Part shown: in pieces, positions 1 through 64,000 of the stretch
Layout: each line of letters starts with the position of its first letter
Position numbering within the stretch: the first letter of the stretch is position 1
Assembly (NCBI GenBank): GCA_965222215.1
Contig: OZ244931.1
Location: 1,716,546-1,780,545 of the forward strand
DNA length: 64,000 nucleotides
Direction of reading: 5' to 3'
Source of the DNA: Alphaproteobacteria bacterium
GTDB taxonomy: Bacteria > Pseudomonadota > Alphaproteobacteria > UBA6615
Position numbers and translations under genes: made by a program
The notes under the pieces: model-generated
Databases searched by the model: none
Seen by the model: the letters and a program-made list of their open reading frames with translations, nothing else
What the model was told of the DNA's origin: nothing

Positions 1-1800
1 TATCTGGACGAGCACCGCCAGAGCATTCGCTCCGACGCGCTGGCGATCGCGGATGAAATCAACAAGACCTGGCCGGGAATCTCGCTCGATCCGCAGCGCG
101 CGCGTGAAATTATCGAGGATGAGTCCGAAGTACGGTCCGTGCCGGGGGCGGTGCTGTTCGACAGGACGGGCCGGGTCATAGCGCGGGCCGGATTTACCTC
201 GTCGTTGCTGTTCGATCTTCCGCCGACACTTGCCATTGCGGATGCGGCGCAGGGCCAGCCCGTGGTTCTGACGAGCGAGAACGAGGACCGGGTTCGCGCT
301 CTCGTCGGTCTAAACACCCGACCGCAGGCCTTCCTGTATGTCGGGCGTTTCATCGACCCGAATGTCTTGCGCTACCGCGAGACGACAAAGCGGGCCGCGA
401 GCGAATATGCCCGCGCCGAGACACGCCGTTCGCGTCTGGAACTGGAGCTGGCGGCGATTTTTGTCATCGTAACCCTTCTGCTGTTGCTTACGGCGGTCGG
501 CGTCGGCCTTGGTTTCGCCAACCGTTTGTCGCGCCATATCGCCAATCTCGTGCAAGCGGCAGAGATGGTGCGCTCGGGCAATCTGGGGGTGCGCCTGCGC
601 GAAGAAACCAGCGCGGACGACGAGATCGGCATGCTCACGCGCTCGTTCAACCGTATGACCCGGCAGTTGGACGAACAGCGCGGCGAACTGACCGAGGCCA
701 ACCGGCAGCTTGAGGATCGCCGCCGGTTTACCGAAGCGGTCCTGGCCGGCGTGTCGGCCGGCGTTATTGGCCTCGACCGTTCGGGGCGGGTGAACCTGCC
801 GAACCGCCCGGCGACGGCCCTGCTGGGCGTCGGGCTCGAGGAGCTGATGGGCCGCCCGCTCGCCGATACGATTCCGGAGTTTGCCGATGTCGTGGACCAG
901 GCTATCTCCGACCCGGACCGGCTCATCGAGGATGAAATCACCGTCGTAACGGAAGAAGGAAAGCTGACGTTGCATGTCCGCATCGCGGCCGAACGGGACG
1001 GGCGCGGAGACGTGATCGGTTTCGTGGTGACCTTTGACGATGTGACGGAATTGCAGTCCGCGCAGCGCAAGGCGGCCTGGGCCGATGTGGCGCGGCGGAT
1101 CGCCCACGAGATCAAGAATCCGCTGACGCCGATTCAACTCTCGGCGGAACGCCTGAAGCGAAAATATCTCGACGAGGTCAAGAGTGACCCGGAAACCTTT
1201 GCCCAATGCACCGACACGATCGTTCGCCAGGTCGGCGATATCGGTCGAATGGTCGACGAGTTTTCCTCATTCGCAAGAATGCCGAATGCAGTCATGGAGC
1301 GTGCGGACCTCGTCAAGGTTTGCCGCGAGGCGCTGTTTTTGCAGCAGCAGGCGCATCGTGGCATTGAATTCGAGGTGGATATGCCCGGCGACGCCGTCTT
1401 TGCCGAATGCGACAAGGGGCTGCTCAGTCAGGCCCTGACGAACCTTTTGCAGAATGCGGTGGATGCGATCGACGGTCGCGCGAAGGAGAATCCCGAAACC
1501 GGCTGGATATCGCTGCGTTTGTCCGAATCGGTTGCCAAAGCGTCGATAGTCGTTGAAGACAACGGGCGGGGGTTACCCGAGAAGGAACGTGATCGTTTGA
1601 CGGAACCTTATGTGACCACACGGACGAAAGGGACCGGTTTGGGGCTCGCGATTGTTTCTCGGATCGTCGAACAGCATGGCGGCACAATCCGTCTCGAAGA
1701 CCGGCCCGGCGAAACGGGCGCTCGCGTGTCGCTTGTGCTGCCTCTGGAACAATCACACCGCACGTCCGCTGCAGACGAAAGACGAGCGACCGACCGCTAA
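1..1800 (+). CDS. ntrY: Nitrogen-regulation sensor histidine kinase NtrY, 3' portion (frame is open from base 1; 5' end upstream of window)
   Basis: HAMP-like segment, PAS, H-box HEIKNPLTPIQLSAERL, HATPase motifs DNGRGL / GTGLGL; immediately followed by ntrX. Confidence 0.85.
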   Translation, partial: YLDEHRQSIRSDALAIADEINKTWPGISLDPQRAREIIEDESEVRSVPGAVLFDRTGRVIARAGFTSSLLFDLPPTLAIADAAQGQPVVLTSENEDRVRALVGLNTRPQAFLYVGRFIDPNVLRYRETTKRAASEYARAETRRSRLELELAAIFVIVTLLLLLTAVGVGLGFANRLSRHIANLVQAAEMVRSGNLGVRLREETSADDEIGMLTRSFNRMTRQLDEQRGELTEANRQLEDRRRFTEAVLAGVSAGVIGLDRSGRVNLPNRPATALLGVGLEELMGRPLADTIPEFADVVDQAISDPDRLIEDEITVVTEEGKLTLHVRIAAERDGRGDVIGFVVTFDDVTELQSAQRKAAWADVARRIAHEIKNPLTPIQLSAERLKRKYLDEVKSDPETFAQCTDTIVRQVGDIGRMVDEFSSFARMPNAVMERADLVKVCREALFLQQQAHRGIEFEVDMPGDAVFAECDKGLLSQALTNLLQNAVDAIDGRAKENPETGWISLRLSESVAKASIVVEDNGRGLPEKERDRLTEPYVTTRTKGTGLGLAIVSRIVEQHGGTIRLEDRPGETGARVSLVLPLEQSHRTSAADERRATDR

Positions 1801-1803
1801 GCC

Positions 1804-3204
1804 ATGGCCGACGATATTCTGATAGTCGACGACGAGGACGATATCCGGCTGCTGATATCCGGGGTCCTCGAAGACGAGGGGTACGAGACCCGCGAAGCCA
1901 AGGATTCGGAGTCCGCGCTCGAACAGATCGCCGCGCGGCGGCCCAACCTTGTGATTCTCGATATCTGGCTCGAAGGCAGCCGGCTCGACGGGATGGAGTT
2001 GCTGCACATCATCCGGCGCGAACATCCGGGAGTTCCCCTGGTCATGATCAGCGGGCACGGTTCGATCGAAACAGCGGTGCAGGCGATCAAGGTCGGTGCC
2101 TACGACTATATCGAGAAGCCGTTCAAGACCGACCGGTTGATCCTGATCGTCTCGCGCGCCATCGAAGCGGCGCGACTGCGGCGTGAGAACCGCGAACTGC
2201 GTTTGCGCGCCGGCCCCGAAACGGAGCTGATCGGCGAGACGGCGTCGATGGCGCAGTTGCGGCAGTCGGTCGACAAGGTGGCGCCCACAGGCAGCAGGGT
2301 CCTGATCAGCGGCTCCGCCGGGGCCGGCAAGGAAGTGGTCGCTCGGATGTTGCATGCTCATTCGCGCCGCGCGGACCAGCCTTTCGTCGTGGTCAACTGT
2401 GCGGCGATGGCGCCGGAGCGAATGGAATCCGAACTGTTCGGGGTCGAGGCGTCCCGCGCCTCCGGCGAAGAGGGCCGGAAGATCGGTCTTTTGGAGCAGG
2501 CACATAACGGGACATTGCTGTTCGACGAAATCGGTGACATGCCGCTGGAGACCCAGGGGAAGATCGTGCGCGTCCTGCAGGACCAGACCTTCCAGCCGGT
2601 CGGGGGGCAGCGAAAGATTCAAGTCGATGTCCGCGTGGTGGCGACCACCACGCGCGATCTTCAACAGGAGATTGCGGACGGGCAATTCCGCGAAGACCTT
2701 TTCTATCGGCTGAGTGTGGTGCCGCTTGAGGTGCCGGACCTTGCCGAACGGCGCGAGGATATTCCGAAGCTGGCGGATCATTTCATCCGCCGCTCGGCCG
2801 AGACGGGCGGCATGCCGACGCGCCGCATCGGGCCGGACGCCATGTCTGCGCTGCAGGCGCATGACTGGCCCGGAAATGTCCGCCAGCTTCGCAACGTCAT
2901 CGAATGGCTGATGATCATGGCGCCGTCCGATCCACATCAGCCCATTCGCGCCGACATGCTGCCGCCGGAACTGACGGAAAAGGCGCCGAAAGCGCTACAG
3001 GGCGCGGGCCAGACCGAATTCCTCAGCCTGTCATTGCGTGACGCGCGCGAAGAATTCGAGAGGCAGTATCTGGAAGCGCAGATCAATCGTTTCGGTGGTA
3101 ATGTGTCGAAGACCGCAACCTTCGTCGGCATGGAGCGTTCGGCTTTGCATCGAAAGCTGAAGTCGCTCGGCGTTCAGGGGCCGACGATACGAAACTCGGA
3201 CTAG
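1804..3204 (+). CDS. ntrX: Sigma-54-dependent response regulator NtrX (receiver + AAA+ + HTH)
   Basis: Receiver domain, GESGTGKE-like Walker A (GSAGAGKEVVAR), GAFTGA-like region, C-terminal HTH; 4-nt gap after ntrY. Confidence 0.9.
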   Translation: MADDILIVDDEDDIRLLISGVLEDEGYETREAKDSESALEQIAARRPNLVILDIWLEGSRLDGMELLHIIRREHPGVPLVMISGHGSIETAVQAIKVGAYDYIEKPFKTDRLILIVSRAIEAARLRRENRELRLRAGPETELIGETASMAQLRQSVDKVAPTGSRVLISGSAGAGKEVVARMLHAHSRRADQPFVVVNCAAMAPERMESELFGVEASRASGEEGRKIGLLEQAHNGTLLFDEIGDMPLETQGKIVRVLQDQTFQPVGGQRKIQVDVRVVATTTRDLQQEIADGQFREDLFYRLSVVPLEVPDLAERREDIPKLADHFIRRSAETGGMPTRRIGPDAMSALQAHDWPGNVRQLRNVIEWLMIMAPSDPHQPIRADMLPPELTEKAPKALQGAGQTEFLSLSLRDAREEFERQYLEAQINRFGGNVSKTATFVGMERSALHRKLKSLGVQGPTIRNSD

Positions 3205-3267
3205 GGGCCAGCATTCGCGCGCGTTTGACGAAATTTCGTCACGCCGTTCGATACTCGGGAATTTCCT

Positions 3268-4644
3268 ATGAAAGCGATTATTTGCGGCGGCGGCCAGGTC
3301 GGCTCCAGCATTGCACGCGAACTTGCGGCGGAACGGGTCGACGTCACCGTTATCGACCAAAGTCCGGACCTGATTCGGCGGATTCGCGACACGCTGGACG
3401 TCACCGCCATGGTCGGGTTTGCCTCCCATCCGGACGTGCTTGAAGCCGCCGGCGCGCGCGATGCGGACATGATCGTGGCCGTGACGTTCGCTGACGAAGT
3501 GAACATGATCGCGTGCCAGGTCGCACACTCGCTTTTCGATGTGCCCATGAAAATCGCGCGCGTGCGGGCACAGAGTTACCGAAACCCGATCTGGTCGGAC
3601 CTGTTTTCGCGCGACCACATGCCTATCGACGTGATCATTTCGCCGGAGATCGAGGTGGCGCGCGCCATCAGTCGGCGTTTCACGGTCCCCGGCTCGTTCG
3701 AGATGATTCCACTGGCCGAAAACCGGCTCCGCCTGATCGGCGTGCGCTGCGAGAATAACTGTCCCATCCTCGACACGCCGCTACGCCAGCTCACGACGCT
3801 TTTTCCGGACCTGCGACTATCGACGATCGGAATCATCCGTGAAGGCAAGCCGATCGTGCCGACGGGCGACGACCACCTGGAAGTCGGCGACGAGGTCTAT
3901 ATTGTCGTCGACGCGGAACATGTGCCGCGCTCAATGGCGGCGTTCGGCCATGACGAACCCGAAGCGCGGCGAGTGGTCATCATCGGCGGCGGGAACATCG
4001 GCCAGAGCCTCGCGCAAGATATCGAGGAGCAATTTTCCGGCGTATCGGCTCGCCTGATCGAGCTGGACAAGGAACGCGCCCAGAGCGCGGCCCAGGCCTT
4101 GTCCAAAACCACCGTCATCAATGGCGATGCGCTCGATCCCGATATCCTCGGCGAGGCGAACATCAGCAAGACCAGTACGGTCGTGGCGGTCACCAACGAC
4201 GACGAGGTGAATATTCTCGCCTCCCTGCTGGCAAAGCGGTACGGGGCGGAACGCGCCGTAACCCTGGTCAACAGCAATACCTACAACCCGTTGCTGGCGC
4301 CGCTGGGTATCGATGTGGTCGTGAACCCGCGCGTGATTACGGTCTCGACGATCCTTCAGGTAATTCGCCGCGGACGTATCAGATCGGTGCACTCCATCGG
4401 CGAGAACTTCGGCGAGGTGATCGAGGCCGAAGCGCTGGAGACATCGAGCCTCGTCGGGCAACCCATCAAGGACGCGAAGCTGCCTCAAGGCGTGATCGTG
4501 TCGGCAGTGATCCGTGACGGTGAGGTCATCATGGTCGACAAGGAAACGGTCATCAATGTGGGTGACCGGGTGATCCTTTTCGCGACCAAGGATGCTGTCC
4601 GCAAGGTGGAGCGGATGTTTGCCGTCCGCCTTGAGTTTTTTTAG
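3268..4644 (+). CDS. trkA: Trk potassium uptake protein TrkA (tandem NAD-binding + RCK_C domains)
   Basis: Two GxGxxG Rossmann motifs (ICGGGQVG, IIGGGNIG), 458 aa, conserved position after ntrYX. Confidence 0.85.
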   Translation: MKAIICGGGQVGSSIARELAAERVDVTVIDQSPDLIRRIRDTLDVTAMVGFASHPDVLEAAGARDADMIVAVTFADEVNMIACQVAHSLFDVPMKIARVRAQSYRNPIWSDLFSRDHMPIDVIISPEIEVARAISRRFTVPGSFEMIPLAENRLRLIGVRCENNCPILDTPLRQLTTLFPDLRLSTIGIIREGKPIVPTGDDHLEVGDEVYIVVDAEHVPRSMAAFGHDEPEARRVVIIGGGNIGQSLAQDIEEQFSGVSARLIELDKERAQSAAQALSKTTVINGDALDPDILGEANISKTSTVVAVTNDDEVNILASLLAKRYGAERAVTLVNSNTYNPLLAPLGIDVVVNPRVITVSTILQVIRRGRIRSVHSIGENFGEVIEAEALETSSLVGQPIKDAKLPQGVIVSAVIRDGEVIMVDKETVINVGDRVILFATKDAVRKVERMFAVRLEFF

Positions 4645-4661
4645 AGGCGCGGAGCAGGGCA

Positions 4662-5531
4662 TTGCCGAGGATTGCTTACGTCAACGGGCGGTATGTCGAC
4701 CACCGCATGGCATCGGTCCATGTGGAAGATCGTGGCTACCAGTTTGCCGACGGGGTCTACGAGGTCATCCATCTGTTCCGCAATCGCCTGATCGACGAAG
4801 AGCCGCACCTCGATCGTCTGGATCGTTCCCTGGGTGAGCTCGATATGGCATGGCCCATGAGCCGTTCCGCGATGAAGGTCGCCATGCGCGAAATCGTTCG
4901 TCGCAACAGTTTTGCGACCGGCCTCCTGTACATCCAGGTGACACGCGGTGTCGCCCGCCGGGACCACAAGTTTCCGGAACAACCGGTGTCGTCGATTGTG
5001 GTGACGGTGCGTCCCATACCTGAATTCCCCGACGATATGCGTGAGCAGGGTGTCAACGTCGTGACGATCGAGGACATTCGCTGGGCGCGATGCGATATCA
5101 AATCCGTTTCGCTGCTGCCGAATGTTCTGGGCAAGCAGCAGGCAGCCGAAGCCGGTGCGTACGAAGCCTGGATGTTCGATGACGATGGGTTCATTACCGA
5201 GGGTACGTCGTCGAACGCCTGGATAGTCACGGGGGAGGGAACGCTGGTCACCCGCCCGGCGGCCAACGACATCCTGCGGGGAATTACCCGTCAGGCTATC
5301 CTGAAGCTCGCGGATGAACTCGAAATTCCATTCGAGGAACGAAAGTTCACGCGCGAAGAGGCCTGGACGGCGCGCGAGGCGTTCATGAGCAATTCGTCAC
5401 ATTTCGTGACCCCGGTGACGCGGATTGACGATGCGGTCATTGCGAATGGCCGTCCCGGTACGCTCAGTTCTGCATTGCATGATCGGTATCTCGAATTCAT
5501 GCTAGAATTTCATGTACTTGAAGAGGTTTGA
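4662..5531 (+). CDS. dat: Class IV aminotransferase (D-amino-acid / branched-chain aminotransferase family)
   Basis: Fold-type IV PLP enzyme motifs (YQFADGVYEV, catalytic K region), 289 aa, conserved between trkA and hfq. Confidence 0.75.
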   Translation: MPRIAYVNGRYVDHRMASVHVEDRGYQFADGVYEVIHLFRNRLIDEEPHLDRLDRSLGELDMAWPMSRSAMKVAMREIVRRNSFATGLLYIQVTRGVARRDHKFPEQPVSSIVVTVRPIPEFPDDMREQGVNVVTIEDIRWARCDIKSVSLLPNVLGKQQAAEAGAYEAWMFDDDGFITEGTSSNAWIVTGEGTLVTRPAANDILRGITRQAILKLADELEIPFEERKFTREEAWTAREAFMSNSSHFVTPVTRIDDAVIANGRPGTLSSALHDRYLEFMLEFHVLEEV

Positions 5532-5685
5532 TGCGGAATCCGAACATTTCCGGTCTTTCGGACTGGAAATCCGGCTTCCAAGGACTCACGTATAGAGGCG
5601 TATCGGCGGGCGTTTGCCGCCTTAACCTACTAACCCGAAGCACGCATAATACAACCCAAACAAGAATACGGCTGAGGTAAAAAAG

Positions 5686-5949
5686 ATGGCTGCTGAACGG
5701 TCACAGAACGTTCAGGACGTTTTCCTGAACCACATTCGCAAGAACAAAACGCCCGTGACGATCTTTCTGGTCAACGGGGTGAAACTGCAGGGTGTCGTCA
5801 CGTGGTTCGACAACTTCTGCGTTCTCTTGCGGCGCGACGCGCACTCGCAACTGGTTTACAAGCACGCGATTTCGACGGTGATGCCCTCGATGCCCGTGCA
5901 GCTGTTCGAACCGGAAACCGAAGATCACGAGGCCGAAGCGGCCGAGTAG
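5686..5949 (+). CDS. hfq: RNA chaperone Hfq
   Basis: Sm1/Sm2 motifs [26 protein letters not shown]...YKHAIST; AG-rich RBS (ggctgaggtaaaaaag) before ATG. Confidence 0.95.
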
Positions 5950-5958
5950 TCGCCGGTT

Positions 5959-7308
5959 TTGGCGTACAACGACCCGCACACCAACGGAAGCGACGGCGGT
6001 CACCAGACGCGCGCTGTCGTTCTGCAACCCGTGATACGGGACCGTGGCCCGCATTCGGCGGATCGCGACCCCGAGGTGTTGCTCGAAGAAACGGCCGGTC
6101 TTGCCCGTGCCATCGACCTCGACCTGGCCGCGTGCCGCGTGGTCACGCTCAACCGTCCCCGGCCGGCAACGCTGTTCGGCGAAGGTGTCGTCGACGAGGT
6201 GCATGACCGTGTCAAAGCCGAGGAGGCGGGCCTCGTAATCGTCGGCGGCCCGCTTTCGCCGGTGCAGCAACGCAACCTCGAACGTGCCTGGTCCTGCAAG
6301 GTGATCGACCGGACGGGGCTTATCCTCGAAATATTCGGTGCCCGCGCACGCACCCGGGAAGGCCAGCTGCAGGTTGAACTTGCAGCGTTGACCTATCAAC
6401 GCAGCCGTCTTGTGAGGTCCTGGACCCATCTTGAGCGTCAGCGCGGCGGGTTCGGATTCGTGGGCGGGCCGGGTGAAAGCCAGATCGAACTCGACCGCCG
6501 GATGATCGACGACCGGATCGCCCGGCTCAAACGTGACCTGGACCAGGTTCGCCGCACGCGGGGATTGCACAGACGGGCCCGGGAACGGGTGCCGTATCCG
6601 CTGATCGCGCTTGTCGGCTACACGAACGCGGGCAAATCGACCCTGTTCAACCGGCTGACGCGCGCCGATATCTACGCTGAAGACATGCTGTTCGCGACCC
6701 TCGATCCAACGATGCGCCAGCTCGAACTCCCGTCGGGCAGGACCGCGATTCTTTCAGATACGGTCGGCTTTATCTCTGAACTGCCCCACGACCTCGTGGC
6801 CGCGTTCCGCGCGACCCTCGAGGAAGTCGTGGCGGCGGATATCATACTTCACGTCCGCGATTGCGCCGATCCCGATACAGAAGGCCAGCGGCAGGACGTC
6901 GAGGAAATCCTGAAGAACCTCATCGCGCAGCCGGATCAGGATGACGACGGGAAGTCGCCGGTCCGTATTGAGGTCCTGAACAAGACCGATCTGCTTCCGC
7001 CTGACGAACTGGTGGAGATCCAGGCGCGCGCCGATCGATCGGCGGACATTGTCGCGCTGTCTGCCGCGAGCGGTGCTGGATGCGATGCATTGCTGACGAC
7101 GATCGATGATGCCCTTGCGGCGTTTGACTCGGTGGCCGATGTCGAAGTGGATTTGAGTGACGGCGCGACCATGGCCTGGCTTTACGAAAAAGGTGAAGTC
7201 CTGGCGCGGGAGGACGACGGCATGCAAAGCCGTTTGACCGTGCGCCTGGCACCCCGCGACCTTGCCCGTTTGCACAAACAGCAAGGCAAAGACGGTTCAT
7301 CCGCATGA
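5959..7308 (+). CDS. hflX: GTPase HflX
   Basis: G1 GYTNAGKST, G3 DTVGF, G4 NKTD; directly downstream of hfq; start codon uncertain (TTG at ORF-track start). Confidence 0.85.
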   Translation: MAYNDPHTNGSDGGHQTRAVVLQPVIRDRGPHSADRDPEVLLEETAGLARAIDLDLAACRVVTLNRPRPATLFGEGVVDEVHDRVKAEEAGLVIVGGPLSPVQQRNLERAWSCKVIDRTGLILEIFGARARTREGQLQVELAALTYQRSRLVRSWTHLERQRGGFGFVGGPGESQIELDRRMIDDRIARLKRDLDQVRRTRGLHRRARERVPYPLIALVGYTNAGKSTLFNRLTRADIYAEDMLFATLDPTMRQLELPSGRTAILSDTVGFISELPHDLVAAFRATLEEVVAADIILHVRDCADPDTEGQRQDVEEILKNLIAQPDQDDDGKSPVRIEVLNKTDLLPPDELVEIQARADRSADIVALSAASGAGCDALLTTIDDALAAFDSVADVEVDLSDGATMAWLYEKGEVLAREDDGMQSRLTVRLAPRDLARLHKQQGKDGSSA

Positions 7309-8105
7309 CCGCTCTCGTGACCCGGCCGGAAACGGTCATCGAGCTGATGAAAGCGGCTGCAGAGGAAATCATTCTGCCCCGGTTCCGGTCTCTCGAAGAT
7401 GGCGATATCGACGAAAAAGACGGCGGCGAACTCGTGACGGTCGCCGACATCGAGACGGAGAAATGGCTCACCGCGAGGCTGCCGTCCCTGCTTCCCGGGA
7501 GCACCGTCGTCGGAGAAGAGGCTGTGTTCGCCGACAGGTCCGTGTTCGACCGGCTGGCCGGCAGCGATCCCGTTTGGGTGATCGATCCCATAGACGGCAC
7601 GTGGAACTTCGCACATGGCCGGCCCGTGTTCGCGGTGCTGATCGCGCTCGTGCTCAAGGGCGATGTGATCGGCGGTTGGATATACGAGCCGGTCTCCGGC
7701 ACGACGGTGATCGGCCAACGCGGCGACGGGGTTGAGTTCGACGGCGAGACGCTGAGGTTGGCGACGCCCGGCGGCGGGCGCTATGTCGGCACGGCGGCGC
7801 GCTATCTGTTCGAGCGCGCGGAAGCGAATGCCGATGTATTCGAGGGCGTGTATCGCCCGAACTGCGCGGGCCACGAATACGTCCTGATCCTGTCCGGCGA
7901 GCGATCTTTCTCGGCCTATACGAAGCTGATGCCCTGGGACCATGCAGCGGGAAGTTTTCTCGTGGTCGAGGCCGGCGGCCACAGCGCCCTGTTGAGCGAA
8001 GGACGTTACGATGTGGCGAGACCGAGCGGCGACCTGCTGACCGCGAACAGCGAGACGGCATGGCACGACGTGGCCGCGATCCTGAATAGCGACGCAACAA
8101 CCTGA
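7305..8105 (+). CDS. Inositol monophosphatase family protein
   Basis: IMPase motifs WVIDPIDGT and later D-rich region; start overlaps hflX stop (ATGA). Confidence 0.7.
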   Translation: MTALVTRPETVIELMKAAAEEIILPRFRSLEDGDIDEKDGGELVTVADIETEKWLTARLPSLLPGSTVVGEEAVFADRSVFDRLAGSDPVWVIDPIDGTWNFAHGRPVFAVLIALVLKGDVIGGWIYEPVSGTTVIGQRGDGVEFDGETLRLATPGGGRYVGTAARYLFERAEANADVFEGVYRPNCAGHEYVLILSGERSFSAYTKLMPWDHAAGSFLVVEAGGHSALLSEGRYDVARPSGDLLTANSETAWHDVAAILNSDATT

Positions 8106-8120
8106 GTGAGGGGAAAGTTC

Positions 8121-8999
8121 ATGGCTGACAATGTGAAGACGGCGTTTATCGGTTTGGGCGTGATGGGATATCCGATGGCGGGGTATCTGCGCCGTGCCGG
8201 TCATGACGTTGCGGTGTTCAATCGGACTTCGGCAAAAGCGGACAAGTGGGTGAACGAGCATGGCGGCTCCGCGCATGCGACCCCGCGCGAGGCGGCGAGC
8301 GGCGCCGATATCGTCTTCGTCTGCGTCGGAAACGACGACGATGTGCGCAGCGTCGTTTTGGGCGAGGAGGGTGCGCTCGCCGGGATGAACAAGGGCGCGA
8401 TCCTTGTCGATCACACGACAGCGTCCGCCGATCTTGCCCGTGAACTGGCGCAGACATGTTCCGACGCCGGAATGGGTTTTCTGGATGCCCCGGTTTCGGG
8501 CGGACAGGCCGGCGCGGAGAACGGCATGCTGACCGTCATGGCCGGCGGCGAACAGGAAACATTCGACCGGGCGGCGCCGGTGATCGACGCCTACTCACAG
8601 GCCTGCACGCTGATCGGGCCGGCCGGTTCCGGCCAGCTGGCGAAGATGGTCAACCAGATCTGTATCGCGGGGGTCGTTCAGGGGCTATCGGAGGCGGTGA
8701 ATTTCGGCATGAAAGCCGGGCTCGATATGGAGAAGGTCATCGGCACCATCTCCAAGGGCGCGGCGCAGAGCTGGCAGATGGAAAACCGTTGGGAAACGAT
8801 GGTGGAAGGCAAGTTCGACTACGGGTTCGCGGTCGACTGGATGCGCAAGGACCTGGGGATTTGCCTGGCCGAAGGCGAGAGGAACGACGCGCGCCTGCCC
8901 GTGACGGCGCTGGTCGACCAGTTCTATGCGCATGTCCAGGCGCGCGGTGGCCAACGCTGGGACACGTCGAGCCTGATCCACCTGCTGGCGAACGACTGA
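8121..8999 (+). CDS. NAD(P)-dependent oxidoreductase, 3-hydroxyisobutyrate dehydrogenase / 2-hydroxy-3-oxopropionate reductase family
   Basis: N-terminal GLGVMG Rossmann motif; ATG at 8121 preceded by GAGGGG RBS preferred over GTG at 8106. Confidence 0.75.
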   Translation: MADNVKTAFIGLGVMGYPMAGYLRRAGHDVAVFNRTSAKADKWVNEHGGSAHATPREAASGADIVFVCVGNDDDVRSVVLGEEGALAGMNKGAILVDHTTASADLARELAQTCSDAGMGFLDAPVSGGQAGAENGMLTVMAGGEQETFDRAAPVIDAYSQACTLIGPAGSGQLAKMVNQICIAGVVQGLSEAVNFGMKAGLDMEKVIGTISKGAAQSWQMENRWETMVEGKFDYGFAVDWMRKDLGICLAEGERNDARLPVTALVDQFYAHVQARGGQRWDTSSLIHLLAND

Positions 9000-9002
9000 T
9001 TC

Positions 9003-11090
9003 TTAATCGGCCTCCAGCGCGGCGATAAGCGGGCGGAGTTCCGCCTCGTAAGTCTTCCAGCGTCCCATCGACGACCGATAGATCGGTTGGCGGACCTGCG
9101 CGTTGCTGCGGGTGCGGACGTTGCGCCGGGTCTTGTGGAAGTCCAGGCAGGCGGACTCCCAGCCCAGGCCACAGAAGGTGACCAGTTCGCGCGAACGCGT
9201 TTCCTGGTCTTCGATCATGTCTTCGTAGCGGACATCCAGGATCCGGCCCGGCAGGACATCGTGCCAGTGTTCCATCAGGCGTTCGTATTGCCTGTAGTAG
9301 CGCCCGAGATTGGTGAGGTCGTACGAGTAGGGATGGCTTCCCACGAAGTCTCCGAAAAAGATCGACAGGCAGGTGTCGCGCGGGTCGCGTGTGCAATGAA
9401 CGATCCTGGCGTTCGGGAACAGGGTCGCGATCAGGCCCACATGGTGAAAGTTGCCGGGCATCTTGTCGACGATCCGCGCCGCATGCGGGTCCGCGCGGCG
9501 CAGCGTCTGGAGGAATCCGGCGGCGATGCGTCTTGCGGCGTCTTCGTCCAGCCGCTCGATACAGGCGGGGTAGGGACGGGTATCGTTGAGGGATTCGCCA
9601 AGCCCGTCGGCCAGACGGAGCATGTCCTCGCGCTCTCCGGCGCCGTGCACCTTCGAATGGCTTGCGAGGATCTGCTCCACGAGCGACGTGCCCGAGCGCG
9701 GCATGCCCACGACGAAGACGGGAACGTCCGAGCTGTCGCCCCAGCCCCGGGTGCCGATGAAGTGCGAGAGGTCGAACGTCTCGCGGATATCGTCGACGTG
9801 TTTCGTGTAGGCGTCGATATCGAAGGCCACGTCCTTGAGGGCATTGCCCCTGCGCCAGTGTTCGAACCCGTCCGCGTGATCGCCGACATTGATGTGTGCC
9901 GCGCCGGCGGCCATGTGCAGCGTCGCGCGGCGTTGGGCGCCGGTCGCGGGGGAGTCCAGCATTGCCGTCAGGGCAGGGAACGCGGTGTCGGACGGCGTGA
10001 GGTCTTTCAGCGTGGCCAGCTCCCGGAGCGCGCCGGCATGGGTGGGCTCGATCGCCAGCGTGCGCCGGAGCCAGCGTTTGGCCTCGCCTGTCTGGCCCGC
10101 GTCGACGAGCGCGCGCGCGCGTCCGTAGTGGGCCTCCACCGCGCGCGGCGCGCGTTCGAGAACCGCATCGAAGTCGGCGATTGCGCGTTGGCTCTGGCCC
10201 GCGCGGTATCGCGCCCAGCCCAGCATGATCAGGGGCCGCAGCGCATCGGGAAACTCCGCATGGACGTCTTCGAGAATGCCCAGCGCGTCGTCGTGATAGG
10301 CCATGCGGCTCAGCGTCCGGGCGTATTCGCAGCGGATCTCGGGGTCGCGCGGCGCGGATTCGAGCGCCTTTTCCTGCCAGCCCTTCGCGGCAAGGAACAT
10401 GTCGCTCTCGAACGCGAGCCGCCCGAGCGCACGCAGCGGCCTGGCGTCGTCGGGCCGGGCTTCGTGCGCCTGCTCGTAAAACTCTTTCGCCAGGCCCGAA
10501 TTGGCCTTTTTCTCATGCCGGCGGGCCATTCGCATGGCGAAGAGGTGCCTGTGCTTCCGGCTGCCGGCGGAGAGCGAAAGCACCGCGGTCGTCCAGTTCA
10601 CGAGGCGGGTCTCGATGCGCAGGCGAAGTTGCGTCGCGACGTGGCGCCTCAGCAGACGGAGGGCTTCCGCCTGCACCTGCTTTGCCTCCTCGATGCTCCC
10701 CGACGCCTTCAGGCAAACAGCGAGGCCGAAAGCCGCTTCGTGTGAAGCCGGATCCAGAAGACGGGCGGCCTCGAAATGGCTTTGTGCCGCGCCGGCATCG
10801 GAAAATTTCAGGTAGGCCTGCCCCAGCGCCACCCGGTACGGCGCATGACCGCGGCGCATGGCGACAGCCTTTTCGAGATACCGGACCGCCGTTTCCACAT
10901 GGCGGTTGCGCATGGCGGCCAGACCCATGAGGAACCAGGCATCCGGTTGTTCCGGATGCGATTTCACGATCGTGTTGCAGGTATCTTCCGCGTCTCCGAA
11001 GCGTCCGCGCTGCATGGCCTCGCGGGCGTCCCGGATGAGTTCCGCCAGGGTCTTGCTCTCGTTTGCCGCATCGAGCGTCACCGTATCCAT
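9003..11090 (-). CDS. TPR-repeat protein fused to C-terminal sulfotransferase domain
   Basis: Multiple 34-aa TPR-like repeats in N-terminal 450 aa; C-terminal GMPRSGTSL (PAPS 5'-phosphosulfate binding loop) plus RDPRD sulfotransferase motif. Confidence 0.7.
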   Translation of the reverse strand: MDTVTLDAANESKTLAELIRDAREAMQRGRFGDAEDTCNTIVKSHPEQPDAWFLMGLAAMRNRHVETAVRYLEKAVAMRRGHAPYRVALGQAYLKFSDAGAAQSHFEAARLLDPASHEAAFGLAVCLKASGSIEEAKQVQAEALRLLRRHVATQLRLRIETRLVNWTTAVLSLSAGSRKHRHLFAMRMARRHEKKANSGLAKEFYEQAHEARPDDARPLRALGRLAFESDMFLAAKGWQEKALESAPRDPEIRCEYARTLSRMAYHDDALGILEDVHAEFPDALRPLIMLGWARYRAGQSQRAIADFDAVLERAPRAVEAHYGRARALVDAGQTGEAKRWLRRTLAIEPTHAGALRELATLKDLTPSDTAFPALTAMLDSPATGAQRRATLHMAAGAAHINVGDHADGFEHWRRGNALKDVAFDIDAYTKHVDDIRETFDLSHFIGTRGWGDSSDVPVFVVGMPRSGTSLVEQILASHSKVHGAGEREDMLRLADGLGESLNDTRPYPACIERLDEDAARRIAAGFLQTLRRADPHAARIVDKMPGNFHHVGLIATLFPNARIVHCTRDPRDTCLSIFFGDFVGSHPYSYDLTNLGRYYRQYERLMEHWHDVLPGRILDVRYEDMIEDQETRSRELVTFCGLGWESACLDFHKTRRNVRTRSNAQVRQPIYRSSMGRWKTYEAELRPLIAALEAD

Positions 11091-11215
11091 CGGTCGTCTC
11101 TCCGGTGGTTGTCGGGCGCGAACAACTCGCCGGATGTCCGCATTGGGACATGACGGTAACGGAACGGATGGAACTACGGTCGATTTTCGTGAGTGATTTT
11201 AAGGACTTGTCTGTC

Positions 11216-11238
11216 CGAAAAAGATCGAATTTCGATCT
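11216..11238 (-). terminator. Intrinsic terminator after mazG: perfect palindrome AGATCGAAATTCGATCT flanked by A-run/T-run (bidirectional)
   Basis: Seen in sequence directly after mazG TAG stop; flanked by aaaaag / attttttcg. Confidence 0.6.
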
Positions 11239-12040
11239 ATTTTTTCGCGGCCTGCCAGCGGCGTTCGTATTCCTCGATATCGACATCGCGCAGATCCAGG
11301 GAATCCTCGCGCAGGGACTGCTCGACCTTGCGGAAGCGATTGTCGAATTTCGCGTTGGTGCCGCGCAGGGCGAATTCGGGATCGATCTTCAAGTGCCGGG
11401 CGAGGTTCACGCACGAGAACAGGACATCGCCCATCTCGTCCGTGAGGCGTTCGGCGTTTGCGCCGTCGCGCATTTCGGCTTTCAGCTCACCGAGTTCTTC
11501 GTCGATCTTTTCGATGACGGGCCCGACGTTCGCCCAGTCGAACCCGACGCGCGCGGCGCGCTTCTGCAGTTTCTCCGCACGCGTGAGCGCGGGAAGGGCC
11601 ACGGGCACGTCGTCCAGTGCGCTGGGCGCGACGCCGGATTTTCGCGCCTTCGCGGCGCGTTCGCCGGCTTTCTGGTTTTCCCAGGTCTCGCGCAGCGACG
11701 CCTCGCTGTCGTGGTTTTCGCGGTCGAACACATGCGGATGACGGCGGATCAGTTTGTCGGCGATCGCGCCGGCCACATCCTCGAAATCGAATGACTTTTC
11801 TTCCTCGGCCATGCGCGCATGAAAGACGACCTGGAGCAGCAGGTCGCCGAGCTCTTCGCGGAGCGCATCCCGGTCTTCGCGTTCGATAGCGTCGGCGACC
11901 TCGTAGGCCTCCTCGACCGTGTAAGGCGCGATCGACTTGAAATCCTGCTCCACATCCCAGGGGCAGCCGTTCTCCGGGTCACGCAGGCGCGCCATGACGT
12001 CGAGAAGGCGGTCGATATTCCGTTGTGCCATGGCGACCAT
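11237..12040 (-). CDS. mazG: Nucleoside triphosphate pyrophosphohydrolase MazG
   Basis: Tandem MazG domains with EEAYEVADAIE / ELGDLLLQVVFHA motifs. Confidence 0.9.
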   Translation of the reverse strand: MVAMAQRNIDRLLDVMARLRDPENGCPWDVEQDFKSIAPYTVEEAYEVADAIEREDRDALREELGDLLLQVVFHARMAEEEKSFDFEDVAGAIADKLIRRHPHVFDRENHDSEASLRETWENQKAGERAAKARKSGVAPSALDDVPVALPALTRAEKLQKRAARVGFDWANVGPVIEKIDEELGELKAEMRDGANAERLTDEMGDVLFSCVNLARHLKIDPEFALRGTNAKFDNRFRKVEQSLREDSLDLRDVDIEEYERRWQAAKK

Positions 12041-12205
12041 CCGGCGCTCGGGTTTTGGAGGGGCGTCCCGTGTAGCGCCGGCTCCCGAGTCAATTCAAAG
12101 TAAGTGAATGCGTGCGATGCCTCGTCTAGCGCGCGGGCAACCGGGACCCCGCCATCTCCGCACGGTAACGCGACAGGCGCACCGCAGGCACCGGATCGCC
12201 GTTTT

Positions 12206-13639
12206 CTAGAGCAGGTTCCGGACGGTACTCGACGCGGGAATCTCGCTGCCCATCACATAGGCTTCGTGATTTTCTTCGATGCGCGTGCGGTCGTAGAGAT
12301 AGTTCACCATCATGCCGGCCGCCTGCTGGAAGCCTTTCTCGGACGTGTCGCCGAGCCAGTTGATGCGCTCGATCCGCGCGCCGTTGCTCAGGTGGAAATG
12401 CGCGACCGGATCCAGTGCCGTGCCGGTTGCTTCACGCCTCTGGTAGAGCAGATATCCGGCGGCAAGATGTAGCAGCACCGGCTTCAACGCTTCCGCGATT
12501 GCAGGATCGTTGTGCCAGTCGGGCCGGTCGAGCAGGGCCTGCAAGACGTGAGTGCCTTCCTCCAGCTCTCCAGCCACCGCGAGCAGCGACTCTTCCTGTT
12601 CGTGATTGAGCAGGTCGGCGCCCTCGGCGATCCGCCCATCGAGCCAACGCCGGAATCCGGGAATGGGAGACAGCGTGGAGAAGGTTTTCACGTTCGGCAG
12701 GCGCGCCGAGAGCCGCTCGACGACCTGCTTGATGAGGAAGTCGCCGAAGCTGACCCCCGACAGGCCCCGCTGGGCATTGGAGATCGAGTAGAAGATCGCC
12801 GTGTCGGCCTGTTCCGGGTCCGCGACAGGCGCGGATTCGTCGAGGAGTGCCTGAACGTTGTCTGCGATCCCGTTGACCAGCGCCACCTCGACGAAGATCA
12901 GCGGCTCGTCGGGCATCGACGGATGGAAGAACGCAAAGAACCGGCGGTCTGATTCCAGCCGGTTTTTCATGTCGTTCCAGGATCGGATTTCGTGCACGGC
13001 CTCATACGCGATCAGCTTCTCGAGCAAATCCGCCGGCGCAGCCCAGGTGATCCGGTGGAGGACGAGGAAGCCGGCGTCGAACCAGCCCGCCAAGAGGAAC
13101 TTCAGGTCGTCTTCCAAGGGCCGCAGGTCGCTATTGTCGCGCAGCATCTCGCGCAGGTCGGCGCGCAGGTCGACAAGGAACTTGATGCCGTGATCCAGTC
13201 CGATGAACTGCCGGAACAGTTTCATTCGCGGCGATTCGAGCTTGTTCCGCAACGCGTTAAGCGCGCGGCCGTAGGCTGCGGGGTCGTCCGCGGCTTCGCG
13301 CACCGCCGTCATGGCCGGCTCCAGATGCGCCGGTTCGATTCCATACTCGTGGGTCAGGAGACGATAGAAACGCAGCCGGCCTTCGGCGTTCAGATCCAGG
13401 AAACAGCGTGCCAGTTCGGTGGCGTTGGACCGCGCCGCGGCTTCGCCACCACGCCCGGAAAGGCTGGCGTCGATCTGCTGTTGAAGCCGCGCCAGGTCGT
13501 CGTCGGGGAGATCCGGTCTGACGTTCAGGCCATTTCGGCTGGAGCGGGTGGTCGCACCGTCCACGACGTCGCGCAGCGCGCGCCGAAGAATGTCACGTGT
13601 GCGGCCGAGAAAACTGCTGGAAACTGTGGTATCGCTCAT
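12206..13639 (-). CDS. Malonyl-CoA decarboxylase (MatA/MCD family)
   Basis: MCD signature FYSISNAQRGLSGVSFGDFLIKQV; start set at ATG 13639 (MSDTTVSS); the ORF-track N-terminal extension is Arg-rich junk overlapping the divergent SDR gene. Confidence 0.75.
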   Translation of the reverse strand: MSDTTVSSSFLGRTRDILRRALRDVVDGATTRSSRNGLNVRPDLPDDDLARLQQQIDASLSGRGGEAAARSNATELARCFLDLNAEGRLRFYRLLTHEYGIEPAHLEPAMTAVREAADDPAAYGRALNALRNKLESPRMKLFRQFIGLDHGIKFLVDLRADLREMLRDNSDLRPLEDDLKFLLAGWFDAGFLVLHRITWAAPADLLEKLIAYEAVHEIRSWNDMKNRLESDRRFFAFFHPSMPDEPLIFVEVALVNGIADNVQALLDESAPVADPEQADTAIFYSISNAQRGLSGVSFGDFLIKQVVERLSARLPNVKTFSTLSPIPGFRRWLDGRIAEGADLLNHEQEESLLAVAGELEEGTHVLQALLDRPDWHNDPAIAEALKPVLLHLAAGYLLYQRREATGTALDPVAHFHLSNGARIERINWLGDTSEKGFQQAAGMMVNYLYDRTRIEENHEAYVMGSEIPASSTVRNLL

Positions 13640-13791
13640 GACGAGCGGACTTTGGCGAAGGGGCGGCTTGGAAGCAACCTCGGGATTTGGAAATTTTTGT
13701 GATTTTTGCGTGATTTTCCACTTTTCACGCCAATGTAAGAAACAGGGCCGGTGTTTCACCGGAAAAGGCAGTACCAGGGGGACAGGAAGCA

Positions 13792-14493
13792 ATGTCTGAC
13801 AAGGAAATCGCGCTGATTGTGGGCGCAGGCGAAGGTTTGAGTGCATCGCTGGCACGTCTGTGCGCGGCACAGGGGATGGACGTCGCCGTGTCGGCGCGAA
13901 ATCCCGACAAATTGTCGGACCTGTGCGCCGAGACCGGCGCAAAAGCGTATGCCTGCGACGTGATCGATGGCGCATCCGTCGACGCCATGTTCGATTCGGT
14001 GGTTTCGGATATGGGTGTGCCGAACCTTGTGGTTTTCAACCCGAGCGCGCGGGCACGCGGGCCGATTACCGAACTCGATCGCGAAGAGGTCAAGCGCGCC
14101 GTCCTGATCACCGCATGGGGCGGGTTCGTTGTGGCCCAGAAGGCTGCGCAACTCATGCTTGAGCGCGGCAGCGGCACGATCCTGTTCACCGGTGCGTCCG
14201 CGAGCGTGAAGGGCTATCCGAATTCCTCGTCCTTCGCGATCGGCAAGTTCGGCCTGCGCGGCCTCGCGCAGTCAATGGCGCGCGAGTTGCAGCCGCAGAA
14301 CATCCACATCGGTCATTTCGTGATCGACGGGGGCATCGAGAAAAAATCAGGCGATCCGCGCGCCGCGGACCGGGGCGATGACGGCATGCTGGATCCCGAT
14401 GCGATCGCAGAGACCTACCTGCATGTCCACCGCCAGCATCGCAGTGCCTGGACGTGGGAGATCGAGATGCGGCCCTGGGTGGAGAAGTTCTAG
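13792..14493 (+). CDS. Short-chain dehydrogenase/reductase (SDR) family oxidoreductase
   Basis: TGASASVKGY...K active-site region and N-terminal Gly-rich NAD(P) binding loop IVGAGEGLSAS. Confidence 0.75.
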   Translation: MSDKEIALIVGAGEGLSASLARLCAAQGMDVAVSARNPDKLSDLCAETGAKAYACDVIDGASVDAMFDSVVSDMGVPNLVVFNPSARARGPITELDREEVKRAVLITAWGGFVVAQKAAQLMLERGSGTILFTGASASVKGYPNSSSFAIGKFGLRGLAQSMARELQPQNIHIGHFVIDGGIEKKSGDPRAADRGDDGMLDPDAIAETYLHVHRQHRSAWTWEIEMRPWVEKF

Positions 14494-14509
14494 CGTTCCA
14501 ATGCGGATC

Positions 14510-14785
14510 GCACTGCTTCGGGCGTTGCGCGGCGGCGTGATGGCCGTGTTTGCCCTGTTCGTGGCCGCGTTTGTCGGCCTGAGCGTCTACGCGGTCTTGC
14601 AGTTCGGGTTTTGGTGGCCTGGTCTTTTGGGCGTGGGCAAAAGCATGCACCTCGTTTTTGCGGCGCTGACGCTATTGCCGTTTCTGCTGTTGTTCACCCG
14701 GCTGAACTGGTCCCGCCCGATCGGATGGCTGGCGGCGCAATTCAACCGCCTGGTCGAGCCGATCGACAGGGCGATCGAACGCTAG
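14510..14785 (+). CDS. Small hypothetical membrane protein (about 91 aa, 2-3 TM helices)
   Basis: Internal ATG of ORF 14378..14785; hydrophobic segments; no clear RBS. Confidence 0.4.
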   Translation, partial: ALLRALRGGVMAVFALFVAAFVGLSVYAVLQFGFWWPGLLGVGKSMHLVFAALTLLPFLLLFTRLNWSRPIGWLAAQFNRLVEPIDRAIER

Positions 14786-15201
14786 ACGAATTCGATCGTG
14801 GCAATCGCAAAAGCTGTCTTGAAGGTGTCGCACCACACGACCACGCTGCCCCAGTCACGCACATTCACGCCGGCGGGCACCGAATAGTTCTGTGTGCCGG
14901 TGAGGGCCTGGAGTTTTCCCAGCGAGGTGAACCCGGCCGTCACGTCTTCGGGGAATAGCGGGTCCGGCTCCTTCACCAGATAAACGAAGAGGTTGGGGCC
15001 GGGGACGATCTCCATATCGATCATGTTCACCACGAACTGTCGCCCCGGCTTTCCCGAAATCGAAAGCATGCCCGACCCGCGATGAACCGGATCGCCGTCG
15101 CGGAAATTCCCCGTCGCGATCACCGGTGTGCCCCCGGCGTGTGCAAAGGCAGGGACCGCTGTGAACGCCGCCGCCGAGCCCAGGAAAGTCCTGCGTCGCA
15201 T
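14782..15201 (-). CDS. Tat-secreted DM13-domain protein
   Basis: Twin-arginine signal MRRRTFLGSAAAFTAVPAFA; DM13-like pattern GNFRDGDPVHRGSG...GPNLFVYL; start overlaps upstream stop (TGATG). Confidence 0.6.
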   Translation of the reverse strand: MRRRTFLGSAAAFTAVPAFAHAGGTPVIATGNFRDGDPVHRGSGMLSISGKPGRQFVVNMIDMEIVPGPNLFVYLVKEPDPLFPEDVTAGFTSLGKLQALTGTQNYSVPAGVNVRDWGSVVVWCDTFKTAFAIATIEFV

Positions 15202-16208
15202 CAGGCGTCTGCGTTCGGAAGGATAACGACCTTGCCGCTACGCTCGCCCCGCATGGCGTGGGCGACCGCTTCCTTGATTTTTGCAAGCGGATAGGTGGCT
15301 TCGACGGCCGCGTGCATGCGTCCCTCGGCGATATAGCCGGCCAGTTCGCCGTACACCGCGGCCCGCTCTTCCGGCGTCGAATATTTGCGCAGCCAGAGCG
15401 TGAGCCACACACCCGTCAGTGTGATTTCGCGGAAGATGATGTCGTCGGGCAGCAGTTTGCACGGTTCGCCCGACAGCAGGCCGTAATTCGCGATCGTGCC
15501 GCCATCGGCCAGGCAGTCGGCAAGATGCTGGGTGGCATCGCTGGCGACGGCGTCGATGGCAAGCTTGATCGGTGCGCCGTCCGTCGCGGCCTTCACCCGT
15601 TCGCCAAGGTCGGGCCCGTCGACGGCGCACACATCGCCGCCCGCCTTCGCAATGAAGTCTTCCAGTCCCGGCCGGCGAACGACGTTGACGGTCTTCAGCC
15701 CGTAGATTTTCGCCAGCTGCATCGTGTACTGGCCGACCGCCGAGTTGGCCGCATTCTGGATCACCCAGTCGCCGGGTTCCAGGTCGACCACGCTCTTGAG
15801 GAGGAGCCAGGCCGTCGGCGGGTTGGCCATGATCATGGCCATCTGTATCGGGTCGCCTTCGTCGGGAAAGGTGACAGCGATTGTGTCGGCCTTGACCACG
15901 ACCTGTTGCCGCCAGGTGCCGGAGTAGGGCGGGATCATGACCCGGTCGCCGGGTTTCACGTTGGTCACGTCTTTGCCAACCGCCCCGATGATCCCGATGC
16001 CCTCGGCACCGGGGACGGCCGGCAGGTCCGGCTGGACGCCGTAGCCGCCCGAAAGCGTCAGGAGGTGGGACGGATTGATCGCCGCCGCTTCGACGTCGAT
16101 CAGTGCCTCGTCGTCGCCGACAGGCGCCGTCTCCATGTCCACCAGTTCAACCACATCGGGCGGGTGCCCGGTCCGGGCGAACCGGACCGCCTTCTTCACG
16201 TCACTCAT
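15201..16208 (-). CDS. MDR-superfamily NAD(P)H-dependent oxidoreductase (quinone oxidoreductase / enoyl reductase-like)
   Basis: GroES-like N-domain plus Rossmann AANSAVGQY motif; 335 aa. Confidence 0.75.
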   Translation of the reverse strand: MSDVKKAVRFARTGHPPDVVELVDMETAPVGDDEALIDVEAAAINPSHLLTLSGGYGVQPDLPAVPGAEGIGIIGAVGKDVTNVKPGDRVMIPPYSGTWRQQVVVKADTIAVTFPDEGDPIQMAMIMANPPTAWLLLKSVVDLEPGDWVIQNAANSAVGQYTMQLAKIYGLKTVNVVRRPGLEDFIAKAGGDVCAVDGPDLGERVKAATDGAPIKLAIDAVASDATQHLADCLADGGTIANYGLLSGEPCKLLPDDIIFREITLTGVWLTLWLRKYSTPEERAAVYGELAGYIAEGRMHAAVEATYPLAKIKEAVAHAMRGERSGKVVILPNADA

Positions 16209-16232
16209 GTTTTGCGGACTCCTGAAAGCCGG

Positions 16233-16574
16233 TCAGGCGGCGGATTTGATCTCGCCCTGTTCGTTGTCGACGATCACGGGTGTTTCGAAGATCGCTATTT
16301 CCGGGTCGGCGCCGCACAGCTCGCGAATGGCTTCGCGCCAGGGGCCGCCCTCGGCATAGACCTTCTCGGCCGCTTCACGGCTTTCCCATGTGTACACGCC
16401 GCCGCGAATGCCGCGCTCGCCGTCGTACAGGAAGTTCTTGCGGATCAGCCCCGCCATGCCTTCGAACTTGCCGGCGGCCGACTTAATGTGAGCGATCACG
16501 TCGTCGCGCGAAGCGCCCTGCGTCACGTTGAACTGAACGATGGCTGTAATCATCTGGGTCGGCTTCCTGCTCAC
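16233..16574 (-). CDS. YdhR-like (ABM/Dabb-fold putative monooxygenase) protein, paralog 1
   Basis: About 106-aa core; near-identical C-terminal half to paralog 2 (GGVYTWESREAAEKVYAEGGPWREAIR...PVIVDNEQGEIKSAA); likely true start is internal ATG (MITAIVQ). Confidence 0.65.
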   Translation of the reverse strand: MSRKPTQMITAIVQFNVTQGASRDDVIAHIKSAAGKFEGMAGLIRKNFLYDGERGIRGGVYTWESREAAEKVYAEGGPWREAIRELCGADPEIAIFETPVIVDNEQGEIKSAA

Positions 16575-16891
16575 GCGGCGGATTTAATCTCGCCTTGCTC
16601 GTTGTCGACGATCACCGGTGTGTCGAAGATCGTGATATCGGGGTCAACGCCGTAAAGATTGCGGATGGCCTCGCGCCAGGGTCCGCCTTCGGCATAGACC
16701 TTCTCGGCCGCTTCCCGGCTTTCCCAGGTGTAGACCCCGCCGCCGACGCCGCGCTCTCCGTCGAATACGAAGTTCTTGCGGATCAGGCCCGGCATGCCTT
16801 CGAACTTGGGCGCGACATTCTTCATGTTGGTGAACACCTCGTCGCGGGTCGTGCCGTCTTTGACTTTGAACTGGACAAGCGCGGTAATCAT
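16571..16891 (-). CDS. YdhR-like (ABM/Dabb-fold putative monooxygenase) protein, paralog 2
   Basis: Tandem duplicate of the downstream gene; stop overlaps start of paralog 1. Confidence 0.65.
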   Translation of the reverse strand: MITALVQFKVKDGTTRDEVFTNMKNVAPKFEGMPGLIRKNFVFDGERGVGGGVYTWESREAAEKVYAEGGPWREAIRNLYGVDPDITIFDTPVIVDNEQGEIKSAA

Positions 16892-17037
16892 CGGTGTTGT
16901 CTCCGGCTAGGATTTCAGTTTGGTGGGCATCTTGCGGCATTCGCGTGGCTCGTACAACCAAACGCCCCGTCCGGAGCCGCGTTTTGACAACCTTCGAAAG
17001 CCGACGGCCCGCTTGGCTCACGGGAAACCTCCAGGGC

Positions 17038-17898
17038 ATGGCGTGGATGCTGACCACGGCTGTCCTGATTGTCACCATGCACACCATGATCCGGCACCTT
17101 GCCGATCAGGGCATGCACCCGTTCGAGATCGGATTTTTTCGTACTTTCTTTGGAATGCCGGTGGTGGTTGTCCTGTTCTTGAAATACGGACCGGACTTGC
17201 TGCGCACCGACCAGCTTAAGGTTCATGGAATCCGCTCGTTCGGCCATGTGGTGGCGATGATGATGTTTTTTCTCGGGCTGTCGATGACGCCGCTGGCAAC
17301 GGCGAATGCGCTGGCGTTCACGGCCCCTTTGTTCGCCGCGGTTCTTGCGGTCCTGGTGCTCGGCGAGACGTTCCGCTGGCGGCGCTCGCTCGCGCTGCTC
17401 TTTGGGTTTGCCGGGACGCTGGTCATCATTCGCCCGGGTTTCGTGGATGTGGGGCTCGGGCCGATCCTCGTGGTGGCGTCGTCCTTCATCTGGGGCGTCA
17501 TCCTGATCGTGATCAAGTCGCTGGGCAAACGTGACGCGACGCCGACGATCGTGACCTACATGGTCCTGCTGATGTCGCCGCTCGCGCTCATCCCGGCGCT
17601 GTTTGTCTGGCAGTGGCCGACCCTGGAGCAGTACGCAATCCTGCTGGTGATGGGCACGATGGGGACCGTGGCGCATCTGACGCTCACCCAGGCACTTCGG
17701 GTGGGCGAGGCTGTGGTGGTTATGCCCATGGACTTCTTCAAGCTTGTCTGGGCCGCGACGCTCGGTTTTCTGATCTTCGGTGAATTGCCGGATATCTATA
17801 CGTGGATCGGCGGCATCATGATCTTTGCGAGCGCAACCTATATAGCTCTCAGAGAACGCGCGGTGAGCCGCGCGCGCCAGCAATTACCGAGAGCGTAG
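17038..17898 (+). CDS. EamA/DMT-family transporter (10 TM)
   Basis: Two EamA-type repeats; start placed at internal ATG (MAWMLTTAV) since ORF-track N-terminus is non-hydrophobic; 3-nt gap to type III PKS gene. Confidence 0.7.
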   Translation: MAWMLTTAVLIVTMHTMIRHLADQGMHPFEIGFFRTFFGMPVVVVLFLKYGPDLLRTDQLKVHGIRSFGHVVAMMMFFLGLSMTPLATANALAFTAPLFAAVLAVLVLGETFRWRRSLALLFGFAGTLVIIRPGFVDVGLGPILVVASSFIWGVILIVIKSLGKRDATPTIVTYMVLLMSPLALIPALFVWQWPTLEQYAILLVMGTMGTVAHLTLTQALRVGEAVVVMPMDFFKLVWAATLGFLIFGELPDIYTWIGGIMIFASATYIALRERAVSRARQQLPRA

Positions 17899-17901
17899 AC
17901 C

Positions 17902-18951
17902 ATGCCGGACCCCGCACATATCGCCGCTGTGGCCACGGCCGTGCCTCCCTTCATCCTCGATCAGCGGGAAGTCGTGGAACGCTCACGCGAGATCTTTGCG
18001 CCCGCCGTTCCGGGGTTCGACAGGTATACGGACGCGTATCGAAATGCCGCCGTCGAAACCCGGCATTCCTGCATGCCGATCGAGTGGTATTCGCAGCCGC
18101 ATCCGTTTTCCGAGAGAAACGATCTTTTCATCGAACACGCCGTTTCGCTCCTCACGGAGGTATCCGAGAAGTTGTTCGAGGATGCGGGTGTCGGGGCACA
18201 GGACGTCGATGCCCTTGTGGTCGCGTCGACCACGGGGGTGGCGACGCCGAGCCTGGATGCGTTGCTGATCGAACGCCTGCCGTTTCGCCGCGATGTGCAA
18301 CGCCTGCCGATCTTCGGACTTGGATGCGGCGGCGGCGTATCGGGCATGGCGCGTGCCGCGCAAATTGCGATGAGCCGTCCCGATGCATGCGTCCTGTTTC
18401 TCGTGGTTGAACTTTGCGGGCTTACGTTCCGGGTCAATGACGTCTCGAAGAGCAACATCATCGCCACCGCACTGTTCGGGGACGGGGCTGCGGGCGCATT
18501 GCTTGGATGTGGGCTCGAAGGGCCCGCCGTTAAGGGCTGGGGAGAGCATACGTGGAACGACTCACTGGATGTGATGGGCTGGGAGATCGGTGACGACGGC
18601 CTGGGCGTGCTCTTCTCGCGGGACATTCCGCACCTCGTCAGGACCAAGCTCGGCGAGCCAGCGATGAAATTTCTCGCGGGCCAGGGCCTGTCGCGGGAGG
18701 ATATCGTCAGGCATGCGTGCCATCCGGGCGGCGCCAAGGTTCTCGATGCGCTCGAAGAGATTTACGGCCTCGACCCCGGCGAGCTGGCGACAGCGCGCGA
18801 TGTCCTGCGGCGCTACGGCAACATGTCGGCCGCGACGGCCATGTTCGTTCTCGCAGAGACAATGCGCGAGCCCGACCCGGGTCCCTGGTTGATGTCGGCG
18901 CTCGGCCCGGGGTTTACCGCGACCTTCGCACTGCTGGAGTCCGCGGCATGA
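17902..18951 (+). CDS. Type III polyketide synthase (chalcone/stilbene synthase family; SrsA/BpsA/ArsB-like)
   Basis: Catalytic triad contexts GLGCGGG (Cys), HPGG (His), GNMSAAT (Asn); 349 aa. Confidence 0.85.
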   Translation: MPDPAHIAAVATAVPPFILDQREVVERSREIFAPAVPGFDRYTDAYRNAAVETRHSCMPIEWYSQPHPFSERNDLFIEHAVSLLTEVSEKLFEDAGVGAQDVDALVVASTTGVATPSLDALLIERLPFRRDVQRLPIFGLGCGGGVSGMARAAQIAMSRPDACVLFLVVELCGLTFRVNDVSKSNIIATALFGDGAAGALLGCGLEGPAVKGWGEHTWNDSLDVMGWEIGDDGLGVLFSRDIPHLVRTKLGEPAMKFLAGQGLSREDIVRHACHPGGAKVLDALEEIYGLDPGELATARDVLRRYGNMSAATAMFVLAETMREPDPGPWLMSALGPGFTATFALLESAA

Positions 18952-19451
18952 ACATCAGCCCCTGGTATCTTCTGATCGGCTTTATCGTCCTGCAGAGACT
19001 GATCGAGCTGATGGTCTCGCGCATCAACACGCGCCGCCTGCTACAGGAAGGCGCGATCGAGCACGGGGCGCGGCACTATCCGGTGATCGTCGTCCTGCAC
19101 ATGGCCTGGATTGCGAGCCTGGTTGTGTTCGTGCCCGCGGACACGCCTGTCAGCGTGTTTTTGCTGGTTGTGTTCATCGCGCTGCAACTGGCCCGAATTT
19201 GGGTGCTCGCGTCGCTCGGCCGCTACTGGACCACCAGAATTATTTCCCATCCCGACGATCCGATCGTTCGTCGCGGTCCGTTCCGTTGGGTCCGCCATCC
19301 GAATTACCTGATTGTCGAAGCGGAAATTATCGTCGTTCCGCTGATCGCCGGCGCATGGGAACTGGCGGCGATATTCGGGGGTGCGAATGCGCTGGTTCTG
19401 GCATGGCGTATCTGGGTCGAGGAAAAGGCCCTTGCGCCGCGGCGCGGCTAG
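18948..19451 (+). CDS. ICMT-family (isoprenylcysteine carboxyl methyltransferase-like) membrane methyltransferase, SrsB/BpsB-like
   Basis: ATGA overlap with PKS stop; C-terminal RHPNYL...EE motif typical of ICMT/PEMT family; 4-5 TM helices. Confidence 0.75.
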   Translation: MNISPWYLLIGFIVLQRLIELMVSRINTRRLLQEGAIEHGARHYPVIVVLHMAWIASLVVFVPADTPVSVFLLVVFIALQLARIWVLASLGRYWTTRIISHPDDPIVRRGPFRWVRHPNYLIVEAEIIVVPLIAGAWELAAIFGGANALVLAWRIWVEEKALAPRRG

Positions 19452-20476
19452 ACAAACGGATCCGGCCGTACCCTGATCAGCTGACGGCCCATATTGCGGC
19501 CTTCATACAGTCCGGTCAGCGCCGCCGGTGCGTTCTCCAGACCGTCCACGATATCCTCCCGGTACCTGATTTTGCCGTCCGAGACCCATTTCGACAGGTC
19601 GGCATGGGCTTCGGCAAACCGGGGCGCGTAGTCGAACAACAGGAATCCCTGCATCTTGATCCGGTTGACCAGGAGGTTGCGCTCAGGGCGCAGGCCGGTC
19701 GGCTGCGGGATCCAGGAGTCGGTTGCCGCGGTGCCGCAGATGGCGACGCGGCCGTGCAGGTTCACCTGCCCGAGGACCATGTCGAGAATGTCGCCACCGA
19801 CATTGTCGTAGTAGACGTCGACGCCGTCCGGGCAGGCGTCGCGGATCGCCGCATCGAGGTCGTCGCTCGCCTTGTAGTCGATCGCGGCATCGAAGCCGAA
19901 CTCATCCGTGCAGATCGCCGTCTTTTCGGGACCGCCGGCGATCCCGACGGTCCGGCAACCCTTGATTTTCGCGATCTGGCCGACGGCGCTGCCGACCGCA
20001 CCCGCTGCCGTCGATACCAGAACCGTTTCGCCCTCCTTGGGCTGGCCGATATCAAGCAGCCCGAAATACGCTGTGAATCCGTTCACGCCGAGTACGCCGA
20101 GCGCTGTCGAAATTGGCGCGGCGGCGGGATCGACCTTGCGAAATGTGGGTTGATCCGGATCCGCGACGGCGTATGCGGCCCATCCGGTATTCGCCGCCAC
20201 GACATCGCCTTCCGCAACATCCGCGTGGTTGGATTCGACGACGACGCCGACGCTGAACGAGCGCATGGTCGCGCCTGTTTCCACGCTGGCGTAGTTTCGC
20301 GCTGTGCCGATCCAGCCCTTCATCCCGGGGTCGGCCGAGACATAGACGTTGTTGATGAGCACCTCACCGTCGCCGGGTGACGGCGCGTCGTCTTCGACGA
20401 CGTCGAAGAGGTCCGGTGAGGGAAGGCCGGTGGCGCGTTCTTTCAGAACGACGCGTGTGTTTTTGTGCTGAGGCAT
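19448..20476 (-). CDS. NADP-dependent oxidoreductase, MDR family (CurA/YncB, leukotriene B4 12-hydroxydehydrogenase-like enone reductase)
   Basis: AAGAVGSAVGQIAKIKG Rossmann motif; start placed at ATG 20476 with GGAG RBS (MPQHKNTRVV). Confidence 0.75.
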   Translation of the reverse strand: MPQHKNTRVVLKERATGLPSPDLFDVVEDDAPSPGDGEVLINNVYVSADPGMKGWIGTARNYASVETGATMRSFSVGVVVESNHADVAEGDVVAANTGWAAYAVADPDQPTFRKVDPAAAPISTALGVLGVNGFTAYFGLLDIGQPKEGETVLVSTAAGAVGSAVGQIAKIKGCRTVGIAGGPEKTAICTDEFGFDAAIDYKASDDLDAAIRDACPDGVDVYYDNVGGDILDMVLGQVNLHGRVAICGTAATDSWIPQPTGLRPERNLLVNRIKMQGFLLFDYAPRFAEAHADLSKWVSDGKIRYREDIVDGLENAPAALTGLYEGRNMGRQLIRVRPDPFV

Positions 20477-20605
20477 TGGAATCTCCGACCGCGAATCTGT
20501 GAGGCGCCGCATTCGCGCCATGATGAGAGACGAGTATATTGGTGTGCGCCATGCGACGGGGCAACCGCCCGGGCGGCACGGCAGGTGTCAGGGAGTGCGT
20601 GTCGA

Positions 20606-21106
20606 ATGAAGTCTTCCATGCCGGGACCGCTTGCGCGGCGCGCGACCGGAATCGACCGTTCCCTGGGACTGGTTTTGCTGGCCTCGTTTGCGGGCCTGGT
20701 TGCGGGCCTGTTGCTGCCCGCCATCACGATCCGTTCGATGTTTATCGGGCGCGATTTCTCGCTGCTGGAAAGCGTTTTTTCGTTTCTCCAGTCCGGCGAC
20801 TGGTTTCTTTTCGTCCTGACGTTTCTGTTTTCGGTTCTGTTTCCCGTGGTCAAGGTGCTGACCGGGCTCGCGCTGTGGTTCGTCGTCGACGCGACGGGGA
20901 CTTTCGCCCGTCCGGTACTCGGCTGGCTCGCCGCGATGTCCAAATGGTCGATGCTGGATGTGTTCATCATCGCGCTCGTCGTACTCGTGGCGGACGGGCG
21001 GCTGCTGTCCAGCGCGGATATTCAGATCGGCGCCATCGTGTTTTCCGTGGCGGTTCTGGTATCGACTTGGGCGACGCGCCGTCTGAGCGCGCTTGCGGGA
21101 AACTAG
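20606..21106 (+). CDS. PqiA-like (paraquat-inducible protein A family) single-domain membrane protein
   Basis: 4 TM helices with PqiA-like GRDFSLLESVFSF...W pattern; only about 166 aa (half a canonical PqiA) and no PqiB/MCE partner nearby. Confidence 0.5.
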   Translation: MKSSMPGPLARRATGIDRSLGLVLLASFAGLVAGLLLPAITIRSMFIGRDFSLLESVFSFLQSGDWFLFVLTFLFSVLFPVVKVLTGLALWFVVDATGTFARPVLGWLAAMSKWSMLDVFIIALVVLVADGRLLSSADIQIGAIVFSVAVLVSTWATRRLSALAGN

Positions 21107-21570
21107 CGCGCCGGCGGCGGGCCGCCCGCGGCGGGTACGCCACTCGACTGGCGCGGCGCCACAGTGACGGAAACCGTGCTTCCGCCAAGCGTGCGGTCCT
21201 CGATTTGCACCGTTGCGGCACGCTCGCCGCGCGTGAACGACAGCACGCTGACATCGGCCTGCACGCTCATGATGGGTTCCCAGCCGAAATTCGCCATCTC
21301 GCTCTGATAAAGCGCGAATGTTTTCGTCGCCGATTGCCCGACATCGAGAATGACCCGGCCGGTCCAGCGGTCGAGATCGCCGAGGATCAGCGAGCGTTCC
21401 ACATCGAGCGTGGCGTTTTGCGGGATCGGGATGTCGGTGAGGAGGGCAAAGCTTTTTTGCACGCCGCCCGTTGCCGCGGACGACGTGGGCTGGAGCTTGG
21501 TCCCCTGGCTGCACCCCGCCAGAGCGATGGCGGCGGCGGCGGCGAATCCGAGTATCGAGCGTGATCCCAT
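21103..21570 (-). CDS. Hypothetical lipoprotein
   Basis: Signal peptide plus lipobox IALAGC; start at internal ATG 21570. Confidence 0.55.
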   Translation of the reverse strand: MGSRSILGFAAAAAIALAGCSQGTKLQPTSSAATGGVQKSFALLTDIPIPQNATLDVERSLILGDLDRWTGRVILDVGQSATKTFALYQSEMANFGWEPIMSVQADVSVLSFTRGERAATVQIEDRTLGGSTVSVTVAPRQSSGVPAAGGPPPAR

Positions 21571-21694
21571 ACATCCGCGTATCAAGCGGTATTGAGTCGC
21601 GGCAATTTCGCGATGACGAGGCATCGGAGACCACATGACACTGTCGGCCGGGATGTCCTAGACTTTCGTGTCAGGAACCGGATGAGGGGACCCC

Positions 21695-22102
21695 ATGCGA
21701 TATCAAGATCCCAAGGCGCTGCCGCGATACCGGGCGCCCGGGCCGGAGCGGCTGGCGCGGCTTTCGGAATTCCTGGACTCTGTCCCCAACGGGAAGCTGA
21801 CATTCACGCGCTGGTACGGGCACGGGAAGGGATGTGCCGTGGGTCTCGCCGCGCATGAATGCGTTTGGATGCAGGCACAAGGCCTTCGGCTGGAGACCGG
21901 ACCGGGGAGCCGGATGAGCCATCCGGCGTATGCGGGTTTGACGGACTGGCCGGCGGTGGCGGCTTTCTTCGATATCTCGCTGGAGACCGCCCTCGATCTG
22001 TTTTCGGTGCGCGGCTACGGCGGCGATCTTCGCCCCGAACCGCGCGAGATTGCGGGACGTATTCGCGCGCGTCTCGCCTCCGGCCAAACCGTCGCGGTCT
22101 AG
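21695..22102 (+). CDS. Hypothetical protein (135 aa), no recognisable domain
   Basis: ORF with GAGGGG RBS 6 nt upstream of ATG; coding-like GC3. Confidence 0.45.
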   Translation: MRYQDPKALPRYRAPGPERLARLSEFLDSVPNGKLTFTRWYGHGKGCAVGLAAHECVWMQAQGLRLETGPGSRMSHPAYAGLTDWPAVAAFFDISLETALDLFSVRGYGGDLRPEPREIAGRIRARLASGQTVAV

Positions 22103-22111
22103 TCCGGAGAT

Positions 22112-22453
22112 CTATTCCGCGAACGTATCGTAGGCCGCGAGCGCGTCCGCGCCATACACCGTTGCCGGACCGCCGCCCATTTCGATGGCGACCGCGATGG
22201 CGTCGGCAACCTCCTCGCGCGTGGCGCCGTGCCCGGCCGCCTGCTTGGCGTGATACACGACGCATCCCTCGCAGCGCTGCACGACCGCAATGGCCAATGC
22301 CATCAGTTCCGTTATCTTGATGTCCAGCGCCTGGGGCGACTGGGCGGCCTGGGTGACCGCACGATGGCCCCGCATCGAATCCGGGGCGGCGCGGAAGAGT
22401 TCGGCCGCCCGTTTGTCTTGCGCGTCCGAGATCGCCTGATAGTCCTTGGCCAT
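22112..22453 (-). CDS. Carboxymuconolactone decarboxylase (AhpD-like) family protein
   Basis: CMD-family core with CEGC-containing helix (VVQRCEGCVVYHAKQA); start at ATG 22453 with GAGGAAACGGAC RBS; upstream part of track ORF is non-coding-like. Confidence 0.7.
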   Translation of the reverse strand: MAKDYQAISDAQDKRAAELFRAAPDSMRGHRAVTQAAQSPQALDIKITELMALAIAVVQRCEGCVVYHAKQAAGHGATREEVADAIAVAIEMGGGPATVYGADALAAYDTFAE

Positions 22454-22504
22454 GTCCGTTTCCTCGTCGGTTGTTCGGACGGCCATTTTGTGGCCTAGCT
22501 CTGT

Positions 22505-23428
22505 TTGAGGGAACCGGCCGCCATGACTTCCGAAAACTCGCGTCCCGCCGATGCGCCGTATCGCGGCATTCTGATGATGTGCCTCGCGGTCGCGTTCTTT
22601 GCCAGCATGAATGCGTTCGTCAAGGAACTGCGCGTTCAGGAGATGCCGGTCGTCGAGATCATCTGGGGGCGCTACTTCTTCCATACGATCCTGGTTCTGT
22701 TGGTGTTTCCCAGACGTATTCCCACCCTTCTATCCGGGTCGGACAAGCCGCTGCAGATTGTCCGCTCGATACTTGTGCTGCTTGCAACCGGATGCATGTT
22801 CACCGCCGTCGGGTTCATGCCGCTGGCCGACGCCATCGCGATCACGTTTATCTCACCACTGCTGATCACGGCGTTGTCGGTGCCGTTCCTGGGCGAACGG
22901 GTCGGGGTGCGCCGATGGATTGCGGTCGCGGTCGGCTTCGCGGGGATGCTGATCATTCTCCGGCCGGGCGGCGGGCTGTTCCAGCCCGTTGCGCTACTGC
23001 CCATCGGGGTGACGGTTTTCTATGCGGCGTATCAGATCATCACCCGGCTGATCAGCCATCGCACCGATCCGATCAACTCCGTGTTCTATACAGCGATCGT
23101 CGGCGGGGTCGTGATGTCCGCGATCGTGCCGTTCTTCTGGCAGACACCGACACCGGCGCAGTGGGGGATGCTCCTGGCGGCGGGCGTGCTGGGCGGCCTC
23201 GGACACTGGGCGATTATCATCGCCTATCAGCGTGCGGAGGCGCCACTGGTTGCACCGTTCGCCTACACCGAGCTGGTCTGGGCGACGCTGCTGGGCCTGG
23301 CCGTCTTCGGCGATTTTCCGGACACATGGACGTTTGCCGGGGCGGCCGTGATCGCGGCGAGCGGGATCTATATTGTCCGGCGCGAGCAAGCCCGGCGCGA
23401 ACCGTCGCGGCGCGTTTCAGGCCGCTAG
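22505..23428 (+). CDS. EamA/DMT-family transporter
   Basis: 10 predicted TM, duplicated EamA domains; start may be ATG 22523. Confidence 0.75.
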   Translation: MREPAAMTSENSRPADAPYRGILMMCLAVAFFASMNAFVKELRVQEMPVVEIIWGRYFFHTILVLLVFPRRIPTLLSGSDKPLQIVRSILVLLATGCMFTAVGFMPLADAIAITFISPLLITALSVPFLGERVGVRRWIAVAVGFAGMLIILRPGGGLFQPVALLPIGVTVFYAAYQIITRLISHRTDPINSVFYTAIVGGVVMSAIVPFFWQTPTPAQWGMLLAAGVLGGLGHWAIIIAYQRAEAPLVAPFAYTELVWATLLGLAVFGDFPDTWTFAGAAVIAASGIYIVRREQARREPSRRVSGR

Positions 23429-23919
23429 CCGCGCGGAAAGTGCTCGACGAAGACCAGCAGTTTGTCGGGATTCTCGCCGTCGGTTGCGAGCGGGAGGACA
23501 ATGTCTTCCGCCCGGACGTACTGCGAGTGCGGACCGACGTAAGGGGTCTGGCTGCGCACAGCGTTCCCCGAACTCGCCACTTCGACACAGTTGTTGAAGA
23601 TGCGGCTCGGCGGCGCCATGTGGCCGATTTCACTGAACCACGTCCCGGTCCAGTCCCTTTCCAGGTGATAGACCACGTTGGTGCCGATCAGGCGGAAGCG
23701 AAAATTCCACGGGTCGCGCGCGACATCCAGAAGGATGATCTGCGGGAGCAGGTCGGGGATATCCAGCGGTTCGATATCCTGCCGGCTGGGCAGGCGCCCG
23801 TCTCGAATTTTCGATTGCCAGTATTCGAGGCCCAGGTCGAGCACACGTCCGCGCACGCGGGCGGATACGTCCGAGCGCAGTGAACTGCGCGAGCGCATTG
23901 CCCCGGGCGATTCAGACAT
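23425..23919 (-). CDS. Small PAS-domain protein (alphaproteobacterial PAS_5-like)
   Basis: About 160 aa; pattern WQSK...RLPSRQDIEP...LLDV typical of single-PAS proteins; assignment by recollection only. Confidence 0.5.
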   Translation of the reverse strand: MSESPGAMRSRSSLRSDVSARVRGRVLDLGLEYWQSKIRDGRLPSRQDIEPLDIPDLLPQIILLDVARDPWNFRFRLIGTNVVYHLERDWTGTWFSEIGHMAPPSRIFNNCVEVASSGNAVRSQTPYVGPHSQYVRAEDIVLPLATDGENPDKLLVFVEHFPRG

Positions 23920-24070
23920 GTGGTTTCCCCCGAAATGAGGTTCCGCCTGTGTCCGACGAGAACCAACTGCACGCTACCGTACCACACGGGCCACGAACGG
24001 ATATTGCTTTTTGTGCATACATGCCGTGCCGCGGGAAGGGCCGGTGCCCCAGGCATTGGAGGCATGCAAA

Positions 24071-24100
24071 AGGGGCCGGCACATGCGTGCGGGCCCCTTT
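24071..24100 (-). terminator. Intrinsic terminator downstream of tRNA-Asn (GGGGCCCGCACGCATGTGCCGGCCCC hairpin flanked by T/A runs)
   Basis: Stem aaaaggggccggc / gcgggcccctttt seen directly. Confidence 0.6.
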
Positions 24101-24109
24101 TGGAAATTC

Positions 24110-24185
24110 TGGCTCCGGCGGCAGGACTCGAACCTGCGACCCAGCGATTAACAGTCGCTTGCTCTACCAACTGAGCTACGCCGGA
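24110..24185 (-). tRNA. tRNA-Asn (anticodon GTT)
   Basis: Cloverleaf folded by hand: acceptor tccggcg/cgccgga, D-arm gctc..gagc, anticodon loop ctGTTaa, T-arm gcagg ttcgagt cctgc, encoded CCA. Confidence 0.9.
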
Positions 24186-24199
24186 TTGGTAAGCGCGCG

Positions 24200-24227
24200 G
24201 TTATATCAAAGACCGGCGAATTCGCAA
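24200..24227 (-). promoter_or_regulatory. Candidate sigma-70 promoter for tRNA-Asn (-35 TTGCGA, 16-nt spacer, -10 TATAAC)
   Basis: Read on minus strand: TTGCGAattcgccggtctttgaTATAAC, about 14 nt upstream of tRNA 5' end. Confidence 0.5.
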
Positions 24228-24246
24228 CAGGGGGAATGCAATACCT

Positions 24247-25032
24247 TCAGCCCCCATATCCATGAACCCGGTCCGCGATGGCGGCCGAACCGGCGATTAG
24301 CACGCTCATATCCTGCCCCGCGAGTACGAAACGCACGCCCATGCCGATGTATTTTTCCTGCAGCTCCGGCACGGGGACCCCGCCCATGCCCATCCACTTG
24401 TCGTGCTTTCGGCAGGCCGCCGCGACCGTCTCGTAGTTCGCGGCGATGCGTGCATCGCCGACCTCGCCGGGAATTCCGGATGCCGCCGCGAGGTCATTGG
24501 TGCCGATCATGACGACGTCGACGCCATCGACCGCGGCGATTTCATCGGCCCGCGAGATCGCGCCCGGTGTTTCCAGCATCACGACGACCAGCATGGCGTC
24601 GTTCATGGCGCGCGCGACGTCCCCGATCGGCGCGGTGCCGAAGCCCACCTGCGGCAACCCGCCGACGACGCTTCGGCGTCCCTCCGGCGGATAGTGAAGC
24701 CGGTCCACGATCTCGCGCGCTTCGTCCGCGCTCTCGCAGGACGGCATCACGATCCCGAGCGCACCGCCGTCGAGCGCGCGCGTGGCCATCGCGATTTCCC
24801 CTTTCGGCACGCGGACGAGCGGGGCAATGCCGGCGCTGAGCGCGGCCACGGAAATCTGCGCGGTCTGGTCGAGGGTGAGCGGCCCGTGTTCGAGGTCGAT
24901 GAATAACCAGTCCATCCCGGCCGTGTGCATCATTGAGGCGATGTCCGCCGTGCGGGCGAGCCTGATCCCCATGCCGACGGAAATTTCGCCGGCTTCGAGG
25001 CGCTGTCGTGCGCGGTTGGTGATGGTGACCAT
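24247..25032 (-). CDS. HpcH/HpaI aldolase family protein (2-keto-3-deoxy-acid aldolase / citrate-lyase beta-like)
   Basis: TIM-barrel aldolase motifs (IDLEHGP, ETPGAI, MIGTNDL). Confidence 0.8.
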   Translation of the reverse strand: MVTITNRARQRLEAGEISVGMGIRLARTADIASMMHTAGMDWLFIDLEHGPLTLDQTAQISVAALSAGIAPLVRVPKGEIAMATRALDGGALGIVMPSCESADEAREIVDRLHYPPEGRRSVVGGLPQVGFGTAPIGDVARAMNDAMLVVVMLETPGAISRADEIAAVDGVDVVMIGTNDLAAASGIPGEVGDARIAANYETVAAACRKHDKWMGMGGVPVPELQEKYIGMGVRFVLAGQDMSVLIAGSAAIADRVHGYGG

Positions 25033-25056
25033 GATGTTTTCCCTCTGGCTCTGTTC

Positions 25057-25926
25057 TCAGCCGGCCTGAAGCGCGTCGGCGCCGCGTTTATAATTCATGA
25101 TCCACTGACCCGGATTGCGGTTGACCAGCGGGCGCGCATACAGCGGATGCTTGAGGCTTCGAACCTCGTGTTCCAGTTCGAAAAGGAGTTCGCCCGACTT
25201 TGGGTCCACGATGTTCTGGAACCTGTACTGGTGTGTGCCGTCTTCGGCGGTAATCAAATCCCGCTGTTGCAGCTTCCCGTGGGGGCCGGTGAAGTCCGAG
25301 ATATAGATCTGGATGTGATGCCCGTCGAATTCGGGCGTCATGTGCTTGCGTTCTCGGAAATAGAGGTGCTGTCCAGGGCCCGTCGTAACCTGCGCCGCTG
25401 GGGCGCCGTCGAACGTCGTCAGGTGCGCGGACGCTCCCAGAATCTCCGCATAAAATTCGCAGATGCCCATGGCGGCACCCGGCTGCACGTCGAGCGCGAC
25501 ATAGGGCATGCCGACGGTCATCGGCGCGAAGCGGGGGCCCGGGGGGTGGCAGCGGATGCGGTTGCCCCAGGGGCAGGTCACGTCGATCCACGAGGCCCGT
25601 TGGGTGAAGTCGAACTGCGTGTCTTCCAGCAGCGGCCGGGCCGCATCGAGACGGGCCGGCAGATCGTCGTACCACGGCAAAACGAGACCGGTGTAACCCC
25701 GCAGCACATGGGTGCCGCGCGTGGGCAGATGAAACTGATGGTCGCCGACGTTGACCCACATGTTGTCGACGCCGGTCATCATATAGGGGTCACGCGTCAG
25801 GCCGAGCGCCGAGATGTAGAACGATGTCGCGAGAAGCTGATCGGGCACGCAGACGTTCACATGCTCCAGGTGCACGATGTTGCCGATATCCTCGCCGGAA
25901 CGGTCGAGTTTCGTTTTCGATCCCAT
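25057..25926 (-). CDS. Two-domain VOC-superfamily (glyoxalase / extradiol dioxygenase / HPPD-like) protein
   Basis: Two bab-bb modules each with FY..LG signature (IVHLEHVNVCVPDQLLATSFYISALGL; YVALDVQPGAAMGICEFYAEILGA) plus His/His/Glu candidate metal ligands; start at ATG 25926. Confidence 0.55.
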   Translation of the reverse strand: MGSKTKLDRSGEDIGNIVHLEHVNVCVPDQLLATSFYISALGLTRDPYMMTGVDNMWVNVGDHQFHLPTRGTHVLRGYTGLVLPWYDDLPARLDAARPLLEDTQFDFTQRASWIDVTCPWGNRIRCHPPGPRFAPMTVGMPYVALDVQPGAAMGICEFYAEILGASAHLTTFDGAPAAQVTTGPGQHLYFRERKHMTPEFDGHHIQIYISDFTGPHGKLQQRDLITAEDGTHQYRFQNIVDPKSGELLFELEHEVRSLKHPLYARPLVNRNPGQWIMNYKRGADALQAG

Positions 25927-25946
25927 GACGTGACCCCGAGCCCGGC

Positions 25947-26639
25947 TCAGTCGTCGAAAATAGCGACAGCGCGGATCGGGCTTGCCGTGCCGCCCTTGAT
26001 TTTCAGCGGGAAGCCGGCGAACCGGAACCGGCCCTTGCCGACAAGCCGGTCGAGGTTCATCAGGCATTCGATATGCGTGATGCCGCGTTCGGCACAGGCG
26101 AGGTGCGCGAGATAGTTGGGCTCGCCCTCGGGCGCGGGGCTGACGGCTTCGACGCCAAACATCCCGATGCCCTTGTCCGCCAGCCAGTGAACGGCGGGGA
26201 CGGACAAGCCCGGAAACTCGTGAACATAGTCCGGGCTTCCGTAGAGCCGGTTGTGGATTCCCATGTGGATCATCACCGTGTCGCCCGGCTTGATCTCCTC
26301 GCCGGACGCATCCAGAGCGGCCTCCATTTCCTCGACGGTGGCTTCATGCCGGTTCGGCAGTTCCCCGAAGTCGAGGCAGATGGCTTCGGTATAGAAATTC
26401 TCCAGTGGTACTTCGTCGATCGACGGCGCGTCGGGGCGGGGATCGAAATGCACCGGCGCATCGACATGCGTGCACGAATGGTCGCTGAGCGAGATCGAAA
26501 GAGATTTCGACGTGAACTCCGTATCGCCGGCGCGCTTGATCTCGGAATGGTCGTTCCAGACCGTGACCACGACAGGCGGGTGCGAAGGGTGCGCGGGCGC
26601 CCGGTGATGAATTTCGCGGCTGAGATCGATAATTTCCAT
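25947..26639 (-). CDS. Cyclase-family protein (kynurenine formamidase-like, PF04199)
   Basis: HxGTHxDxPxH motif (DHSCTHVDAPVHF); start at ATG 26639 with GGGAGG RBS. Confidence 0.75.
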   Translation of the reverse strand: MEIIDLSREIHHRAPAHPSHPPVVVTVWNDHSEIKRAGDTEFTSKSLSISLSDHSCTHVDAPVHFDPRPDAPSIDEVPLENFYTEAICLDFGELPNRHEATVEEMEAALDASGEEIKPGDTVMIHMGIHNRLYGSPDYVHEFPGLSVPAVHWLADKGIGMFGVEAVSPAPEGEPNYLAHLACAERGITHIECLMNLDRLVGKGRFRFAGFPLKIKGGTASPIRAVAIFDD

Positions 26640-26765
26640 AATTGCCCGTCCTCCCGGCAAACGATGACCCATGTCTGCCGCATTTCTATCACGAAACGGC
26701 GAGGGGCTCTTCAAGCCGTGCGCGCGCGCGCGGCCGTCGGCAGGGTCGGGATTTTGAAGCGAGTT

Positions 26766-26839
26766 TGGAGGCCCGGGCCGGAATCGAACCGACGTACAAG
26801 GATTTGCAGTCCTCTGCATAGCCACTCTGCCACCGGGCC
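26766..26839 (-). tRNA. tRNA-Cys (anticodon GCA)
   Basis: Hand-folded: acceptor ggcccgg/ccgggcc, anticodon loop ctGCAaa, T-loop ttcgatt, encoded CCA. Confidence 0.9.
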
Positions 26840-26992
26840 GCACAATCGCGGCGACGCGATGCGGGCGGTTCATATCCCAAAATTCGTTGCGGATTGGAAG
26901 CCCCCCGTGACGGGCCGGATGGAATTGTCATATTCGCGGACGCTGCCTATAAGGACGCGATACCGAATGTATTCCGCTGGGACATGAGACCG

Positions 26993-27655
26993 ATGAGCGA
27001 ATTCGAAACGGCGCGCCAGAATATGGTCGACTGTCAGCTTCGGCCCACTCGCGTGACAGACCCCCGCATTACCGACTGCATGAGCGTGCTTCCGCGCGAA
27101 ATGTTCGTGAGTAAATCCCTGCAGGGCATCGCCTATGTCGACGAGGATATCGAGGTGGCCGAAGACCGGTTTCTGATGGAGCCGGTCGTGCTCGCCCGCC
27201 TGGTACAGGCGCTGGAACTGACCACCGATGACTCGGTGTTGGTCATCGGCGCCGGGACGGGCTACGACGCGGCGCTGATCGGCCGGCTGGCCGGCCCGGT
27301 CGTCGCCGTTGAGAGCGATGCAGCGCTCGCCGAACAGGCATCGATGGTCATCAATCACCTGGGTATCGACAATGTCGCGGTCGTCGAGGGCGCATTGACC
27401 GACGGCTATGCCGAACAAGCGCCTTACGACGTGATTTTCTTTGGCGGCGCGATTGAGGAAATTCCGGCCGTGATCGCGGCCCAGCTCGCACCGGACGGGC
27501 GGCTGGGTGCGGTCGTGGGCGGTCGAGAGAACGGTGTGCTCGGTCGGGCATGCCTTTTCACCCGCGCAAACGATGATTTGTCTCCGCGCGCCTTGTTCGA
27601 TGCGGGAACCCGTCCGTTGCCGGGCTTCGGGAAGGCGCCGGCGTTCGTATTCTAG
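26993..27655 (+). CDS. Protein-L-isoaspartate O-methyltransferase-like (PCMT-family) protein, tolC-associated
   Basis: SAM-binding VLVIGAGTGY motif; conserved upstream-of-tolC position in alphaproteobacteria; start at internal ATG 26993. Confidence 0.7.
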   Translation: MSEFETARQNMVDCQLRPTRVTDPRITDCMSVLPREMFVSKSLQGIAYVDEDIEVAEDRFLMEPVVLARLVQALELTTDDSVLVIGAGTGYDAALIGRLAGPVVAVESDAALAEQASMVINHLGIDNVAVVEGALTDGYAEQAPYDVIFFGGAIEEIPAVIAAQLAPDGRLGAVVGGRENGVLGRACLFTRANDDLSPRALFDAGTRPLPGFGKAPAFVF

Positions 27656-27757
27656 GTTTGCAATTCCGGCGAACCTCGGGCAGGTTGCGCTTCAATCGCT
27701 GGCACCGGAATCTGTAAGCGTGTCAGTATCTTAATAGATAGTTTCGAGACGGCTTCG

Positions 27758-29131
27758 ATGGCATTCAAATACGGTATCAGCGCTCTCGCACTGCTCGCGG
27801 CCGTGGGGCTTGTGAACTCAAGCGTGAGCGCTCAGAGCCTCGAAGAGGCGCTTTCGCTGACCTACGAGACCAATCCCGATATTGCATCCGCGCGCGCGTC
27901 GTTGCGCGGCACCGACGAAGAGGTGCCGCAGGCGCTTGCCAACTGGCGGCCGGAAGTCGAAATCAACGGCTCTTACGGCGTTCGACAGCGCGAGCGGGAT
28001 TTCGAATCCGGCGTGGAAATCGATAACACCGATCAGCCGCAGTCGGTCTCGCTCAGTATCAGCCAGAACCTGTTTCGCGGTTTTCGTACACTCTACGCGA
28101 CGGATCGCGCGCGCAATCTGGTCGCCGCGGACCGGGCCAACCTGATCTCTCGCGAACAGACGGTTTTGTTGGAGGCTGTGTCGGCCTACATGAACGTGCT
28201 GCGAGACCGCGCGATTCTCGACCTGCGGCAAAACAACGTTCGCGTCCTTCAGCAGCAGCAGCAGGCGACTCGTGACCGGTTCGACGTGGGTGAGTTGACG
28301 CGTACGGACGTGGCCCAGGCCGACAGCCGGCTGGCGACCGCCATCGCCGACGAAACGGCGGCGCGAGGCAATCTCGACAGCTCGATTGCCGACTATGTCG
28401 AGGTGATCGGGCTGGCGCCAGCCACGCTCGTGCCCCCGGCGCTGCCGGAAGGCCTCCCCGCGACCGAAGCGGAGGTCGTCGAACTTGCGAAATCCAACAA
28501 TCCGGACGTGATATCGGCTGACTTCACGGAGCGCGCGGCGCGCGACTTCATCGACGTGACGTCCGGCGAACTTCTGCCGGTTGTCACGCTTGACGGTGAA
28601 ATCGAGGAAAACAAGGATATTCTCGGTTCGGATGTGGAGACGTCCGAACGGGCGCTGACTTTGAACGTGACGGTCCCGCTCTACCAGTCCGGCGACGTGT
28701 ATTCGCGCACACGCGAAGCGAAAGAAAGAGCGAACCAGTTACTTCTGGATCTTGCCGAACGAACACGTGAAGCCCAGGAAACCGCGCGATCAAGCTGGGC
28801 GGATCTTGTATCTGCCCGTGCCCGGATCACGTCGCTGCAGTCGAGTGTGGATGCTCAGGAAATCGCATTCGAAGGCGTGCAGCAGGAAGCGCAGGTGGGT
28901 TCCCGAACCGTGCTCGATGTGCTCGACGCGGAGCAGGAGTTGCTCGATGCGCGGGTCAGCCTCGTTCAGGCCCAGCGCGATCTGATCGTGGCGGGTTATA
29001 CCGTTCTGTCGGCCGCGGGCCGGCTGACAGCGATCGATCTCGGGCTTTCGGTTGAATTGTACGACCCGACGCGCAACTTTAAGCATGTCGAGGACAAGTT
29101 GTTCGGCGCCGATACGCTTTACGAACGTTAG
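27758..29131 (+). CDS. tolC: TolC-family outer membrane channel protein
   Basis: Signal peptide, duplicated alpha-helical/beta-barrel repeats, 457 aa. Confidence 0.9.
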   Translation: MAFKYGISALALLAAVGLVNSSVSAQSLEEALSLTYETNPDIASARASLRGTDEEVPQALANWRPEVEINGSYGVRQRERDFESGVEIDNTDQPQSVSLSISQNLFRGFRTLYATDRARNLVAADRANLISREQTVLLEAVSAYMNVLRDRAILDLRQNNVRVLQQQQQATRDRFDVGELTRTDVAQADSRLATAIADETAARGNLDSSIADYVEVIGLAPATLVPPALPEGLPATEAEVVELAKSNNPDVISADFTERAARDFIDVTSGELLPVVTLDGEIEENKDILGSDVETSERALTLNVTVPLYQSGDVYSRTREAKERANQLLLDLAERTREAQETARSSWADLVSARARITSLQSSVDAQEIAFEGVQQEAQVGSRTVLDVLDAEQELLDARVSLVQAQRDLIVAGYTVLSAAGRLTAIDLGLSVELYDPTRNFKHVEDKLFGADTLYER

Positions 29132-29251
29132 TCGCCCGTACAGCTAAGTTATTGCGATAGTACCGTCTTTGACTTTTCTCTCGCCTTGAATCGAGTGAAT
29201 TTCTAGGCTCGCGTTCAGGCAACGTTAACCATTTTCTGCGGTCATGCTCCG

Positions 29252-29830
29252 ATGAGTGATTCCAACGCCGACCAGCAAGAACCCTCCATGGAGGAAATCC
29301 TCGCGTCGATCCGCCGGATTATTTCGGAGGATGGCGATGAGGAAACCGATCAGCCGCAGGAAGCGTCCGCGGAGGATGCTGATTCAGTGACCGAAGACGA
29401 CCTGGACGACGACGTGCTGGAACTGACCGATATCGTCGACGACGAACCTGATTCGGAGCCTGCACCGGAGCCCGAGCCAGAGCCTGAACCGGACCCTGAA
29501 CCCGAGCCGGACCCTGAACCCGAGCCGGACCCTGAACGCGAGCCGGAACCAGAGCCCGAGCCGGAACCAGAGCCCGTTGCGCTGACGGACGACGAAGAGA
29601 AACTTGTCTCCGATGAAGTCGAGCAGGCCAGTGCGGCGACGATGTCCGGGCTGACGGCAGCGCTCGCTGCCACGGCCAGGGTCGGTGACGGCAACAAGAC
29701 TCTCGAGGAACTTGTGAAAGAGGTGCTTCGCCCGATCCTCAAGGAGTGGCTCGATGCCAACCTTCCGGAGACGGTTGAGCGCATCGTGCGTGAAGAAGTC
29801 GAGCGCATCGCGAGCCGCGCGAAAAAGTAA
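29252..29830 (+). CDS. DUF2497-domain protein with acidic (EP)n low-complexity linker
   Basis: Conserved N-terminus [12 protein letters not shown] and C-terminus [18 protein letters not shown]; central PEPEPEPD repeats. Confidence 0.75.
29461..29578 (+). repeat. In-frame tandem 6/18-bp repeats (gagccNgaRccN) encoding (E/D-P)n within the DUF2497 gene
   Basis: gaacccgagccggaccct repeated 3 times, then gagccggaaccagagccc 2 times. Confidence 0.85.
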
Positions 29831-29918
29831 CCACCGACCTTTCTGTTACAGGGACTAGCCGTCGCGCGCGCGCTTCGCTAAACAGCGAGCCCGCGAAACG
29901 GAACCTGCCGCCCGGACC

Positions 29919-32666
29919 ATGACGACCTTAGACAAGACATATTCGCCCGCCGACATTGAGGCGCGGCTCTACCAGCGCTGGGAAGATTCCGGCGCCTTTG
30001 CCTGTGGCCGCACGCAGAACGCGACCTACACCATCGTCATTCCGCCGCCGAACGTGACCGGCAGCCTGCATATGGGCCATGCGCTCAACAACACGCTGCA
30101 GGACCTGTTGATCCGCTGGAAGCGAATGCAGGGATTTGACGTTCTCTGGCAGCCGGGTCTGGACCATGCGGGCATCGCGACGCAGATGGTGGTCGAACGC
30201 CAGCTCGCCGAAGACGGAATTGTGCTCGATCGAGGGCGGCGTCTGGAAGACCGCAACGAAAACCTGATCGGCCGGTCCGAGTTCATCGACAAGGTCTGGG
30301 AGTGGAAGGGTGAGTCCGGTGGGATGATCCTGAACCAGCTCAAGCGCCTCGGCGCGTCCTGTGACTGGTCGCGCGAGCGCTTCACCATGGACGAGGGCCT
30401 GTCGCGCGCGGTCCTGAAAGTGTTCGTGGAACTTCACAGCCAGGGCCTGATCTACAAGGACAAGCGCCTTGTGAACTGGGATCCGAAGTTACACACCGCG
30501 ATTTCCGACCTTGAAGTGGTGCAGAAGGAGGTCGACGGGCACCTCTGGTACTTCAGGTATCCGATCGAGGGCGAGGAGGGACGCTTCGTCACCGTCGCGA
30601 CGACCCGACCGGAGACAATGCTCGGGGACACGGGTGTGGCCGTGCACCCGGACGACGAACGCTGGAAAGACGTGATCGGCAAGAATGCGATCCTGCCCAT
30701 CGTCGGCCGCAAGCTGAGGATTGTCGCCGACGAGTATGCCGACCCGGAACAGGGTTCAGGTGCTGTGAAAATCACGCCGGCGCATGACTTCAACGACTTC
30801 GAGGTCGGCAAGCGCGGCGATCTCGGCATGATTAACGTATTCGATGCCTCCGCCAACGTGGCCATCGATACAGACGAATTTCGTTCGGAGACCGAGGCCG
30901 ACGCCTGGGGCGACCCCGATGCGGCCATCGCCAAGTATGACGGTCTAGACCGCTTCGAGGCGCGCAAGCTCGTCGTCGCCGAAATGGAGGAGCGCGGCCT
31001 GCTCGCCGAGATCGAGCCTCACAAGCACACGATCCCCTATGGGGATCGATCCGACGTGGTGATCGAGCCCTGGCTGACGGACCAGTGGTACGTGGATGCG
31101 GCAACGCTTGCGAAGCCGGCCGTCGAGGCCGTGGAGCAGGGTAAGACGCGCTTTGTGCCGGAGAACTGGTCGAAGACCTATTTCGAATGGCTGCGGAATA
31201 TCCAGCCCTGGTGTATCTCGCGCCAGCTCTGGTGGGGACACCAGATTCCGGCCTGGTACGGGCCTGACGACGAGGTATTCGTCGCCGAGAGCGAAGAGGC
31301 TGCCGCCGAAGCCGCGCGGGCCCACTACGGCAAGGATGTGGAACTGGTCCGCGATCCCGATGTGCTCGACACCTGGTTTTCCTCGGCGCTATGGCCGTTC
31401 TCGACCCTCGGCTGGCCCGACGAGACGCCCGAAGTGGCGCGCTACTATCCGACGAGCGTGCTGGTCACCGGCTTCGACATCATCTTCTTCTGGGTTGCCC
31501 GGATGATGATGGCGGGCATCCACTTCATGGACGAGGTGCCGTTCTCCGACGTCTACATCCATGCGCTGGTCCGCGACGAGAAGGGCGCCAAGATGTCCAA
31601 GTCGAAGGGCAACGTCATGGACCCGCTCGAACTCATCGACGAGTACGGGGCCGACGCGCTGCGCTTCACGCTGACGGCCATGGCCGCCATGGGCCGCGAC
31701 ATCAAGCTGGCCACGGCGCGGGTGCAGGGTTACCGGAACTTCGGCACCAAGCTGTGGAACGCCGCGCGCTTCTGTCAGATGAACGAATGCGCCGCGCCGG
31801 CGGATTTCGATCCGGCGGCCGTGAATCTCACCCTGAACAAATGGATCGTCGGCGGCGTCGCCGAGACGGCCGCGGCGGTGAACACGGCGCTGGAGGAGTA
31901 CAAGTTCGACCAGGCCGCCGGCGGCATCTACCAGTTCACCTGGCATACCTTCTGCGACTGGTACGTGGAGTTCGCCAAGCCGGTCCTGCAGGGCGACGAC
32001 GCCGCGGCAAAAGCCGAAACCCGCGCGACCGCAGGCTGGGTGCTGCAGCAGATCCTCAAAATTCTGCACCCGTTCATGCCGTTCATCACCGAGGAACTCT
32101 GGGAGAGCTTCGGCGATGGGGCCGAAGAGGGAAAAGGCATGCTGATCCACGCGGCGTGGCCGGCCAGCGATATCGCGCCGGTCGCCCCGGACGCGAAGGA
32201 GGAACTCGACTGGGTGGTGCGTTTCATCACCGAGGTGCGCACCGTGCGCAACGAGTTGAACGTGCCGGCGGGCGCGAAGATCCCGGCACTCCTCAACGGG
32301 GCGTCCGACGAGACGACGGCGCGCCTCGACCGCAACCGGGACCAGATCCTGCGCCTCGCGCGGCTCGAGGATATCGCGCGCGACGGCGACGTGCCGACCG
32401 GCGCGGTCCAGACCGTGATCGACGAGGCGAGCCTCATCCTGCCGCTCGCCGACGTGATCGACCTCGACGCCGAGCGTGCGCGCCTGTCGAAGGAAATCGA
32501 CAAGCTCGACAAGGAAATCACCGGCTACGACAGGAAACTCGCCAACGAGAAGTTCACGTCGAAGGCGCCGGCGGAGGTGGTCGAGGAGCAGCGGACCCGC
32601 CGCGCCGACGCCACCGAGACCAAGGCGAAGCTGGAAAGTGCGCTGGAACGCCTGAGCGCGGCGTAG
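29919..32666 (+). CDS. valS: Valine--tRNA ligase
   Basis: HIGH (HMGH), KMSKS motifs, 915 aa, C-terminal coiled coil. Confidence 0.95.
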   Translation: MTTLDKTYSPADIEARLYQRWEDSGAFACGRTQNATYTIVIPPPNVTGSLHMGHALNNTLQDLLIRWKRMQGFDVLWQPGLDHAGIATQMVVERQLAEDGIVLDRGRRLEDRNENLIGRSEFIDKVWEWKGESGGMILNQLKRLGASCDWSRERFTMDEGLSRAVLKVFVELHSQGLIYKDKRLVNWDPKLHTAISDLEVVQKEVDGHLWYFRYPIEGEEGRFVTVATTRPETMLGDTGVAVHPDDERWKDVIGKNAILPIVGRKLRIVADEYADPEQGSGAVKITPAHDFNDFEVGKRGDLGMINVFDASANVAIDTDEFRSETEADAWGDPDAAIAKYDGLDRFEARKLVVAEMEERGLLAEIEPHKHTIPYGDRSDVVIEPWLTDQWYVDAATLAKPAVEAVEQGKTRFVPENWSKTYFEWLRNIQPWCISRQLWWGHQIPAWYGPDDEVFVAESEEAAAEAARAHYGKDVELVRDPDVLDTWFSSALWPFSTLGWPDETPEVARYYPTSVLVTGFDIIFFWVARMMMAGIHFMDEVPFSDVYIHALVRDEKGAKMSKSKGNVMDPLELIDEYGADALRFTLTAMAAMGRDIKLATARVQGYRNFGTKLWNAARFCQMNECAAPADFDPAAVNLTLNKWIVGGVAETAAAVNTALEEYKFDQAAGGIYQFTWHTFCDWYVEFAKPVLQGDDAAAKAETRATAGWVLQQILKILHPFMPFITEELWESFGDGAEEGKGMLIHAAWPASDIAPVAPDAKEELDWVVRFITEVRTVRNELNVPAGAKIPALLNGASDETTARLDRNRDQILRLARLEDIARDGDVPTGAVQTVIDEASLILPLADVIDLDAERARLSKEIDKLDKEITGYDRKLANEKFTSKAPAEVVEEQRTRRADATETKAKLESALERLSAA

Positions 32667-32670
32667 CCGA

Positions 32671-32748
32671 AGTCGTCATACCCGGACTTGATCCGGGCAC
32701 CTCGCCCCGGTCCGTGCTGAGATGGCCGGGTCAAGCCCGGCCATGACA
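32671..32748. repeat. Intergenic palindromic repeat units (GTCGTCAT-anchored hairpins), locus 1
   Basis: gtcgtcatacCCGGACTTGATCCGGgca and GGCCGGGTCAAGCCCGGCCatgacac. Confidence 0.6.
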
Positions 32749-32798
32749 CGGATGTGGCGGTGTGGTGAAGTGGCGCGGTCGCAATATGAGAGGCTGTC

Positions 32799-33410
32799 AT
32801 GTCCCGTATCCCCGCGCTGAAACGCGAAGACCTGCCCGAGCTGGAGCCCTATTTCGAACGCTCGATGGAGCGGATGGGCTTCGTCACCAACGCCCAGTTC
32901 ACGATGGCGCACCGCCCGCCGATCTTCAAAGCCTTCGTCGAGATGGCGAGCGCCGTATTCACGCAATACGGCAATGTCACGCCGGGTCTGAAGGCGCTCG
33001 TCGGCAACGTCGCCAGCCGGACGGCAGGTTGCCAGTACTGCGTTTCGCACACGGCGTCGAACGCGATGCAACCGGGCTACGACATCGACGAAGCGAAGGT
33101 GGCCGCAGTCTGGGAGTACGAGACAAGCGATCTCTTTACCGAGGCCGAGCGCGCGGCGCTGGAATTCGCCCAGTGCGCGGCGGCGGTGCCGAACCTCGTA
33201 GAAGACCGCCATATCGAGAAGCTCCGCGAACATTTCACCGACGCAGAGATCGTGGAGATCAACGCGGTCGTCGCCTTCTACGGGTTCCTCAACCGCTGGA
33301 ACGACAGTATGGCGACGGACCTGGAAGCGATCCCGGTCGACGTCGGCAACCGCCTGCTCGCCGACACCGGCTGGACTCCGGGCAAACACAACGTCGAGGC
33401 GGCAGAGTAG
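32799..33410 (+). CDS. Carboxymuconolactone decarboxylase (AhpD-like peroxidase-related) family protein
   Basis: CxxC-containing CMD motif (AGCQYCVSHT), 203 aa. Confidence 0.75.
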   Translation: MSRIPALKREDLPELEPYFERSMERMGFVTNAQFTMAHRPPIFKAFVEMASAVFTQYGNVTPGLKALVGNVASRTAGCQYCVSHTASNAMQPGYDIDEAKVAAVWEYETSDLFTEAERAALEFAQCAAAVPNLVEDRHIEKLREHFTDAEIVEINAVVAFYGFLNRWNDSMATDLEAIPVDVGNRLLADTGWTPGKHNVEAAE

Positions 33411-33424
33411 CGGCCAACCCATAA

Positions 33425-33552
33425 TCGTCGTCCCTGCGAAGGCAGGGACCCATTAACTCAGGCAGTTGCCCGGTCAAGCATCGGCGACAATGAACCCCGG
33501 CCTTCGCCGGGGTGACGAATGATGTTTGTTGAGGCAACGCCGGGGTGACGAC
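33425..33552. repeat. Intergenic palindromic repeat units (GTCGTC / GGTGACGA-anchored hairpins), locus 2
   Basis: tcgtcgtCCCTGCGAAGGCAGGGacc; CCCCGGCCTTCGCCGGGGtgacgaat; cgCCGGGGtgacgac. Confidence 0.6.
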
Positions 33553-33624
33553 TGCGGGATGCGGGAGTAATCTCCGCCTCAGCAAACAATTCTTGTGACC
33601 CGAAATTTCGGGAAGGGGACTACC

Positions 33625-35361
33625 ATGGACGGCAACACACCCGGCGGCGAATGGGATAAATCCAGGCTTCCGAGCCGACATGTGTCGGTCGGCAACACGT
33701 CGGCGCCGCATCGCGCGTTCTACTACGCGATGGGCATGACCGACGAAGAGATCAAACAACCCTTCGTCGGCGTCGTCACCACCTGGAACGAGGCCGCGCC
33801 GTGCAACATCGCCCTGTCGCGCCAGGCCCAGGCCGCCAAGACCGGCGTGCGCGAGGCCGGCGGCACGCCGCGCGAGTTCACGACCATCACCGTGACCGAC
33901 GGCATCGCCATGGGCCATGACGGCATGCGCTCGTCGCTGGTCAGCCGCGAGGTCATCGCGGATTCGACCGAGCTGACGGTGCGCGGCCATTCCTACGACG
34001 CGCTCGTCGGGCTGGCGGGCTGCGACAAGTCGCTGCCTGGCCTGATGATGGCGATGCTGCGCCTCAACATCCCCTCGGTGTTCATGTACGGCGGCTCGAT
34101 CCTGCCGGGCACGTTCAAGGGCAACGACGTCACCATCATCGACGTGTTCGAGGGCGTGGGCGCGAACGCGGCGGGCAACATGTCCGACGAGGACCTCAAG
34201 GAACTCGAATGCGCGGCCTGCCCGTCGGCGGGCGCGTGCGGCGGCCAGTTCACGGCCAACACCATGGCCTGCGTGTCCGAGGCGATCGGCCTCGCGATTC
34301 CCCATTCTGCCGGCGCGCCGGCGGTCTACGAGAACCGCGACGAATATGCGGCCGCCAGCGGCAGGGCGGTGATGGAGCTGGTGAAGTCCCAGCTTCGCCC
34401 GCGCGACATCGCGACCCGCAAGGCGTTCGAGAACGCGGCGGCCATCGTGGCCGCGACCGGCGGCTCGACCAACGCCGGCCTGCACCTGCCGGCCATGGCG
34501 GCGGAAGCGGGGATCGAGTTCGACCTGATGGACGTGTGCGAGATCTTCCGCAAAACGCCCTACATCGCCGACCTGAAGCCGGGCGGGCGCTACGTCGCCA
34601 AGGACCTCTACGAGGTCGGCGGCGTCGGGGTCGTCATCAGGGAACTGCTCGACGGCGGCTTCATGCACGAAGACTGCATGACCGTGACCGGCAAGACCAT
34701 CGGCGAAAACTACGGCAGCGTCGATTTCCCGACCGGGCAGGACGTGGTCCGCAGGATCGACAACCCGATCTCAAAGACCGGAGGCGTGGTCGGCCTGATG
34801 GGCAACCTCGCGCCGCAGGGCGCCATCGTGAAAATCGCCGGGCTGGAAAAGCTGGTGTTCACCGGCCCGGCCCGCGTGTTCGAGCGTGAGGAGGACTGTC
34901 TGCAGGCCGTGCTGAACAGGCAGTACGAGGAAGGCGACGTGCTCGTCATCCGCAACGAGGGCCCGAAGGGCGGCCCGGGCATGCGCGAGATGCTGTCCAC
35001 CACGGGCGCGCTCTACGGCCAGGGTATGGGCGACAAGGTCGCGCTGATCACCGACGGGCGGTTCTCCGGCGGCACGCGCGGCTTCTGCATCGGCCATGTC
35101 GGCCCGGAGGCGGCGGTCGGCGGTCCCATCGGGCTGCTCCAGAACGGCGACATGATCACCATCGACGCCGAGAAGGGCACGCTGGAGGTGGATCTGTCCG
35201 ACGACGAGCTGGAGGCGCGGCGCGCCAAGTGGAAGCCGCTGAAGACCAACTACCAGGCCGGCACGCTCTGGAAATACGCGCAGACGGTGGGCGACGCCCG
35301 CTACGGCGCGATCACACATCCGGGAGCGAAGGCGGAAACGCATATGTATGCGGACCTGTAA
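33625..35361 (+). CDS. ilvD: Dihydroxy-acid dehydratase (IlvD/EDD family)
   Basis: Fe-S cluster Cys motifs ([12 protein letters not shown]), DGIAMGH, 578 aa; start ATG 33625 with GGAAGGGG RBS; could be a paralogous sugar-acid dehydratase. Confidence 0.8.
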
Positions 35362-35394
35362 CCGCTAGAATTTCCGCAACGACGGGAGGCCGCC

Positions 35395-35781
35395 ATGCTG
35401 CGCCGTGTTCTTGAAGGGTCGGGACTGATCTTTTTGATCGTGCTGGCCGCGTACCGGATCGACATCGGGTTCATGATTCCGCTGCTCGCCATTGCGGGCG
35501 TGATCGCCTTCACCGTTTGGCGCATCCGGAACCTGTGGCGGCGCTACCAGGCGCATCAGGTGGCGCGGCGCGCGCCGGTGAACGCGGCCGTCGGGAACGA
35601 GATGCTGGCCCTGCGCGGACAGCAGCACGGGCGCGGCGCGGAACTTACCTTCTGGACCGGCTTCATGATGGGCGGCGCGATGATCACCGACACGCCGGTC
35701 TCGGCGGGCGAGGGCAGCGAGATGGGCGTCGGCGCGGCGGAAGGCGGCATGGATATCGGCGGCGGGTTCGGCGACCTGTAG
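35395..35781 (+). CDS. Hypothetical membrane protein with Gly-rich C-terminal tail
   Basis: Two N-terminal TM helices; C-terminal GxGxxG-like glycine-rich segment; 4-nt gap to TPM-domain gene. Confidence 0.5.
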   Translation: MLRRVLEGSGLIFLIVLAAYRIDIGFMIPLLAIAGVIAFTVWRIRNLWRRYQAHQVARRAPVNAAVGNEMLALRGQQHGRGAELTFWTGFMMGGAMITDTPVSAGEGSEMGVGAAEGGMDIGGGFGDL

Positions 35782-35785
35782 GTCG

Positions 35786-36406
35786 GTGAGGCGGCTTCTC
35801 ACAGCGGCGGTCTTCGCGGCCTTTCTTTCAGTTTCGCCGAACGTGGCGATTGCGCAGTTCCCCGAACTTGACGGAAACGTCGTCGACGCGGCCGACCTGC
35901 TGACCCCCGAAGAGGAACGGCGGATCGCCGGGCAACTCGAAGCGCAGTCGGCCGAGACGGGACGGCGGATCGTGGTCGCGACGGTGTCCTCGCTCGGCGG
36001 GCGCTCGATCGAGCTCTACGCCGCGCAGCTTGCCGGCCACTGGAATATCGAAAGCTGGTCCGGCGACGCGGGGGCGATCCTGCTGGTGGCCGACGACGAA
36101 CGCCGGGTGCGGTTCGAGTTCGGTCCCCCGGTGCGCGGCACCATGACCGACGTGCGCTCCAGCGGCGTCGTCCAGCGGGTCGTCCTGCCCGCGTTCCGGG
36201 CCGGCGAGTTCGCCATCGGGATCGAGGCGGGGCTGACGGAACTCTCGCTGATGCTCGACGAGGGCGTCGCGCAGGCGAGCGACGAGGCCCGGCACCTGAC
36301 CGAAATCCTCGTCGACAAGCGCTTCCTGGTGCCCGTGGGGCTCGTGATTATCCTGCTGGGCTACTGCGTCTTTCGCGAAGGCGCATGCAGCGGGGAGCAG
36401 GCCTGA
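35786..36406 (+). CDS. TPM-domain (TLP18.3/Psb32/MOLO-1 family) protein with signal peptide and C-terminal TM anchor
   Basis: Signal peptide, TPM core (LLTPEEERRIAGQL...GILLVADDERRVRFEFG), C-terminal TM. Confidence 0.65.
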   Translation: MRRLLTAAVFAAFLSVSPNVAIAQFPELDGNVVDAADLLTPEEERRIAGQLEAQSAETGRRIVVATVSSLGGRSIELYAAQLAGHWNIESWSGDAGAILLVADDERRVRFEFGPPVRGTMTDVRSSGVVQRVVLPAFRAGEFAIGIEAGLTELSLMLDEGVAQASDEARHLTEILVDKRFLVPVGLVIILLGYCVFREGACSGEQA

Positions 36407-36442
36407 GTGCCGCGCGCCGTCACGCCCGGGCCTGACGCTTTG

Positions 36443-36629
36443 GGGCCGCGGCAACGGCGGCCACGACTCCCGTCATTCCGGCGAAAGCAGGAATCCATTA
36501 TCGCCGGTGCCGGACCAGGCAGGTGACTGAGTCAATGGACCCCTGCTTTCGCAGGGGTGACGAGCGTGAGACAGGAGGAACCAAAGCTCTCTGTTCCGTC
36601 ATGCCCGGACCAGGTCCGCGTATGACAGA
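36443..36629. repeat. Intergenic palindromic repeat units (GTCGTCA / GGTGACGA-anchored hairpins), locus 3 (at least 4 units)
   Basis: GGCCGCggcaacgGCGGCCacgac; cgtcattCCGGCGAAAGCAGGAAtcc; CCCCTGCTTTCGCAGGGGtgacgagc; gtcatgCCCGGACCAGGTCCGcgtatgac. Confidence 0.6.
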
Positions 36630-36730
36630 TACCTGATGGCGCCCGAGTCATTGCGAGGCGCGAAGCGACGCGGCAATCCAGCATCTCTGCTCTGGATTGC
36701 TTCGCCTCCGGCTCGCAATGACGGACCGGA

Positions 36731-37054
36731 TTATTGCACCGTCGATTTCTTGGTCGGCACGATGCGCTGGACCTGGATCTTTTCCCGGTCGATCAGCTTG
36801 CCGACATGCGGCGCGATGTCGTTCTTCCACTCGTCGCTCTCGTAAACAGCCTTGTAGAGCCGCTCGCGCTCCTTCTCGGTGTTGAACCGGCGCATCCAGA
36901 TGTACACCGAGCTGTCGGTCTCGTGCTTGAACGAGCCGCAGATCACCATGCCCTTCGAGACCTGGAAGGGGATGACGGTGCCCTCCATGAACTTGAGCCA
37001 CTCGTCCATCTTGCCGCGGCGGATGTGGTACTGCCGCAATTCGTAAAACGCCAT
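36731..37054 (-). CDS. NIPSNAP-family protein
   Basis: Dimeric alpha/beta-barrel NIPSNAP signature (YELRQY...), 107 aa. Confidence 0.75.
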   Translation of the reverse strand: MAFYELRQYHIRRGKMDEWLKFMEGTVIPFQVSKGMVICGSFKHETDSSVYIWMRRFNTEKERERLYKAVYESDEWKNDIAPHVGKLIDREKIQVQRIVPTKKSTVQ

Positions 37055-37080
37055 TTTGTGTTCCCCTGGTGAGTTCTTGG

Positions 37081-38157
37081 TCAGTCGTCGTTCTCGTCGA
37101 CGCTCACGTCGTTTTCGCCGGAAGCCTTCAGCTTTCCGTAGTGGGTATAGGACCGCTTCATGTACCAGTCGAAATATTCCCAGTAGGACATGGGCTCTTC
37201 TTTCGGCGGGTTATCCGGCCCGACGCAGGTCGGGATGAAGTCCCCCGGTGTGTCGAAGCCCGGATTGACGAAGCAGGCGAACGAATAGCGATCGTTCTCG
37301 ACCGGCGGCACGACCCGGTGCGGCGTCGCGCGGTAGCGCCAGTTGGTCCAGCGCTCCAGGAAGTAGCCCATGTTCACCATGATGCCGCCCTCGGGCAGTT
37401 CCGGGAAAAACCAGGTGTCGTCGGTATCGAGGATCTGGATGCCTTCCTCGTTGGCGGGCGGCAGGAAGGTGTTGAACCCGGTATCGCAATGGGCGTTCGA
37501 GCCGAGTTCCCCGTCCTCGAGGTCGTTCTTCGGCGGGTACTTCGCGACGCGGAAGTAGGTGTAGCTCTCGCGGAAATACGGTTCGAAGAAATCGGCCGGC
37601 ATGTCGAGCGAGCGCGCCCAGACCGGCAGCAGCGATTTCCCGAGCTCGGTGATGCGCGCCATGTAGTTCTGCGCCGTCGCCTTGAAGCCGGGCACGATGT
37701 CCTCATCCAGCCACGGCGTCGGCCCGTAGAAGCGCTTGCCTTCCAGAACACCCGGATGGTCCTCTGGAAAGTCGGTGGCGAGCACCAGGCATTCGACGGT
37801 GTTGAGTTTCTTCGAGTTGTGGAACTTCGAATGGGTGGTCAGCCCCCCGCGCGCCGGGACGTAGCCCTTCTGGTCATGCGTGACCCGCACAGAGAGCTTC
37901 GTTTCCAACGGCAGGTCGTGGAACTGCTTCGCGGCGTCATGCATGCCCTGGATGAGTTCCGGTTCCAGCCCGTGGTTCACGATGCAGAGAAAACCGGTGC
38001 CTTCCCAGACATCGCGCCATTGTCCCGCGATTTCCTCGACGGCGGCCATATCTCCCTGCCGGGCCTTGCCGACATCGACGACGGGCAGGGCGCGGTGGGG
38101 CGCCGCACGCACGGCGCGGGCGAATTCGGATTCAGACGTGTCGTGAGCCAGTGACAT
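37081..38157 (-). CDS. 2-oxoglutarate/Fe(II)-dependent oxygenase (isopenicillin N synthase family)
   Basis: HxD...H facial triad context (HCDTG ... HRV) and RxS; 358 aa. Confidence 0.75.
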   Translation of the reverse strand: MSLAHDTSESEFARAVRAAPHRALPVVDVGKARQGDMAAVEEIAGQWRDVWEGTGFLCIVNHGLEPELIQGMHDAAKQFHDLPLETKLSVRVTHDQKGYVPARGGLTTHSKFHNSKKLNTVECLVLATDFPEDHPGVLEGKRFYGPTPWLDEDIVPGFKATAQNYMARITELGKSLLPVWARSLDMPADFFEPYFRESYTYFRVAKYPPKNDLEDGELGSNAHCDTGFNTFLPPANEEGIQILDTDDTWFFPELPEGGIMVNMGYFLERWTNWRYRATPHRVVPPVENDRYSFACFVNPGFDTPGDFIPTCVGPDNPPKEEPMSYWEYFDWYMKRSYTHYGKLKASGENDVSVDENDD

Positions 38158-38188
38158 CAGGACCTCCAGTTTCGAAGACTATAGCAGG

Positions 38189-38572
38189 TCAGCCGGATAC
38201 CGTCGGCGCGATGACAAGATACACGAAGCTCGTCACCAGCCCGATCAGGTAGAACGGCGCTAGCGCGCCGACAATGGTCGGGATCATGACCCGCAAGACC
38301 TGGTTTTTCGGTCGGGTCGGGTCCGTTTTCCGGAACGCGCACCGCAGCACCGGGTAGGTCATGAAGACCAGGAAGATCAGGCCGATGTTGGTAAGCAGGC
38401 CACGGAAGAATGCGGCGACGGGCGGCGGGTTGTCGGGCCAGATCAGGAAAATGATCCCGCCGGCGCCGAAGATCCAGAAACCGGCGGCGTAGGTGAGCAG
38501 CGCGACCCGGAACCCGCGGTCGCCGAGATAGACTTCCAGGAGAAAACGCCAGAAATCAGCAAGCGCGCGCAT
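38189..38572 (-). CDS. Hypothetical membrane protein (127 aa, 3-4 TM)
   Basis: Hydrophobicity pattern; no recognised domain. Confidence 0.45.
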   Translation of the reverse strand: MRALADFWRFLLEVYLGDRGFRVALLTYAAGFWIFGAGGIIFLIWPDNPPPVAAFFRGLLTNIGLIFLVFMTYPVLRCAFRKTDPTRPKNQVLRVMIPTIVGALAPFYLIGLVTSFVYLVIAPTVSG

Positions 38573-38756
38573 GTGTCAGGCCACGCCTGGAGAGGGAGAG
38601 AAGGTACACGACGCGCGGGTGAGAACACCGTCATTGCGTGCCCAGAGGGCGAAGCAATTCAGAGCGGACATGTCCCGGCACTGGGTTGCTTCGTCGCCTT
38701 CGGCTCCTCGCAAAGACGTGGAAAATCGGGGGTCGGGTCTCATGGTCTGCCGCCGT

Positions 38757-39539
38757 TCAATCCAGCTCGCACCAGACCGGTGTGTGGTCCGACGCCTTTT
38801 TCTTGCCGCGCGGGTCGCTGTCGATCTCGCAGGCGGTCAGGCGGTCCGTGGCCTGCGGCGACAGCAACAGGTGGTCGATCCGGATGCCGTTGTCTTTCTG
38901 CCAGGCGCCGCCCTGATAATCCCAGAACGAGTAGACATGGCTCTCGGTGTGCAGGCTGCGCCACGCCTCGGTGTAGCCGAGATTGAGGATGGTGCGGAAT
39001 TTTGCTCGGGTCTCAGGCAGGAACAACGCGTCGTCGGCCCATCCGGCCGGGTCGTGCACGTCCTCGTCGGCCGGGATCACGTTGTAGTCGCCGCCCAGCA
39101 CGACAGGTTCTTCGGTTTTCAACAGGTGCGCGGCGTGGTCGGCCAGATGGCCCATCCATCCCAGCTTGTAGTCGTATTTCTCGCCGGGGGCCGGGTTGCC
39201 GTTGGGCAGGTAGATCGACGCGACCCGCACGCCGCCATCACCGCCGGGATCGACCCATGCCTCGATATAGCGGGCCTGGTCGTCACCGTCGTTGCCGGGC
39301 AGGCCGCGCACCACGTCGTCGAGCGGGTATTTCGAAAGGATCGCGACGCCGTTGTAGCTCTTCTGCCCGTGAACGGCGCAGTTGTAGCCGCGCTCCTCTA
39401 TTTCCATCGCCGGAAAGCCGTCGTCGACGGTCTTGATCTCCTGCAACAGGACGACATCCGGCTGCGCGTCGTCGAGCCATTCGAGGACGTTGGGCAGGCG
39501 TGCCTTGATCGAGTTCACGTTCCAGGTGGCGATTTTCAT
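38757..39539 (-). CDS. xth: Exodeoxyribonuclease III
   Basis: MKIATWNVNSIKARL N-terminus, EEP-family catalytic motifs, 260 aa. Confidence 0.9.
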   Translation of the reverse strand: MKIATWNVNSIKARLPNVLEWLDDAQPDVVLLQEIKTVDDGFPAMEIEERGYNCAVHGQKSYNGVAILSKYPLDDVVRGLPGNDGDDQARYIEAWVDPGGDGGVRVASIYLPNGNPAPGEKYDYKLGWMGHLADHAAHLLKTEEPVVLGGDYNVIPADEDVHDPAGWADDALFLPETRAKFRTILNLGYTEAWRSLHTESHVYSFWDYQGGAWQKDNGIRIDHLLLSPQATDRLTACEIDSDPRGKKKASDHTPVWCELD

Positions 39540-39635
39540 GGGGGCTCTTATGCCTGAAAAAACAGCCGGGGTGAACGTTGGACAAACTGAATCCGGGGCT
39601 TGCCACCATCATGTTCGCAAGGCCACGATACGGCG

Positions 39636-40025
39636 ATGTCCGCCAGACCTGTCATCGAAGACGCTGTTGCGATCGTGCCGGTTCGCAATATCCCGGCCAC
39701 CGTGGATTTCTATGCTGACGTTCTGGGCTTCGAGCGGCGTTTCATGGCCGACGACAACAGTTTTGCGATCGTCGTGCACGGAGAGGCGGCCATTCACTTC
39801 GTCGCCACGGACAGTGACGAAGCCCTTCACGCGACTGCGAACAATATCTCGATTTACCTGTGGGTGCGGGAGATCGACGCGCTATACGAGAGCCTTCATC
39901 CGGCACTGGAGAAGCTGCCCGACGGGCGCGTGCGCGCGCCGTTCGACCAGCCTTACGGCATGCGTGAATTCCACGTGAAGGACCCGGACGGGTGCCTGCT
40001 TCTATTCGGGGAAGATTCGGGCTAG
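39636..40025 (+). CDS. VOC-family (glyoxalase/bleomycin-resistance) protein
   Basis: VOC bab-bb module (IVPVRNIPATVDFYADVLGFE); start ATG 39636. Confidence 0.65.
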   Translation: MSARPVIEDAVAIVPVRNIPATVDFYADVLGFERRFMADDNSFAIVVHGEAAIHFVATDSDEALHATANNISIYLWVREIDALYESLHPALEKLPDGRVRAPFDQPYGMREFHVKDPDGCLLLFGEDSG

Positions 40026-40405
40026 TAGACCGAGAAGGACGACCCGCAGCCACAGGATGACGTGGCGTTCGGGTTTTCCAGTGTGAAGTGGCTGCCGCCG
40101 AGGGATTCGACGTAATTCAGCACGCTGCCGTTGATGAACTCCAGCGACGCCTCGTCGACCACGACCTTCACGCCGTCTGTCTCGAAGGTCCGGTCGTCCT
40201 CATTCGCCTTGTCGTCGAAATCGAAGGCGTAGGTGAAGCCCGAGCAGCCGCCGCCGTTCACGGTAATGCGCAGCATCTGGCTGCTGTCGCCCTCTGCGGC
40301 AATCAGGCCGGACAGTTTCTCGACCGCGCTTTCGCTCAGGCCGACGCCAGTATGCGCGGCGGATTGCGAACCGGAGTCGCCGGAGATGGTCGTTGCGTCA
40401 CTCAT
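40022..40405 (-). CDS. erpA: Iron-sulfur cluster insertion protein (HesB/IscA/ErpA family)
   Basis: A-type carrier motif: Cys in GGGCSGF plus C-terminal SSCGCGSSF. Confidence 0.85.
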   Translation of the reverse strand: MSDATTISGDSGSQSAAHTGVGLSESAVEKLSGLIAAEGDSSQMLRITVNGGGCSGFTYAFDFDDKANEDDRTFETDGVKVVVDEASLEFINGSVLNYVESLGGSHFTLENPNATSSCGCGSSFSVY

Positions 40406-40504
40406 CGATGCCTCGATCCTTCAATACCCTCAGGTATTTAGTCATAGCCGGGCAATTGTCAAATTTACGTTGCATTCGGGCGGCGTGCACGTACTTTGCG
40501 CCCA

Positions 40505-41728
40505 ATGTCCGCATCCCCCGCAGAACTCAAGCTCACCCCGGCCGGGCCGGAGTACGGTCCGGTGCTGGCGTCCTATGCCTGCGACCCGCTGGCGACGCGC
40601 GGGCGCTTTCACGAAGAGCCGGAAAGCGGCTACCGGAGCTGTTACCAGCGTGATCGCGACCGGATCATTCATTCCAGCGCCTTCCGGCGCCTGAAACACA
40701 AGACCCAGGTCTTCGTGTATCACGAGGGTGACTACTACCGCACGCGGCTCACCCATTCTCTGGAAGTGGCGCAGATCGCCCGCACGGTAGCTCGCGCATT
40801 GGGATTGAACGAAGACCTTGCCGAGGCCCTGGCGCTCGCCCACGATTTCGGTCACACGCCCTTCGGTCACGCCGGGGAGGACGCGCTGGATGCGGCGATG
40901 GCGCCGTTCGGCGGGTTCGACCACAATGCCCAGACCCTGCGCATCCTGACCAAGCTCGAGGAGCGCTATCCCACCTTCGATGGCCTGAATTTAACGTGGG
41001 AGACCCTTGAGGGCGTGGTGAAGCATAACGGCCCGCTCACCGGGCACCATGCGATCTCGGACCGCGCGCTTCCCGCCGCCATAGCGGAATACGCGGCCGA
41101 TCACGATCTTGAACTCGACACCTATGCGTCGGCGGAAGCCCAGGTGGCCGCGCTGTCGGACGATATCGCCTACAACAGTCACGATATCGACGACGGCCTG
41201 CGTGCGGGGCTGTTCGATCTGGAAGACCTCAAGGCCTTGCCGCTGGTGGGGCCCGCTTTCGAGCGGGTCGAGAAGGAATATGGCGTCCTCGACAGGCCAC
41301 GATTTATTCATGCGGGGATCAGCCAGATCATCGGGGCGATGGTGGCCGATGTGCTCGCCGAGACCCGGCGGCGACTCGCCGAAGCCGATGTCGGTTCCCC
41401 CGAAGCGGTTCGCGCGCTCGATCACGCGGTGGTCGGGTTCTCCGAACAGGTCGGGGAGGCGGACCGCGCCGTGAAGGGGTTTCTGTACGAGAATATGTAC
41501 CGACATCACCGCGTGAACCGGATGACGTCCAAGGCGCGCCGCGTGGTGTCGGAAATGTTCGATTTGCTGTTCCACGAGCCCGAGTTGCTGCCGACGGCGT
41601 GGCGGGCGCGGGCGCAGGAAAAAGATGAACACGGGCGTGCAAGGGTCATCGCTGACTATATCGCCGGCATGACCGATCGCTACGCCCTTGAGTTGCACCG
41701 GAAGCTGTTTGACCCGGAAGTTCTTTGA
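40505..41728 (+). CDS. dgt: Deoxyguanosinetriphosphate triphosphohydrolase-like protein (HD domain)
   Basis: HD motif (THSLEV...[10 protein letters not shown]), about 400 aa, conserved erpA-dgt-argS synteny. Confidence 0.85.
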
Positions 41729-43485
41729 TGAATGTTTTCAGTGCCTTCAAGGCAAATATTGAAAGAGAAATCGAAATTCTGAGCGCTGACGGCGATCTTC
41801 CGGAGGGCCTGGACTCGTCACGCCTTTCGGTCGAGTTGCCGCGAGACCCGGAACATGGCGATCTTTCGACGAATGCCGCGATGGTTCTCGCAAAGCCCGC
41901 CGGAATGAAACCGCGCGACCTGGCCGAAAAGATTGCAGTGCGGCTGGAAGCCTATGATTCCGTTAAAAACGTGGATGTCGCGGGACCGGGCTTTATCAAT
42001 CTGCGCCTTTCGGACGCCTTCTGGCGCCAGCGGCTCGTCGAGGTTCTGGAAGCGGGGACTGATTACGGGACCGGCGAAGTCGGCCAGAACCGCGCCGTCA
42101 ACGTCGAGTATGTCTCCGCGAACCCCACGGGGCCCCTCCATGTGGGGCACGCGCGCGGTGCTGTTGTGGGGGACGTGCTGGCTTCGCTGCTGGACAAGGC
42201 GGGGTTCGCCGTCACCCGGGAGTACTACATCAACGATGCCGGCGCGCAGGTCGATGTGCTCGCGCGCTCGGCCCATCTGCGCTACCGCGAGGCGCTGGGC
42301 GAGGATATCGGCGACATACCCGAAGGCCTGTATCCCGGCGACTACCTGAAGCCGGTGGGCGAGGCGCTTGCCACACGAGACGGCGAGAAATGGCGCGATG
42401 CCGACGAGGCCGAATGGCTGCCTGTCGTCCGCGAATTCTCGGTTGCCGCGATGCTGGACCTGATCCGCGACGATCTTGCGGCGCTGGGGATCAGCCACGA
42501 CGTGTTCTCGTCGGAACGCGAACTGGTGGAGGCGGGCGCGGTCGACACGGTCGTCGAAACTCTGGAGAGCGACGAACTGATCTATGTCGGCACGCTGGAG
42601 CCGCCCAAGGGCAAACTGCCCGACGATTGGGAGGAACGCCCGCAGACTCTGTTCAAGGCGTCGGCGTTCGGCGACGACACCGACCGCCCGCTGAAGAAAT
42701 CCGACGGTTCATGGACATATTTCGCCAGCGATCTCGCGTATCACCAGGACAAGTACCGGCGTGGATTTCCGCTGATGATCGACGTCTGGGGCGCGGATCA
42801 TGGCGGCTACGTGAAGCGCGTTGGCGCAGGCATCAAGGCGTTGACCGGCGACGAGGGCGAACTCGACGTCAAACTGTGCCAGATGGTACGGCTGCTGGAG
42901 GACGGCGAGCCCGCCAAGATGTCCAAACGGTCGGGGACGTTCGTTACCCTGCGCGACCTCGTTGACGCGGTCGGCAAGGACGTGGTGCGGTTCATCATGC
43001 TGACCCGCAAGAACGATGCGCCGCTCGACTTCGACCTCGTGAAAGTGCGCGAGCAGAGCCGCGACAACCCGGTTTTCTATGTGCAGTACGCCCACGCCCG
43101 CTGTCATTCGGTCGCGCGAATGGCGGCTGAAGCCTTTCCCGGTACGGATTTCGCCACGCAGGCGCTTATGCAAGCCGAACTGGATCGTTTGACCGACTCG
43201 GATGAGCTTGCGTTGATCAGGTCGCTTGCCGCCTGGCCCCGCACCGTCGAAGGGGCTGCGGAGGCGCACGAGCCACACAGGCTGGCGTTCTACCTCTACG
43301 ACCTTGCCGCAGCGTTTCATTCGTTGTGGAGCAAGGCGAGGGAAGAACCGGGCCTCCGGTTCGTCGTATCCGGCGATGCGGAGTTGACGCGGGCACGCAT
43401 GGCCCTGGTTCGGGCGGTGCAACTGGTGATTGCCTCCGGGCTCGACGTTATGGGCGTGACCCCGGTCGAAGAGTTGCGGGAATGA
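41725..43485 (+). CDS. argS: Arginine--tRNA ligase
   Basis: HIGH-like ([12 protein letters not shown]), class I core, DALR anticodon-binding C-terminus; 586 aa. Confidence 0.95.
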
Positions 43486-43494
43486 GGCGCGAAC

Positions 43495-44403
43495 ATGAGC
43501 AATCAGGAGATTATCGGGCCGGACGACCCGTTCGATGATCAACCCTTCGAGGAACCGCCTGCCGGCATGAGCGGACGCGCGAAGCTATTCGCGGGCACCG
43601 CGATAGCTGTCGGGGTTGTCGCGCTTGTGGCTGTCGGCTGGTTTGCCTTTCAGGAGGGCCAGCGTTCGGGCGCGGAAGGTGCGGCGCCGGTCGTGCGCGC
43701 CGACGACGAACCGTTCAAGCGGAAGCCCGAAAACCCGGGCGGTCTCGAGGTCCCGCATCAGGACAAGCTTGTCTTTAACCGGCTCGCACCGGGGCAGGTC
43801 CAGGAACCAGTCGAACGGCTTCTGCCGCCACCCGAGGAACCCGCTGCGCGGCCGGAGCCACCCGCACCGACGGAGCCGGCAGCACCCGCACCGGAAACAA
43901 CGGCCAGCGAGACGGCCGCCGCACCGGAACCGGAAATGCCCGCGCCTGACGCCGCCCCGGTCGCACCGGTCGAAGCAGCACCTCCGCCGCCACCTCCGCC
44001 GACGCCGCCAACCGAGCAGGTGGCCGCCGCCCCGCCACCACCGCCGGCACCACCGGCATCTGAGCCGACAGAGACCGCTGTTCCGGAAACACCCGCGGTG
44101 CCGCCGGCGGCAAAGCCGGAACCGGCACCTGCCGCCGCACCGCAGCCTGTCCCGGGCGGAAAGTGGAAAGTCCAGATGGCAGCCGTATCGAGCCGCGCGG
44201 CGGCCGATACCGAGTGGAAGCGGTTGCAGACGAAACACAATGATCTCCTGGGGCCGCTAAGTCTGAATGTTCAGACAGTGACCCTCCAGAAGGGCACATT
44301 TCACAGAATCCAGGCTGGTCCGCTGGCGGACCGTGCGGCGGCGACCGGTCTTTGCGGGCAGCTGAAGTCCCGTAACCAGGCGTGTCTGGTCGTCGCGCCC
44401 TGA
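43495..44403 (+). CDS. SPOR-domain protein with TM anchor and Pro/Ala-rich linker
   Basis: N-terminal TM, long PAPE-rich low-complexity region, C-terminal SPOR domain (KWKVQMAAVSSRAAADTEWKRL...). Confidence 0.8.
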   Translation: MSNQEIIGPDDPFDDQPFEEPPAGMSGRAKLFAGTAIAVGVVALVAVGWFAFQEGQRSGAEGAAPVVRADDEPFKRKPENPGGLEVPHQDKLVFNRLAPGQVQEPVERLLPPPEEPAARPEPPAPTEPAAPAPETTASETAAAPEPEMPAPDAAPVAPVEAAPPPPPPPTPPTEQVAAAPPPPPAPPASEPTETAVPETPAVPPAAKPEPAPAAAPQPVPGGKWKVQMAAVSSRAAADTEWKRLQTKHNDLLGPLSLNVQTVTLQKGTFHRIQAGPLADRAAATGLCGQLKSRNQACLVVAP

Positions 44404-44436
44404 TATGATTCCTCGGTCGGTTTCGGTATTCGCGCG

Positions 44437-45462
44437 ATGAGCGCACCGCGCGCTGTCGTCTTTGGTATTTCTGGCACGGACCTAACCGCTGACGAACGGA
44501 CGTTTTTGCGCGCGGCCGATCCGCTGGGTTTTATTCTGTTTGCGCGCAATTGCGACAATCCCGAACAGGTTCGCGCCCTGACGAATGCGCTGCGCGATGC
44601 GGTGGGCAGAGATGACGCGCCCGTCCTGATAGATCAGGAGGGTGGAACGGTGATGCGTCTGCGGCCGCCACACTGGTACCCGGCGCCGGAAGCCGAACGC
44701 CTGGGGACCCTCTATTTGCGTCAGCCGGATCGTGCACGAGCCGCCGCACGAGCTGTGGGGGCTCTGTTTGGCGCGGAACTTCGCGATGTCGGGGTCGACG
44801 TGGACTGCGCGCCCGTCGCGGATCTCGGGTTACCCGAGACGACCGGGGCCATAGGGTCACGCGCATATTCGGACAAGCCGGACGTGATCGCCGACCTGGC
44901 GAAATGCATGGCGTCAGGCTTGACGGATGAGGGTTGTTTGCCGGTTCTCAAGCACTTGCCGGGGCACGGCCGGGCCCACGTCGACAGTCACCGCGCACTG
45001 CCCAGGGTCGATGCGCCGCTGGACGTGCTTCGCGCGAGCGATTTTGCGGCGTTCCGGCGCCTGAACGAGTTGCCTTTGGGAATGGTAGCCCATGTCGTAT
45101 TCGAGGCCGTCGATCCGGATCGTGCATCGAGTGTGTCGCCGACGGTTGTCTCTGACCTGGTCCGCGGAGAAATTGGCTTTCACGGCTTTCTCTTCAGCGA
45201 CGATATCGTGATGTCGGCGTTGACCGGCAGTCACGGCGAACGGGCGGAAGCCGTTTTGGCTGCGGGATGCGACGCCGCGCTCCACTGCACCGGCGATATG
45301 GCGGATATGGAACAGGTGGCGTCCGTCGTGCCGGAGCTCTCACAAGGGGCTCAGAACCGCTGGACGAAGGCCGTGGAAGCGCGCAAGACCGCACTGGGGC
45401 GCGAGGCGATGGCATATGCCGACGATCTGGAGCGCCTGCTCGGCGGCGAGGCGACCCGATGA
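44437..45462 (+). CDS. nagZ: Beta-N-acetylhexosaminidase (GH3)
   Basis: GH3 motifs (KHLPGHG, DDIVMSAL), 341 aa. Confidence 0.85.
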   Translation: MSAPRAVVFGISGTDLTADERTFLRAADPLGFILFARNCDNPEQVRALTNALRDAVGRDDAPVLIDQEGGTVMRLRPPHWYPAPEAERLGTLYLRQPDRARAAARAVGALFGAELRDVGVDVDCAPVADLGLPETTGAIGSRAYSDKPDVIADLAKCMASGLTDEGCLPVLKHLPGHGRAHVDSHRALPRVDAPLDVLRASDFAAFRRLNELPLGMVAHVVFEAVDPDRASSVSPTVVSDLVRGEIGFHGFLFSDDIVMSALTGSHGERAEAVLAAGCDAALHCTGDMADMEQVASVVPELSQGAQNRWTKAVEARKTALGREAMAYADDLERLLGGEATR

Positions 45463-46142
45463 ACCTGGACGATATTCTCTATCTCGCGTCGATCTGGGTG
45501 CTGCCGGTTCTTCTGGCGATCACGCTTCACGAGGCGGCGCATGGCTGGGCCGCGTGGAAGCTCGGAGACGATACTGCCAAACAGCAGGGGCGGGTGACAT
45601 TCAATCCGATCGCCCATATCGACCCCTTCGGCACGGTGGTTCTGCCGGCGATGTTGATTGCGGCGGGCGGGTTTCTTTTTGGCTGGGCGAAGCCGGTTCC
45701 GGTGAATTTCGCGCGACTCGGAAGGCCACGGCGCGACATGGTGCTCGTCGCGGCGGCCGGACCCGGCATCAATATCGGCCTGGCGATCGTATCTGCCATC
45801 GGTCTTCATTTTGTCGATCTGAGAGGCGGCGATGTCGATGAATGGGTTGCCAGAAACCTCTTAAACTCTATAAATATCAACTTGTTATTGGCCATTTTTA
45901 ACATGATGCCGCTGCCGCCGCTGGATGGTGGGCGCATTGCCGTCGGGGTCCTGCCGTATCGGCTGGCCGCGCCGCTCGCCCGCCTGGAGCGTTCGGGTTT
46001 GTTTATTCTGATCGGGCTGATCTTTATCCTGCCGTTACTGGGACGCCAGTTCGGGTTGGACCTGAATATCTTCCGCTGGCTGGTAGGTATCCCCTTGGAA
46101 TTCTTGCGTGGCGTTCTGTTGAGCGCCGTGGGCCTGATATGA
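45459..46142 (+). CDS. Site-2 protease family (M50) zinc metalloprotease, membrane
   Basis: HEAAHG HExxH motif in TM helix, LPPLDGG motif; ATGA overlap with nagZ stop. Confidence 0.8.
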   Translation: MNLDDILYLASIWVLPVLLAITLHEAAHGWAAWKLGDDTAKQQGRVTFNPIAHIDPFGTVVLPAMLIAAGGFLFGWAKPVPVNFARLGRPRRDMVLVAAAGPGINIGLAIVSAIGLHFVDLRGGDVDEWVARNLLNSININLLLAIFNMMPLPPLDGGRIAVGVLPYRLAAPLARLERSGLFILIGLIFILPLLGRQFGLDLNIFRWLVGIPLEFLRGVLLSAVGLI

Positions 46143-47002
46143 GCGACGCCGTCGAAAACTTTGAACAACCCGTGCCCGATCACGCGGCCGCGTCGGCCGG
46201 CGGGACGGCGGAACTGATCGTCAACCTTGAAGGGTTCGAGGGGCCACTCGACCTGCTCCTGGCGTTGGCGCGCGACCAGAAGGTCGATCTGACCAAGATA
46301 TCCGTGCTCGCGCTTGCCGAGCAGTACCTGGAGTTCATCCATCAGGCCCGCGAGATGCGTCTGGAAATCGCGGCGGACTATCTGGTGATGGCGGCGTGGC
46401 TGGCCTACCTGAAATCGCGGCTTCTGCTGCCCGTCGAGGAAGAGGGCGAGGAGCCGACCGCGGCGGAGATGGCGGCTGCGCTCCAGTTCCAGCTTCAACG
46501 TCTCGAAGCGATGCGCGATGCGGCGGAGAAGCTGTTCGCATTGCCGCGCCTGGGCCAGCAGGTATTCGCACGGGGCGCGCCGGAAGGCATCCGCGTGATT
46601 ACCAACCCGATCTATGACGCTTCGCTGTTCGAAATGCTCGACGCCTATGGCGCGATCCAGCGGCGCGGCAAGGCGGAAACGCTGACCATCGAGCAGTTCG
46701 AGCTGTTTTCGATGGACGACGCGCTCGGCCGATTGCGCAGCGTCCTCGGCAAGATGCCGGAATGGTCGACATTGGAGAGCTTCCTGCCGGAAGATCTTCG
46801 CAGCGGCCTGCCGAAGCGCTCCGCAATCGCGGCGACATTTGCCGCGAGCCTGGAACTCGTCCGCGACGGACATGCGGAGATTCGCCAGGACAGCCGTTTC
46901 GGCCCGATCTACTTCAGAAGCCGCCCCGAGGAAGCCGAACAGGCATCGGGGCGATCCGTACCAGGCCACAACGAGGGCACGACCGTTGACGATTCATCCT
47001 GA
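46139..47002 (+). CDS. scpA: Segregation and condensation protein A
   Basis: ScpA N-terminal FEGPLDLLL motif. Confidence 0.85.
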   Translation: MSDAVENFEQPVPDHAAASAGGTAELIVNLEGFEGPLDLLLALARDQKVDLTKISVLALAEQYLEFIHQAREMRLEIAADYLVMAAWLAYLKSRLLLPVEEEGEEPTAAEMAAALQFQLQRLEAMRDAAEKLFALPRLGQQVFARGAPEGIRVITNPIYDASLFEMLDAYGAIQRRGKAETLTIEQFELFSMDDALGRLRSVLGKMPEWSTLESFLPEDLRSGLPKRSAIAATFAASLELVRDGHAEIRQDSRFGPIYFRSRPEEAEQASGRSVPGHNEGTTVDDSS

Positions 47003-47669
47003 ACTCGAACCCGACGAACACACGGACTTGCTCCGGCTGGCCGAAGCGGTGTTGTTCGCCGCGGTCGAGCCGCTCGACGAGGCATCGATTGCCGCGCAGC
47101 TCCCGGAAGGCGTGGTCGTGTCGGAAATTCTCGACGAGTTGCGGCGGCTGTACTCGGGGCGCGGTGTGAACCTTGTGAATGTCGGCGGCAAATGGGCACT
47201 GCGGACCGCGCCGGATCTTGCCGACAGGCTCAAGATCGAGCGCGAGGTACAGCGCCGCCTGTCACGCGCGGCTCATGAAACGCTTGCGGTGATTGCCTAT
47301 CACCAGCCGGTCACGCGCGCCGAGATCGAGGAAATCCGGGGGGTCGGCCAGAGCAAGGGCACCATGGACGTCCTGCTGGAAATCGGCTGGATCCGCCCGG
47401 GTCGCCGGCGTAACTCGCCGGGGCGCCCGCTCACCTGGGCCACGACGGAAGCGTTTCTGTCCCATTTCGGGCTCGAGAGCCTGAAGGAATTGCCGGGCGT
47501 GCAGGAATTGAAGGCGGCCGGCCTGATCGACGCGCGGCCCGCGGTGAGCGTGTACGCAGCGTCGGCGGGCTCGGAGGAGCTCCCGTTCGATTCGGTGACG
47601 GGCGAAGACGAGTCCGAACCGGAGATGGACGAGCCGCTCGACATCGAGGACGAAGAAACCGGCACCTGA
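46986..47669 (+). CDS. scpB: Segregation and condensation protein B
   Basis: Tandem winged-helix ScpB core (LRLAEAVLFAA...; AYHQPVTRAEIEEIRGV); TTG start at 46986 inferred (overlaps scpA end); acidic C-terminal tail. Confidence 0.75.
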   Translation: MTIHPELEPDEHTDLLRLAEAVLFAAVEPLDEASIAAQLPEGVVVSEILDELRRLYSGRGVNLVNVGGKWALRTAPDLADRLKIEREVQRRLSRAAHETLAVIAYHQPVTRAEIEEIRGVGQSKGTMDVLLEIGWIRPGRRRNSPGRPLTWATTEAFLSHFGLESLKELPGVQELKAAGLIDARPAVSVYAASAGSEELPFDSVTGEDESEPEMDEPLDIEDEETGT

Positions 47670-47718
47670 AGCGCCGTGCTCGGTTGCGGCTGATAATCGT
47701 TTTCAATAGGGTCCCGCC

Positions 47719-48813
47719 GTGTCCGCGCGGTCACTGAAATCCGCGCCCCGACTGGCGGCGAAATCGTTGACAGATCTGGCGATCGAAAACGTGTCTCACA
47801 AGTATGGCCACCTGCTGGCGGTGGACGGCGCGAGCCTGTCCGTGGCGGCAGGCGAGGTCGTGTGCCTCGTGGGCCCATCGGGCTGCGGAAAAACCACGTT
47901 GCTTCGCGTTGCGGCCGGACTGGAGGATATCCAGCAGGGCCGGGTGCTGATCGGCGGCGAGGTCATGGCCGAGGGCGGTGTTTCGGTTCCGCCCGAGCAG
48001 CGCAATGTCGGCCTGGTTTTTCAGGACTACGCGCTGTTTCCGCATTTGACCGTTCGGGGAAACATTGCATTCGGCCTCCAGGAGTTGACCGGCAGGCAGC
48101 GCGACGAGCGGGTCGAACTGGCGCTCGAACGCACGGGCATGGCCGGCTACGCCGGCGCGTATCCGCACCAGTTGTCCGGCGGTCAGCAGCAGCGCGTCGC
48201 CTTGGCCCGCGCCATTGCCCCGCGTCCCAGGGTCGTGTTGCTGGACGAACCTTTCTCCGGCCTCGACACCTCGCTGCGCCATCGCGTGCGCGATCAGGCG
48301 GCCCGAATTCTGCGCGAGAGCGGAATTGCGACCCTGATGGTTACGCATGATCCGGAAGAGGCAATGTATCTCGCGGACCGGATCGCGGTGATGGAAAAGG
48401 GGCGTATCCGGCAAACCGGCACGCCCGACGAGGTGTACCTGGAACCGTCCGACGCCTTCGTCGCCGCGTTCTTCGGCGACGTGAACCGGTTCTCTGGGGT
48501 GGTCGAAAACGGTGGTGTCGAGACGCCCCTCGGAACGGTGGCCACGAACGGGGCTGCCCCGGGCACCAGTGTCGATGTGCTGGTCCGTCCGGAAGCACTG
48601 GAACTCTCCGAAACCGGCGGCGCCGCAACCGGCGCGGTCGTGGCAGCCCGATTTCTGGGCCGAAGCAGCCTTATCGATGTTCGGTTATCGGATCCTTCGG
48701 CGACGGTCGTGAGGGTGCATACGCCCGGTCGCAAACTGCCGGAGGCCGGCACAACGGTGCAGGTGCAACGGACCGACTCCCAGACCTTCGTCTTCCCGCG
48801 CGACACCGCCTAA
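47719..48813 (+). CDS. ABC transporter ATP-binding protein (PotA/FbpC/ModC-type with C-terminal TOBE-like domain), orphan
   Basis: Walker A GPSGCGKTT, signature LSGGQQQRV, Walker B LLDEP, H-loop; GTG start; no permease or SBP gene adjacent. Confidence 0.8.
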   Translation: MSARSLKSAPRLAAKSLTDLAIENVSHKYGHLLAVDGASLSVAAGEVVCLVGPSGCGKTTLLRVAAGLEDIQQGRVLIGGEVMAEGGVSVPPEQRNVGLVFQDYALFPHLTVRGNIAFGLQELTGRQRDERVELALERTGMAGYAGAYPHQLSGGQQQRVALARAIAPRPRVVLLDEPFSGLDTSLRHRVRDQAARILRESGIATLMVTHDPEEAMYLADRIAVMEKGRIRQTGTPDEVYLEPSDAFVAAFFGDVNRFSGVVENGGVETPLGTVATNGAAPGTSVDVLVRPEALELSETGGAATGAVVAARFLGRSSLIDVRLSDPSATVVRVHTPGRKLPEAGTTVQVQRTDSQTFVFPRDTA

Positions 48814-48947
48814 ACGTTTGAGAATGCGACGTAAGTCGCACGCAATTGGACGTGAGCGACCGTTGCGGGGGATTCCCCTTTCTGCGATAGTCCGCGCAAC
48901 ATCCCCGCCGAGGCGGGGAACATGCAGACTCAACGGAGCACCGGAAT

Positions 48948-49184
48948 ATGGGCACGTTTTCTATCTGGCACTGGCTCATCGTGCTTGTGGTTGTCCTGGT
49001 CCTGTTCGGCGGACGGGGCAAGATCCCCAGCCTGATGGGGGATGTGGCCAAGGGGATCAAGTCCTTCAAAAGCAACATGAAGGACGAGAAAGCGGACTCG
49101 GCGCAGATCGAGGAAACCGCCGAGACCACCACGACCACCCCACCAACCACTGCGGCGCGCGAGGACGAGACGGCCAAGAGCTGA
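48948..49184 (+). CDS. tatA: Twin-arginine translocase subunit TatA
   Basis: [29 protein letters not shown] plus amphipathic helix. Confidence 0.9.
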
Positions 49185-49240
49185 TCTCGCGCCGTCGCGC
49201 AGGCCCGGTCTTTCCCGGGCCGTAAACGGACTTCGACATC

Positions 49241-49726
49241 ATGTTCGATCTGGGTTGGCCGGAGCTTATGCTCATCATGCTCGTGGCGTTGATCGTCATC
49301 GGGCCCAAAGAGCTACCCAACGCCATCCGTACGGTAACCGACGTCGTCCGGAAGCTGCGCTCCGCCGCGCGTGAGTTTCAGTCCGGCCTCGACGATATCG
49401 CCCGGGAATCCGGCATGGACGAGGTCAAACGCGACCTGGACGGCATCACCCACTACGACCCGGGCGAAGCGCTGGAAGCGATCGCGGAATCCGACAAGGA
49501 CCTGCTCGACCTTCAGGACGACCCGGACGTGGGCAACAGCATTCTCGATCCGTCCGCCAAACCGCCCGAGAACGAAGCCGGGAACCAGACCGAAAAATCC
49601 GATGACGATGATGTGCAAGCCGCGACGGGCGATGCCGCATCCGACACGTCCGACGCTGAAAGCGATGCCCCGTCCGATGGAGAGACGTCGCCCAAACCGG
49701 CCGCGAACACAGGCGCCGCGTCATGA
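49241..49726 (+). CDS. tatB: Twin-arginine translocase subunit TatB
   Basis: MFDLGWPELMLIMLVALIVIGPKELP; acidic C-terminal tail. Confidence 0.9.
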   Translation: MFDLGWPELMLIMLVALIVIGPKELPNAIRTVTDVVRKLRSAAREFQSGLDDIARESGMDEVKRDLDGITHYDPGEALEAIAESDKDLLDLQDDPDVGNSILDPSAKPPENEAGNQTEKSDDDDVQAATGDAASDTSDAESDAPSDGETSPKPAANTGAAS

Positions 49727-50568
49727 GCACGACGTCGGATGACAGCGCGATCGAAGGTCCGGACGATGAACCGGATATCGCACCGGAGGAAGGAGACACC
49801 GAAGAGAAAATGTCTCTCATCGAGCATCTGACGGAACTTCGCCGCCGACTGATGTATGCCGCTGTGGCCTTCGTGCTGGTGTTTTTCGTCTGCTTCTATT
49901 TCGCGAATACCTTCTTCGATTTTCTTGTCGCGCCCCTGGCCGAGGTCTGGAAAAGCGACGAAAACCGCCGCCTTATCTTCACGGCGATGCACGAGAAGTT
50001 CTTCACGAACATCAAGGTCGCGTTCTTTGCCGCCGCGTTCATCTCGTTCCCGGTGATCGCGTCGCAGATATGGATGTTCGTGGCGCCGGGGCTTTACCGG
50101 AACGAGAAACGCGCGTTCCTGCCGTTTCTGCTCGCGACGCCATTCCTGTTCTTCGGCGGCGGCGCCTTCGTCTACTACTTCGTCATGCCGGTCGCGTGGG
50201 AGTTCTTCACGAGTTTCGAGCAACTCGCCGCGGGGCAGGGCGAGCTCGCGATCGAGCTTGAGCCGAAGGTCAACGAGTACCTGTCGCTCGTCATGCGCCT
50301 GATCTTCGCTTTCGGACTGAGCTTTGAGCTTCCGGTGGTGATTTCCCTGCTGGCGCGCGTCGGCATGGTGACGCCGGACGGCCTGCGCAAGAAACGGCGC
50401 TACGCCATCGTGATCGCATTCGTCGCGGCTGCGATCCTCACCCCGCCGGACCCTCTCAGCCAGCTCGCCCTCGCGATCCCGATCATCATCCTCTACGAGG
50501 TGTCGATCTACTGCGCGACCCTCATTCAACGTTCGCGCGATCGCGAGGCCGATGCGGCGGCGGCGTGA
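49723..50568 (+). CDS. tatC: Twin-arginine translocase subunit TatC
   Basis: 6 TM, LIEHLTELRRRL N-terminus; ATGA overlap with tatB. Confidence 0.9.
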   Translation: MSTTSDDSAIEGPDDEPDIAPEEGDTEEKMSLIEHLTELRRRLMYAAVAFVLVFFVCFYFANTFFDFLVAPLAEVWKSDENRRLIFTAMHEKFFTNIKVAFFAAAFISFPVIASQIWMFVAPGLYRNEKRAFLPFLLATPFLFFGGGAFVYYFVMPVAWEFFTSFEQLAAGQGELAIELEPKVNEYLSLVMRLIFAFGLSFELPVVISLLARVGMVTPDGLRKKRRYAIVIAFVAAAILTPPDPLSQLALAIPIIILYEVSIYCATLIQRSRDREADAAAA

Positions 50569-50629
50569 ACTGGACGCGATTCGCACCTTCCCCCTATAAC
50601 GTCGCAAAACCCATTTCGGCGTAAATCAC

Positions 50630-51916
50630 ATGTTCGATCTCAAGTGGATTCGCGAGAATCCGGACAGCTTTGACCGGAGCCTCGAGCGGCGCGGAGAGTC
50701 CCCGTTATCCGGGCGGGTGCTGGAACTCGACGCCGCGCGCCGTTCGGCGCAAACGCGCCTGCAGGACATGCAGCAGCGCCGGAATGCTGCGTCGAAGCAG
50801 ATCGGCGCGGCCATGAAGGGCGGCCGGACGGACGAGGCCGAAGCCCTGAAAACCGAGGTGGCCGACCTTAAGGACGGCATGGATGGCGCTGAATCGGAGG
50901 AGCGCGACGCCGCCGAGGCCTTGAACACACTTCTCGCGGGCCTTCCCAACATCCTCGACGACGATGTGCCCGACGGCACGAACGAAGATGACAACCGCGA
51001 GGTCCGGCAGGTCGGGGCGCCGCCGGCGTTCGACTTCGCGCCGAAGCAGCATTTCGAACTGGGCGAAGACCTGGGCCTCATGGACTTCGAGACGGCGGCG
51101 GAGCTGTCCGGCTCGCGCTTCGTGATCCTGAAGGGCGCGCTGGCCCGCATGGAACGCGCGCTATCGGATTTCATGCTCGACGTGCAGACCGAGGAGTTCG
51201 GCTACACGGAAGTCAGCCCGCCGCTTCTGGTGCGCGAAGACGTGCTGTTCGGCACGGGCCAGCTCCCGAAGTTCGGCGAGGACCTTTTCCGCACCACGGA
51301 CGAACGCTGGCTGATCCCGACCGCCGAGGTGCCGCTGACCAACATGGCGGCGGGCAAGATCCACGATGAGGCCGACCTGCCGATCCGCGTGACCGCGCAC
51401 ACGGCCTGCTTCCGGGCCGAGGCCGGCGCGGCGGGCAAGGACACGCGCGGCATGCTGCGCCAGCACCAGTTCTACAAGGTGGAACTTGTCTCTGTCGTGC
51501 GACCGGAGGATTCCGATGAAGAGCTGGAACGCATGACCGGCTGCGCGGAAGAAATCCTGAAACGGCTCGGGCTTGCCTACCGCGTGGTGGTGCTGTGCAG
51601 CGGCGATACTGGTTTCGGTGCCGCCAAGACCTACGACCTCGAGGTCTGGATGCCGGGGCAGGACACCTACCGTGAGATTTCGAGCTGTTCGAACACCCGC
51701 GCGTTTCAGGCACGCCGGATGAATGCCCGCTATCGCCCCGCCGGGGAAGGGCGCGGCCCAGAACATGTGCATACGTTGAACGGTTCCGGCGTTGCCGTGG
51801 GCCGTGCGCTGATCGCAGTCCTGGAGAACTACCAGAACGCCGACGGCTCGATCACGGTGCCCGAGGTGCTGCGCCCGTATATGGGCGGACGTGAGGCGAT
51901 CTCTCCAGATGCATAG
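50630..51916 (+). CDS. serS: Serine--tRNA ligase
   Basis: N-terminal coiled coil, class II motifs ([22 protein letters not shown]). Confidence 0.95.
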
Positions 51917-52700
51917 CTTTCCCCGCAGGCTCGACAAGCTGCGCATCCTGATCTCGAACGACGACGGCGTGCGTGCGCCCGGTATTCGCGTGCTGGAGCG
52001 AATCGCCAAGACCATCACCGACGATGTGTGGGTCTGCGCGCCGCTGAACGAGCAGAGCGGGGCAGGGCACTCGCTTACCCTGCGCTATCCGTTGTGGCTC
52101 CGCCGTATTGCGACACGCCGCTACGCCGTGGAAGGCACGCCGACGGACAGTGTGCTGGTCGGCATCCATCACGCGGTCAAGGACCGCAAGCCGGACCTGG
52201 TGCTGTCCGGCGTCAATCGCGGCAGCAACATGGGCGAATTCATCACCTATTCGGGGACCTGTTCCGCCGCGATGGAGGCGACCATCCTGGGCGTGCCGGC
52301 CATCGCGTTCAGCCAGCAGACCGACTTTGACCGAAGCAACACCCACTGGGCCACAGCTGAAAAGTACGCGCCGGACCTGATCCGGAAGCTGTGCAAGGCG
52401 GGCTGGCCGGAGCGCACGTTCATCAACGTGAACTTCCCCGACTGCAAGCCGGAAGAGGTCGAAGGGGTCGAGGTCACGGCCCAGGGTTCGCGCCCCATGG
52501 GAGATTCCCTGGTGGAAAGCCGTCATCCGCGCGGGGGACGATACTTCTGGGTCGGGGCGCTGCCGACACATAGCTCCGGCAAGAAGGGCACCGACCTTTC
52601 GGCCGTCGAGGCGCGGCGAATTTCGGTGACGCCCATCGATCTGGACTTCACCAACCGCCGGGCGATGAAGCCGCTCGCCGCCGCGCTCAACACCGACTGA
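51909..52700 (+). CDS. surE: 5'/3'-nucleotidase SurE
   Basis: [11 protein letters not shown]-terminal motif; start codon uncertain (ATG 51909 vs upstream in-frame start overlapping serS). Confidence 0.85.
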
Positions 52701-52710
52701 GCATGCTGCG

Positions 52711-53358
52711 ATGAGCACGCCCGCACATCGCGCCAGGCTGGTTCTCGCGTTGCGCAGCGCGGGCATTACCGACACGGCGACCCTGTCCGCGATAGAAAGC
52801 GTGCCGCGCGAATTGTTCGTGCCGGAGACCTTCGTCGACCGGGCGTATGAGGATACGGCGTTGCCGATCGGCTACGGCCAGACCCTCAGCCAGCCCCTCG
52901 TGGTGGCCACGATGATCCAGGCGCTGGAACTGGACCCGCGCATCAAGCTGTTCGAGGTGGGTACGGGCTCGGGGTACCACGCCGCAATTCTGTCCCATTT
53001 GTGTCGCCGGGTGTACACGATAGAGCGCCACAAGCCGCTGCTTGCCGAAGCGCAAGATCGGTTCGAGGCGCTGGAACTGAACAACGTGACCGCGATGGCA
53101 GGCGACGGCATGAAGGGCTGGCCGGAACAGGCACCGTTCGACCGGATCAGCGTGACCGCGGCGGGCGAGGAGCCACCGCAGTCGCTGCTGGAACAATTGA
53201 AGATCGGTGGCATCATGGTCATGCCGGTCGGTGGGCAAAGCCGGGTGCAGCAGCTCGTGCGTTTCCGGCGAACCGAAGATGGCTACGACAGCGAGGCGAT
53301 CATGGATGTTCGGTTCGTCCCCTTGCTTCCGGGCGTGGCCAGCGAAACCGGTACCTGA
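52711..53358 (+). CDS. pcm: Protein-L-isoaspartate O-methyltransferase
   Basis: Motifs QTLSQP, LEVGTGSGY; surE-pcm-nlpD order. Confidence 0.9.
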   Translation: MSTPAHRARLVLALRSAGITDTATLSAIESVPRELFVPETFVDRAYEDTALPIGYGQTLSQPLVVATMIQALELDPRIKLFEVGTGSGYHAAILSHLCRRVYTIERHKPLLAEAQDRFEALELNNVTAMAGDGMKGWPEQAPFDRISVTAAGEEPPQSLLEQLKIGGIMVMPVGGQSRVQQLVRFRRTEDGYDSEAIMDVRFVPLLPGVASETGT

Positions 53359-53361
53359 CCA

Positions 53362-54327
53362 GTGACGTTCCTGCGATCGACACTTTGGATAGCGCTGGCG
53401 GCAGTCGCGCTCGCAGCCTGTGCGGGGTCGGGCGGGCGCGCAGTGGTCATCGACCGGAGCTATGAGAACCGCGAGACAAGCCGTCCTGCCGCCGGTGAGT
53501 ACGTGGTCCAGGCGGGCGACACCGTCTACGGCATCGCCCAGCGCAGCGGTATTTCGACCCGCGCCCTGATCGACTGGAACGGGTTGCGGCCTCCGTACAC
53601 ACTCATCGTGGGGGACCGGCTGAAACTTCCGGTTAGCCAGGGGTATGTCGTCCAGCGGGGCGATTCACTCTACGCCATCTCGCGTCGGTTCGGCGTCGAC
53701 ATGGCAACCCTTGCACGCGCCAATAATCTGCGTGCGCCGTATACGATTCATGTGGGGCAGAACCTGCGTTTGCCGCGCGGCGCGACACCGGCAGCCGGTC
53801 AGGACAACGTCCAGACGGCATCTCTGCCGCCTGCGAGCCGGTCCGATGCGACGTCCACCGCCGCACGCCCGGCCGTGAAACCTGCGCCGCCGCGGACACC
53901 CGTGACGACCCGCCCGGTGAAGACAGTCCCGGCCCCTCCGCCACGCGCGTCGAGCGGCTTTGTCTGGCCCGTGGAGGGCCGGGTGCTTTCGACGTTCGGG
54001 GCCAAGAAGAACGGGTTGCACAATGACGGCGTAAATATCGCCGCGCCGCGCGGTGCGCCCGTTAGGGCCGCGGACAACGGCGTGGTTGCGTATGCGGGCA
54101 AGGAAATCCGCGGTTTCGGCAACCTGCTGCTGATCAAGCACGAGGGTGGGCTGATCACCGCCTATGCGCACAACGATGCGGTTCTGGTGGCGCGCGGGGA
54201 CAAGGTCACGCGCGGGCAGGTGATTGCCAAGGTGGGCACCAGCGGCGGTGTCGAGACGCCGCAGCTTCATTTCGAAGTCCGGCAGGGAACGCGCGCGGTT
54301 GATCCGACGCGCTACTTACCCGGATAG
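53362..54327 (+). CDS. nlpD: LysM-domain / M23 peptidase lipoprotein (NlpD-like)
   Basis: Lipobox LAAC, two LysM repeats (YVVQAGDTVYGIA; YVVQRGDSLYAIS), C-terminal M23 (HNDGVNIAAP...HLHFEVR). Confidence 0.85.
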   Translation: MTFLRSTLWIALAAVALAACAGSGGRAVVIDRSYENRETSRPAAGEYVVQAGDTVYGIAQRSGISTRALIDWNGLRPPYTLIVGDRLKLPVSQGYVVQRGDSLYAISRRFGVDMATLARANNLRAPYTIHVGQNLRLPRGATPAAGQDNVQTASLPPASRSDATSTAARPAVKPAPPRTPVTTRPVKTVPAPPPRASSGFVWPVEGRVLSTFGAKKNGLHNDGVNIAAPRGAPVRAADNGVVAYAGKEIRGFGNLLLIKHEGGLITAYAHNDAVLVARGDKVTRGQVIAKVGTSGGVETPQLHFEVRQGTRAVDPTRYLPG

Positions 54328-54331
54328 AGCG

Positions 54332-55204
54332 TTAGTTTTTCAGGTCGATTGGCTTGCCGAGACGTCCGGCGACTTCCTGCACGAACTGCCATGCGACACG
54401 GCCGGAGCGCGACCCGCGTGTGACCGACCACTCTTTCGCTTCCGCGCGCAACTGGTCCCGGTCGACATCGAGACCGAAATGTTCGCAATAGGCCTCGATC
54501 ATCGCGAAGAAGGTATCCTGGTCGGTGTTGTGGAACCCGAGCCAGAGCCCGAAGCGGTCGGAGAGCGAGACCTTTTCCTCAACCGCTTCGGACGGGTTGA
54601 TGGCGGTGGAGCGCTCGTTTTCGATCATGTCGCGGGGCAAAAGGTGGCGGCGGTTCGAGGTTGCATAGAAAACGACGTTGTCCGGCCGTCCCTCGATGCC
54701 GCCTTCCAGCACCGCCTTGAGTGATTTGTAGCTCGTATCCGAGGTATCGAAGCTCAGGTCGTCACAGAACAGGATCGCCTGGCGTCCGCTGTCGCGCAGA
54801 ATCGCCAGAAGTGCGGGCAGCGTGTGAATGTCTTCCCGGTGAATTTCGACAAGCAAAAGGCCATCCGGTGCTTCGGCATCGACCTCGGCATGCGCCGCCT
54901 TCACCAGGCTGGATTTTCCCGTGCCGCGCGCGCCCCAGAGGAGCGCGTTGTTGGCGGGGAGGCGGTTGGCGAAACGGCGTGTGTTCTCAATCAGGGTATC
55001 CGCCTGCCGGTCGATGCCCTGAAGCAGCGTAAGAGGCACCCGGTTTACCGCCGGAACGGGTTCCAGCCAGCCGTCTTCGCCGTCGGTATGCCAGACAAAG
55101 GCGGATGCTGCCGAAAGGTCCGTCTTCGCGGACTTGTCCGGCGCGATTCGCTCCAAAGCGTCGGCAATTCGCGTGAGAAGGGGGACGATATCGGATTCGG
55201 TCAT
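54332..55204 (-). CDS. DUF815-family AAA-type ATP-binding protein
   Basis: Walker A GARGTGKSS, Walker B LFCDDL; conserved divergent partner of yajC in alphaproteobacteria. Confidence 0.7.
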   Translation of the reverse strand: MTESDIVPLLTRIADALERIAPDKSAKTDLSAASAFVWHTDGEDGWLEPVPAVNRVPLTLLQGIDRQADTLIENTRRFANRLPANNALLWGARGTGKSSLVKAAHAEVDAEAPDGLLLVEIHREDIHTLPALLAILRDSGRQAILFCDDLSFDTSDTSYKSLKAVLEGGIEGRPDNVVFYATSNRRHLLPRDMIENERSTAINPSEAVEEKVSLSDRFGLWLGFHNTDQDTFFAMIEAYCEHFGLDVDRDQLRAEAKEWSVTRGSRSGRVAWQFVQEVAGRLGKPIDLKN

Positions 55205-55292
55205 CCGTGGCGTTCCGGAAATCGTGGAAAAGAGGGCGGACCCTATCGAGCGATTTGCCGCAATTCAAACGCATTTTCGGACCATGCGTGCG

Positions 55293-55320
55293 TTGCAATT
55301 CGAACGCGCGCCGCTATCAT
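55293..55320 (+). promoter_or_regulatory. Candidate sigma-70 promoter for yajC-secDF (-35 TTGCAA, 16-nt spacer, -10 TATCAT)
   Basis: Seen in sequence about 37 nt upstream of yajC ATG; overlaps a direct repeat GCAATTC(A/G)AACGC. Confidence 0.45.
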
Positions 55321-55356
55321 CCGGCGACTTCGAGACAAGGACCCTGGAGGGGGACA

Positions 55357-55787
55357 TGTTTATCACGCCGGCTTATGCGCAGGCAGGCGGCGGGGGCGAT
55401 GCGTTCACGTCGTTTCTGCCGATCATCCTGATTTTCGTTATCTTCTATTTTCTGCTGATCCGTCCGCAACAAAAGAAAATGAAAGCGCACCGGGCAATGC
55501 TCGGGCAGGTCAAACGCGGGGACAAGGTGCTGACCGGCGGCGGTATTATCGGCACCGTCACCAAGGTCAAGGATGAGACCGACGAGGTCACGGTCGAGAT
55601 CGCCGACGGTATCCGCGTCGAGATTCTCCGCGGCACCATATCCGAGGTGCTGAATACGCCAGCAGCGGCGTCCGGCGGCGGCAACGCACCGGCGGCGAAG
55701 GGCGGTCCGACCGTTGTCGGTCCGGCAGCCAACGACGGCGGAAAATCGGGCGGCCTTCTGGGCGGCCTTTTCGGCGGCCGCAAGTAA
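55357..55787 (+). CDS. yajC: Preprotein translocase subunit YajC (extended Gly-rich C-terminus)
   Basis: FLPIILIFVIFYFLLIRPQQKK...GDKVLTGGGIIGTV; start at ATG 55357 with GGAGGGGG RBS. Confidence 0.9.
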
Positions 55788-55811
55788 GCACGAACCGGAA
55801 GGCTCTCGCGC

Positions 55812-57410
55812 ATGGTCAATTATCCGCGGTGGGCGATGATCGTCACCGTCGTCGTCGCGCTGCTTGGCGTGATCTACGCTTCGCCGAACTTCCTGCTCTC
55901 GGAAGAGGAGGCGGAACAGGCGTCGGAAGGGGGCGGTGCGCTGTTGCCGACCAAGCAGATGAACCTCGGCCTGGACCTGCAGGGCGGATCGTCACTTCTG
56001 CTGAAGGTCGAACTGGATGTCGCAATCCGCGAGATCATGGAATCTGTCGAATCCCAGGTGCGTGACGCGCTCAGGGAGCGCAACGACAGGGTCGGCGACC
56101 GGATCGGGTATACCGGCCTTCGTTCCAATGAAGATGCCGTCACGGTCACGATCCGTGACCTTGCCGATGTCGACCGCGCGCGCGAACGGCTTGAGGACAT
56201 CGAGGACGGTTTTGTTCTTGAAGATGTTGGCGAGGGCCGTTTCCGCCTGTCCATGACCGAGGAAGAGGAGGCCGAACGGCGTCAGAATATCCTCGAACAG
56301 TCCATTGAAATTTCGCGCATTCGTATCGACGAACTCGGTGTGACGGAGCCGGTCATCCAGCAGCAGGGCAGCGACCGGATTCTTGCGCAGGTGCCGGGCA
56401 TCGACGACCCCGACCGGCTGATCGAAATCCTGGGCGACGTCGCGAAGATGTCGTTCCATCTCGTGAACGAGGAAGCGAATATCCAGGAAGCGCTGAACGG
56501 GCGCATCCCCGCCGGCTCCTTCGTGCGGTATGGTCCCGAAGACGAGGGGCGGCCCGCTTACGTCGTCGAGCGCCGGGTGATTGTCAGTGGCGAACGCCTG
56601 GTCGATGCGCAACCGTCGTTCCAGGACGGCCAGCCCATCGTGACCTTCCGGTTCGATGCGGCGGGCGGGCAACGTTTCGGCGAAGTCACGTCCGAGAATG
56701 TGGGTGTCCGTCTGGCGATCCTGCTCGACAACGAAGTCATCAGCGCGCCTGTGATCCGCAGCGCCATTCTGGGCGGCAGCGGGATCATCACGGGCCGCTT
56801 TACCGTCGCGGAAGTGAACGATCTTTCCCTGAAACTGCGCGCCGGCGCCTTGCCCGCGCCGATGACGCCGCTGGAGGTCCGGACCGTGGGACCTGGCCTC
56901 GGGCAGGATGCGATCGATGCCGGCAAGATCGCCAGCATGATCGGCCTGGTCGCGGTGGTCATCTTCATCATCGCGAGCTATGGCCTGTTTGGCGTGATGG
57001 CCGCGATCGCGTTGCTGTTCAATCTGTCCCTGATCGTGGCCCTGCTGTCGTTGTTGCAGGCGACACTGACCTTGCCGGGTATCGCCGGCATCGTCCTGAC
57101 GATCGGTATGGCCGTCGATGCGAACGTCCTGATTCTGGAACGCATCAAGGAGGAGACCCGGAACGGGCGAACGCCGATATCGGCCGTCGATTCCGGCTAC
57201 CGCCGCGCGCTGACAACGATCATCGATTCAAACCTGACGACCCTGATCGCTGCGATCCTGCTGTTCCAGTTCGGGACCGGTCCGATCAAGGGATTTGCGG
57301 TGACGCTCTCCATCGGAATTCTGACGTCGATGTTCACGGCGCTAATGCTCACGCGCCTGTTCGTCGTCGTCTGGTTGCGGCGGCGTCGGCCGCAGACCTT
57401 GCCGATCTAG
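55812..57410 (+). CDS. secD: Protein translocase subunit SecD
   Basis: 532 aa, periplasmic P1 domain plus 6 TM, conserved LGLDLQGG. Confidence 0.95.
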   Translation: MVNYPRWAMIVTVVVALLGVIYASPNFLLSEEEAEQASEGGGALLPTKQMNLGLDLQGGSSLLLKVELDVAIREIMESVESQVRDALRERNDRVGDRIGYTGLRSNEDAVTVTIRDLADVDRARERLEDIEDGFVLEDVGEGRFRLSMTEEEEAERRQNILEQSIEISRIRIDELGVTEPVIQQQGSDRILAQVPGIDDPDRLIEILGDVAKMSFHLVNEEANIQEALNGRIPAGSFVRYGPEDEGRPAYVVERRVIVSGERLVDAQPSFQDGQPIVTFRFDAAGGQRFGEVTSENVGVRLAILLDNEVISAPVIRSAILGGSGIITGRFTVAEVNDLSLKLRAGALPAPMTPLEVRTVGPGLGQDAIDAGKIASMIGLVAVVIFIIASYGLFGVMAAIALLFNLSLIVALLSLLQATLTLPGIAGIVLTIGMAVDANVLILERIKEETRNGRTPISAVDSGYRRALTTIIDSNLTTLIAAILLFQFGTGPIKGFAVTLSIGILTSMFTALMLTRLFVVVWLRRRRPQTLPI

Positions 57411-57420
57411 GGGAACGATC

Positions 57421-58398
57421 ATGTACAAGCTCAATATCGTCCCCCAGAACACGAATGTGAACTTCGTCGGCGCGCGGCGCTTTGCCTATCCGCTGTCGGC
57501 GTTGCTGATCATCGTCTCGATTGGCGCCTTCCTCGTCCAGGGGCTCAATTTCGGTATCGATTTCCGTGGCGGCATCCTGATCGAGATCAAGACGGAAGGC
57601 CCCGCCGATATCGCCCAGCTGCGTCAGGATATCGGTGCTCTCGGGCTTGGTGAGGTCCAGATCCAGGAATTCGGCGCGCCGGACGACATCCTCATTCGCG
57701 TCCAGGAACAGGACGGTGCTGAGGAAGAGCAGGTCAAGGCGATCGAAACGATCAAGGATGCGCTCGGCAATCAGGTCGCCGAGTACCGGCGAACCGAGTT
57801 CGTTGGGCCGACGGTCGGCGCGGAACTGATCGAATCCGCGATCTGGGCGGTCGTACTCGCGATCGGGGCGATCCTGATCTACATCTGGTTCCGGTTCGAG
57901 TGGCAATTCGGTGTGGGTGCCGTCATCGCGCTGACCCACGACGTGATCACCACAATCGGCATGTTCGCGATCACGCAGCTTGAATTTAATCTGGCGACTG
58001 TCGCGGCGATCCTGACCATCGCGGGCTACTCCATCAACGATACGGTCGTGATATACGACCGCGTGCGCGAGGAGCTGCGGCGCTACAAGAAGATGGACAT
58101 GCCGTCTTTGCTGAACCTGGCGGCGAACCGCACCCTGTCGCGTACGTTCATGACCAGTGTGACGACCCTGATTGCGCTTGTGGCCCTGGCGATCTTCGGC
58201 GGTTCCATCATTCGCGACTTTGCGCTTGCCATGATTTGGGGTGTCATCATCGGGACGTATTCGTCGGTGTTCATTGCGGTACCGGCGCTGCTGGCCCTTA
58301 AGCTCAACCGCGAGACGCTCTCGGCCGGACTGGATAGCGGTTCAGTGGGCGAGGCCGTCGACGGTGAGAGCGGGGACGACACCGAAGCCAAGTCGTGA
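57421..58398 (+). CDS. secF: Protein translocase subunit SecF
   Basis: 325 aa, FGIDFRGG motif, 6 TM. Confidence 0.95.
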   Translation: MYKLNIVPQNTNVNFVGARRFAYPLSALLIIVSIGAFLVQGLNFGIDFRGGILIEIKTEGPADIAQLRQDIGALGLGEVQIQEFGAPDDILIRVQEQDGAEEEQVKAIETIKDALGNQVAEYRRTEFVGPTVGAELIESAIWAVVLAIGAILIYIWFRFEWQFGVGAVIALTHDVITTIGMFAITQLEFNLATVAAILTIAGYSINDTVVIYDRVREELRRYKKMDMPSLLNLAANRTLSRTFMTSVTTLIALVALAIFGGSIIRDFALAMIWGVIIGTYSSVFIAVPALLALKLNRETLSAGLDSGSVGEAVDGESGDDTEAKS

Positions 58399-58784
58399 GC
58401 ACCGGCGCCGACGGCAGGTCCGAGCCGTATCAGATCATCGAGGGTTACGGGCCCGGACGTTTCCGGATTTCAGGCGTTGTGCACGAGACCTCGGTCCTCG
58501 TATTTCCCGAAACAGCGCACACCTGGGCCGTACCTGACTTCAATTCGCTGTCCGTCGATGACTTCACCCCGGTGCTGGAAGCAGCGGATCAGGTCGAGAT
58601 CCTGCTGCTGGGCTGCGGACGACGCATGGAACTTGTGCCGCGTGCGTTGCGCGATCCGTTACGAGCCGCCGGGATCGTGATCGAGCCAATGGATACGGGC
58701 GCGGCGGCCCGGACGTTCAACCTTCTCCTGTCCGAGGATCGCAAGGTGGCTGCGGCCCTGATCGCACTCCCCGAAGAAAGCTGA
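58395..58784 (+). CDS. Mth938-like (DUF498) domain protein
   Basis: 129 aa, conserved post-secF position, EILLLGCG motif; ATGA overlap with secF stop. Confidence 0.6.
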   Translation: MSTGADGRSEPYQIIEGYGPGRFRISGVVHETSVLVFPETAHTWAVPDFNSLSVDDFTPVLEAADQVEILLLGCGRRMELVPRALRDPLRAAGIVIEPMDTGAAARTFNLLLSEDRKVAAALIALPEES

Positions 58785-58791
58785 AACGAAA

Positions 58792-58820
58792 ACGGGGCCC
58801 CGAAGGGCCCCGTCCGTTTA
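58792..58820. terminator. Bidirectional intrinsic terminator between the convergent Mth938-like gene (+) and the 169-aa membrane protein gene (-): ACGGGGCCC-cgaa-GGGCCCCGT hairpin, A-run 5', T-rich 3'
   Basis: 9-bp GC stem with GNRA-like loop seen directly; aaacgaaaa upstream, ccgtttatt downstream. Confidence 0.7.
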
Positions 58821-58835
58821 TTCGATTTGGCGCGA

Positions 58836-59345
58836 TCAGAACGGCGGGTTCTGGAACGCCACCATGCCGTAGAGCATGGGGATCGAAAGAAGCGTATTGG
58901 TTCGCGAGAACAGCATCGCCGTACGTGCGGCGCCCGGCTTTTTCTCGGCCGGAGCATCCACAATGCCAAGAGCGATCTTCTGGTTGGGCCAGATGACGAA
59001 CCAGACATTGAACGCCATGATAAGTCCGAACCACATGGCGATACCCAGCATGGCCAATGTTGCACCGCCGCCGGCAAGGCCGATCGCAAGTGCATCACCG
59101 ATGTAGCCGTTCATCCATGCGAGAATCAGGCCCCAGAGTACGGTCGAAGCCGCGCTCCAGCGGAACCAGAACAGAACGGCCGGCGCAATGTGCTTGCCGA
59201 TCGCCGGTTTCATCTCATCCGGAATTTTCGGCATTGTCGGGACCTGAACGAAGTTCAGATACCAGAGCAGGCCGATCCACATGACGCCACTGACGACATG
59301 AAGCCAGCGAACGAGGTGCAGAAGAAAAGGATCATCAATCATCAT
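58836..59345 (-). CDS. Conserved hypothetical inner-membrane protein (169 aa, 4-5 TM; weak HemJ/CopD-like N-terminal pattern)
   Basis: AAGGAGAAAAACCA RBS before ATGATG; hydrophobic profile; family assignment speculative. Confidence 0.5.
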   Translation of the reverse strand: MMIDDPFLLHLVRWLHVVSGVMWIGLLWYLNFVQVPTMPKIPDEMKPAIGKHIAPAVLFWFRWSAASTVLWGLILAWMNGYIGDALAIGLAGGGATLAMLGIAMWFGLIMAFNVWFVIWPNQKIALGIVDAPAEKKPGAARTAMLFSRTNTLLSIPMLYGMVAFQNPPF

Positions 59346-59364
59346 TGGTTTTTCTCCTTGCGCC

Positions 59365-59460
59365 TAGCTGCCGATGCCTTGGGCGACGAGAACCATGATG
59401 ACGGTCAGAACGACCCCCAGCACGACTGTCGTCGGAAGCGATTCCAACGGGTTTTTCATG
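59365..59460 (-). CDS. Small hydrophobic peptide (31 aa, single TM: MKNPLESLPTTVVLGVVLTVIMVLVAQGIGS), first gene of a two-gene operon with the 169-aa membrane protein
   Basis: Not in ORF track (too short); strong RBS GAGGGGGAATACC before ATG; stop 18 nt before next gene's RBS/ATG. Confidence 0.45.
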
Positions 59461-59562
59461 GTATTCCCCCTCGTGGTTACCCGACTCGCACTATAGCAAA
59501 TCTGGCGCGTCGAACCTACGCAGCTTGAAAAACCGCTTGATATTACTTGCGAATCGAACCTG

Positions 59563-60405
59563 ATGACACCGAACGAAAGCGCGGAATATTGCCTGAACGA
59601 GGTGCGTCGCCACGACCATGACCGCTATCTGGCGTCGTTGTTCCTGCCGGCCGAAACAAGGGCTCACGCCTTTGCGTTTCAGGCGTTCAATCTCGAAATC
59701 GCTCGCACGCGCGAGATCGTCAGCGAACCGTTGCTTGGGCAAATTCGCTTGCAGTGGTGGCGCGAAACGATTGAGGGCATCTACGCCGGTACGCCGCGCG
59801 AACACCCGGTCGTTGCGGCTCTTGAAGCGGCTATCGAAGCCTGTGCGATCGACCAGGCGACACTTATCGCTTTGATCGATGCCCGCGAGGCCGATCTCGA
59901 TGACGGTCCGCCGCCGGATCTCGCGGGGCTGGAGGCGTACGCGGAGGCGACGTCGGGCGCCCTGGCGATGCTGGTGATGAAGACGACCGGGGGCGAGACG
60001 ACCGACTGCAGAGATGCCGCGAAGGATATCGGCACCGCATGGGCGCTGATTGGCCTGGCCCGCTCTGTCGCATTTCATGCCCGTCACCAGCGGCTCTACA
60101 TCCCCGAAGATCTGCTGACGGCCTACGAGGTCGAACGGCGGTCCTTGTTCGACCTCAAGCCGTCGCCGGCATTGAACAATGCCGTGCGTCGGATAACCGA
60201 CGTCGCCGCGAGCAGGCTGGCGCGCGCGCGCGCCCTGGGAAAAGATATGGGAAAGGCTCAGCGGCGCGCGCTGTTGCCGGGCGTGTTGGCCGGCCGTCAG
60301 ATCGCGCGCATGGAACAGGCGGGATTCGACCCGTTCGCGTTTACCGAACCCGCCATGTCGCCGGTATTTCGCCTGACCTGGTCGGCCCTGTGGGGCCGCT
60401 ACTAG
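59563..60405 (+). CDS. Phytoene/squalene synthase-family protein (NDUFAF6-like)
   Basis: Isoprenoid-synthase fold with trans-IPPS HH-like Asp-rich regions (DAREADLDD); 280 aa. Confidence 0.65.
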   Translation: MTPNESAEYCLNEVRRHDHDRYLASLFLPAETRAHAFAFQAFNLEIARTREIVSEPLLGQIRLQWWRETIEGIYAGTPREHPVVAALEAAIEACAIDQATLIALIDAREADLDDGPPPDLAGLEAYAEATSGALAMLVMKTTGGETTDCRDAAKDIGTAWALIGLARSVAFHARHQRLYIPEDLLTAYEVERRSLFDLKPSPALNNAVRRITDVAASRLARARALGKDMGKAQRRALLPGVLAGRQIARMEQAGFDPFAFTEPAMSPVFRLTWSALWGRY

Positions 60406-60408
60406 CGG

Positions 60409-61011
60409 CTACTCCGCCGCGTCGCGCGAATCCTCGACGCCGGCCTCGAAACTCACGCCTATGCCGCGAAGCTTGTCCAGCATGTCGTCGCCGAACTCTT
60501 CCGCGAGACGCTTCGCCTCGACTTCGGGGTGATCGATGTCGTTGAACGCTTCCTCGGAATCGCCGTTGATCCAGACCAGCAGGTGCCCGGTCTGATCGCT
60601 GACGTTTTCGAAGCGGCGAACCACGCGCGGCGGCACCGCGATCATGTCCCACTTGTCGAGCACGATCTCGTTCTCGCCCTCGTCGCCCCACTGAATCTTG
60701 AACTGCCCGTCGAGGCACATGAACGTCTCTCGGGTGAACTGGTGGGCGTGGAGCAGGGGGCCGTCGCCCGGCGGGCATTCGGCGATAATGACGCTCATTT
60801 TGTCCTGGGTCGTGACGGCGGGCTTCTGGGCCATCGGGCCGCCCTGGTTTTCCGGCGACATCAACAGGTACAGCGTACGCGCGGTCATGGTCTCGTAGAC
60901 CTCTGCCGGGATGCCGGCATCCGCGTCATAACTGGCGCTTTGCGGTGTTAGTTCCTTGAAACGCGCGATGCGCGTGTTCATTTCCTTCGGCGTAAAATTC
61001 ACGGTTTTCAC
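60409..61011 (-). CDS. Cupin-domain protein
   Basis: Cupin motifs G(X)5HxH-like (GDGPLLHAHQF) and later conserved His; 200 aa. Confidence 0.6.
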   Translation of the reverse strand: MKTVNFTPKEMNTRIARFKELTPQSASYDADAGIPAEVYETMTARTLYLLMSPENQGGPMAQKPAVTTQDKMSVIIAECPPGDGPLLHAHQFTRETFMCLDGQFKIQWGDEGENEIVLDKWDMIAVPPRVVRRFENVSDQTGHLLVWINGDSEEAFNDIDHPEVEAKRLAEEFGDDMLDKLRGIGVSFEAGVEDSRDAAE

Positions 61012-61148
61012 GCTTGTCTCCCTGGTCGCATCAGTGGTTCAGGCGAATAAATGCATATGGCGATTTTGCCATGAATGGCAGCATACGCCATGTCTATTGC
61101 CTGCTGTTTCCACTATGTGGAAACGATAGGGCCGCCTAGAATGACGGA

Positions 61149-61922
61149 ATGGCGAAGTACGAAAACACCTCCCTCGTGCGCGGCATGGCGATTCTCGAGG
61201 CGCTCGGAGAGGCCGGCGAGCCGCGCACGCTGACGGATATTGCTACTTTGGTCGGGCTGGCGCGGTCCACGGCCTTTCGTCTCCTGGCCGTCCTCCGGGA
61301 CCTGGGCTTCGTGCACAAGAATGCGCGTGACGGGCTGTATTCGCTCGGGTTCAACGCCTACCGTCTCGGTCAGACGTCTCGCGCCGTCGACAGCCTCGTG
61401 CGTGACGCACACCCGTTCCTGCGCCGGCTTGCCCACGACACGGGCCTGACGACTTATCTCGCGGCGCTCGAGGGACCGCAGGTTCTCGTTTGCGACGTCA
61501 TCCAGCCGCCGGACGGGTTGAAGCTGCCGTTCGAGATGGGGGTGCGGATCGATGCCCATGCCTGCGCCGCCGGCAAGGCCCTGCTGGCGACGCGTCCGGA
61601 AGACGAAATCGCCGAATATTTCGCGGCTCATGCCCCGCGGCGCTACACCGATCGAACGCTTTCGAATTTTGACGCGTTGCGGCGCGACCTGGGGGAAAGC
61701 CGGGTCAAAGGCTTTGCCGTCGAGCGGGGCGAGATGCGCGCCGATTTGGAGGCTCTGGCCGTCACGATCACGAGCAAGCTCGACAGGCCGATCCAGGCGA
61801 TTGCGACAGTCGGGCCGGTACCGCAGGAGGCCGATGCCGGGTTTCGCCAGCGTCTGGAGCGCATGCGCCGGACCATCGACGAATTCTACGATTATCGCAT
61901 CACCGGAGACGTCGGCGCGTAA
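61149..61922 (+). CDS. IclR-family transcriptional regulator
   Basis: N-terminal HTH (LTDIATLVGLARSTAFRLLAVL) plus C-terminal IclR effector domain. Confidence 0.85.
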   Translation: MAKYENTSLVRGMAILEALGEAGEPRTLTDIATLVGLARSTAFRLLAVLRDLGFVHKNARDGLYSLGFNAYRLGQTSRAVDSLVRDAHPFLRRLAHDTGLTTYLAALEGPQVLVCDVIQPPDGLKLPFEMGVRIDAHACAAGKALLATRPEDEIAEYFAAHAPRRYTDRTLSNFDALRRDLGESRVKGFAVERGEMRADLEALAVTITSKLDRPIQAIATVGPVPQEADAGFRQRLERMRRTIDEFYDYRITGDVGA

Positions 61923-61934
61923 CAGCGCTTTGTT

Positions 61935-62366
61935 CTAGCCGTCCGTGTCGGGAACGGGTCCTTTGAGTTCGACCGTGTTCCCTTCGGGATCGAGGCAGTA
62001 GATGCTCGGTCCCGTGCCCTCGGCACCGTAGCGCGGCCCGGCCTCGGTGATTTTCACATCGTGCGCGTCGAGATGGGCCCGAAGCGCCGCCTCGTCGAAG
62101 GGCTCGATGCGGATCGCGAAGTGATCCATGTTCAGGCCCTCATCGCCGGGCGCCGCCCCACCCTTACTCCCAAGCTTCCCATTGACAGTCACCAGATCGA
62201 CGAGGTGGGCGCCGACGCGAATCTGAAGGAGGTCGAATTCCTTATTGTGGCGGTCCACGGTGCCGCCGATCACGTCGCAATAGAACGCCTTCATCGTGTC
62301 GAGGTCGACGCAGCGGATCACGACATGGTCGAGACCGATCATCTTGAAGGGGGGATTGCCGGTCAT
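61935..62366 (-). CDS. VOC-family (glyoxalase) protein
   Basis: Two half-modules with His/Glu metal ligands (GLDHVVIRCVDL...HFAIRI...E). Confidence 0.65.
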   Translation of the reverse strand: MTGNPPFKMIGLDHVVIRCVDLDTMKAFYCDVIGGTVDRHNKEFDLLQIRVGAHLVDLVTVNGKLGSKGGAAPGDEGLNMDHFAIRIEPFDEAALRAHLDAHDVKITEAGPRYGAEGTGPSIYCLDPEGNTVELKGPVPDTDG

Positions 62367-62995
62367 GATGCTTTCCTCCGTCCGCGCAAACGTAGCACGA
62401 CCGCCGGGCCGCCATGGCGCTCGCTGTCGGGAATTTCCGACCGCATGGTTTCCAGATAGTCGATATCGACCAGTTCGCCGAAGTCCGCGCGCATCCGCTC
62501 CCCGGTGAACATCATCTCCTTCACCGGCGGTCCGCCCTTTCCATAGCCGAGATGTTCCGGCGCAAAGCCTTCGAGCAGCAGCACGCCGCCAGGCTTGAGC
62601 GTGCGGGCGATCGTGTCGTGCACGGCGGCGCGGTCATCGGCGTTCACATGCAGGAAAGCGAGAACAACGGCATCGTAGGCCGCGAGCGGCGCGTCCCACT
62701 CGCGCAGGTCCACGACGTGCGCGTCGATCGATACGCCTCGGTCGGCGGCGAGTTTGCGGGCTTTCTCCACACCGACCGGGGAAGCGTCGAGGGTCGTGAC
62801 CTGCATGCCTCGCTCGGCGAGCCAGACCCCGTTACGGCCTTCGCCGTCGCCCGGCACGAGCACGCTCATGCCCGGTTCGAGAAGATCGGCGTTCTCCGCC
62901 ATCCAGCGGTTGGGCTCGTGACCGAAGACGTACTCGTCGTCGGCGTAGCGCTCGTCCCAGAACGCACCCGGTTCGCTGGCGGGTTTGCTGCCCAT
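62363..62995 (-). CDS. Class I SAM-dependent methyltransferase
   Basis: Motif I VLVPGDGEGRNGVWLA, motif post-I/II; ATGA overlap with downstream VOC gene. Confidence 0.75.
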   Translation of the reverse strand: MGSKPASEPGAFWDERYADDEYVFGHEPNRWMAENADLLEPGMSVLVPGDGEGRNGVWLAERGMQVTTLDASPVGVEKARKLAADRGVSIDAHVVDLREWDAPLAAYDAVVLAFLHVNADDRAAVHDTIARTLKPGGVLLLEGFAPEHLGYGKGGPPVKEMMFTGERMRADFGELVDIDYLETMRSEIPDSERHGGPAVVLRLRGRRKAS

Positions 62996-62999
62996 GACG

Positions 63000-64000
63000 C
63001 TATTCCGCGGCCAGAGGGGTGTCGCTGAACCACACCGCGGTGTCGGACAGCGCGCGTTCGGCGGTCAGGCGGCGGCGCGCCAGCTTGCGCTCCTTGCGCT
63101 TGATATCCGCCAGCGCGCCGTCGTCGAGCGGCGGGAACAGGCCGAAGTTCACGTTCATCGGCTGGAATGTCTCGTCGTCGGCGCCGCCTGTAACATGCGC
63201 GAGCAGCGCGCCGTGTGCGGTGGTAACGGGTGGGCTCTCAACGGGGTCGCCGAGGCGTTCGGCGGCCGCGAAACGTCCCGCCAGCAGGCCCATGGCCGCG
63301 CTTTCGACGTAGCCTTCCACGCCCGTGACCTGGCCGGCAAAACGCAGGCGGGGCATCGCCTTGAGGCGAAGCGTACCGTCGAGCAGGCGTGGCGAGTTCA
63401 TGAACGTGTTCCGGTGAATGCCGCCGAGCCGCGCGAAGTCCGCGTTCTCCAGCCCCGGGATCATGCGGAAGACCTCCTGCTGCGGGCCGTAGCGCAGCTT
63501 GGTCTGGAAGCCGACCATGTTGAACAGCGTGCCGAGCGCGTTGTCCTGCCGGAGCTGGACTACGGCGTGGGGACGTGAGCCGTCATGGGCATTGGTCAGC
63601 CCGACGGGTTTCATCGGCCCGAAACGTAAGGTCTCCCGCCCACGCGACGCCATGACCTCGATCGGCAGGCAGCCTTCGAAATAGGGCGTGTCTTTCTCCC
63701 ACTCATGGAAGTCGACGGTGTCGCCATCGAGGAGCGCGTCGATGAACGCCTCGAACTGCGCTTCGTCCATCGGGCAGTTGATGTAGTCCTTCCCCGTGCC
63801 GCCGGGGCCCGGCTTGTCGTAGCGGGACTGAAACCACGCCTTGTCCATGTCGATGGATTCGGCGTGGACGATCGGCGCGATGGCGTCGAAGAAGGCGAGG
63901 TTTTCCTCGCCGGTGAGGTCGATGATGGCCTGGCTCAGGGCGGGCGAGGTGAGAGGGCCGGTCGCGACGACCACGCTGTCCCAGTCGTCCGGCGGCAGGC
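63000..64000 (-). CDS. trmFO: Methylenetetrahydrofolate--tRNA-(uracil-5-)-methyltransferase TrmFO, 3' portion (5' end beyond window)
   Basis: C-terminal TrmFO/GidA-family region ([20 protein letters not shown]); reading frame continues open to base 64000. Confidence 0.8.

Follow-up and report, generated by a model that had tools for sequence, protein, structure and literature searches.

Convergent gene pairs that share a CTAG as both stop codons in an alphaproteobacterial locus

Gene pairs ending on one tetramer

The 64 000-nt stretch of alphaproteobacterial DNA analysed here (the window) contains five convergent gene pairs whose two members end within the same CTAG (Table 1). At each site the TAG stop of the plus-strand ORF occupies bases 2-4 of the tetramer, so that this ORF ends on base 4, and the TAG stop of the minus-strand ORF occupies bases 3-1, ending on base 1; the preliminary description, which had reported these five stop-sharing pairs, placed them correctly. 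The overlap is exactly 4 nt at all five sites, with both stops in one tetranucleotide, and the partners are genuine tail-to-tail coding genes on opposite strands. The general form of such a site is YTAR, in which the plus-strand gene stops with TAR and the minus-strand gene with the complement of YTA. Four nucleotides is the minimum convergent overlap; the standard stop codons do not permit one of 1, 2, 3 or 5 nt, and TGA is excluded from any 4-nt convergent overlap.

Table 1. Shared CTAG tetramers and the genes that flank them, by position in the window
Feature	Position	Strand	Remarks
Junction 1, shared CTAG	14782..14785		TAG stop of both genes
Conserved hypothetical gene	14501..14785	+	94 aa, best-scoring start; ends ...IDRAIER*; third-position mismatch excess
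DM13-domain protein gene	14782..15201	-	PF10517, E = 4e-13, to residue 135/139; ends ...ATIEFV*; conserved in relatives
Junction 2, shared CTAG	19448..19451
ICMT-family methyltransferase gene	18948..19451	+	PF04140, E = 1e-25
NADPH-dependent oxidoreductase gene (curcumin reductase / LTB4 dehydrogenase-like)	19448..20476	-	NF058644, E = 5e-112; ends ...RVRPDPFV*
Junction 3, shared CTAG	21103..21106
PqiA-family membrane protein gene	20465..21106	+	PF04403, E = 7e-18, to residue 207/213; start 20465 or 20618; ends ...LSALAGN*
Conserved hypothetical gene, start uncertain	21103..21636	-	ends ...PPPAR*; third-position mismatch excess
Junction 4, shared CTAG	23425..23428		this genome only
EamA-family transporter gene	22505..23428	+	PF00892, E = 3e-30; C-terminal tail ~9 residues longer than in closest orthologues
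PAS_5 / MopJ-like gene	23425..23919	-	PF07310, NF051868; ends ...VEHFPRG*; same length as orthologues
Junction 5, shared CTAG	40022..40025
Glyoxalase / bleomycin-resistance-like gene	39600..40025	+	PF00903, NF033156; start 39600 or 39675
erpA (Fe-S cluster insertion protein)	40022..40405	-	NF010147, 131.6 bits (cut-off 117); ends ...FSVY*

At its other end, the ICMT-family gene of junction 2 has an ATGA overlap with a type III PKS gene upstream. The longest ORF for the hypothetical gene of junction 1 starts at 14378.

Spurious antisense ORFs are common in GC-rich DNA, and of the 228 ORFs in the window that reach 100 aa or more, many are shadow ORFs. It could be objected that one member of each pair is such an ORF, ending at the complement of a real stop, especially as two of the ten (the hypothetical genes of junctions 1 and 3) have no family match in Pfam or NCBIfam. 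We regard an annotation artefact of this kind as extremely unlikely. The other eight ORFs carry significant Pfam/NCBIfam domains in the right frame that reach within a few residues of the C-terminus: the NF058644 match covers residues 23-353 of the queried 357-aa oxidoreductase translation, whose C-terminus is conserved in 22 relatives, and positions 6-115 of the 115 in the NF010147 profile align with ErpA residues 17-126 of 127. The two ORFs without a family are conserved as proteins in as many as 17 syntenic relatives, at ~63-83% amino-acid identity (by tblastn, 66-73% in L001-L019 for the product at junction 1 and 63-83% in 17 relatives for that at junction 3), and their substitutions are of the coding type, with mismatches at codon positions 1/2/3 numbering 361/231/664 and 138/88/304, respectively. 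The paired ORFs lie side by side and none is nested, so neither ORF of a pair shadows the other. The collection's own gene calls for L100 also agree with ours at two further closely spaced junctions, whose gaps are 3 and 12 nt.

Frequency of the overlap and its history in relatives

A self-trained gene caller listed 11 convergent junctions in the window, and a twelfth (22102/22112, gap 9) was added separately; the 12 gaps are 3, -4, -4, -4, 9, -4, 324, -4, 4, 51, 3 and 12 nt, negative values being overlaps. The shared CTAG had been put at five of roughly ten junctions; the five stand, and the denominator is 12. Unrelated control loci, called with the same gene caller, have -4 at four of 147 convergent junctions against five of 12 in the window (Fisher p = 1e-4, binomial p = 1e-5), and the sharing of CTAG is therefore not due to chance. 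Syntenic relatives, which are marine alphaproteobacterial MAGs, have -4 at 22 of 81 convergent junctions; as orthologues of the junctions in the window, these do not sample the rate independently. At the 13 convergent junctions sampled around erpA in more distant relatives, -4 was never seen, so the high rate may be local or limited to a narrow clade. The median convergent spacer is 3 nt in the window, 15 nt in the syntenic relatives and 67 nt in the controls, and ten of the 12 spacers in the window are 12 nt or less.

TAG was at first taken to be the rarest stop, but it is not rare here, accounting for 43% of stop codons in the window and for 42% of those in relatives; about 20% is the general bacterial rule (PMC3549826, PMC9348620). 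Seven of the 12 convergent pairs are TAG/TAG where 1.3-2.2 would be expected under independent TAG use (p = 9e-5 to 2e-3), and the earlier supposition that independent usage does not explain the pattern is borne out. That all five -4 overlaps are CTAG, and not CTAA, TTAG or TTAA, is unremarkable (p ~0.09).

Junctions 1-3 are held at -4 in ~60% of syntenic relatives: in nine of 11 at junction 1 (as CTAG, CTAA, TTAG or TTAA), in seven of 13 at junction 2 and in nine of 17 at junction 3, where the remainder have gaps of 0, 3, 7, 13, 21 or 76 nt. Other compact states found in relatives at the junctions that share CTAG in the window are gaps of 0, 3 or 7 nt and a 6-nt overlap. In two relatives (L004 and L019) the oxidoreductase gene of junction 2 stops with TGA, and the partner ICMT ORF consequently runs 37 nt into the oxidoreductase gene; that is, the two stops are coupled. 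The outer positions of the tetramer vary freely (C/T and G/A), with orthologues interconverting. Among 24 orthologous -4 overlaps in relatives there are 15 CTAG, 8 CTAA/TTAG and 1 TTAA, and independent assortment at p(G) = 0.79 predicts 15.0, 7.9 and 1.0; the third-position C/(C+T) of the window is 0.78. Because the tetramer assorts independently at the GC3 rate, the feature that is kept is YTAR and not CTAG itself. The view of CTAG as a striking repeated choice does not survive this exchange of CTAG for CTAA, TTAG and TTAA at a rate set by GC3.

Evidence on the direction of extension covers junctions 4 and 5. The gene pair of junction 4 is found in ten relatives with gaps of 12-748 nt or a 6-nt overlap, and never at -4. 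The EamA tail is ~9 codons longer in the window than in L005, L007, L010 and L012, whose spacers measure 12-77 nt, and the PAS_5 C-terminus is neither longer nor shorter than those of its orthologues. This is the longer tail with an unmoved partner stop that 3' extension (of the Kingsford type) entails, and the comparison with orthologues shows that junction 4 formed when the EamA gene was extended at its 3' end by 9 codons, as far as the stop of its partner. At junction 5, 17 of the 19 relatives without a convergent partner at this site have an erpA that ends in YTAR, so the landing pad predates the partner; the glyoxalase-like gene is absent downstream of erpA in 19 related metagenome loci, and the slot that holds it is variable.

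A possible recognised site or termination device

The under-representation of CTAG claimed in the preliminary description is real: the window has 25 copies where base composition predicts 215 and a Markov model 38. Thirteen of the 25 lie on stop codons and only three inside genes. Such strong depletion relative to composition, together with this placement, is what might be seen if CTAG were itself a recognised DNA or RNA site at gene ends, one that serves, for instance, a methyltransferase, a DNA-binding protein or a restriction system as its target. We find this very unlikely, since all TA-containing tetramers are likewise depleted (CTAA, 9 vs 117; TTAG, 9 vs 133) and since CTAG is only mildly low by the Markov measure. 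Moreover, orthologous junctions swap to CTAA, TTAG and TTAA at the neutral GC3 rate, others are TGA-based without a spacer, and comparison of the five sites revealed no common motif beyond the tetramer.

The other property that might call for a special role is the lack of a terminator. A hairpin with a T-tract was found neither at the five junctions nor immediately past them, so these 3' ends lack the GC-rich hairpin and following T-tract of an intrinsic terminator; the nearest strong candidate on a relevant strand lies at 14372-14352 (-), ~410 nt downstream of the DM13 stop. With shared stops and no spacer, there is indeed no room for an intergenic terminator, as had been pointed out. Judging from the sequence, each convergent transcript would have to terminate within the partner gene, whether through Rho or by another route. 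It is reasonable to suppose that the CTAG junctions involve Rho-dependent termination, antisense transcription or read-through, and the same would hold for the other five junctions with spacers of 3-12 nt. The shared stop could then be a selected functional device that ends convergent transcripts and ribosomes at the same point and couples the expression of the two genes, whether by transcriptional interference, by antisense pairing of 3' ends or by Rho loading right after both stops. Such a device would fit the lack of an intrinsic terminator at or near the junctions, the frequency of -4 (~10 times that of any single neighbouring offset), and its persistence at three junctions across relatives in which the adjacent enzyme is only 70-83% identical and C-terminal tails vary in sequence and length. 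We nevertheless consider it improbable. No link is evident within the DM13/hypothetical, methyltransferase/oxidoreductase, PqiA/hypothetical, EamA/PAS or glyoxalase/ErpA pairs; relatives carry these pairs at other spacings, with gaps of 0-79 nt or overlapping by 6 or 37 nt; the partner at junction 5 is variable and non-conserved; the folding z-scores near the junctions are unremarkable (-2.3 to +1.0); and neutral landing-site statistics alone give a sharp peak at -4. We give a similarly small chance to the broader proposal that shared YTAR stops are actively maintained in a lineage without intergenic terminators at convergent junctions, as a selected termination architecture and not a passive packing limit. 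If this were true, simultaneous release of ribosomes on both transcripts could expose RNA for Rho where the partner gene begins, and the action of Rho at shared YTAR stops would limit antisense read-through. The background to this proposal is a window with ten of 12 spacers at 12 nt or less and TAG use about twice the bacterial norm.

Explanation and comparison with known overlaps

We consider it very probable that the five sites are instead ordinary 4-nt tail-to-tail YTAR overlaps, made frequent by compactness, GC-richness and TAG use. There would be two routes to the overlap: a gene could lose or shift its stop, the ORF then continuing to the next in-frame stop, or the spacer between convergent genes could be deleted. 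Read on the opposite strand, the partner's TAG or TAA already supplies the TA needed by a landing ORF, which makes that stop much the most probable place for a short landing. The -4 state, once reached, should be stable, having no spacer to gain or lose; its inner two bases are required by both genes, and its outer two are free for transitions that leave both proteins unchanged (a TAG that becomes TAA in one gene merely turns NNC into NNT in the other). With GC3 ~0.8 the outer bases are mostly C and G, giving CTAG. On this account the overlap is frequent here because convergent genes in this lineage are separated by hardly any DNA, because TAG supplies ~40% of its stops, and because GC-rich antisense frames are open for so long that a landing other than at -4 means a long overlap, which would probably be harmful. 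Compaction or deletion pressure presumably lies behind the tight convergent spacing.

Landings were simulated with the 67 genes of the window, entered at their 3' ends in a random frame. An ORF landed at -4 in 11% of cases, with an overlap of 5-30 nt in 11% and of more than 30 nt in 77%; half of the landings within 30 nt were at -4, at least 7 times as many as at any other single offset, this window-scale simulation weighting -4 among overlaps only, with its share relative to small positive gaps outside the model. In this clade, -4 accounts for about half of the tight junctions.

As a discovery the shared CTAG carries little weight; the locus is a clear case, of unusual density, of a textbook-level constraint on genome architecture, and a warning that in compact, GC-rich genomes a CTAG common to two stops calls for no special explanation. 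The locus does provide a worked natural experiment, comprising the drift of YTAR, a 9-codon extension that created an overlap, and a TGA stop that forced a 37-nt overlap. It also draws attention to a lineage of marine Alphaproteobacteria in which TAG makes up ~40% of stops and convergent genes have hardly any spacers. This lineage could shed light on what normally holds TAG close to 20% in bacteria, and on how transcripts are ended where intergenic terminators are lacking.

Bidirectional intrinsic terminators sit where two convergent transcription units meet, the same genomic position as the shared CTAG junctions, but they need a spacer with a GC-rich hairpin flanked by A- and T-tracts; the CTAG junctions have no spacer, and the flanking coding sequence has no such hairpin. 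Co-directional 4-nt ATGA and 1-nt TGATG overlaps are likewise minimal forms that follow from how start and stop codons are built, and are abundant in the window, where co-directional overlaps number 11, ten of them with TGA. They join a stop to the next start on one strand and allow translational coupling by ribosome re-initiation, whereas a convergent overlap joins two stops on opposite strands, for which we know of no coupling mechanism.

The shared CTAG stops are not a new kind of feature. What was presented as a repeated solution, as if a special device, is the known minimal overlap geometry: the four tetramers CTAG, TTAA, CTAA and TTAG, and the jump at overlap length 4, have been described (Lillo & Krakauer 2007, PMC2174442), and a survey of 3998 genomes found CTAG to be the commonest convergent overlap in bacteria (28%), with convergent overlaps making up 6.2% of 1,783,435 short overlaps (bioRxiv 10.64898/2026.09.10.750558). 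By our own arithmetic these survey figures amount to fewer than 10 CTAG overlaps per genome. Origin by random 3' extension was modelled by Kingsford et al. 2007, as summarised in PMC3887535. The overlaps in the window resemble the known 4-nt convergent stop-stop overlaps in their identical geometry, with both stops in one YTAR and CTAG the most frequent form, and in their origin by 3' extension to the first in-frame stop; only the frequency differs, at five of 12 convergent junctions here versus ~3% in control loci.

Ten genes ending on five shared stops

CTAG is present at all five convergent (tail-to-tail) junctions for which the preliminary description claimed it; in each, the plus-strand ORF takes its TAG stop from bases 2-4 of the tetramer and the minus-strand ORF from the complement of bases 1-3. 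The window has 63.3% G+C, and 228 of its ORFs reach 100 aa or more; since GC-rich DNA is rich in spurious antisense ORFs, the gene status of the ten ORFs was tested first. Eight have significant Pfam or NCBIfam domains reaching nearly to the C-terminus. The two without a family have counterparts in up to 17 syntenic relatives, with 63-83% of amino acids identical and mismatches in excess at codon position 3 (361, 231 and 664 at positions 1, 2 and 3 for 14501-14785; 138, 88 and 304 for 21103-21636). Together, the domains and this conservation identify all ten as real genes, and their stops do not depend on annotation choice, which disposes of the worry that re-annotation might move them.

The relatives are marine alphaproteobacterial MAGs, about 20 in number, that an oxidoreductase scan of species-representative genomes brought up under the labels 'Rhodospirillaceae' or 'Alphaproteobacteria bacterium'; they are 61-88% identical and show synteny with the part of the window between 9 and 30 kb.

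Features at the five junctions, with the tRNA genes of the window (-4, overlap of 4 nt)
Feature	Positions	Strand	Basis or state in relatives
ORF without family	14501-14785	+	conserved in relatives
DM13	14782-15201	-	domain match
ICMT-family methyltransferase	18948-19451	+	domain match
NADPH oxidoreductase	19448-20476	-	domain match
PqiA	20465-21106	+	domain match
ORF without family	21103-21636	-	conserved in relatives
EamA	22505-23428	+	domain match
PAS_5/MopJ-like	23425-23919	-	domain match
Glyoxalase/bleomycin-resistance-like	39600-40025	+	domain match
ErpA	40022-40405	-	NCBIfam equivalog above cut-off; profile ends at residue 126 of 127
Junction 1, hypothetical / DM13	14782-14785		-4 in 9/11 relatives
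Junction 2, ICMT / oxidoreductase	19448-19451		-4 in 7/13 syntenic relatives
Junction 3, PqiA / hypothetical	21103-21106		-4 in 9/17 relatives
Junction 4, EamA / PAS_5	23425-23428		-4 in 0/10 relatives; gaps 12-748 nt, one 6-nt overlap
Junction 5, glyoxalase / ErpA	40022-40025		
tRNA-Asn (GTT)	24110-24185	-	Rfam/ARAGORN
tRNA-Cys (GCA)	26766-26839	-	Rfam/ARAGORN

Rfam and tRNA (ARAGORN) scans of the window gave nothing beyond the two tRNAs, which are unrelated to the junctions. The ICMT-family gene closes a plus-strand row (16894-19451) of an EamA transporter, a type III polyketide synthase (17902-18951), with which it shares an ATGA overlap, and itself; the row may be an alkylresorcinol-type (srs-like) cassette. 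A small plus-strand gene without a Pfam family (21695-22102), between a CMD-family gene and the hypothetical 21103-21636, is variably present, occurring in 6 of about 20 syntenic relatives at 50-70% identity.

Frequency of the overlap, stop usage and spacing

A gene caller based on codon usage was trained on the window, and its calls were checked by Pfam searches of 58 different ORFs and by tblastn in the relatives. It gave about 69 genes and 12 convergent junctions, with spacers of 3, -4, -4, -4, 9, -4, 324, -4, 4, 51, 3 and 12 nt; independent calls on a short matching contig (2.4 kb, with the IclR gene) agree at two tight junctions (gaps of 3 and 12 nt). The five overlaps thus stand, but out of 12 junctions rather than the roughly ten first counted. 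Applied to unrelated control loci, most of them from Bacillales and Acidobacteriota, the same caller put 4/147 convergent junctions at -4, against 5/12 here (Fisher p = 1e-4). TAG/TAG pairs make up 7 of the window's 12 junctions, where independent TAG usage, the null that the preliminary description had proposed for itself, predicts 1.3-2.2; the pattern is therefore real. Given five junctions at -4, the chance that all are CTAG is p ~0.09. A second sample around erpA, more distant and partly independent, had 0/13 convergent junctions at -4 and 31% TAG, so the high rate may be limited to the close clade; the relatives' junctions, being orthologous to those of the window, show persistence and give no independent rate.

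The rate is raised by near-absent convergent spacers and by a high TAG share. Spacers are 12 nt or less at 10 of the 12 junctions; the window's median of 3 nt compares with 15 nt in relatives and 67 nt in controls, whereas spacers between divergent genes are normal (medians 139-154 nt). Further tight junctions, with spacers of 3-12 nt, lie at 8999/9003, 22102/22112, 54327/54332, 60405/60409 and 61922/61935. TAG had been called the rarest stop, which describes bacteria generally (about 20% of stops on average; PMC3549826) but not this lineage, where it ends 43% of the window's genes (30 of about 69, including the conserved hfq, valS, trkA and an ntrX-like gene) and 42% of those in the syntenic relatives (L001-L023). 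A reassigned genetic code was rejected, TAG and TGA both ending conserved proteins at normal C-termini. CTAG is indeed under-represented (25 occurrences, where composition predicts 215 and a Markov model 38), but so are all TA-containing tetramers. Of the 25 CTAGs, 13 coincide with stop codons, 9 fall between genes and only 3 within them; the seeming paradox goes away, since stop codons are the places open to TAG.

At none of the five junctions, nor shortly past them, was a terminator-like sequence found, as the preliminary description had expected, and spacers of 12 nt or less at 10 of 12 junctions leave no room there for an intergenic terminator. We may fairly infer from the sequence that transcripts would end inside the partner gene, via Rho or read-through, and equally so at the other tight junctions. 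Folding of 120-nt segments on both strands gave no common structure (z-scores -2.3 to +1.0), and no motif beyond CTAG common to the five junctions was found. An inverted repeat, ATCGAA...TTCGAT (14764-14803), lies on both sides of the junction 1 CTAG, so that the shared stop would fall in the loop of a hairpin; the repeat has no T-tract and is not kept in relatives. The strongest terminator-like hairpin of the region (14352-14372, minus strand) has a T-rich tail and 9 pairs, of which 7 are GC. It is about 410 nt downstream of the minus-strand DM13 stop, within a plus-strand gene for a short-chain dehydrogenase, and might end the minus-strand transcript after an antisense crossing of the partner gene.

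Persistence and origin of the overlaps

The -4 junctions of the relatives comprise 15 CTAG, 8 CTAA or TTAG and 1 TTAA, against 15.0, 7.9 and 1.0 expected if the outer bases assort independently with p(G) = 0.79; C/(C+T) at third codon positions in the window is 0.78. Each outer base closes the stop of one gene and pairs with the third base of the last NNY codon of the other, so that transitions are silent for both proteins. The conserved entity is thus YTAR (CTAG, CTAA, TTAG or TTAA), of which CTAG is the GC-rich form. In two relatives (L004 and L019, 10993-11029 in both) the oxidoreductase stop is TGA rather than TAG; lacking an antisense stop there, the ICMT ORF runs 37 nt into the oxidoreductase, a natural demonstration of the coupling between two stops in the -4 arrangement.

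Junctions 4 and 5 bear on how such overlaps arise. At junction 4 the end of the PAS_5 protein has not moved relative to its orthologues (...VEHF-x-x-G, then stop), and the EamA tail (...RREQARREPSRRVSGR, then stop) is about nine residues longer than in four relatives (L005, L007, L010 and L012; ...QRERTTKAG, then stop), whose EamA / PAS_5 spacers are 12-77 nt. This overlap therefore arose in the present lineage, when the EamA ORF grew over a former spacer up to its partner's stop. At junction 5, erpA ends in a Tyr codon and a TAG or TAA stop, and so in YTAR, in 17 of 19 related metagenome loci (L081-L099), and none of the 19 has a glyoxalase gene or any -4 partner beside erpA; the landing pad is thus older than the partner. 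Among these genomes the glyoxalase/ble-like gene occupies the slot only in that of the window. The slot itself (39540-40022, between erpA and an exonuclease/phosphatase-family gene at 38757-39539) differs among relatives in length, between about 50 nt and about 4 kb, and in gene content.

We simulated landings on the window's 67 genes, with an ORF entering the 3' end in a random frame. The ORF stopped at -4 in 11% of cases and after 5-30 nt in another 11%, but ran on for more than 30 nt in 77%, with median overlaps of 61-408 nt by frame; -4 accounted for half of the landings within 30 nt, and no other single offset was reached more than a seventh as often. Purging of long overlaps would thus leave a sharp -4 peak without selection for CTAG. 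Selection for the overlap is possible, but nothing requires it; the best explanation is very probably a passive one, in which the genes of a compact, GC-rich and TAG-rich lineage pack down to the minimal YTAR overlap through 3' extension or loss of spacer. The CTAG finding as first stated has little interest in itself. Better leads are the share of TAG stops, roughly 40%, and the near-zero length of convergent spacers; a TAG-rich lineage bears on the unexplained 'TAG paradox' (PMC9348620).

Comparison with known convergent overlaps

With standard stops, convergent overlaps of 1, 2, 3 or 5 nt are impossible, the minimum is 4 nt, in YTAR, and TGA is excluded from it, all because of the codon sequences themselves. 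Lillo and Krakauer attributed the length-4 jump among convergent overlaps to CTAA, TTAA, CTAG and TTAG (PMC2174442), and in a 2026 survey of 3998 genomes the commonest convergent overlap was CTAG (28%), followed by TTAA (14%) (bioRxiv 10.64898/2026.09.10.750558). Random 3' extension to the next stop explains convergent offsets according to Kingsford et al. (2007), in the summary given in PMC3887535. The shared-CTAG ends described here are real and non-random, and are of a kind already known.

Follow-up and report, generated by a model that had tools for sequence, protein, structure and literature searches.

Bacterial phenolic lipids serve various ends: mycobacteria and Streptomyces use them as alternate respiratory quinones, Azotobacter has them in its cyst coat, and in Bacillus they act as signals in sporulation or biofilm formation. 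Loci in which a type III polyketide synthase (PKS) and an ICMT-type methyltransferase make such lipids, and the products of these loci, have been described for BpsA/BpsB, DquA/DquB and the pkqABC and srs systems (PMC9827899, PMC5686519, PMC5916927, PMC9927152). In particular, SrsABC and PkqABC are operons that lead from an alkylresorcinol to a methoxy-alkylquinone (PMC9927152, PMC5916927). In the ars operon, the PKSs receive their starter from a companion fatty-acid synthase, ArsA (PMC6274091).

Here, we analyse a locus from a stretch of DNA of 64,000 nucleotides (the window), whose host its relatives mark as an alphaproteobacterium. In this locus, a type III PKS gene and an ICMT-family methyltransferase gene follow the gene of an EamA permease. 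An earlier note on this DNA had read the three genes as one operon and suggested that the permease exports the lipid. The module itself is ordinary and already carries automatic annotation, and its operon setting is slightly unusual. Its best explanation, which we regard as probable, is a two-gene phenolic-lipid unit placed behind an EamA gene of the chromosomal backbone.

Gene order and transcription

The three genes run in one direction between 16984 and 19451 of the forward strand (table 1). All three reading frames described in the earlier note are present on the same strand, and its three junctions are found where it had placed them. The EamA stop (TAG, 17896-17898) is separated by a 3-nt spacer (ACC) from the PKS ATG at 17902; the methyltransferase ATG at 18948 lies within an ATGA overlap with the PKS stop (TGA, 18949-18951); and the methyltransferase stop (TAG, 19449-19451) shares a CTAG with the stop codon of the reductase, which converges on it from the minus strand. 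The local backbone order is a quinone oxidoreductase (QOR), ydhR-like genes, EamA, the PKS-ICMT pair, the CurA-like reductase and PqiA. Only two tRNAs were found by an RNA scan of the whole 64-kb window, and an Rfam scan of 16500-19700 (E <= 1) returned no riboswitch or other known RNA. A consensus promoter/terminator scan of the intergenic regions was uninformative, with terminator-like matches within shuffle expectation.

Table 1. Features of the PKS-ICMT locus and its immediate surroundings (window coordinates).
Feature	Position	Strand	Basis
Conserved intergenic motif	16926..16958	+	alignment of 15 orthologous intergenic regions
CCGGAG Shine-Dalgarno-like element and probable EamA start TTG	16971..16986	+	conserved across orthologues
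EamA/DMT-family permease, 304 aa from the probable start	16984..17898	+	Pfam EamA
Type III PKS, 349 aa	17902..18951	+	Pfam Chal_sti_synt_N + Chal_sti_synt_C
ICMT-family integral-membrane SAM-dependent O-methyltransferase (predicted), 167 aa, five predicted helices	18948..19451	+	Pfam ICMT
CurA-like reductase, 342 aa in public gene calls, start 20476	stop 19448-19450	-	ADH_N_2 + ADH_zinc_N

The permease gene had been drawn from ATG 17038. The gene itself stands (Pfam EamA, 5.1e-30, two domains), but its translation most likely starts 54 nt further upstream, at TTG 16984. This start is favoured because the peptide encoded 5' of 17038 (..PAWLTGNLQGM..) is conserved among orthologues with synonymous third-position changes, and because a conserved GGAG sits 7 nt upstream of a conserved TTG/GTG. 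The exact 304-aa product is also on record in public gene calls. As to subfamily, none of the NCBIfam equivalogs was reached (2A78, 59.6 bits vs a cut-off of 230; YddG, 26.4 vs 300).

Between the divergent ydhR-like gene and EamA, alignment of the 15 orthologous regions gives the motif GGCATnTTGCGGCAnTCG ... CGyACAAC, which does not match the sigma-70 consensus. The motif is clear in one related locus (L100) and partly recognisable in another (L105), both of which lack the PKS, and therefore belongs to EamA. It may serve the transcription unit headed by EamA as a promoter or an operator.

In a PKS tree, the EamA-linked synthases form one monophyletic marine clade, whose sister, Minwuia (L007), has no EamA. 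For about 22 of the 26 contigs of this clade, the PKS start either overlaps the EamA stop (as ATGA or TGATG) or is separated from it by 3-8 nt, and the stop/start overlap is retained down to 62% EamA identity. Given this tight coupling in nearly all clade contigs, the co-transcription put forward in the earlier note is likely. A PKS promoter embedded in the 3' end of EamA was considered and rejected: third-codon-position conservation there is 0.56-0.64 vs a gene mean of 0.63, and the lack of any rise argues against such an element. The PKS-ICMT pair is most likely transcribed from the conserved EamA promoter region.

The synthase and its methyltransferase

Both halves of the synthase are recognized by Pfam (Chal_sti_synt_N, 2.3e-19, 70.2 bits; Chal_sti_synt_C, 3.7e-15, 56.7 bits; gathering cut-offs of 27). 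The catalytic triad previously claimed from sequence context is intact, as Cys142, His274 (within CHPGG) and Asn307 (within YGNMS) are invariant in 21 relatives, and Cys142 aligns with Cys138 of Pks11 (Ser in the 4jat mutant). The best solved relative is Pks11 of Mycobacterium tuberculosis (PDB 4jao; 2.5e-57, 198 bits, residues 7-345), and relatives of the PKS carry the JGI label 'alkylresorcinol/alkylpyrone synthase'. Judging by its closest characterised relatives, the enzyme would be of the long-chain alkylresorcinol/alkylpyrone synthase type.

Two residues bear on starter and ring. Trp227 aligns with the ArsB-Trp281/ArsC-Gly284 position, i.e. with the Trp introduced in ArsC G284W, and the PKS matches the structure of that mutant (3vs9, 4.6e-5) better than wild-type ArsC (3vs8, 3.2e-3). 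The Trp rule for resorcinol vs pyrone fails for DquA and is thus not fully predictive (PMC9827899). Lys279 occupies the His+5 position, where a Lys has been linked to ACP-bound starters (PMC9827899).

The downstream protein had been called a polytopic ICMT/PEMT-family methyltransferase, and Pfam now places it on the ICMT side (3.9e-26, 91.7 bits, vs 1.9e-7, 31.9 bits, for PEMT); five helices are predicted in it. Both the ICMT fold and the cofactor-site motifs are present. The fold is held in common with Ma-ICMT (PDB 4a2n) and eukaryotic ICMT (5v7p/5vg9), whereas the equivalog for true prenylcysteine methyltransferases (NF040696) was not reached (21 bits vs a 160-bit cut-off). Since its genomic partner is a PKS, we infer that it acts on a phenolic lipid and not on prenylated proteins.

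Among 80 species-level loci, 78 have an ICMT gene directly 3' of that for the PKS, and at least 589 genome loci, mostly labelled as alphaproteobacterial MAGs, matched PKS-ICMT; the pair is very widespread in Alphaproteobacteria. No third gene is conserved downstream of it (any one family occurs in at most 3 of 60 neighbours), nor is any gene conserved upstream (DUF502 in 17 of 69, EamA in 5 of 69). Literature searches found no experimental characterisation of these alphaproteobacterial enzymes.

The alphaproteobacterial recG-DUF502 context at PKS-ICMT is also seen in several MAGs that are assigned to other phyla. These MAGs may be mis-binned, and we do not claim the multi-phylum spread of the cassette as evidence of horizontal transfer.

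Taken as a two-gene phenolic-lipid unit, the pair would work as follows. A long-chain fatty acyl group, delivered on CoA or ACP, would prime the type III PKS and be extended at Cys142 with two or three malonyl-CoA units. Cyclisation would lead to an alkylresorcinol or resorcylic acid, the outcome that Trp227 favours, to an alkylpyrone, or to both. The head group would then be O-methylated with SAM by the membrane methyltransferase of ICMT type, whose gene is translationally coupled to that of the PKS, and the methoxylated amphiphile would most likely stay in the cell membrane.

Export and other readings of the locus

The main alternative is that EamA was recruited as the first gene of the operon and is a dedicated exporter. 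In that case the permease would move the alkylresorcinol or alkylpyrone, once O-methylated, out of the cytoplasmic membrane by export or flipping, and the product would act outside the cell. The stop/start overlap kept across the clade and the lack of an internal promoter signal both speak for this reading, as do the two EamA genes retained beside the pair in L081. Moreover, the density of EamA-family ORFs within 1.5 kb of PKS-ICMT is about 12 times that of the distal flanks (9 vs 2), and independent lineages with such a neighbour number about four: the window clade, Caulobacteraceae, L046 and L003 (a second gene). This recurrence is suggestive of a non-random association, and thus of a possible functional link to PKS-ICMT. 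Counted as independent events, however, the enrichment is borderline and not significant. The nearby genes are also of mixed type: that of L046 is a clear relative of the window permease (43% identity), those of Caulobacteraceae and L003 (the second gene) are not recognisable relatives, and all of them are divergent or convergent to the PKS, not co-transcribed with it.

The distribution of the window permease's own orthologue tells against a dedicated exporter. The order EamA, PKS, methyltransferase holds within the one clade, but across species-level PKS-ICMT loci the orthologue is present at 3 of 80 and missing from 77. Nor is it lost together with the module. In L100, a close relative, about 1.46 kb has been cleanly deleted: 29 codons of the PKS and the final ones of ICMT remain, and both EamA (78% identity) and the reductase are intact; in L105, a distant relative, the same backbone (ydhR, EamA at 58%, reductase, PqiA and CMD) is present without the PKS. 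The L100 deletion may be recent, and EamA retention there is therefore weak evidence for an independent function. The candidate promoter motif persists, wholly or in part, in these two PKS-less loci. Finally, as the earlier note had stated of srs and bps, a transporter does not form part of the characterised bps, dqu, srs and pkq loci (PMC9827899, PMC9927152). The permease thus appears to be a local chromosomal backbone gene rather than a conserved component of the PKS-ICMT module. Its role as the lipid's dedicated exporter is unproven, finds no clear support in the comparison of relatives, and seems to us unlikely.

If it were nevertheless true, EamA would give the type III PKS lipids of bacteria their first known dedicated transporter. 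The lipid would have an outer-membrane or extracellular role (signal or allelochemical) instead of a purely inner-membrane one, and the EamA genes near PKS-ICMT in Caulobacteraceae, L046 and L003 would represent convergent recruitment. The clade offers natural comparison material, with the fusion of the operon to a permease, the L100 deletion and a possible frameshift in L139. In ERZ25074479 contig_58, a frameshift associated with the G-run at 18009-18012 may be either a sequencing error or a genuine pseudogene allele. Such variants could serve direct tests of export and of lipid function in marine bacteria.

A second alternative extends the pathway to the flanking redox genes, which would act on the PKS product to give an alkylquinone system like srs/pkq. 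Two ydhR-like (ABM-type) genes and a PIG3-type QOR lie divergently upstream, the CurA-like reductase lies convergently downstream (its overlap is as the earlier note had it, and its NCBIfam CurA score, 374 bits, is under the 440-bit cut-off), and this flanking block is syntenic in close relatives. An oxidation after methylation is indeed needed for polyketide quinones (PMC9927152, PMC5916927). We nonetheless do not count the CurA-like, ydhR-like and QOR genes among the components of the module. They sit on the opposite strand, persist without the PKS in L100 and L105, and do not occur beside PKS-ICMT in the other 77 species. In addition, ydhR is missing in L081 and the reductase in L002, L003 and L095-L097; the reductase is a variable, unconserved neighbour. 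With an SrsC/PkqC-type flavoprotein also absent at the locus, the extended pathway is highly improbable.

Least probable of all is that the PKS makes a non-lipid aromatic (THN, phloroglucinol or a DpgA-type compound) and the methyltransferase has another substrate: DpgA is the best NCBIfam match (138 bits) and THNS the third-best solved relative (1.7e-38), but the former is far under its 425-bit cut-off, Pks11 is clearly better than the latter (198 vs 136 bits), the JGI labels of the relatives name a lipid synthase, and obligate pairing with a membrane ICMT-type methyltransferase is a hallmark of phenolic-lipid loci (PMC9827899).

Comparison with known systems

The two-gene phenolic-lipid unit finds its counterparts in several described systems. 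The earlier note had equated its architecture with SrsA/SrsB, BpsA/BpsB and ArsB/ArsC; the likeness holds for the first two, in which a PKS is followed by an ICMT-family gene, but not for the third. The ars operon of Azotobacter is not known to include an ICMT methyltransferase, and its architecture therefore differs from that of the window locus. ArsB and ArsC of Azotobacter vinelandii are nevertheless long-chain alkylresorcinol/alkylpyrone type III PKSs, whose cyclisation-specificity residue aligns with Trp227 (PMC6274091).

At the level of the enzyme, the catalytic Cys and the MGW Trp of M. tuberculosis Pks11 (4jao) align with the window PKS. Its gene is set in other surroundings: it is clustered with genes of type I PKSs, and no adjacent ICMT gene is known. 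In SrsABC (Streptomyces griseus) and PkqABC (Mycobacterium smegmatis, Streptomyces sp. MNU77), as here, the methyltransferase gene comes after that of the PKS in a single operon. The window PKS is closest to the mycobacterial Pks11 lineage, with the resorcinol-associated Trp present. A third gene of SrsC/PkqC type (hydroxylase/oxidoreductase) is absent here; the next gene is a convergent MDR-type reductase, and no family recurs at this place in 60 related loci. The locus by itself therefore does not predict a pathway that ends in a quinone.

The closest likeness in layout is to BpsA/BpsB of Bacillus subtilis and DquA/DquB of Sporomusaceae, two-gene cores with the methyltransferase directly downstream and translationally coupled. 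They share the His+5 Lys, the Trp at the ArsB-281 position and the ICMT-family membrane methyltransferase, and DquA, also of about 350 aa, has its triad at 141/273/306 vs 142/274/307 here (PMC9827899). This likeness is one of architecture, family and residue positions. The host in the present case is a non-sporulating Gram-negative marine alphaproteobacterium, and the pair, instead of standing alone, is joined behind the gene of an EamA permease.

The PKS-ICMT pair and its gene junctions

The locus is of a known kind, in which a type III polyketide synthase (PKS) is paired with an ICMT-family methyltransferase, and its operon context is lineage-specific. An earlier note had described three genes on one strand (an EamA/DMT permease, the PKS and the methyltransferase), with close junctions and a CTAG overlap with a convergent reductase. 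All of these are found in the sequence. The permease ends at 17898; its start moves from ATG 17038 to 16984. The peptide 5' of ATG 17038 is kept in orthologues with synonymous changes, a GGAG and a TTG/GTG start matching 16984 are also conserved among them, and public gene calls record a 304-aa product from this start. Pfam finds two EamA domains (5.1e-30).

Features of the locus and its surroundings (window coordinates)
Feature	Position	Strand	Remark
QOR (PIG3-type quinone oxidoreductase) and two tandem ydhR-like (ABM-type) genes	15201-16891	-	divergent from EamA
Conserved motif, GGCATnTTGCGGCAnTCG...CGyACAAC	16926-16958		between ydhR and EamA; across clade
EamA and PKS in one reading frame	16984-18951	+	only TAG ACC between them
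EamA-PKS junction	TAG 17896-17898, ACC, ATG 17902	+	sequence
PKS-methyltransferase junction	18948-18951	+	ATGA, PKS stop overlaps next start; sequence
Methyltransferase end	TAG 19449-19451	+	CTAG common to it and the convergent reductase's stop
Second EamA paralogue	22505-23428	+	~3 kb downstream
Two tRNA genes	24113-24185, 26769-26839	-	Rfam; only gathering-score matches in the 64-kb window

The PKS matches the Pfam chalcone/stilbene synthase N (2.3e-19) and C (3.7e-15) domains. Its closest solved structure is M. tuberculosis Pks11 (2.5e-57, residues 7-345 aligned), followed by THNS, CylI and Pks18. The proposed Cys/His/Asn triad is intact: Cys142 aligns with Pks11 Cys138 (Ser in the mutant entry 4jat), the usual CHPGG and YGNMS contexts surround His274 and Asn307, and none of the three residues varies among 21 aligned relatives (59-85% identity). 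An NCBIfam match to DpgA (138 bits, cut-off 425) is, on this score, family-level only. A fragment search returned the ArsC G284W mutant (3vs9), which scored above wild-type ArsC. The introduced Trp aligns with Trp227, so the PKS shares with ArsB the 'resorcinol-type' residue (PMC6274091), which Pks11 also has. DquA has the same Trp but yields only pyrones (PMC9827899), and the product class is therefore not readable from the PKS sequence. Lys279 occupies the His+5 position, which has been tied to ACP-bound starters (PMC9827899).

The methyltransferase (167 aa) matches ICMT far better than PEMT, as Pfam gives 3.9e-26 (91.7 bits) for the former and only 1.9e-7 (31.9 bits) for the latter; these scores speak against a grouping with PEMT, one of the refutations that the earlier note had named. 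It does not reach the NCBIfam equivalog for true prenylcysteine methyltransferases (21 vs 160 bits). Five long helices appear in an AlphaFold2 model (28 relatives, pLDDT 87), and Ma-ICMT can be aligned at both the RHPNY and the EE motif. Family-wide, RHPNY is nearly invariant (H, P, N and Y fully so); of the two glutamates of EE, the first alone never varies. The assignment of the pair is sound.

A common pair in mixed surroundings

Scanning a single genome for each species gave at least 589 loci encoding PKS relatives. Of the best 80, 78 have a co-directional ICMT homologue directly downstream (two as partial matches). No conserved third gene was found beside the pair: no downstream family is common to more than 3 of 60 loci, and the upstream neighbours are DUF502 (17/69), EamA (5/69) and a mixed remainder. 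In the commonest context, these 17 loci, a divergent DUF502 membrane-protein gene adjoining recG lies upstream of the PKS (e.g. L004, L006, L010, L026, L038, L041, L049, L057, L082; L numbers denote loci or contigs with relatives). It recurs in MAGs that bear the labels Eremiobacterota, Verrucomicrobiota and Acidobacteriota, which points to wrongly binned alphaproteobacterial contigs or to a larger block having been transferred. L082 and L083 (7219-8124) encode an identical PKS (P0060), and one of these two contigs has an IS transposase (rve) between PKS and ICMT, with the ICMT call reduced to 133 aa.

Among relatives that carry a label, the nearest are marine MAGs: a Rhodospirillaceae bacterium (Saanich Inlet), a Fram Strait MAG, and TARA and estuarine contigs. 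ENA ERZ25074479 contig_58 (L139) is 99.97% identical to the window over 6.9 kb. It reads GGGGG (2935-2939) for GGGG at window 18009-18012, which frameshifts the PKS to a truncated 292-aa call (P0002); the extra G is a homopolymer sequencing error or else marks a genuine pseudogene allele.

The permease: coupling within one clade and the exporter question

The order EamA-PKS-methyltransferase, whose conservation in relatives the earlier note proposed to check, is kept in one clade. Of the best 80 of at least 589 species loci, only L001-L003 have an EamA orthologue 5' of the PKS. The orthologue also precedes the PKS in L081 and L084, and in 22 of 24 close metagenome contigs found with EamA as query (>=75% EamA identity). 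In a neighbour-joining tree the EamA-linked PKSs form one clade (18 distinct tips), whose sister is a Minwuia MAG lacking EamA. The two genes overlap by ATGA or TGATG in ~20 clade contigs and are separated by 3 nt in the window, 8 nt in L102 and 70 nt in L084; the gap in L081 is 1455 nt and holds a second EamA and a DUF1232 gene. Overlaps in relatives are out of frame (-1 or -4 nt), unlike the shared frame of the window, which is probably without significance. Third-position conservation is not elevated at the EamA 3' end, and upstream of EamA both a Shine-Dalgarno element and the intergenic motif, a candidate promoter or operator, are conserved. Taken together, junction spacing, 3' end and upstream elements make co-transcription of the clade's pair from the EamA promoter the most economical reading.

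Does the permease then serve as a dedicated exporter of the PKS lipid, as the earlier note supposed? A profile drawn from a diverse set of EamA proteins picked out nine EamA-like ORFs in the 231 kb lying within 1.5 kb of PKS-ICMT and two in 597 kb of distal flanks, a density ~12 times higher near the pair. These nine reduce to ~4 independent events: the window clade; Caulobacteraceae (L011, L012, L017, L034), with a divergent EamA of another subfamily ~880 nt upstream of the PKS; L046 (7850-8752), convergent, 339 nt off and 43% identical to the window permease; and a second, convergent gene of another subfamily in L003 (7799-8740). DMT genes are common in these genomes. The recurrence is suggestive and not significant, and it keeps dedicated export in play as an unlikely reading. 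A literature search found no paper linking type III PKS with EamA. The window's second EamA paralogue (~30-34% identity to the first) has a counterpart at this position in L001, L002 and many metagenome contigs.

Loci lacking the PKS weigh against dedicated export. L100 (MDTE01196548.1, 49 kb) has QOR, two ydhR-like genes, EamA (78%), the CurA-like reductase (82%) and PqiA, and neither PKS nor ICMT. Its EamA stop still overlaps an ATG opening 29 codons recognisably from the PKS N-terminus (MTDYGYIGAATTAVPKHILDQREMVVRSR vs ..IAAVATAVPPFILDQREVVERSR in the window). Against L092, its closest PKS-bearing relative, L100 (5846-5975) shows a clean ~1.46 kb deletion from PKS codon ~29 to the final ICMT codons; the pair was thus lost with the permease and both flanks intact. 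L105, of lower GC, lacks any PKS and keeps the gene order, with ydhR, EamA (58%), another DMT gene, reductase, PqiA and CMD. The upstream motif is clear in L100 and can be made out in part in L105, and the CurA-like gene is absent from L002, L003 and L095-L097. Together, these observations mark QOR/ydhR/EamA/.../CurA/PqiA as chromosomal backbone, which carries the pair in some relatives and lacks it in others. That the permease is an exporter of the lipid is unproven, and the balance of evidence is against it.

The tandem ydhR-like genes overlap at their junction, and the QOR/ydhR block is syntenic in the clade and kept in L100 and L105. The reductase has ADH_N_2 and ADH_zinc_N domains (Pfam) and scores 374 bits against NCBIfam CurA (cut-off 440), so 'CurA-like' is its proper label.

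Proposed pathway and known systems

In this clade the EamA promoter would drive expression of the pair. The PKS would condense a long-chain acyl starter with malonyl-CoA, and ring closure would give an alkylresorcinol (or resorcylic acid) and/or alkylpyrone. The ICMT-type membrane enzyme would then O-methylate it, and by analogy with characterised systems the methylated product most likely resides in the membrane. All of these chemical steps are projected from family knowledge. The earlier note had likened the operon to both srs and bps. The first likeness is partial, as a hydroxylase makes the srs and pkq operons alkylquinone pathways (PMC9927152, PMC5916927) and the pair here lacks it. The second stands: the pair is the two-gene unit described for BpsA/BpsB and DquA/DquB (PMC9827899, PMC5686519).

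Follow-up and report, generated by a model that had tools for sequence, protein, structure and literature searches.

Organization of the locus

The locus considered here is a 2.5-kb, three-gene operon on the minus strand of a 64-kb window (the whole stretch of DNA that was analysed), situated between a tRNA-Cys gene and the probable promoter block of a tRNA-Asn gene. ARAGORN finds two tRNA genes in the entire window, both on the minus strand, and Rfam agrees on both: tRNA-Cys (GCA) at 26766-26839 (Rfam tRNA, 59.6 bits) and tRNA-Asn (GTT) at 24110-24185 (72.3 bits). Reading from tRNA-Cys, a 126-nt leader (26640-26765) precedes the genes for a cyclase-family (PF04199) metal-dependent hydrolase of 230 aa (25947-26639; Pfam E 3.2e-32), a 289-aa two-domain (four-module) candidate metalloenzyme of the VOC fold (25057-25926) and a 261-aa class II aldolase of the HpcH/HpaI family (24247-25032; PF03328, E 7.7e-28). 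The minus-strand operon of three genes bracketed by tRNA-Asn and tRNA-Cys, as described in the first-pass annotation, is thus borne out by ARAGORN, Rfam, the open reading frames and Pfam. The ORF-finder calls of 336 and 308 aa were overextended, and the starts used here are those that match homologues. The genes share one strand and are separated by 20 and 24 nt, which indicates that they are probably carried on one transcript; a purine-rich, RBS-like stretch lies in each gap, and an RBS-like GGGAGGA lies ahead of the cyclase ATG.

How this transcript might begin and end can be considered from the flanking signals. The block just upstream of tRNA-Asn (24186-24230, minus strand) is, judging from its conservation in relatives, probably that tRNA's own promoter, with a -35-like TTGCGA (24222-24227) and a -10-like TATAAC (24200-24205) separated by a 16-nt spacer; a scan with the sigma-70 consensus called no promoter in the region, including this block and the leader. 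The leader carries a GC-rich (CG)n palindrome (26715-26734), has no Rfam match to a riboswitch over its 126 nt, folds no better than its shuffles (z +0.54) and contains no terminator-like site. Past tRNA-Cys, the first convincing terminator on the minus strand lies just beyond tRNA-Asn and is an intrinsic hairpin with a U-run (24067-24102), an inverted repeat with 16-nt arms, 94% complementary, folding at -27.7 kcal/mol (z -3.8). Neither interval, from tRNA-Cys to the cassette and from the cassette to tRNA-Asn, contains a terminator, so transcription of the operon may start at the tRNA-Cys promoter and read through, in which case the transcript would end at the hairpin beyond tRNA-Asn.

The slot between the two tRNA genes in related genomes

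In the outgroup genome L116 the slot is empty, which is the arrangement of adjacent tRNAs without the cassette that had been proposed as a check among relatives. There tRNA-Cys and tRNA-Asn are separated by about 51 nt, a spacer homologous to the window block 24186-24230, and in the junction alignments 6 nt after tRNA-Cys are followed by the block that starts at 24230 in the window. From this empty site and the spacer homology it follows that the inserted segment, made up of the leader and the three genes, is 24231-26765 (minus strand; junction alignments against L001 and L116). Its upstream boundary is the 3' end of tRNA-Cys (26766) and its downstream boundary is the 24186-24230 block, which is 100% identical in L001 and conserved in L002, L003, L005, L007, L008 and L116; tRNA-Cys itself adjoins a conserved PCMT-TolC-DUF2497-ValRS block in all relatives. 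The neighbouring tRNA genes about 51 nt apart are the ancestral arrangement, and in the clade of the window DNA entered precisely between the tRNA-Cys 3' end and the probable tRNA-Asn promoter block.

The same slot has received different contents elsewhere. Between the same two tRNAs, L118 holds another three-gene cargo (PRK, isochorismatase and a 139-aa glyoxalase), while L117 is without the cassette and has, near tRNA-Cys, an IS1595 element together with genes for an HNH protein and a DNA methylase. The earlier suspicion of a tRNA-flanked hotspot is supported by these two genomes together with the empty L116, and the cassette is not core to the wider group. Among the genomes that do carry it, L001 has the same three genes as the window, the slot in L002, L003, L005 and L008 reads MDR/MDR/LysR/VOC/cyclase, and that in L007 reads MDR/LysR/GMC/cyclase/VOC/aldolase/AllFGH, with carbamate kinase and AllFGH beside the cassette. 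What is kept in these larger or smaller versions, in either order, is the pair of VOC and cyclase genes, which are adjacent, or at most about 1 kb apart in L003, in all seven loci that have both (the window itself left out of the count). Gained or lost around the pair are the aldolase, which is absent from most relatives' cassettes, a LysR regulator, PIG3-type and CurA-type NAD(P)H oxidoreductases, a GMC oxidoreductase, an HMGL-like lyase and an Amidohydro_2 enzyme. Of these versions the one in the window is the most reduced: it has three co-directional genes in 2.5 kb and lacks a regulator. As seven or more related genomes have the cassette at this site, with protein identities of 62-94%, it must be older than their divergence.

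The VOC-fold protein and its genomic neighbours

The 289-aa protein contains the paired beta-alpha-beta-beta-beta modules that in the VOC superfamily build a cupped metal site, and single-chain glyoxalase I, GLOD4, PcpA and MhqO share its fold. Searching PDB sequences with the protein and two profiles gave only weak matches, to MCEE and small glyoxalases; these are too weak to stand for family identity and were used for ligand placement, H22, H66 and H204 aligning with MCEE positions that we take to be metal ligands. In the family alignment, which reaches down to 32% identity, no variation is seen at H66, H204 or E254, conservation of H22 is 90% or more, many arginines are invariant as well, and E252 lies on the same strand face as E254. 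We propose H22/H66/H204/E254 as the putative metal site; where a missing metal triad had been named as the outcome to watch for, the alignment instead places a conserved His/His/His/Glu set at proposed ligand positions. The family is large and uncharacterised; Pfam has no family for it, and no solved structure is detectable by sequence. Clustering at 90% identity gives at least 7,690 clusters, of the clusters formed at 50% identity about 480 match at E <= 1e-30, and its members come from soil and marine bacteria of several phyla.

Of the earlier description of this protein as extradiol dioxygenase- or HPPD-like with His/His/Glu ligands, the two-domain VOC part stands, and the assignment to the classical enzymes fails on fold and ligand layout. 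Type I extradiol (catechol) dioxygenases (BphC, XylE, HPCD, HsaC) are two-domain enzymes with an all-C-terminal His/His/Glu triad, and HPPD and hydroxymandelate synthase, whose substrates are 2-oxo acids, are two-barrel proteins of about 350-400 aa with a C-terminal 2-His-1-Glu set; neither pattern is seen here. The octahedral Ni/Zn site of glyoxalase I, His(Gln)/Glu/His/Glu, is likewise absent because H66 replaces the first Glu, and, for all the likeness in fold to single-chain glyoxalase I (maize GLX1, 6bnn) and human GLOD4 at 11-13% identity, the context of the VOC gene lacks glyoxalase II and glutathione genes. Another possible analogy is to the hydroquinone ring-cleaving dioxygenases PcpA, LinE and MhqO, single-chain enzymes of four VOC modules with an Fe(II) site. 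In the relatives the VOC gene lies beside quinone/enone reductases and a hydrolase, a context that resembles the mhq genes of B. subtilis. In PcpA the metal is held by His11/His227/Glu276, that is, an N-terminal His with a C-terminal His and Glu (PMC3204407), and H22/H204/E254 would be the equivalents of these residues. The differences are these: sequence identity is 8-13% with no match at the sequence level, an extra invariant His (H66) occupies the fourth ligand position, and in place of a maleylacetate reductase the VOC protein is accompanied here by a cyclase-family hydrolase and an aldolase of HpcH type.

The neighbourhoods of 112 VOC-family loci were clustered, with ORFs filtered by GC3 against antisense ORFs. 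A flavin monooxygenase resembling HsaA/HpaH-C2 is co-directional with the VOC gene in 13 of the roughly 70-80 evaluable loci, and in 11 of these 13 it is 21-139 nt away, both gene orders occurring. This pairing of a group D flavin monooxygenase with a VOC protein, immediate in 11 of the 13 loci, recalls HsaA-HsaC, and such frequent HsaA-like neighbours favour a ring-cleaving oxygenase role for the family. The other recurrent neighbours, purD/purH, TctC, SDR and aldo-keto reductase genes, look like lineage synteny. Fusion proteins of the family, considered as Rosetta stones, were uninformative (an extra glyoxalase domain; a probable chimera).

The aldolase and the cyclase-family hydrolase

The aldolase scores 97.7 bits with PF03328 (cutoff 25), and among PDB entries it matches YfaU (2vws, E 6.9e-32) and HpaI (E 1e-28 to 1e-29). 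In the alignment with YfaU 2vws, H49, R74, E154 and D180 fall on the residues that we take to be the catalytic His/Arg and the metal-binding Glu/Asp of YfaU and HpaI, and the protein is accordingly predicted to be a class II, metal-dependent, pyruvate-specific aldolase. Unlike HpaI, YfaU and GarL of the meta-cleavage and sugar-acid pathways, which it resembles in Pfam family and in these aligned residues, it reaches no equivalog cutoff: with the NCBIfam GarL, HpaI and YfaU models it scores 137, 137, 130 and 107 bits against cutoffs of 393, 407, 369 and 441, so far below each that a specific HpaI, GarL or YfaU assignment was rejected.

The cyclase-family protein scores 112 bits with PF04199 (cutoff 23.1). 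Its metal motif, H54-S-C-T-H58-V-D60-A-P-V-H64, is intact and aligns with that of isatin hydrolase; in the HxGTHxDxPxH motif noted at first pass, the metal residues hold and the Gly position is occupied by Cys. The closest solved structures are the isatin hydrolases 5nnb/5nmp, and the likeness to isatin hydrolase and kynurenine formamidase extends to the Pfam family, the aligned HxxTHxDxPxH motif and a similar size (230 aa). Against isatin hydrolase A, however, E is only 8e-15, and the protein belongs to a subfamily of its own, which is very tightly conserved and has no characterised member. Homologues 73-91% identical occur across phyla, some labelled Thermomicrobiales or Hyphomicrobiaceae; JGI labels homologues ‘kynurenine formamidase.’ In locus L034 the homologue lies beside a PuuE-like gene and an amide-type ABC transporter, in L120 it lies beside an amidase and an AtzH-like gene, and some homologues stand alone. 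The protein downstream of the cyclase in L034, considered as a VOC candidate, turned out to be a PuuE-like deacetylase.

A proposed pathway and its alternatives

We propose, at roughly even odds (probability about 0.5), that the cassette is an accessory catabolic operon specific to this lineage, occupying a slot of variable content between the two tRNA genes, and that its function is most likely ring cleavage, hydrolysis and aldol cleavage of some (hetero)aromatic compound. In this scenario, the VOC protein would bind Fe(II) or Mn(II) through H22, H66, H204 and E254, in a site formed by the first and last beta-alpha-beta-beta-beta modules as in the single-chain GlxI/PcpA/MhqO architecture, and would act as an O2-dependent ring-cleaving enzyme on a dihydroxylated aromatic substrate of hydroquinone or catechol type, possibly containing nitrogen. 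The isatin-hydrolase-like Mn/Zn cyclase might split an amide, formyl or lactone bond, either of the substrate or of the ring-fission product, and the HpcH-type aldolase would convert the resulting 4-hydroxy-2-oxo acid to pyruvate and an aldehyde. The truncated aromatic or heteroaromatic ring-cleavage route suggested at first pass therefore stays plausible, if unproven, in light of the conserved His/His/His/Glu set and the HsaA-like neighbours elsewhere, and quinone and enone reductases are present in the relatives' cassettes.

A different chemistry for the VOC protein is rather unlikely. The protein might be a metal-dependent isomerase, epimerase or lyase of the glyoxalase I/methylmalonyl-CoA-epimerase type acting on a non-aromatic substrate, such as a cyclic amide, ureide or keto acid, with hydrolysis by the cyclase, proton transfer by the VOC protein and cleavage by the aldolase. 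MCEE is its sole similarity at the sequence level in the PDB, with aligned ligand positions; the four positions (H/H/H/E) are as in GlxI and MCEE and not a 2-His-1-carboxylate triad; the many invariant arginines would suit a small carboxylate substrate; and the cyclase contexts in L034, L120 and, with AllFGH and carbamate kinase, L007 have an amide or ureide flavour. On the other hand, the aromatic hydroxylases of HsaA type beside the family in 13 loci and the quinone and enone reductases of the relatives' cassettes speak against this reading, the H/E/H/E set of GlxI is broken by H66, and the cassette carries no CoA- or glutathione-related genes.

That the three genes do not form one pathway, and that the slot simply gathers stand-alone accessory genes, for example for detoxification, we regard as improbable. 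Among 80 metagenome loci there was only one weak cyclase neighbour and one weak aldolase neighbour, and beyond the marine clade of Alphaproteobacteria the pairing of the VOC and cyclase genes is not kept, each being found mostly apart from the other in very varied surroundings; the variation of slot cargo among relatives and the lack of a dedicated regulator in the window would also agree with independent genes. Within the clade, however, the two remain neighbours in 7/7 loci even where their order is inverted and the genes around them have changed, a single LysR gene stands ahead of the pair in relatives, and in the window the genes share one strand with gaps of 20-24 nt.

A recent integrative island, put into tRNA-Cys by a tyrosine integrase since lost, is very improbable. 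The insertion point does touch the tRNA-Cys 3' end, a tRNA 3' end being the classical attB position, and IS1595, HNH and methylase genes lie at this tRNA in a close relative. Yet no integrase gene was found in the syntenic flanks, no second copy of either tRNA 3' end occurs in the window with up to 3 mismatches allowed, nor does the window hold other relevant flanking repeats. The cassette has a GC content of 0.62-0.67 with no shift from its surroundings, a minus-strand GC3 of 0.78-0.84 against a window mean of 0.79 ± 0.05, and codon-usage z-scores of +0.55 to +0.94, all typical of the window; the VOC protein has no match on 72,556 plasmids; and the presence of the cassette at one site in at least seven genomes points the same way. 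The repeat, ORF and composition analyses thus uphold the reported absence of an integrase, tRNA-end repeats and GC shift, so the insertion is either old or from a similar genome, and its sharing by relatives supports the first of these, which the first-pass annotation had also raised. The locus resembles tRNA-associated genomic islets in its insertion at a tRNA 3' end and in the empty site, alternative cargo and mobile-element genes of relatives; unlike them, it has no integrase, att repeats or compositional signal, and its cargo is only 2.5 kb and common to a whole subclade.

Membership of the tryptophan/kynurenine pathway, with the cyclase as KynB, can be given almost no credence in spite of the JGI labels and the common HxxTHxDxPxH motif, and the earlier ‘kynurenine-formamidase-like’ label does not hold, considering a TIGR03035 score of 60.1 bits against a cutoff of 223, KynB structures at E 1e-7 against 8e-15 for isatin hydrolases, and no tryptophan 2,3-dioxygenase or kynureninase in the cassette or its relatives' versions.

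Returning to the catabolic-operon reading, one may go further and suppose, tentatively and with more doubt than confidence, that the VOC protein may found a widespread family of ring-cleaving or O2-activating enzymes with an unusual 3-His-1-Glu site, in an undescribed marine alphaproteobacterial route. If so, its partners in breaking down an abundant natural hydroquinone or N-heteroaromatic compound would be a pyruvate aldolase and an extremely conserved enzyme of isatin-hydrolase type, and the window's version, which lacks a regulator, would depend on read-through from a tRNA promoter for its expression. Irrespective of such details, the slot offers a clean, base-pair-resolved case of small metabolic cassettes being swapped between tRNA genes without integrase or repeat scars. 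It also draws attention to two large and highly conserved enzyme families, the two-domain VOC proteins and the isatin-hydrolase-like cyclases, neither with a characterised member and both common in marine and soil metagenomes; if their substrates were identified, one could correct thousands of entries that now read ‘hypothetical protein’ or are wrongly annotated as ‘kynurenine formamidase.’ Within this genome the cassette is probably an ordinary accessory catabolic module.

Two further candidates for missing partners were set aside. An HMGL-like lyase standing in for the HpcH aldolase that relatives lack is contradicted by L007, which carries both, and the 319-aa gene beside a cyclase paralogue in L116, considered as a hidden VOC relative, gave an hhalign probability of 0.1%.

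A three-gene cassette between the only two tRNA genes of the window

By ARAGORN, the 64-kb window contains no more than two tRNA genes, both encoded on the minus strand and both also matched by Rfam: tRNA-Asn(GTT) (24110-24185) and tRNA-Cys(GCA) (26766-26839). The three open reading frames between them all lie on the minus strand as well and, with gene starts taken as those agreeing with database homologues, encode a 230-aa cyclase (25947-26639; PF04199, Pfam E 3e-32), a 289-aa vicinal oxygen chelate (VOC) protein (25057-25926), whose sole Pfam signal is a sub-threshold Glyoxalase match (17.5 bits against a cutoff of 20.6), and a 261-aa HpcH/HpaI aldolase (24247-25032; Pfam E 8e-28). The intergenic gaps are 20 and 24 nt, each with a purine-rich, RBS-like stretch. 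The first-pass annotation, made from the sequence alone, had described two tRNA genes bracketing a compact three-gene minus-strand operon, and ARAGORN, Rfam, the open reading frames, Pfam and the gaps bear it out in every particular.

Boundaries and age of the insertion

The 45 nt immediately upstream of tRNA-Asn (24186-24230), with a -35-like TTGCGA and a -10-like TATAAC, form a putative promoter block that is identical in L001, the locus of a relative, and conserved across the relatives in junction alignments. In L116, a relative's locus where the two tRNA genes are adjacent without the cassette, the same alignments show the counterpart of this block as the spacer after tRNA-Cys. Because the block takes that place in L116, we map the insertion in the window to 24231-26765, so that it fills precisely the stretch from the 3' end of tRNA-Cys to the putative tRNA-Asn promoter block.

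No integrase was found in the syntenic flanks, no repeat of either tRNA end in the window, and no compositional signal of the cassette against the window in GC3 or codon usage; its GC, GC3 (0.78-0.84) and codon usage are window-typical. These repeat and codon-usage analyses agree with the first-pass remark that no integrase, tRNA 3'-end repeats or composition shift were visible. Of the options offered there, an old insertion is the one supported: it took place before at least seven genomes diverged, and it has been remodelled since.

The interval between the tRNA genes in relatives

The relatives share synteny in both flanks, the PCMT-TolC-DUF2497-ValRS block and, opposite it, PAS_5/CMD/EamA; the inter-tRNA interval is not syntenic. 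L001 (VOC 77% identical) carries the same three-gene set, and the window cassette is the most reduced version among the relatives compared. At L002, L003, L005 and L008 the interval holds two MDR oxidoreductases (PIG3-type and CurA-type), a LysR regulator, the VOC gene and then the cyclase gene, with no HpcH aldolase in these four cassettes, and in some of them this set is preceded by an HMGL-like lyase and an Amidohydro_2 enzyme. The space between VOC and cyclase is about 70 nt in L002, L005 and L008; in L003 it widens to about 1 kb that looks non-coding or degenerate (6856-7890). At L007 the order is MDR, LysR, GMC oxidoreductase, cyclase, VOC and aldolase, directly followed (7764-12052) by AllH, FdrA (AllF) and AllG, the subunits of an oxamate carbamoyltransferase, a carbamate kinase and then tRNA-Asn, which, in this one genome, suggests a tentative connection with oxalurate or ureide catabolism. 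A CurA-like NADPH enone reductase is also encoded in the window (19469-20461, minus strand), outside the tRNA interval and about 3.6 kb past tRNA-Asn; it is 52% identical to its counterpart within the relatives' cassettes, and L001 has one in the equivalent place.

The first-pass annotation had suggested looking among relatives for tRNA-Asn beside tRNA-Cys without the cassette, and in L116 (PCMT 66% identical) the two are 51 nt apart, with the VOC gene of that genome about 1.9 Mb distant from the tRNA pair. In a more distant relative, L118, another co-directional trio lies between the same tRNA genes (4838-7731), encoding a PRK-family kinase, an isochorismatase-family hydrolase and a 139-aa glyoxalase/VOC protein; here too, a small VOC protein and a hydrolase occur together. 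The empty site and the alternative cargo support the earlier reading of the interval as an integration hotspot.

On the far side of tRNA-Cys, towards PCMT, L116 has a cyclase paralogue (54% identical), a 319-aa protein without a match in Pfam or NCBIfam (3883-5831), an S15 peptidase and an MFS transporter. At L117 (1-8833; PCMT 72-74% identical), which is without the cassette, tRNA-Cys adjoins PCMT, and the genes past tRNA-Cys encode an IS1595 transposase, an HNH protein and a DNA methylase, as well as a methyltransferase, a fatty-acid desaturase, an OMP, an ImmA/IrrE-like peptidase and a 179-aa glyoxalase. A peculiar 98-nt 'tRNA-Pro' is also predicted at this locus by ARAGORN (5156-5253). In the window itself, the DUF2497 protein between TolC and ValRS (29252-29830, plus strand) carries a long acidic (Glu-Pro)n / PEPEPD repeat.

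Transcription

No terminator was found between tRNA-Cys, the cassette and tRNA-Asn, and tRNA-Asn is immediately followed by a strong intrinsic terminator at 24067-24102 (16-nt arms, z -3.8). The window cassette, which has no regulator gene, may be transcribed by read-through from the tRNA-Cys promoter. A weak Rfam 'Thr_leader' match at 24066-24129 (E 0.37) probably reflects no more than this hairpin and the neighbouring 3' end of tRNA-Asn, with which it overlaps. Rfam and folding revealed no riboswitch or special structure in the cassette leader. The leader does contain a GC-rich alternating (CG)n palindrome (26715-26734), some 30-50 nt past the 3' end of tRNA-Cys; no U-run follows it, and the leader of L001 lacks it.

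The three enzymes

The aldolase matches YfaU, HpaI and GarL (PDB 2vws, 7e-32), and its H49, R74, E154 and D180 line up with their catalytic and metal residues. It is a class II pyruvate aldolase that scores well under every equivalog cutoff tested.

The metal motif of the cyclase is complete (H54-x-x-T-H58-x-D60-x-P-x-H64), and its nearest solved structures are isatin hydrolases (5nnb, E 8e-15), with kynurenine formamidases reaching only about 1e-7. Identification as the kynurenine formamidase KynB is ruled out, because the protein scores 60 bits against an equivalog cutoff of 223. Conservation in its subfamily is striking: homologues share 73-91% identity, and those whose entries carry the labels Thermomicrobiales and Hyphomicrobiaceae still reach 73-76%. 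Within the window clade (L001-L008) cyclase identities are 86-94%, compared with 72-82% for the syntenic housekeeping proteins PCMT and TolC and 62-77% for VOC. Such conservation suggests unusually strong constraint, or else frequent transfer, for a catabolic hydrolase. The 90% cluster of the cyclase includes one protein deposited under the brown alga Discosporangium mesarthrocarpum, probably a bacterial contamination of that assembly.

Over 7,690 homologues of the VOC protein are on record, almost all of them annotated 'hypothetical'. Its profile gives 1,864 matches among 1.84 billion cluster representatives (479 at E <= 1e-30), and the protein itself matches none of 72,556 plasmids. A sequence search of PDB sequences detected no solved relative; an AlphaFold model built from 40 homologues is confident (pLDDT 90.6). 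In an alignment reaching down to 32% identity, H66, H204, E254, R256 and H260 are invariant, and conservation is 90% or more at H22, E252 and H253. The profile also matches methylmalonyl-CoA epimerase (MCEE) weakly, with H22, H66 and H204 aligned to positions that we take to be metal ligands of that enzyme. The predicted metal site resembles that of PcpA, where Fe(II) is held by His11, His227 and Glu276 (PMC3204407), in its pattern of an N-terminal His with a C-terminal His and Glu. Of the first-pass proposal, the metal ligands survive, as a predicted and conserved His/His/His/Glu set; the extradiol dioxygenase/HPPD-like architectural class does not.

Possible function of the cassette

In the window clade the VOC and cyclase genes stay neighbours despite inversion of their order and turnover of all surrounding genes, which argues for functional coupling of the two within the clade. 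Outside it, the loci of both families did not show them travelling together. The sole recurrent neighbour of the VOC family across lineages is a co-directional flavin monooxygenase gene, present at 13 of about 70-80 evaluable loci and separated from the VOC gene by 21-139 nt in 11 of the 13. The encoded protein is a group D flavin monooxygenase of the HsaA/HpaH-C2/Rv3094c-like kind; it is not an acyl-CoA dehydrogenase. A hydroxylase beside a VOC enzyme is the classical set-up feeding a ring-cleaving dioxygenase.

We favour a scenario, in which every chemical step is inferred, where the VOC enzyme would cleave a dihydroxylated (hetero)aromatic compound in an O2-dependent reaction, the cyclase would hydrolyse an amide, formyl or lactone bond, and the aldolase would carry out aldol cleavage to pyruvate. 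The HsaA-like pairing, the PcpA/MhqO-like fold and the quinone/enone reductases in the relatives' cassettes are what recommend it. The meta-cleavage-like route of the first-pass annotation stays plausible, with its class of dioxygenase mis-assigned. The main alternative, which has some support, is non-oxygenase VOC chemistry of the glyoxalase I or MCEE kind, with a cyclic amide, a ureide or a keto acid as substrate; the four-position ligand set and the amide- or ureide-flavoured contexts of the cyclase homologues in L034, L120 and L007 are in its favour, and the monooxygenase pairing, fold and reductases speak for ring cleavage.

This is an ordinary small accessory catabolic cassette built of known superfamilies; its real interest lies in two large enzyme families that are uncharacterised, VOC and the cyclase subfamily, and in an unusually clean mapping of the insertion site. 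In the cultured species Paraburkholderia caffeinitolerans, which could serve as an experimental entry point to the family, the VOC-family gene has an MFS transporter gene and a shikimate/quinate dehydrogenase-like gene as neighbours (L022, 6001-9621).

Follow-up and report, generated by a model that had tools for sequence, protein, structure and literature searches.

CGTC-tagged extragenic palindromes of an uncultured marine alphaproteobacterium as probable targets of a cognate Ssn GIY-YIG nuclease

Repeats consisting of a short hairpin with an unpaired CGTC at one end have been described in two separate literatures. In the CGTC-tagged repetitive extragenic palindromes (REPs) of Di Nocera, De Gregorio & Rocco (2013, BMC Genomics 14:522; PMC3733652), the head is CGTC, with the variants TGTC and CCTC, and the stem is of 8 bp with a 4-nt loop in CGTC-1 and of 9 bp with a 5-nt loop in CGTC-2 to 4. 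The NTS/SRM repeats, which include the NTS of the Neisseria dRS3/NIME repeats (CGTCATTCCCGCGMAVGCGGGAATCYRG), flank ssn genes, and the Ssn nucleases bind and cut them as ssDNA only (Chenal 2025, Nat Commun 16:2388; PMC11893778); the text of the latter paper does not mention "Di Nocera". A third system, that of the REPINs and their RAYTs (Nunvar 2010; Bertels & Rainey 2011), has in common with the repeats reported here an inverted hairpin doublet with a conserved spacer as the replicated unit, as well as the combination of non-autonomous elements and a repeat-flanked, single-copy enzyme gene, but it differs in its GTAG head and in its enzyme, which is an HUH/Y1 transposase and not a GIY-YIG protein.

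The window, by which we mean the whole 64-kb stretch of DNA that was analysed, contains approximately 12 short GC-rich hairpin units in four neighbouring intergenic regions between 32.67 and 38.72 kb (Table 1). The spacer genes CMD, TPM and NIPSNAP were identified by Pfam, while valS and ilvD were identified via syntenic loci. In each unit the (T)CGTC head is unpaired and the tail begins with C; the head is CGTC in nine units, TGTC in two (including the second head of the palindrome at 36597-36627) and AGTC in one. The conserved anchor consists of (T)CGTC and a following A or G, and is not the heptamer GTCGTCA of the original prediction, which occurs 19 times in the window, mostly inside genes. 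What had been taken for a single family also proved to be three sub-types: type 1 with an 8-bp stem, a GAAR loop and a CCA tail; type 2 with a 9-bp stem and a 5-nt loop; and type 3 with ATTGC...GCAAT and a large loop. Three of the four type-1 (8/4) units have perfect stems and one has a single mismatch; the first stem pair is A-T in three and the second is T-A in two, and the tail is CCA in three and TCA in one. Among the type-2 (9/5) units the stem of 32719-32748 is perfect, and those of 32674-32703 and 36597-36627 contain mismatches; their tails are CTC, with the C kept, and the DNA fold of 32674-32703 contains its 6-bp core hairpin. Type-3 units have 5-bp outer stems, large loops and a CCA(G) tail. 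Most units are halves of head-outside (HH) inverted pairs, of which there are four to five in the window.

Table 1. Repeat features in the window (z, DNA fold against shuffles)
Feature	Position	Strand	Spacer	Description
Type-2 unit	32674-32703	+	valS/CMD	Left half of HH pair 32674-32748; CGTC head; 9-position stem ATACCCGGA/TCCGGGCAC, 2 mismatches; loop CTTGA; tail CTC
Type-2 unit	32719-32748	-	valS/CMD	Right half of HH pair 32674-32748; TGTC head; perfect 9-bp stem ATGGCCGGG; loop CTTGA; tail CTC
Composite element A, 94 nt	33425-33518	+	CMD/ilvD	HH heterodimer of units 33426-33453(+) and 33490-33517(-), each CGTC + 8-bp stem + GAAG loop + CCA/TCA tail; conserved asymmetric spacer between; z -4.2
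Truncated type-1 unit	33538-33552	-	CMD/ilvD	GTCGTCACCCCGGCG; head and 5' arm only
Composite element B, 94 nt	36470-36563	-	TPM/NIPSNAP	Family of element A, opposite orientation; z -6.2
Element B unit	36471-36498	+	TPM/NIPSNAP	Stem ATTCCGGC/GCAGGAAT, 1 mismatch
Element B unit	36535-36562	-	TPM/NIPSNAP	Stem ACCCCTGC; loop GAAA
Double-headed type-2 palindrome	36597-36627		TPM/NIPSNAP	CGTC-ATGCCCGGA-CCAGG-TCCGCGTAT-GACA
Type-3 HH pair	36646-36723			Units 36646-36680(+) and 36692-36723(-); (A/C)GTC + ATTGC...GCAAT stem, large structured loop, CCAG tail; z -6.7
Decayed type-3 pair	38629-38718		127-aa ORF/Exo_endo_phos (fourth spacer)	Units 38629-38662(+) and 38681-38718(-); fold no better than shuffles, z -1.1

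A loose hairpin definition (CGTC plus an 8-10 bp stem with at most one mismatch) gave 14 matches versus 3.9 in shuffles and was too unspecific, and strict per-type patterns were used in its place. Within the window the matches to these patterns were confined to the four spacers: the 28-nt type-1 pattern had four matches (0.00 expected by chance), the type-2 pattern four matches at three sites (0.24 expected) and the type-3 pattern one match (0.00 expected). The original prediction of clustered REP-like extragenic palindromes was right, and the units are present above chance at the three loci that it named, but the spacers number four. Its statement that nothing similar exists elsewhere in the window was not quite accurate, as the type-3 pair at 36646-36723 lies past the end of the region it described and a decayed pair occupies the fourth spacer.

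The window repeats share a considerable number of features with the CGTC-tagged REPs, and with CGTC-1 and CGTC-3/4 in particular: the unpaired CGTC/TGTC head, the 8-bp/4-nt or 9-bp/5-nt hairpins, the 3-nt tail (CCA), the HH dimers with conserved spacers (20-100 bp in the literature; PMC3733652), the position between co-directional or convergent genes, an alphaproteobacterial host and the lack of an adjacent transposase. The large loops of type 3 resemble those of the large-loop CGTC-1 variants of Bradyrhizobium (PMC3733652). There are also differences. In the published repeats the first and second stem pairs are "almost invariably" A-T, and in CGTC-1 homodimers predominate (PMC3733652), whereas here half of the type-1 units have C-G as the second pair and all dimers are heterodimers; the type-2 tails are CTC rather than CCA; and the host lineage lies outside the species surveyed by Di Nocera et al.

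The window repeats were also compared with NTS. The unit architecture is identical, the nucleotides of the head and the C that follows the palindrome, which matter to cleavage and binding, are kept, and NTSvar, with its 9-bp stem and 5-nt loop, is similar to the type-2 units. With 3 mismatches over 28 positions, the unit at 36471-36498 comes closest to the Neisseria NTS consensus. Membership in the SRM class has been defined by the string HGTCWYN(0-2)YYVSBRHN(0-5)WNVSBRGN(0-2)RNCYNB, or by NTS with at most one mismatch; no window unit came that close to NTS, and the string matched one of the approximately 12 units (32674-32704, versus 0.62 matches expected), a point against the assignment, the reason being a T:A pair at stem position 6 (CCTGC...GCAGG). 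Since the ssn-flanking units of a related contig (L005) escape the string as well, it is narrower than the biological class. It misses the whole CCTGC-stem sub-family, although that sub-family flanks ssn genes, so that genome surveys based on the string undercount. Judged by their sequences, CGTC REPs and SRMs appear to be the same class, and the window repeats join the literature on "CGTC REPs", reported as having no enzyme of their own, to that on the SRM/NTS targets of Ssn. They are ordinary members of a class that was described in 2013 and whose Ssn partner was identified in 2025; the suggestion that the family is uncharacterised for this lineage was wrong, and is true only insofar as the host lineage is uncultured.

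As in the NTS/SRM systems, a repeat-ssn-repeat arrangement is found in related contigs, where single-domain GIY-YIG (PF01541) genes of about 95 aa abut units in five loci (L005, L009, L013, L015 and L069), on both sides in all except L015. When loci were picked by the protein alone, all three had adjoining units, on both sides in L071 and L072 and on the upstream side only in L073, bringing the totals to eight fetched loci with a repeat-adjoined GIY-YIG gene and six in which the gene is bracketed. Two of the window's own unit kinds are represented: type-2 units like 32719-32748 bracket the gene in L013, and a type-3 pair like 36646-36723 lies beside an ssn cluster in L071 (3491-3580). The GIY-YIG proteins could be assigned to no specific family by NCBIfam and PDB searches, and their only solved relatives are distant UPF0213 proteins. 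No ssn gene is present in the 64-kb window (tblastn, and Pfam on 40 ORFs), and the presence of a cognate nuclease is thus a prediction; we infer that the organism encodes it elsewhere in its genome.

It is probable, in our view, that the repeats are CGTC-tagged REPs of the NTS/SRM class whose units are recognized and nicked as ssDNA by a cognate Ssn GIY-YIG nuclease. Where the DNA becomes single-stranded, during replication, repair or DNA uptake, every unit would fold separately; the small single-domain nuclease would recognize the folded unit by both sequence and shape, and would nick the strand on which it lies, at a point a few nucleotides 5' of the head. Binding and cleavage would proceed as they do with the Neisseria and Wolbachia enzymes. 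Such nicking would affect ssDNA recombination and probably also the spread and turnover of the repeats. If so, the prediction is that one or more Ssn nucleases, probably two, are encoded by this uncultured marine alphaproteobacterium and that their ssDNA specificities are new; developers of such enzymes as tools may find them of interest.

Separate folding of the units agrees with the pattern of substitutions. Across the aligned dimers, 97.1% of own-hairpin positions are paired, compared with at most 46% in slid controls, and double changes are seen in 40 cells versus 8.8 in shuffles (0 of 500 shuffles were as high), a number that counts related sequences and not independent events. The ortholog of element A in the metagenome relative L059 shows a compensatory G:C to T:A swap relative to the window. 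Each unit's own hairpin is therefore maintained by compensatory changes. Unit-to-unit pairing within the dimer, on the other hand, shows covariation no better than shuffles, a difference from REPINs, and the reading of the dimer as one long conserved hairpin was rejected on these grounds.

Elements A and B are 77% identical over 93 nt, spacer included, and so are both copies of one composite element. The 34-nt spacer is asymmetric and conserved across 24 aligned dimers (20 loci plus the window), and all 43 distinct canonical dimers, from 33 loci, are heterodimers in an orientation fixed relative to the spacer. For the 8/4 type, the copied unit is the whole 94-nt heterodimer with its asymmetric spacer. 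A 26-nt unit-plus-spacer pattern matched 32 metagenome stretches and 30 genome stretches. Of the latter, 20 belong to a single related alphaproteobacterial MAG, HXMU1420-4, in which the 94-nt element is present in at least 22 copies on 20 contigs; element B is nearly identical to the consensus of these copies. A match in a Thermoplasmatota MAG (L026) was due to chance, as the hairpin is absent there. One possible, though rather speculative, reading is that the 94-nt heterodimer could be a REPIN-like non-autonomous mobile element, copied whole and mobilised in trans by a Ssn GIY-YIG nuclease. The arrangement would then parallel the RAYT/REPIN system but with a GIY-YIG enzyme, and within one genome the 8/4 and the 9/5 types would each have an Ssn paralogue of their own.

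The main role of the repeats could instead lie at the RNA level, with hairpins at gene 3' ends that protect mRNA from exonucleases, partially terminate transcription or form sRNAs. All four spacers are downstream of at least one gene and lie between co-directional or convergent genes, the hairpins are stable, and certain GTAG REPs are documented to act at this level (PMC3733652). However, no T-run terminators, and no intrinsic terminators or promoters in general, were found at the units. Rfam matched no repeat at either gathering or permissive thresholds (E up to 10), with nothing better than E = 2.7 in 32600-38800 and two tRNAs only in the whole window. The stems are almost purely Watson-Crick, with one G-U pair in 384 cells, which is easier to reconcile with a constraint on the DNA, whichever the strand, than with one on a single RNA strand; relative to the direction of transcription, units are found both ways round; and SsnA of N. 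meningitidis does not bind RNA (PMC11893778). These observations leave the mRNA-stabilising or terminator-like function that had been suggested without support, and we regard a primarily RNA-level explanation as unlikely, although some role at this level may exist.

We give a similarly low probability to the idea that the units are inert relics, decaying leftovers of a past expansion without an active partner enzyme or function in this genome. Decayed or truncated copies do exist, namely 33538-33552 (which is also found at the orthologous place in L059), the pair at 38629-38718 and a copy in L036 whose head is CGTA. Element A has orthologous copies in metagenome relatives (L043/51/56/59/61/66) and was inherited vertically across about 12-16% nucleotide divergence, which we counted against the preferred reading; the window is without ssn; and CGTC families have been described as possibly heading towards extinction (Di Nocera et al., PMC3733652). 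Against this, the hairpins are kept intact by the compensatory changes described above, and, among genomes that have over 200 SRMs, 81% carry a Ssn homologue (PMC11893778). The TPM/NIPSNAP spacer, moreover, has 324 nt and five units in the window versus 38 nt and no units in the closest relative (L035), a difference in content that indicates recent turnover. Units are also absent from L031-L034 (21.7 kb each). Such gain and loss among syntenic relatives is part of the evidence for the preferred reading.

Classical REPs or REPINs mobilised by a RAYT, as in the original prediction, are very improbable in spite of the REP-like look of short, GC-rich, tagged intergenic hairpins in inverted doublets with a conserved spacer, given that the heads are all CGTC, TGTC or AGTC and none is GTAG or GTRG, that CGTC repeats were reported to flank no RAYT in any species (Di Nocera et al., PMC3733652), that neither an HUH+Tyr motif scan of the six-frame ORFs of the window nor a Pfam search for Y1_Tnp in 40 of its ORFs gave a candidate, and that in related contigs it is GIY-YIG genes that the units bracket.

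Targeting by a Ssn nuclease remains our preferred reading of the repeats. With regard to composition, the 24 aligned dimers have A-U at stem position 1 in 16 and 21 cases for the two units, and the second pair of the left unit is mostly C-G. The outer flanks of the 94-nt element are C-rich/G-rich and weakly conserved.

Each of the valS–CMD, CMD–ilvD and TPM–NIPSNAP spacers contains hairpins with an unpaired head, and for this reason the short GC-rich hairpins of the original prediction are considered real. The labels CMD, TPM and NIPSNAP are backed by Pfam, and valS and ilvD by annotated syntenic loci. The heptamer GTCGTCA, which had been proposed as the anchor of the repeats, is unspecific, occurring 19 times in the window and mostly within genes; the conserved tag of the units reads (T)CGTC, with A or G as the next base. 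Three sub-types can be described. Type 1 consists of CGTC, an 8-bp stem enclosing a GAAR loop, and CCA(TT), and when up to 3 mismatches are allowed, a degenerate 28-nt pattern picks out just four such units in the window versus 0.00 expected. Type 2 consists of (C/T)GTC, a 9-bp stem with a 5-nt loop, and CTC (4 matches at 3 sites in the window versus 0.24 expected), while type 3 has (C/A)GTC, the stem ATTGC...GCAAT with a large structured loop, and CCAG. The region had been located correctly, but its end coordinate cut off the type-3 pair of the TPM–NIPSNAP spacer, and a decayed type-3 pair in a fourth spacer contradicts the statement that nothing similar exists elsewhere. Approximately 12 units lie within 854 nt of four neighbouring spacers, and none were found in the rest of the window (about 6.7 kb non-coding and 56 kb coding).

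Spacers, repeat units and the ilvD-proximal motif of related loci
Feature	Position	Strand	Basis
valS–CMD spacer	valS 29919-32666; CMD 32799-33410		rough gene map
CMD–ilvD spacer	CMD 32799-33410; ilvD start most likely ATG 33625		rough gene map
TPM–NIPSNAP spacer	TPM 35786-36406; NIPSNAP 36731-37054 (minus strand)		rough gene map
Type-1 unit	33426-33453	+	28-nt pattern
Type-1 unit	33490-33517	-	28-nt pattern
Type-1 unit	36471-36498	+	28-nt pattern
Type-1 unit	36535-36562	-	28-nt pattern
Truncated type-1 copy	33538-33552		
Type-2 unit	32674-32703	+	type-2 pattern
Type-2 unit	32719-32748	-	type-2 pattern
Type-2 double-headed palindrome	36597-36627		type-2 pattern
Type-3 pair	36646-36680, 36692-36723	+, -	
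Decayed type-3 pair, fourth spacer	38629-38718		
CCGCCGCGKTTATGCTCCGCGGCG motif	L031 9925-9950		
CCGCCGCGKTTATGCTCCGCGGCG motif	L032 9935-9960		
CCGCCGCGKTTATGCTCCGCGGCG motif	L035 7665-7690		
CCGCCGCGKTTATGCTCCGCGGCG motif	L036 9925-9950		

The REP-like reading holds, as the anatomy agrees point by point with the superfamily of CGTC-tagged REPs (Di Nocera et al. 2013, PMC3733652). Common to both are a CGTC (or TGTC) head, a stem-loop of 8/4 or 9/5 (bp of stem/nt of loop), a CCA tail, a predominance of head-outside inverted (HH) dimers with conserved spacers, alphaproteobacterial hosts, a site between co-directional or convergent genes, and large-loop variants. The suggested link to a REP-associated tyrosine transposase (RAYT) is not supported, since CGTC repeats, unlike GTAG REPs, never flank RAYT genes (PMC3733652), and no Y1 transposase was found within the 64-kb window. 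Nor is the family uncharacterised: the repeat class is known and its partner enzyme has recently been identified, and the window repeats are new members of this class from an uncultured marine alphaproteobacterial lineage.

The partner is a nuclease of the Ssn family, whose members have a single GIY-YIG domain (Chenal et al. 2025, PMC11893778). The Neisseria NTS repeat (CGTCATTCCCGCGMAVGCGGGAATCYRG) is bound by Ssn solely as single-stranded DNA, and the enzyme cleaves a few nucleotides upstream of it; the GTC head has an important part in cleavage, as has the C that follows the palindrome in binding, and "Ssn-related motifs" (SRM) flank ssn genes in many phyla (PMC11893778). No mention of "Di Nocera" was found in the text of that paper, so the link is our own: from the sequences we infer that NTS would be a CGTC-1 unit, making CGTC REPs and SRM/NTS equivalent. 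Among the related loci fetched for comparison (designated L plus a number), a 95-aa GIY-YIG ORF lies between two bracketing type-2 units in the L013 cluster, and its homologues adjoin type-1 pairs in L005, L009, L015 and L069; these proteins match PF01541 with E values of 1e-12 to 1e-15. To avoid ascertainment through the repeats, three loci were picked purely by homology to Ssn, which has 2951 homologues with E <= 1e-10, and in 3/3 units occur within about 60 nt of the ssn-type gene. In L071 the gene is bordered on either side by HH pairs that belong to the 94-nt family of the window, and a type-3 pair is present as well; the pair of L072 is a perfect 9/5 one in head-outside arrangement, and L073 has an HH pair immediately upstream of the gene. 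Judged by the published SRM search string the window units would not be members, only one being matched, as this sub-family has T:A at stem position 6; the string also misses the units flanking ssn in L005, and is thus narrower than the class. Because the 64-kb window contains neither an ssn homologue nor a Y1 transposase, a cognate nuclease encoded in this genome is a prediction. Two Ssn-type paralogues (L005 1052-1336 and L013 4097-4384; 58% identity) were observed in the MAG HXMU1420-4 and differ in their flanking units (8/4 for one, 9/5 for the other), suggesting that repeat types are paralogue-specific within one genome.

Nearly all units have their heads outside and are arranged as pairs. 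The two type-1 pairs are opposite-oriented copies of one 94-nt composite element, 33425-33517 and 36471-36563 being 77% complementary across 93 nt, including the 34-nt spacer. Copies of this element have sharp boundaries (TCGTC...GACGA), with weak C-rich/G-rich symmetry in the 10 nt or so outside. As single-stranded DNA, the two 94-nt elements (z = -4.2 and -6.2) and the type-3 pair (z = -6.7) fold far better than shuffles; the decayed fourth-spacer pair does not (z = -1.1). Canonical dimers are heterodimeric in 43/43 distinct cases, the commonest left stem being ACCCCTGC (26/43) and the commonest right stem ATTCCTGC (15/43), and their orientation is fixed relative to the asymmetric spacer; therefore the whole pair is what gets copied. 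The 94-nt heterodimer could be an element of the REPIN kind, with a GIY-YIG nuclease mobilising it; an IS-like architecture is remarked on by Chenal et al. 2025, who do not demonstrate mobility (PMC11893778). In some 94-nt copies the 4-nt loop of the right unit is replaced by an insert of about 35 nt (L002 ~1290-1360, L011 ~1800-1870 and L014 ~1930-2000) that contains a small hairpin of its own, GCGCGAAGCGCG, and these nested large-loop variants are similar to those reported for Bradyrhizobium.

The structure that is maintained is the hairpin of each unit. Across 24 aligned dimers, the 8-bp hairpin of each unit is 97.1% paired, compared with 46% at most in slid controls, and 40 cells are double changes versus 8.8 in shuffles (0/500 as high), counts that refer to sequences and not to independent events since the copies are related. 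One long hairpin pairing left with right units was rejected as no better than shuffles (88.6% versus 88.2%; 101/500 as high). An RNA-level role, such as the mRNA-stabilising or terminator-like structures originally suggested, is conceivable but finds no support: the units have no T-runs and no Rfam match, and G-U pairs fill 1/384 stem cells, strict Watson-Crick pairing that is more in keeping with a constraint on DNA than with one on a single RNA strand. The orthologue of element A (the copy at 33425-33518) in L059 provides an independent case of hairpin maintenance: relative to the window, its right unit shows a compensatory swap of G:C to T:A.

A 26-nt pattern across the 3' half of the unit and the start of the spacer matched 30 genome stretches and 32 metagenome stretches. 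Of the 30, 20 stretches with 22 copies come from a single MAG, Alphaproteobacteria bacterium HXMU1420-4, each on a contig of its own; type 2 is also recurrent in this MAG. The remaining genome matches include Rhodospirillaceae MAGs and Sphingomonas. Type 3 recurs in L071.

The nearest IlvD homologues, at most 94% identical, come from uncultured "Rhodospirillaceae/Alphaproteobacteria" MAGs and marine metagenomes, with the conserved gene order PCMT-OEP-DUF2497-valS-...-ilvD-...-NIPSNAP-dioxygenases-Exo_endo_phos-Fe-S-HD-argS. No units were found in L031-L034 (21.7 kb scanned in each). L035 (IlvD identity 94%) has a type-1 pair between valS and ilvD and a TPM–NIPSNAP spacer of just 38 nt with a plain hairpin, and L036-38 carry a decayed copy with the head CGTA and broken stems. 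The metagenome relatives L043, L051, L056, L059, L061 and L066 (84-88% nucleotide identity) retain both element A and the truncated unit in orthologous positions, with a different pair, of 9/5 type, between TPM and NIPSNAP and CMD reduced to a remnant of about 60 nt. Some copies have thus long been inherited vertically while other spacers turn over, as is usual for REP families.

Relatives differ in the CMD-family gene that lies between valS and ilvD, it being intact in the window (32799-33410), absent in L031, L035 and L036, a stop-containing remnant in L033 (9657-9980), and a 3' piece of about 60 nt in L059 (6907-6985) and its relatives. Relatives have two DIOX_N/2OG-Fe(II) oxygenase genes with an ORF of about 130 aa between them (stretches compared: L031 15486-16550, L032 15035-16099, L033 13962-15026). 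The window has a single such gene (37081-38157), and the place of the second (38573-38756) is a 184-nt spacer with the decayed type-3 pair; loss of this gene may be a repeat-associated deletion. Between two NIPSNAP genes of L031 (13797-13916) lies another type of palindromic repeat, CTCACCCTGAGCTTGTCGAAGGGCGAGG plus CAATCCTCACGCTTCGACAGGCTCAGCATGAGGATTG, with no relation to the CGTC types of the window.

The hairpin-like motif CCGCCGCGKTTATGCTCCGCGGCG is conserved in relatives about 50-70 nt upstream of ilvD and may serve this gene as a leader or in its regulation; the window has GCGGGAGTAATCTCCGC (33560-33576) in its stead. Third-position GC of genes is 0.84-0.93 in the 10 kb that hold all repeats (29919-40405), with an ORF at 39600-40025 at 0.72, and about 0.72-0.80 for most genes elsewhere in the window. 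The DUF2497 gene (29252-29830) has a tandem 12/18-nt repeat at 29444-29591 encoding a Glu/Pro-rich (EPEP...) low-complexity stretch. At 16233-16891 two ydhR-like genes, putative mono-oxygenases, stand in tandem, and their 81% identity over 300 nt points to a local duplication. An hfq gene is located at 5686-5949 (Pfam Hfq, E = 1e-32), and the 800 nt after it (5950-6753), left uncalled by our crude GC3-based gene map, look coding and are probably hflX.
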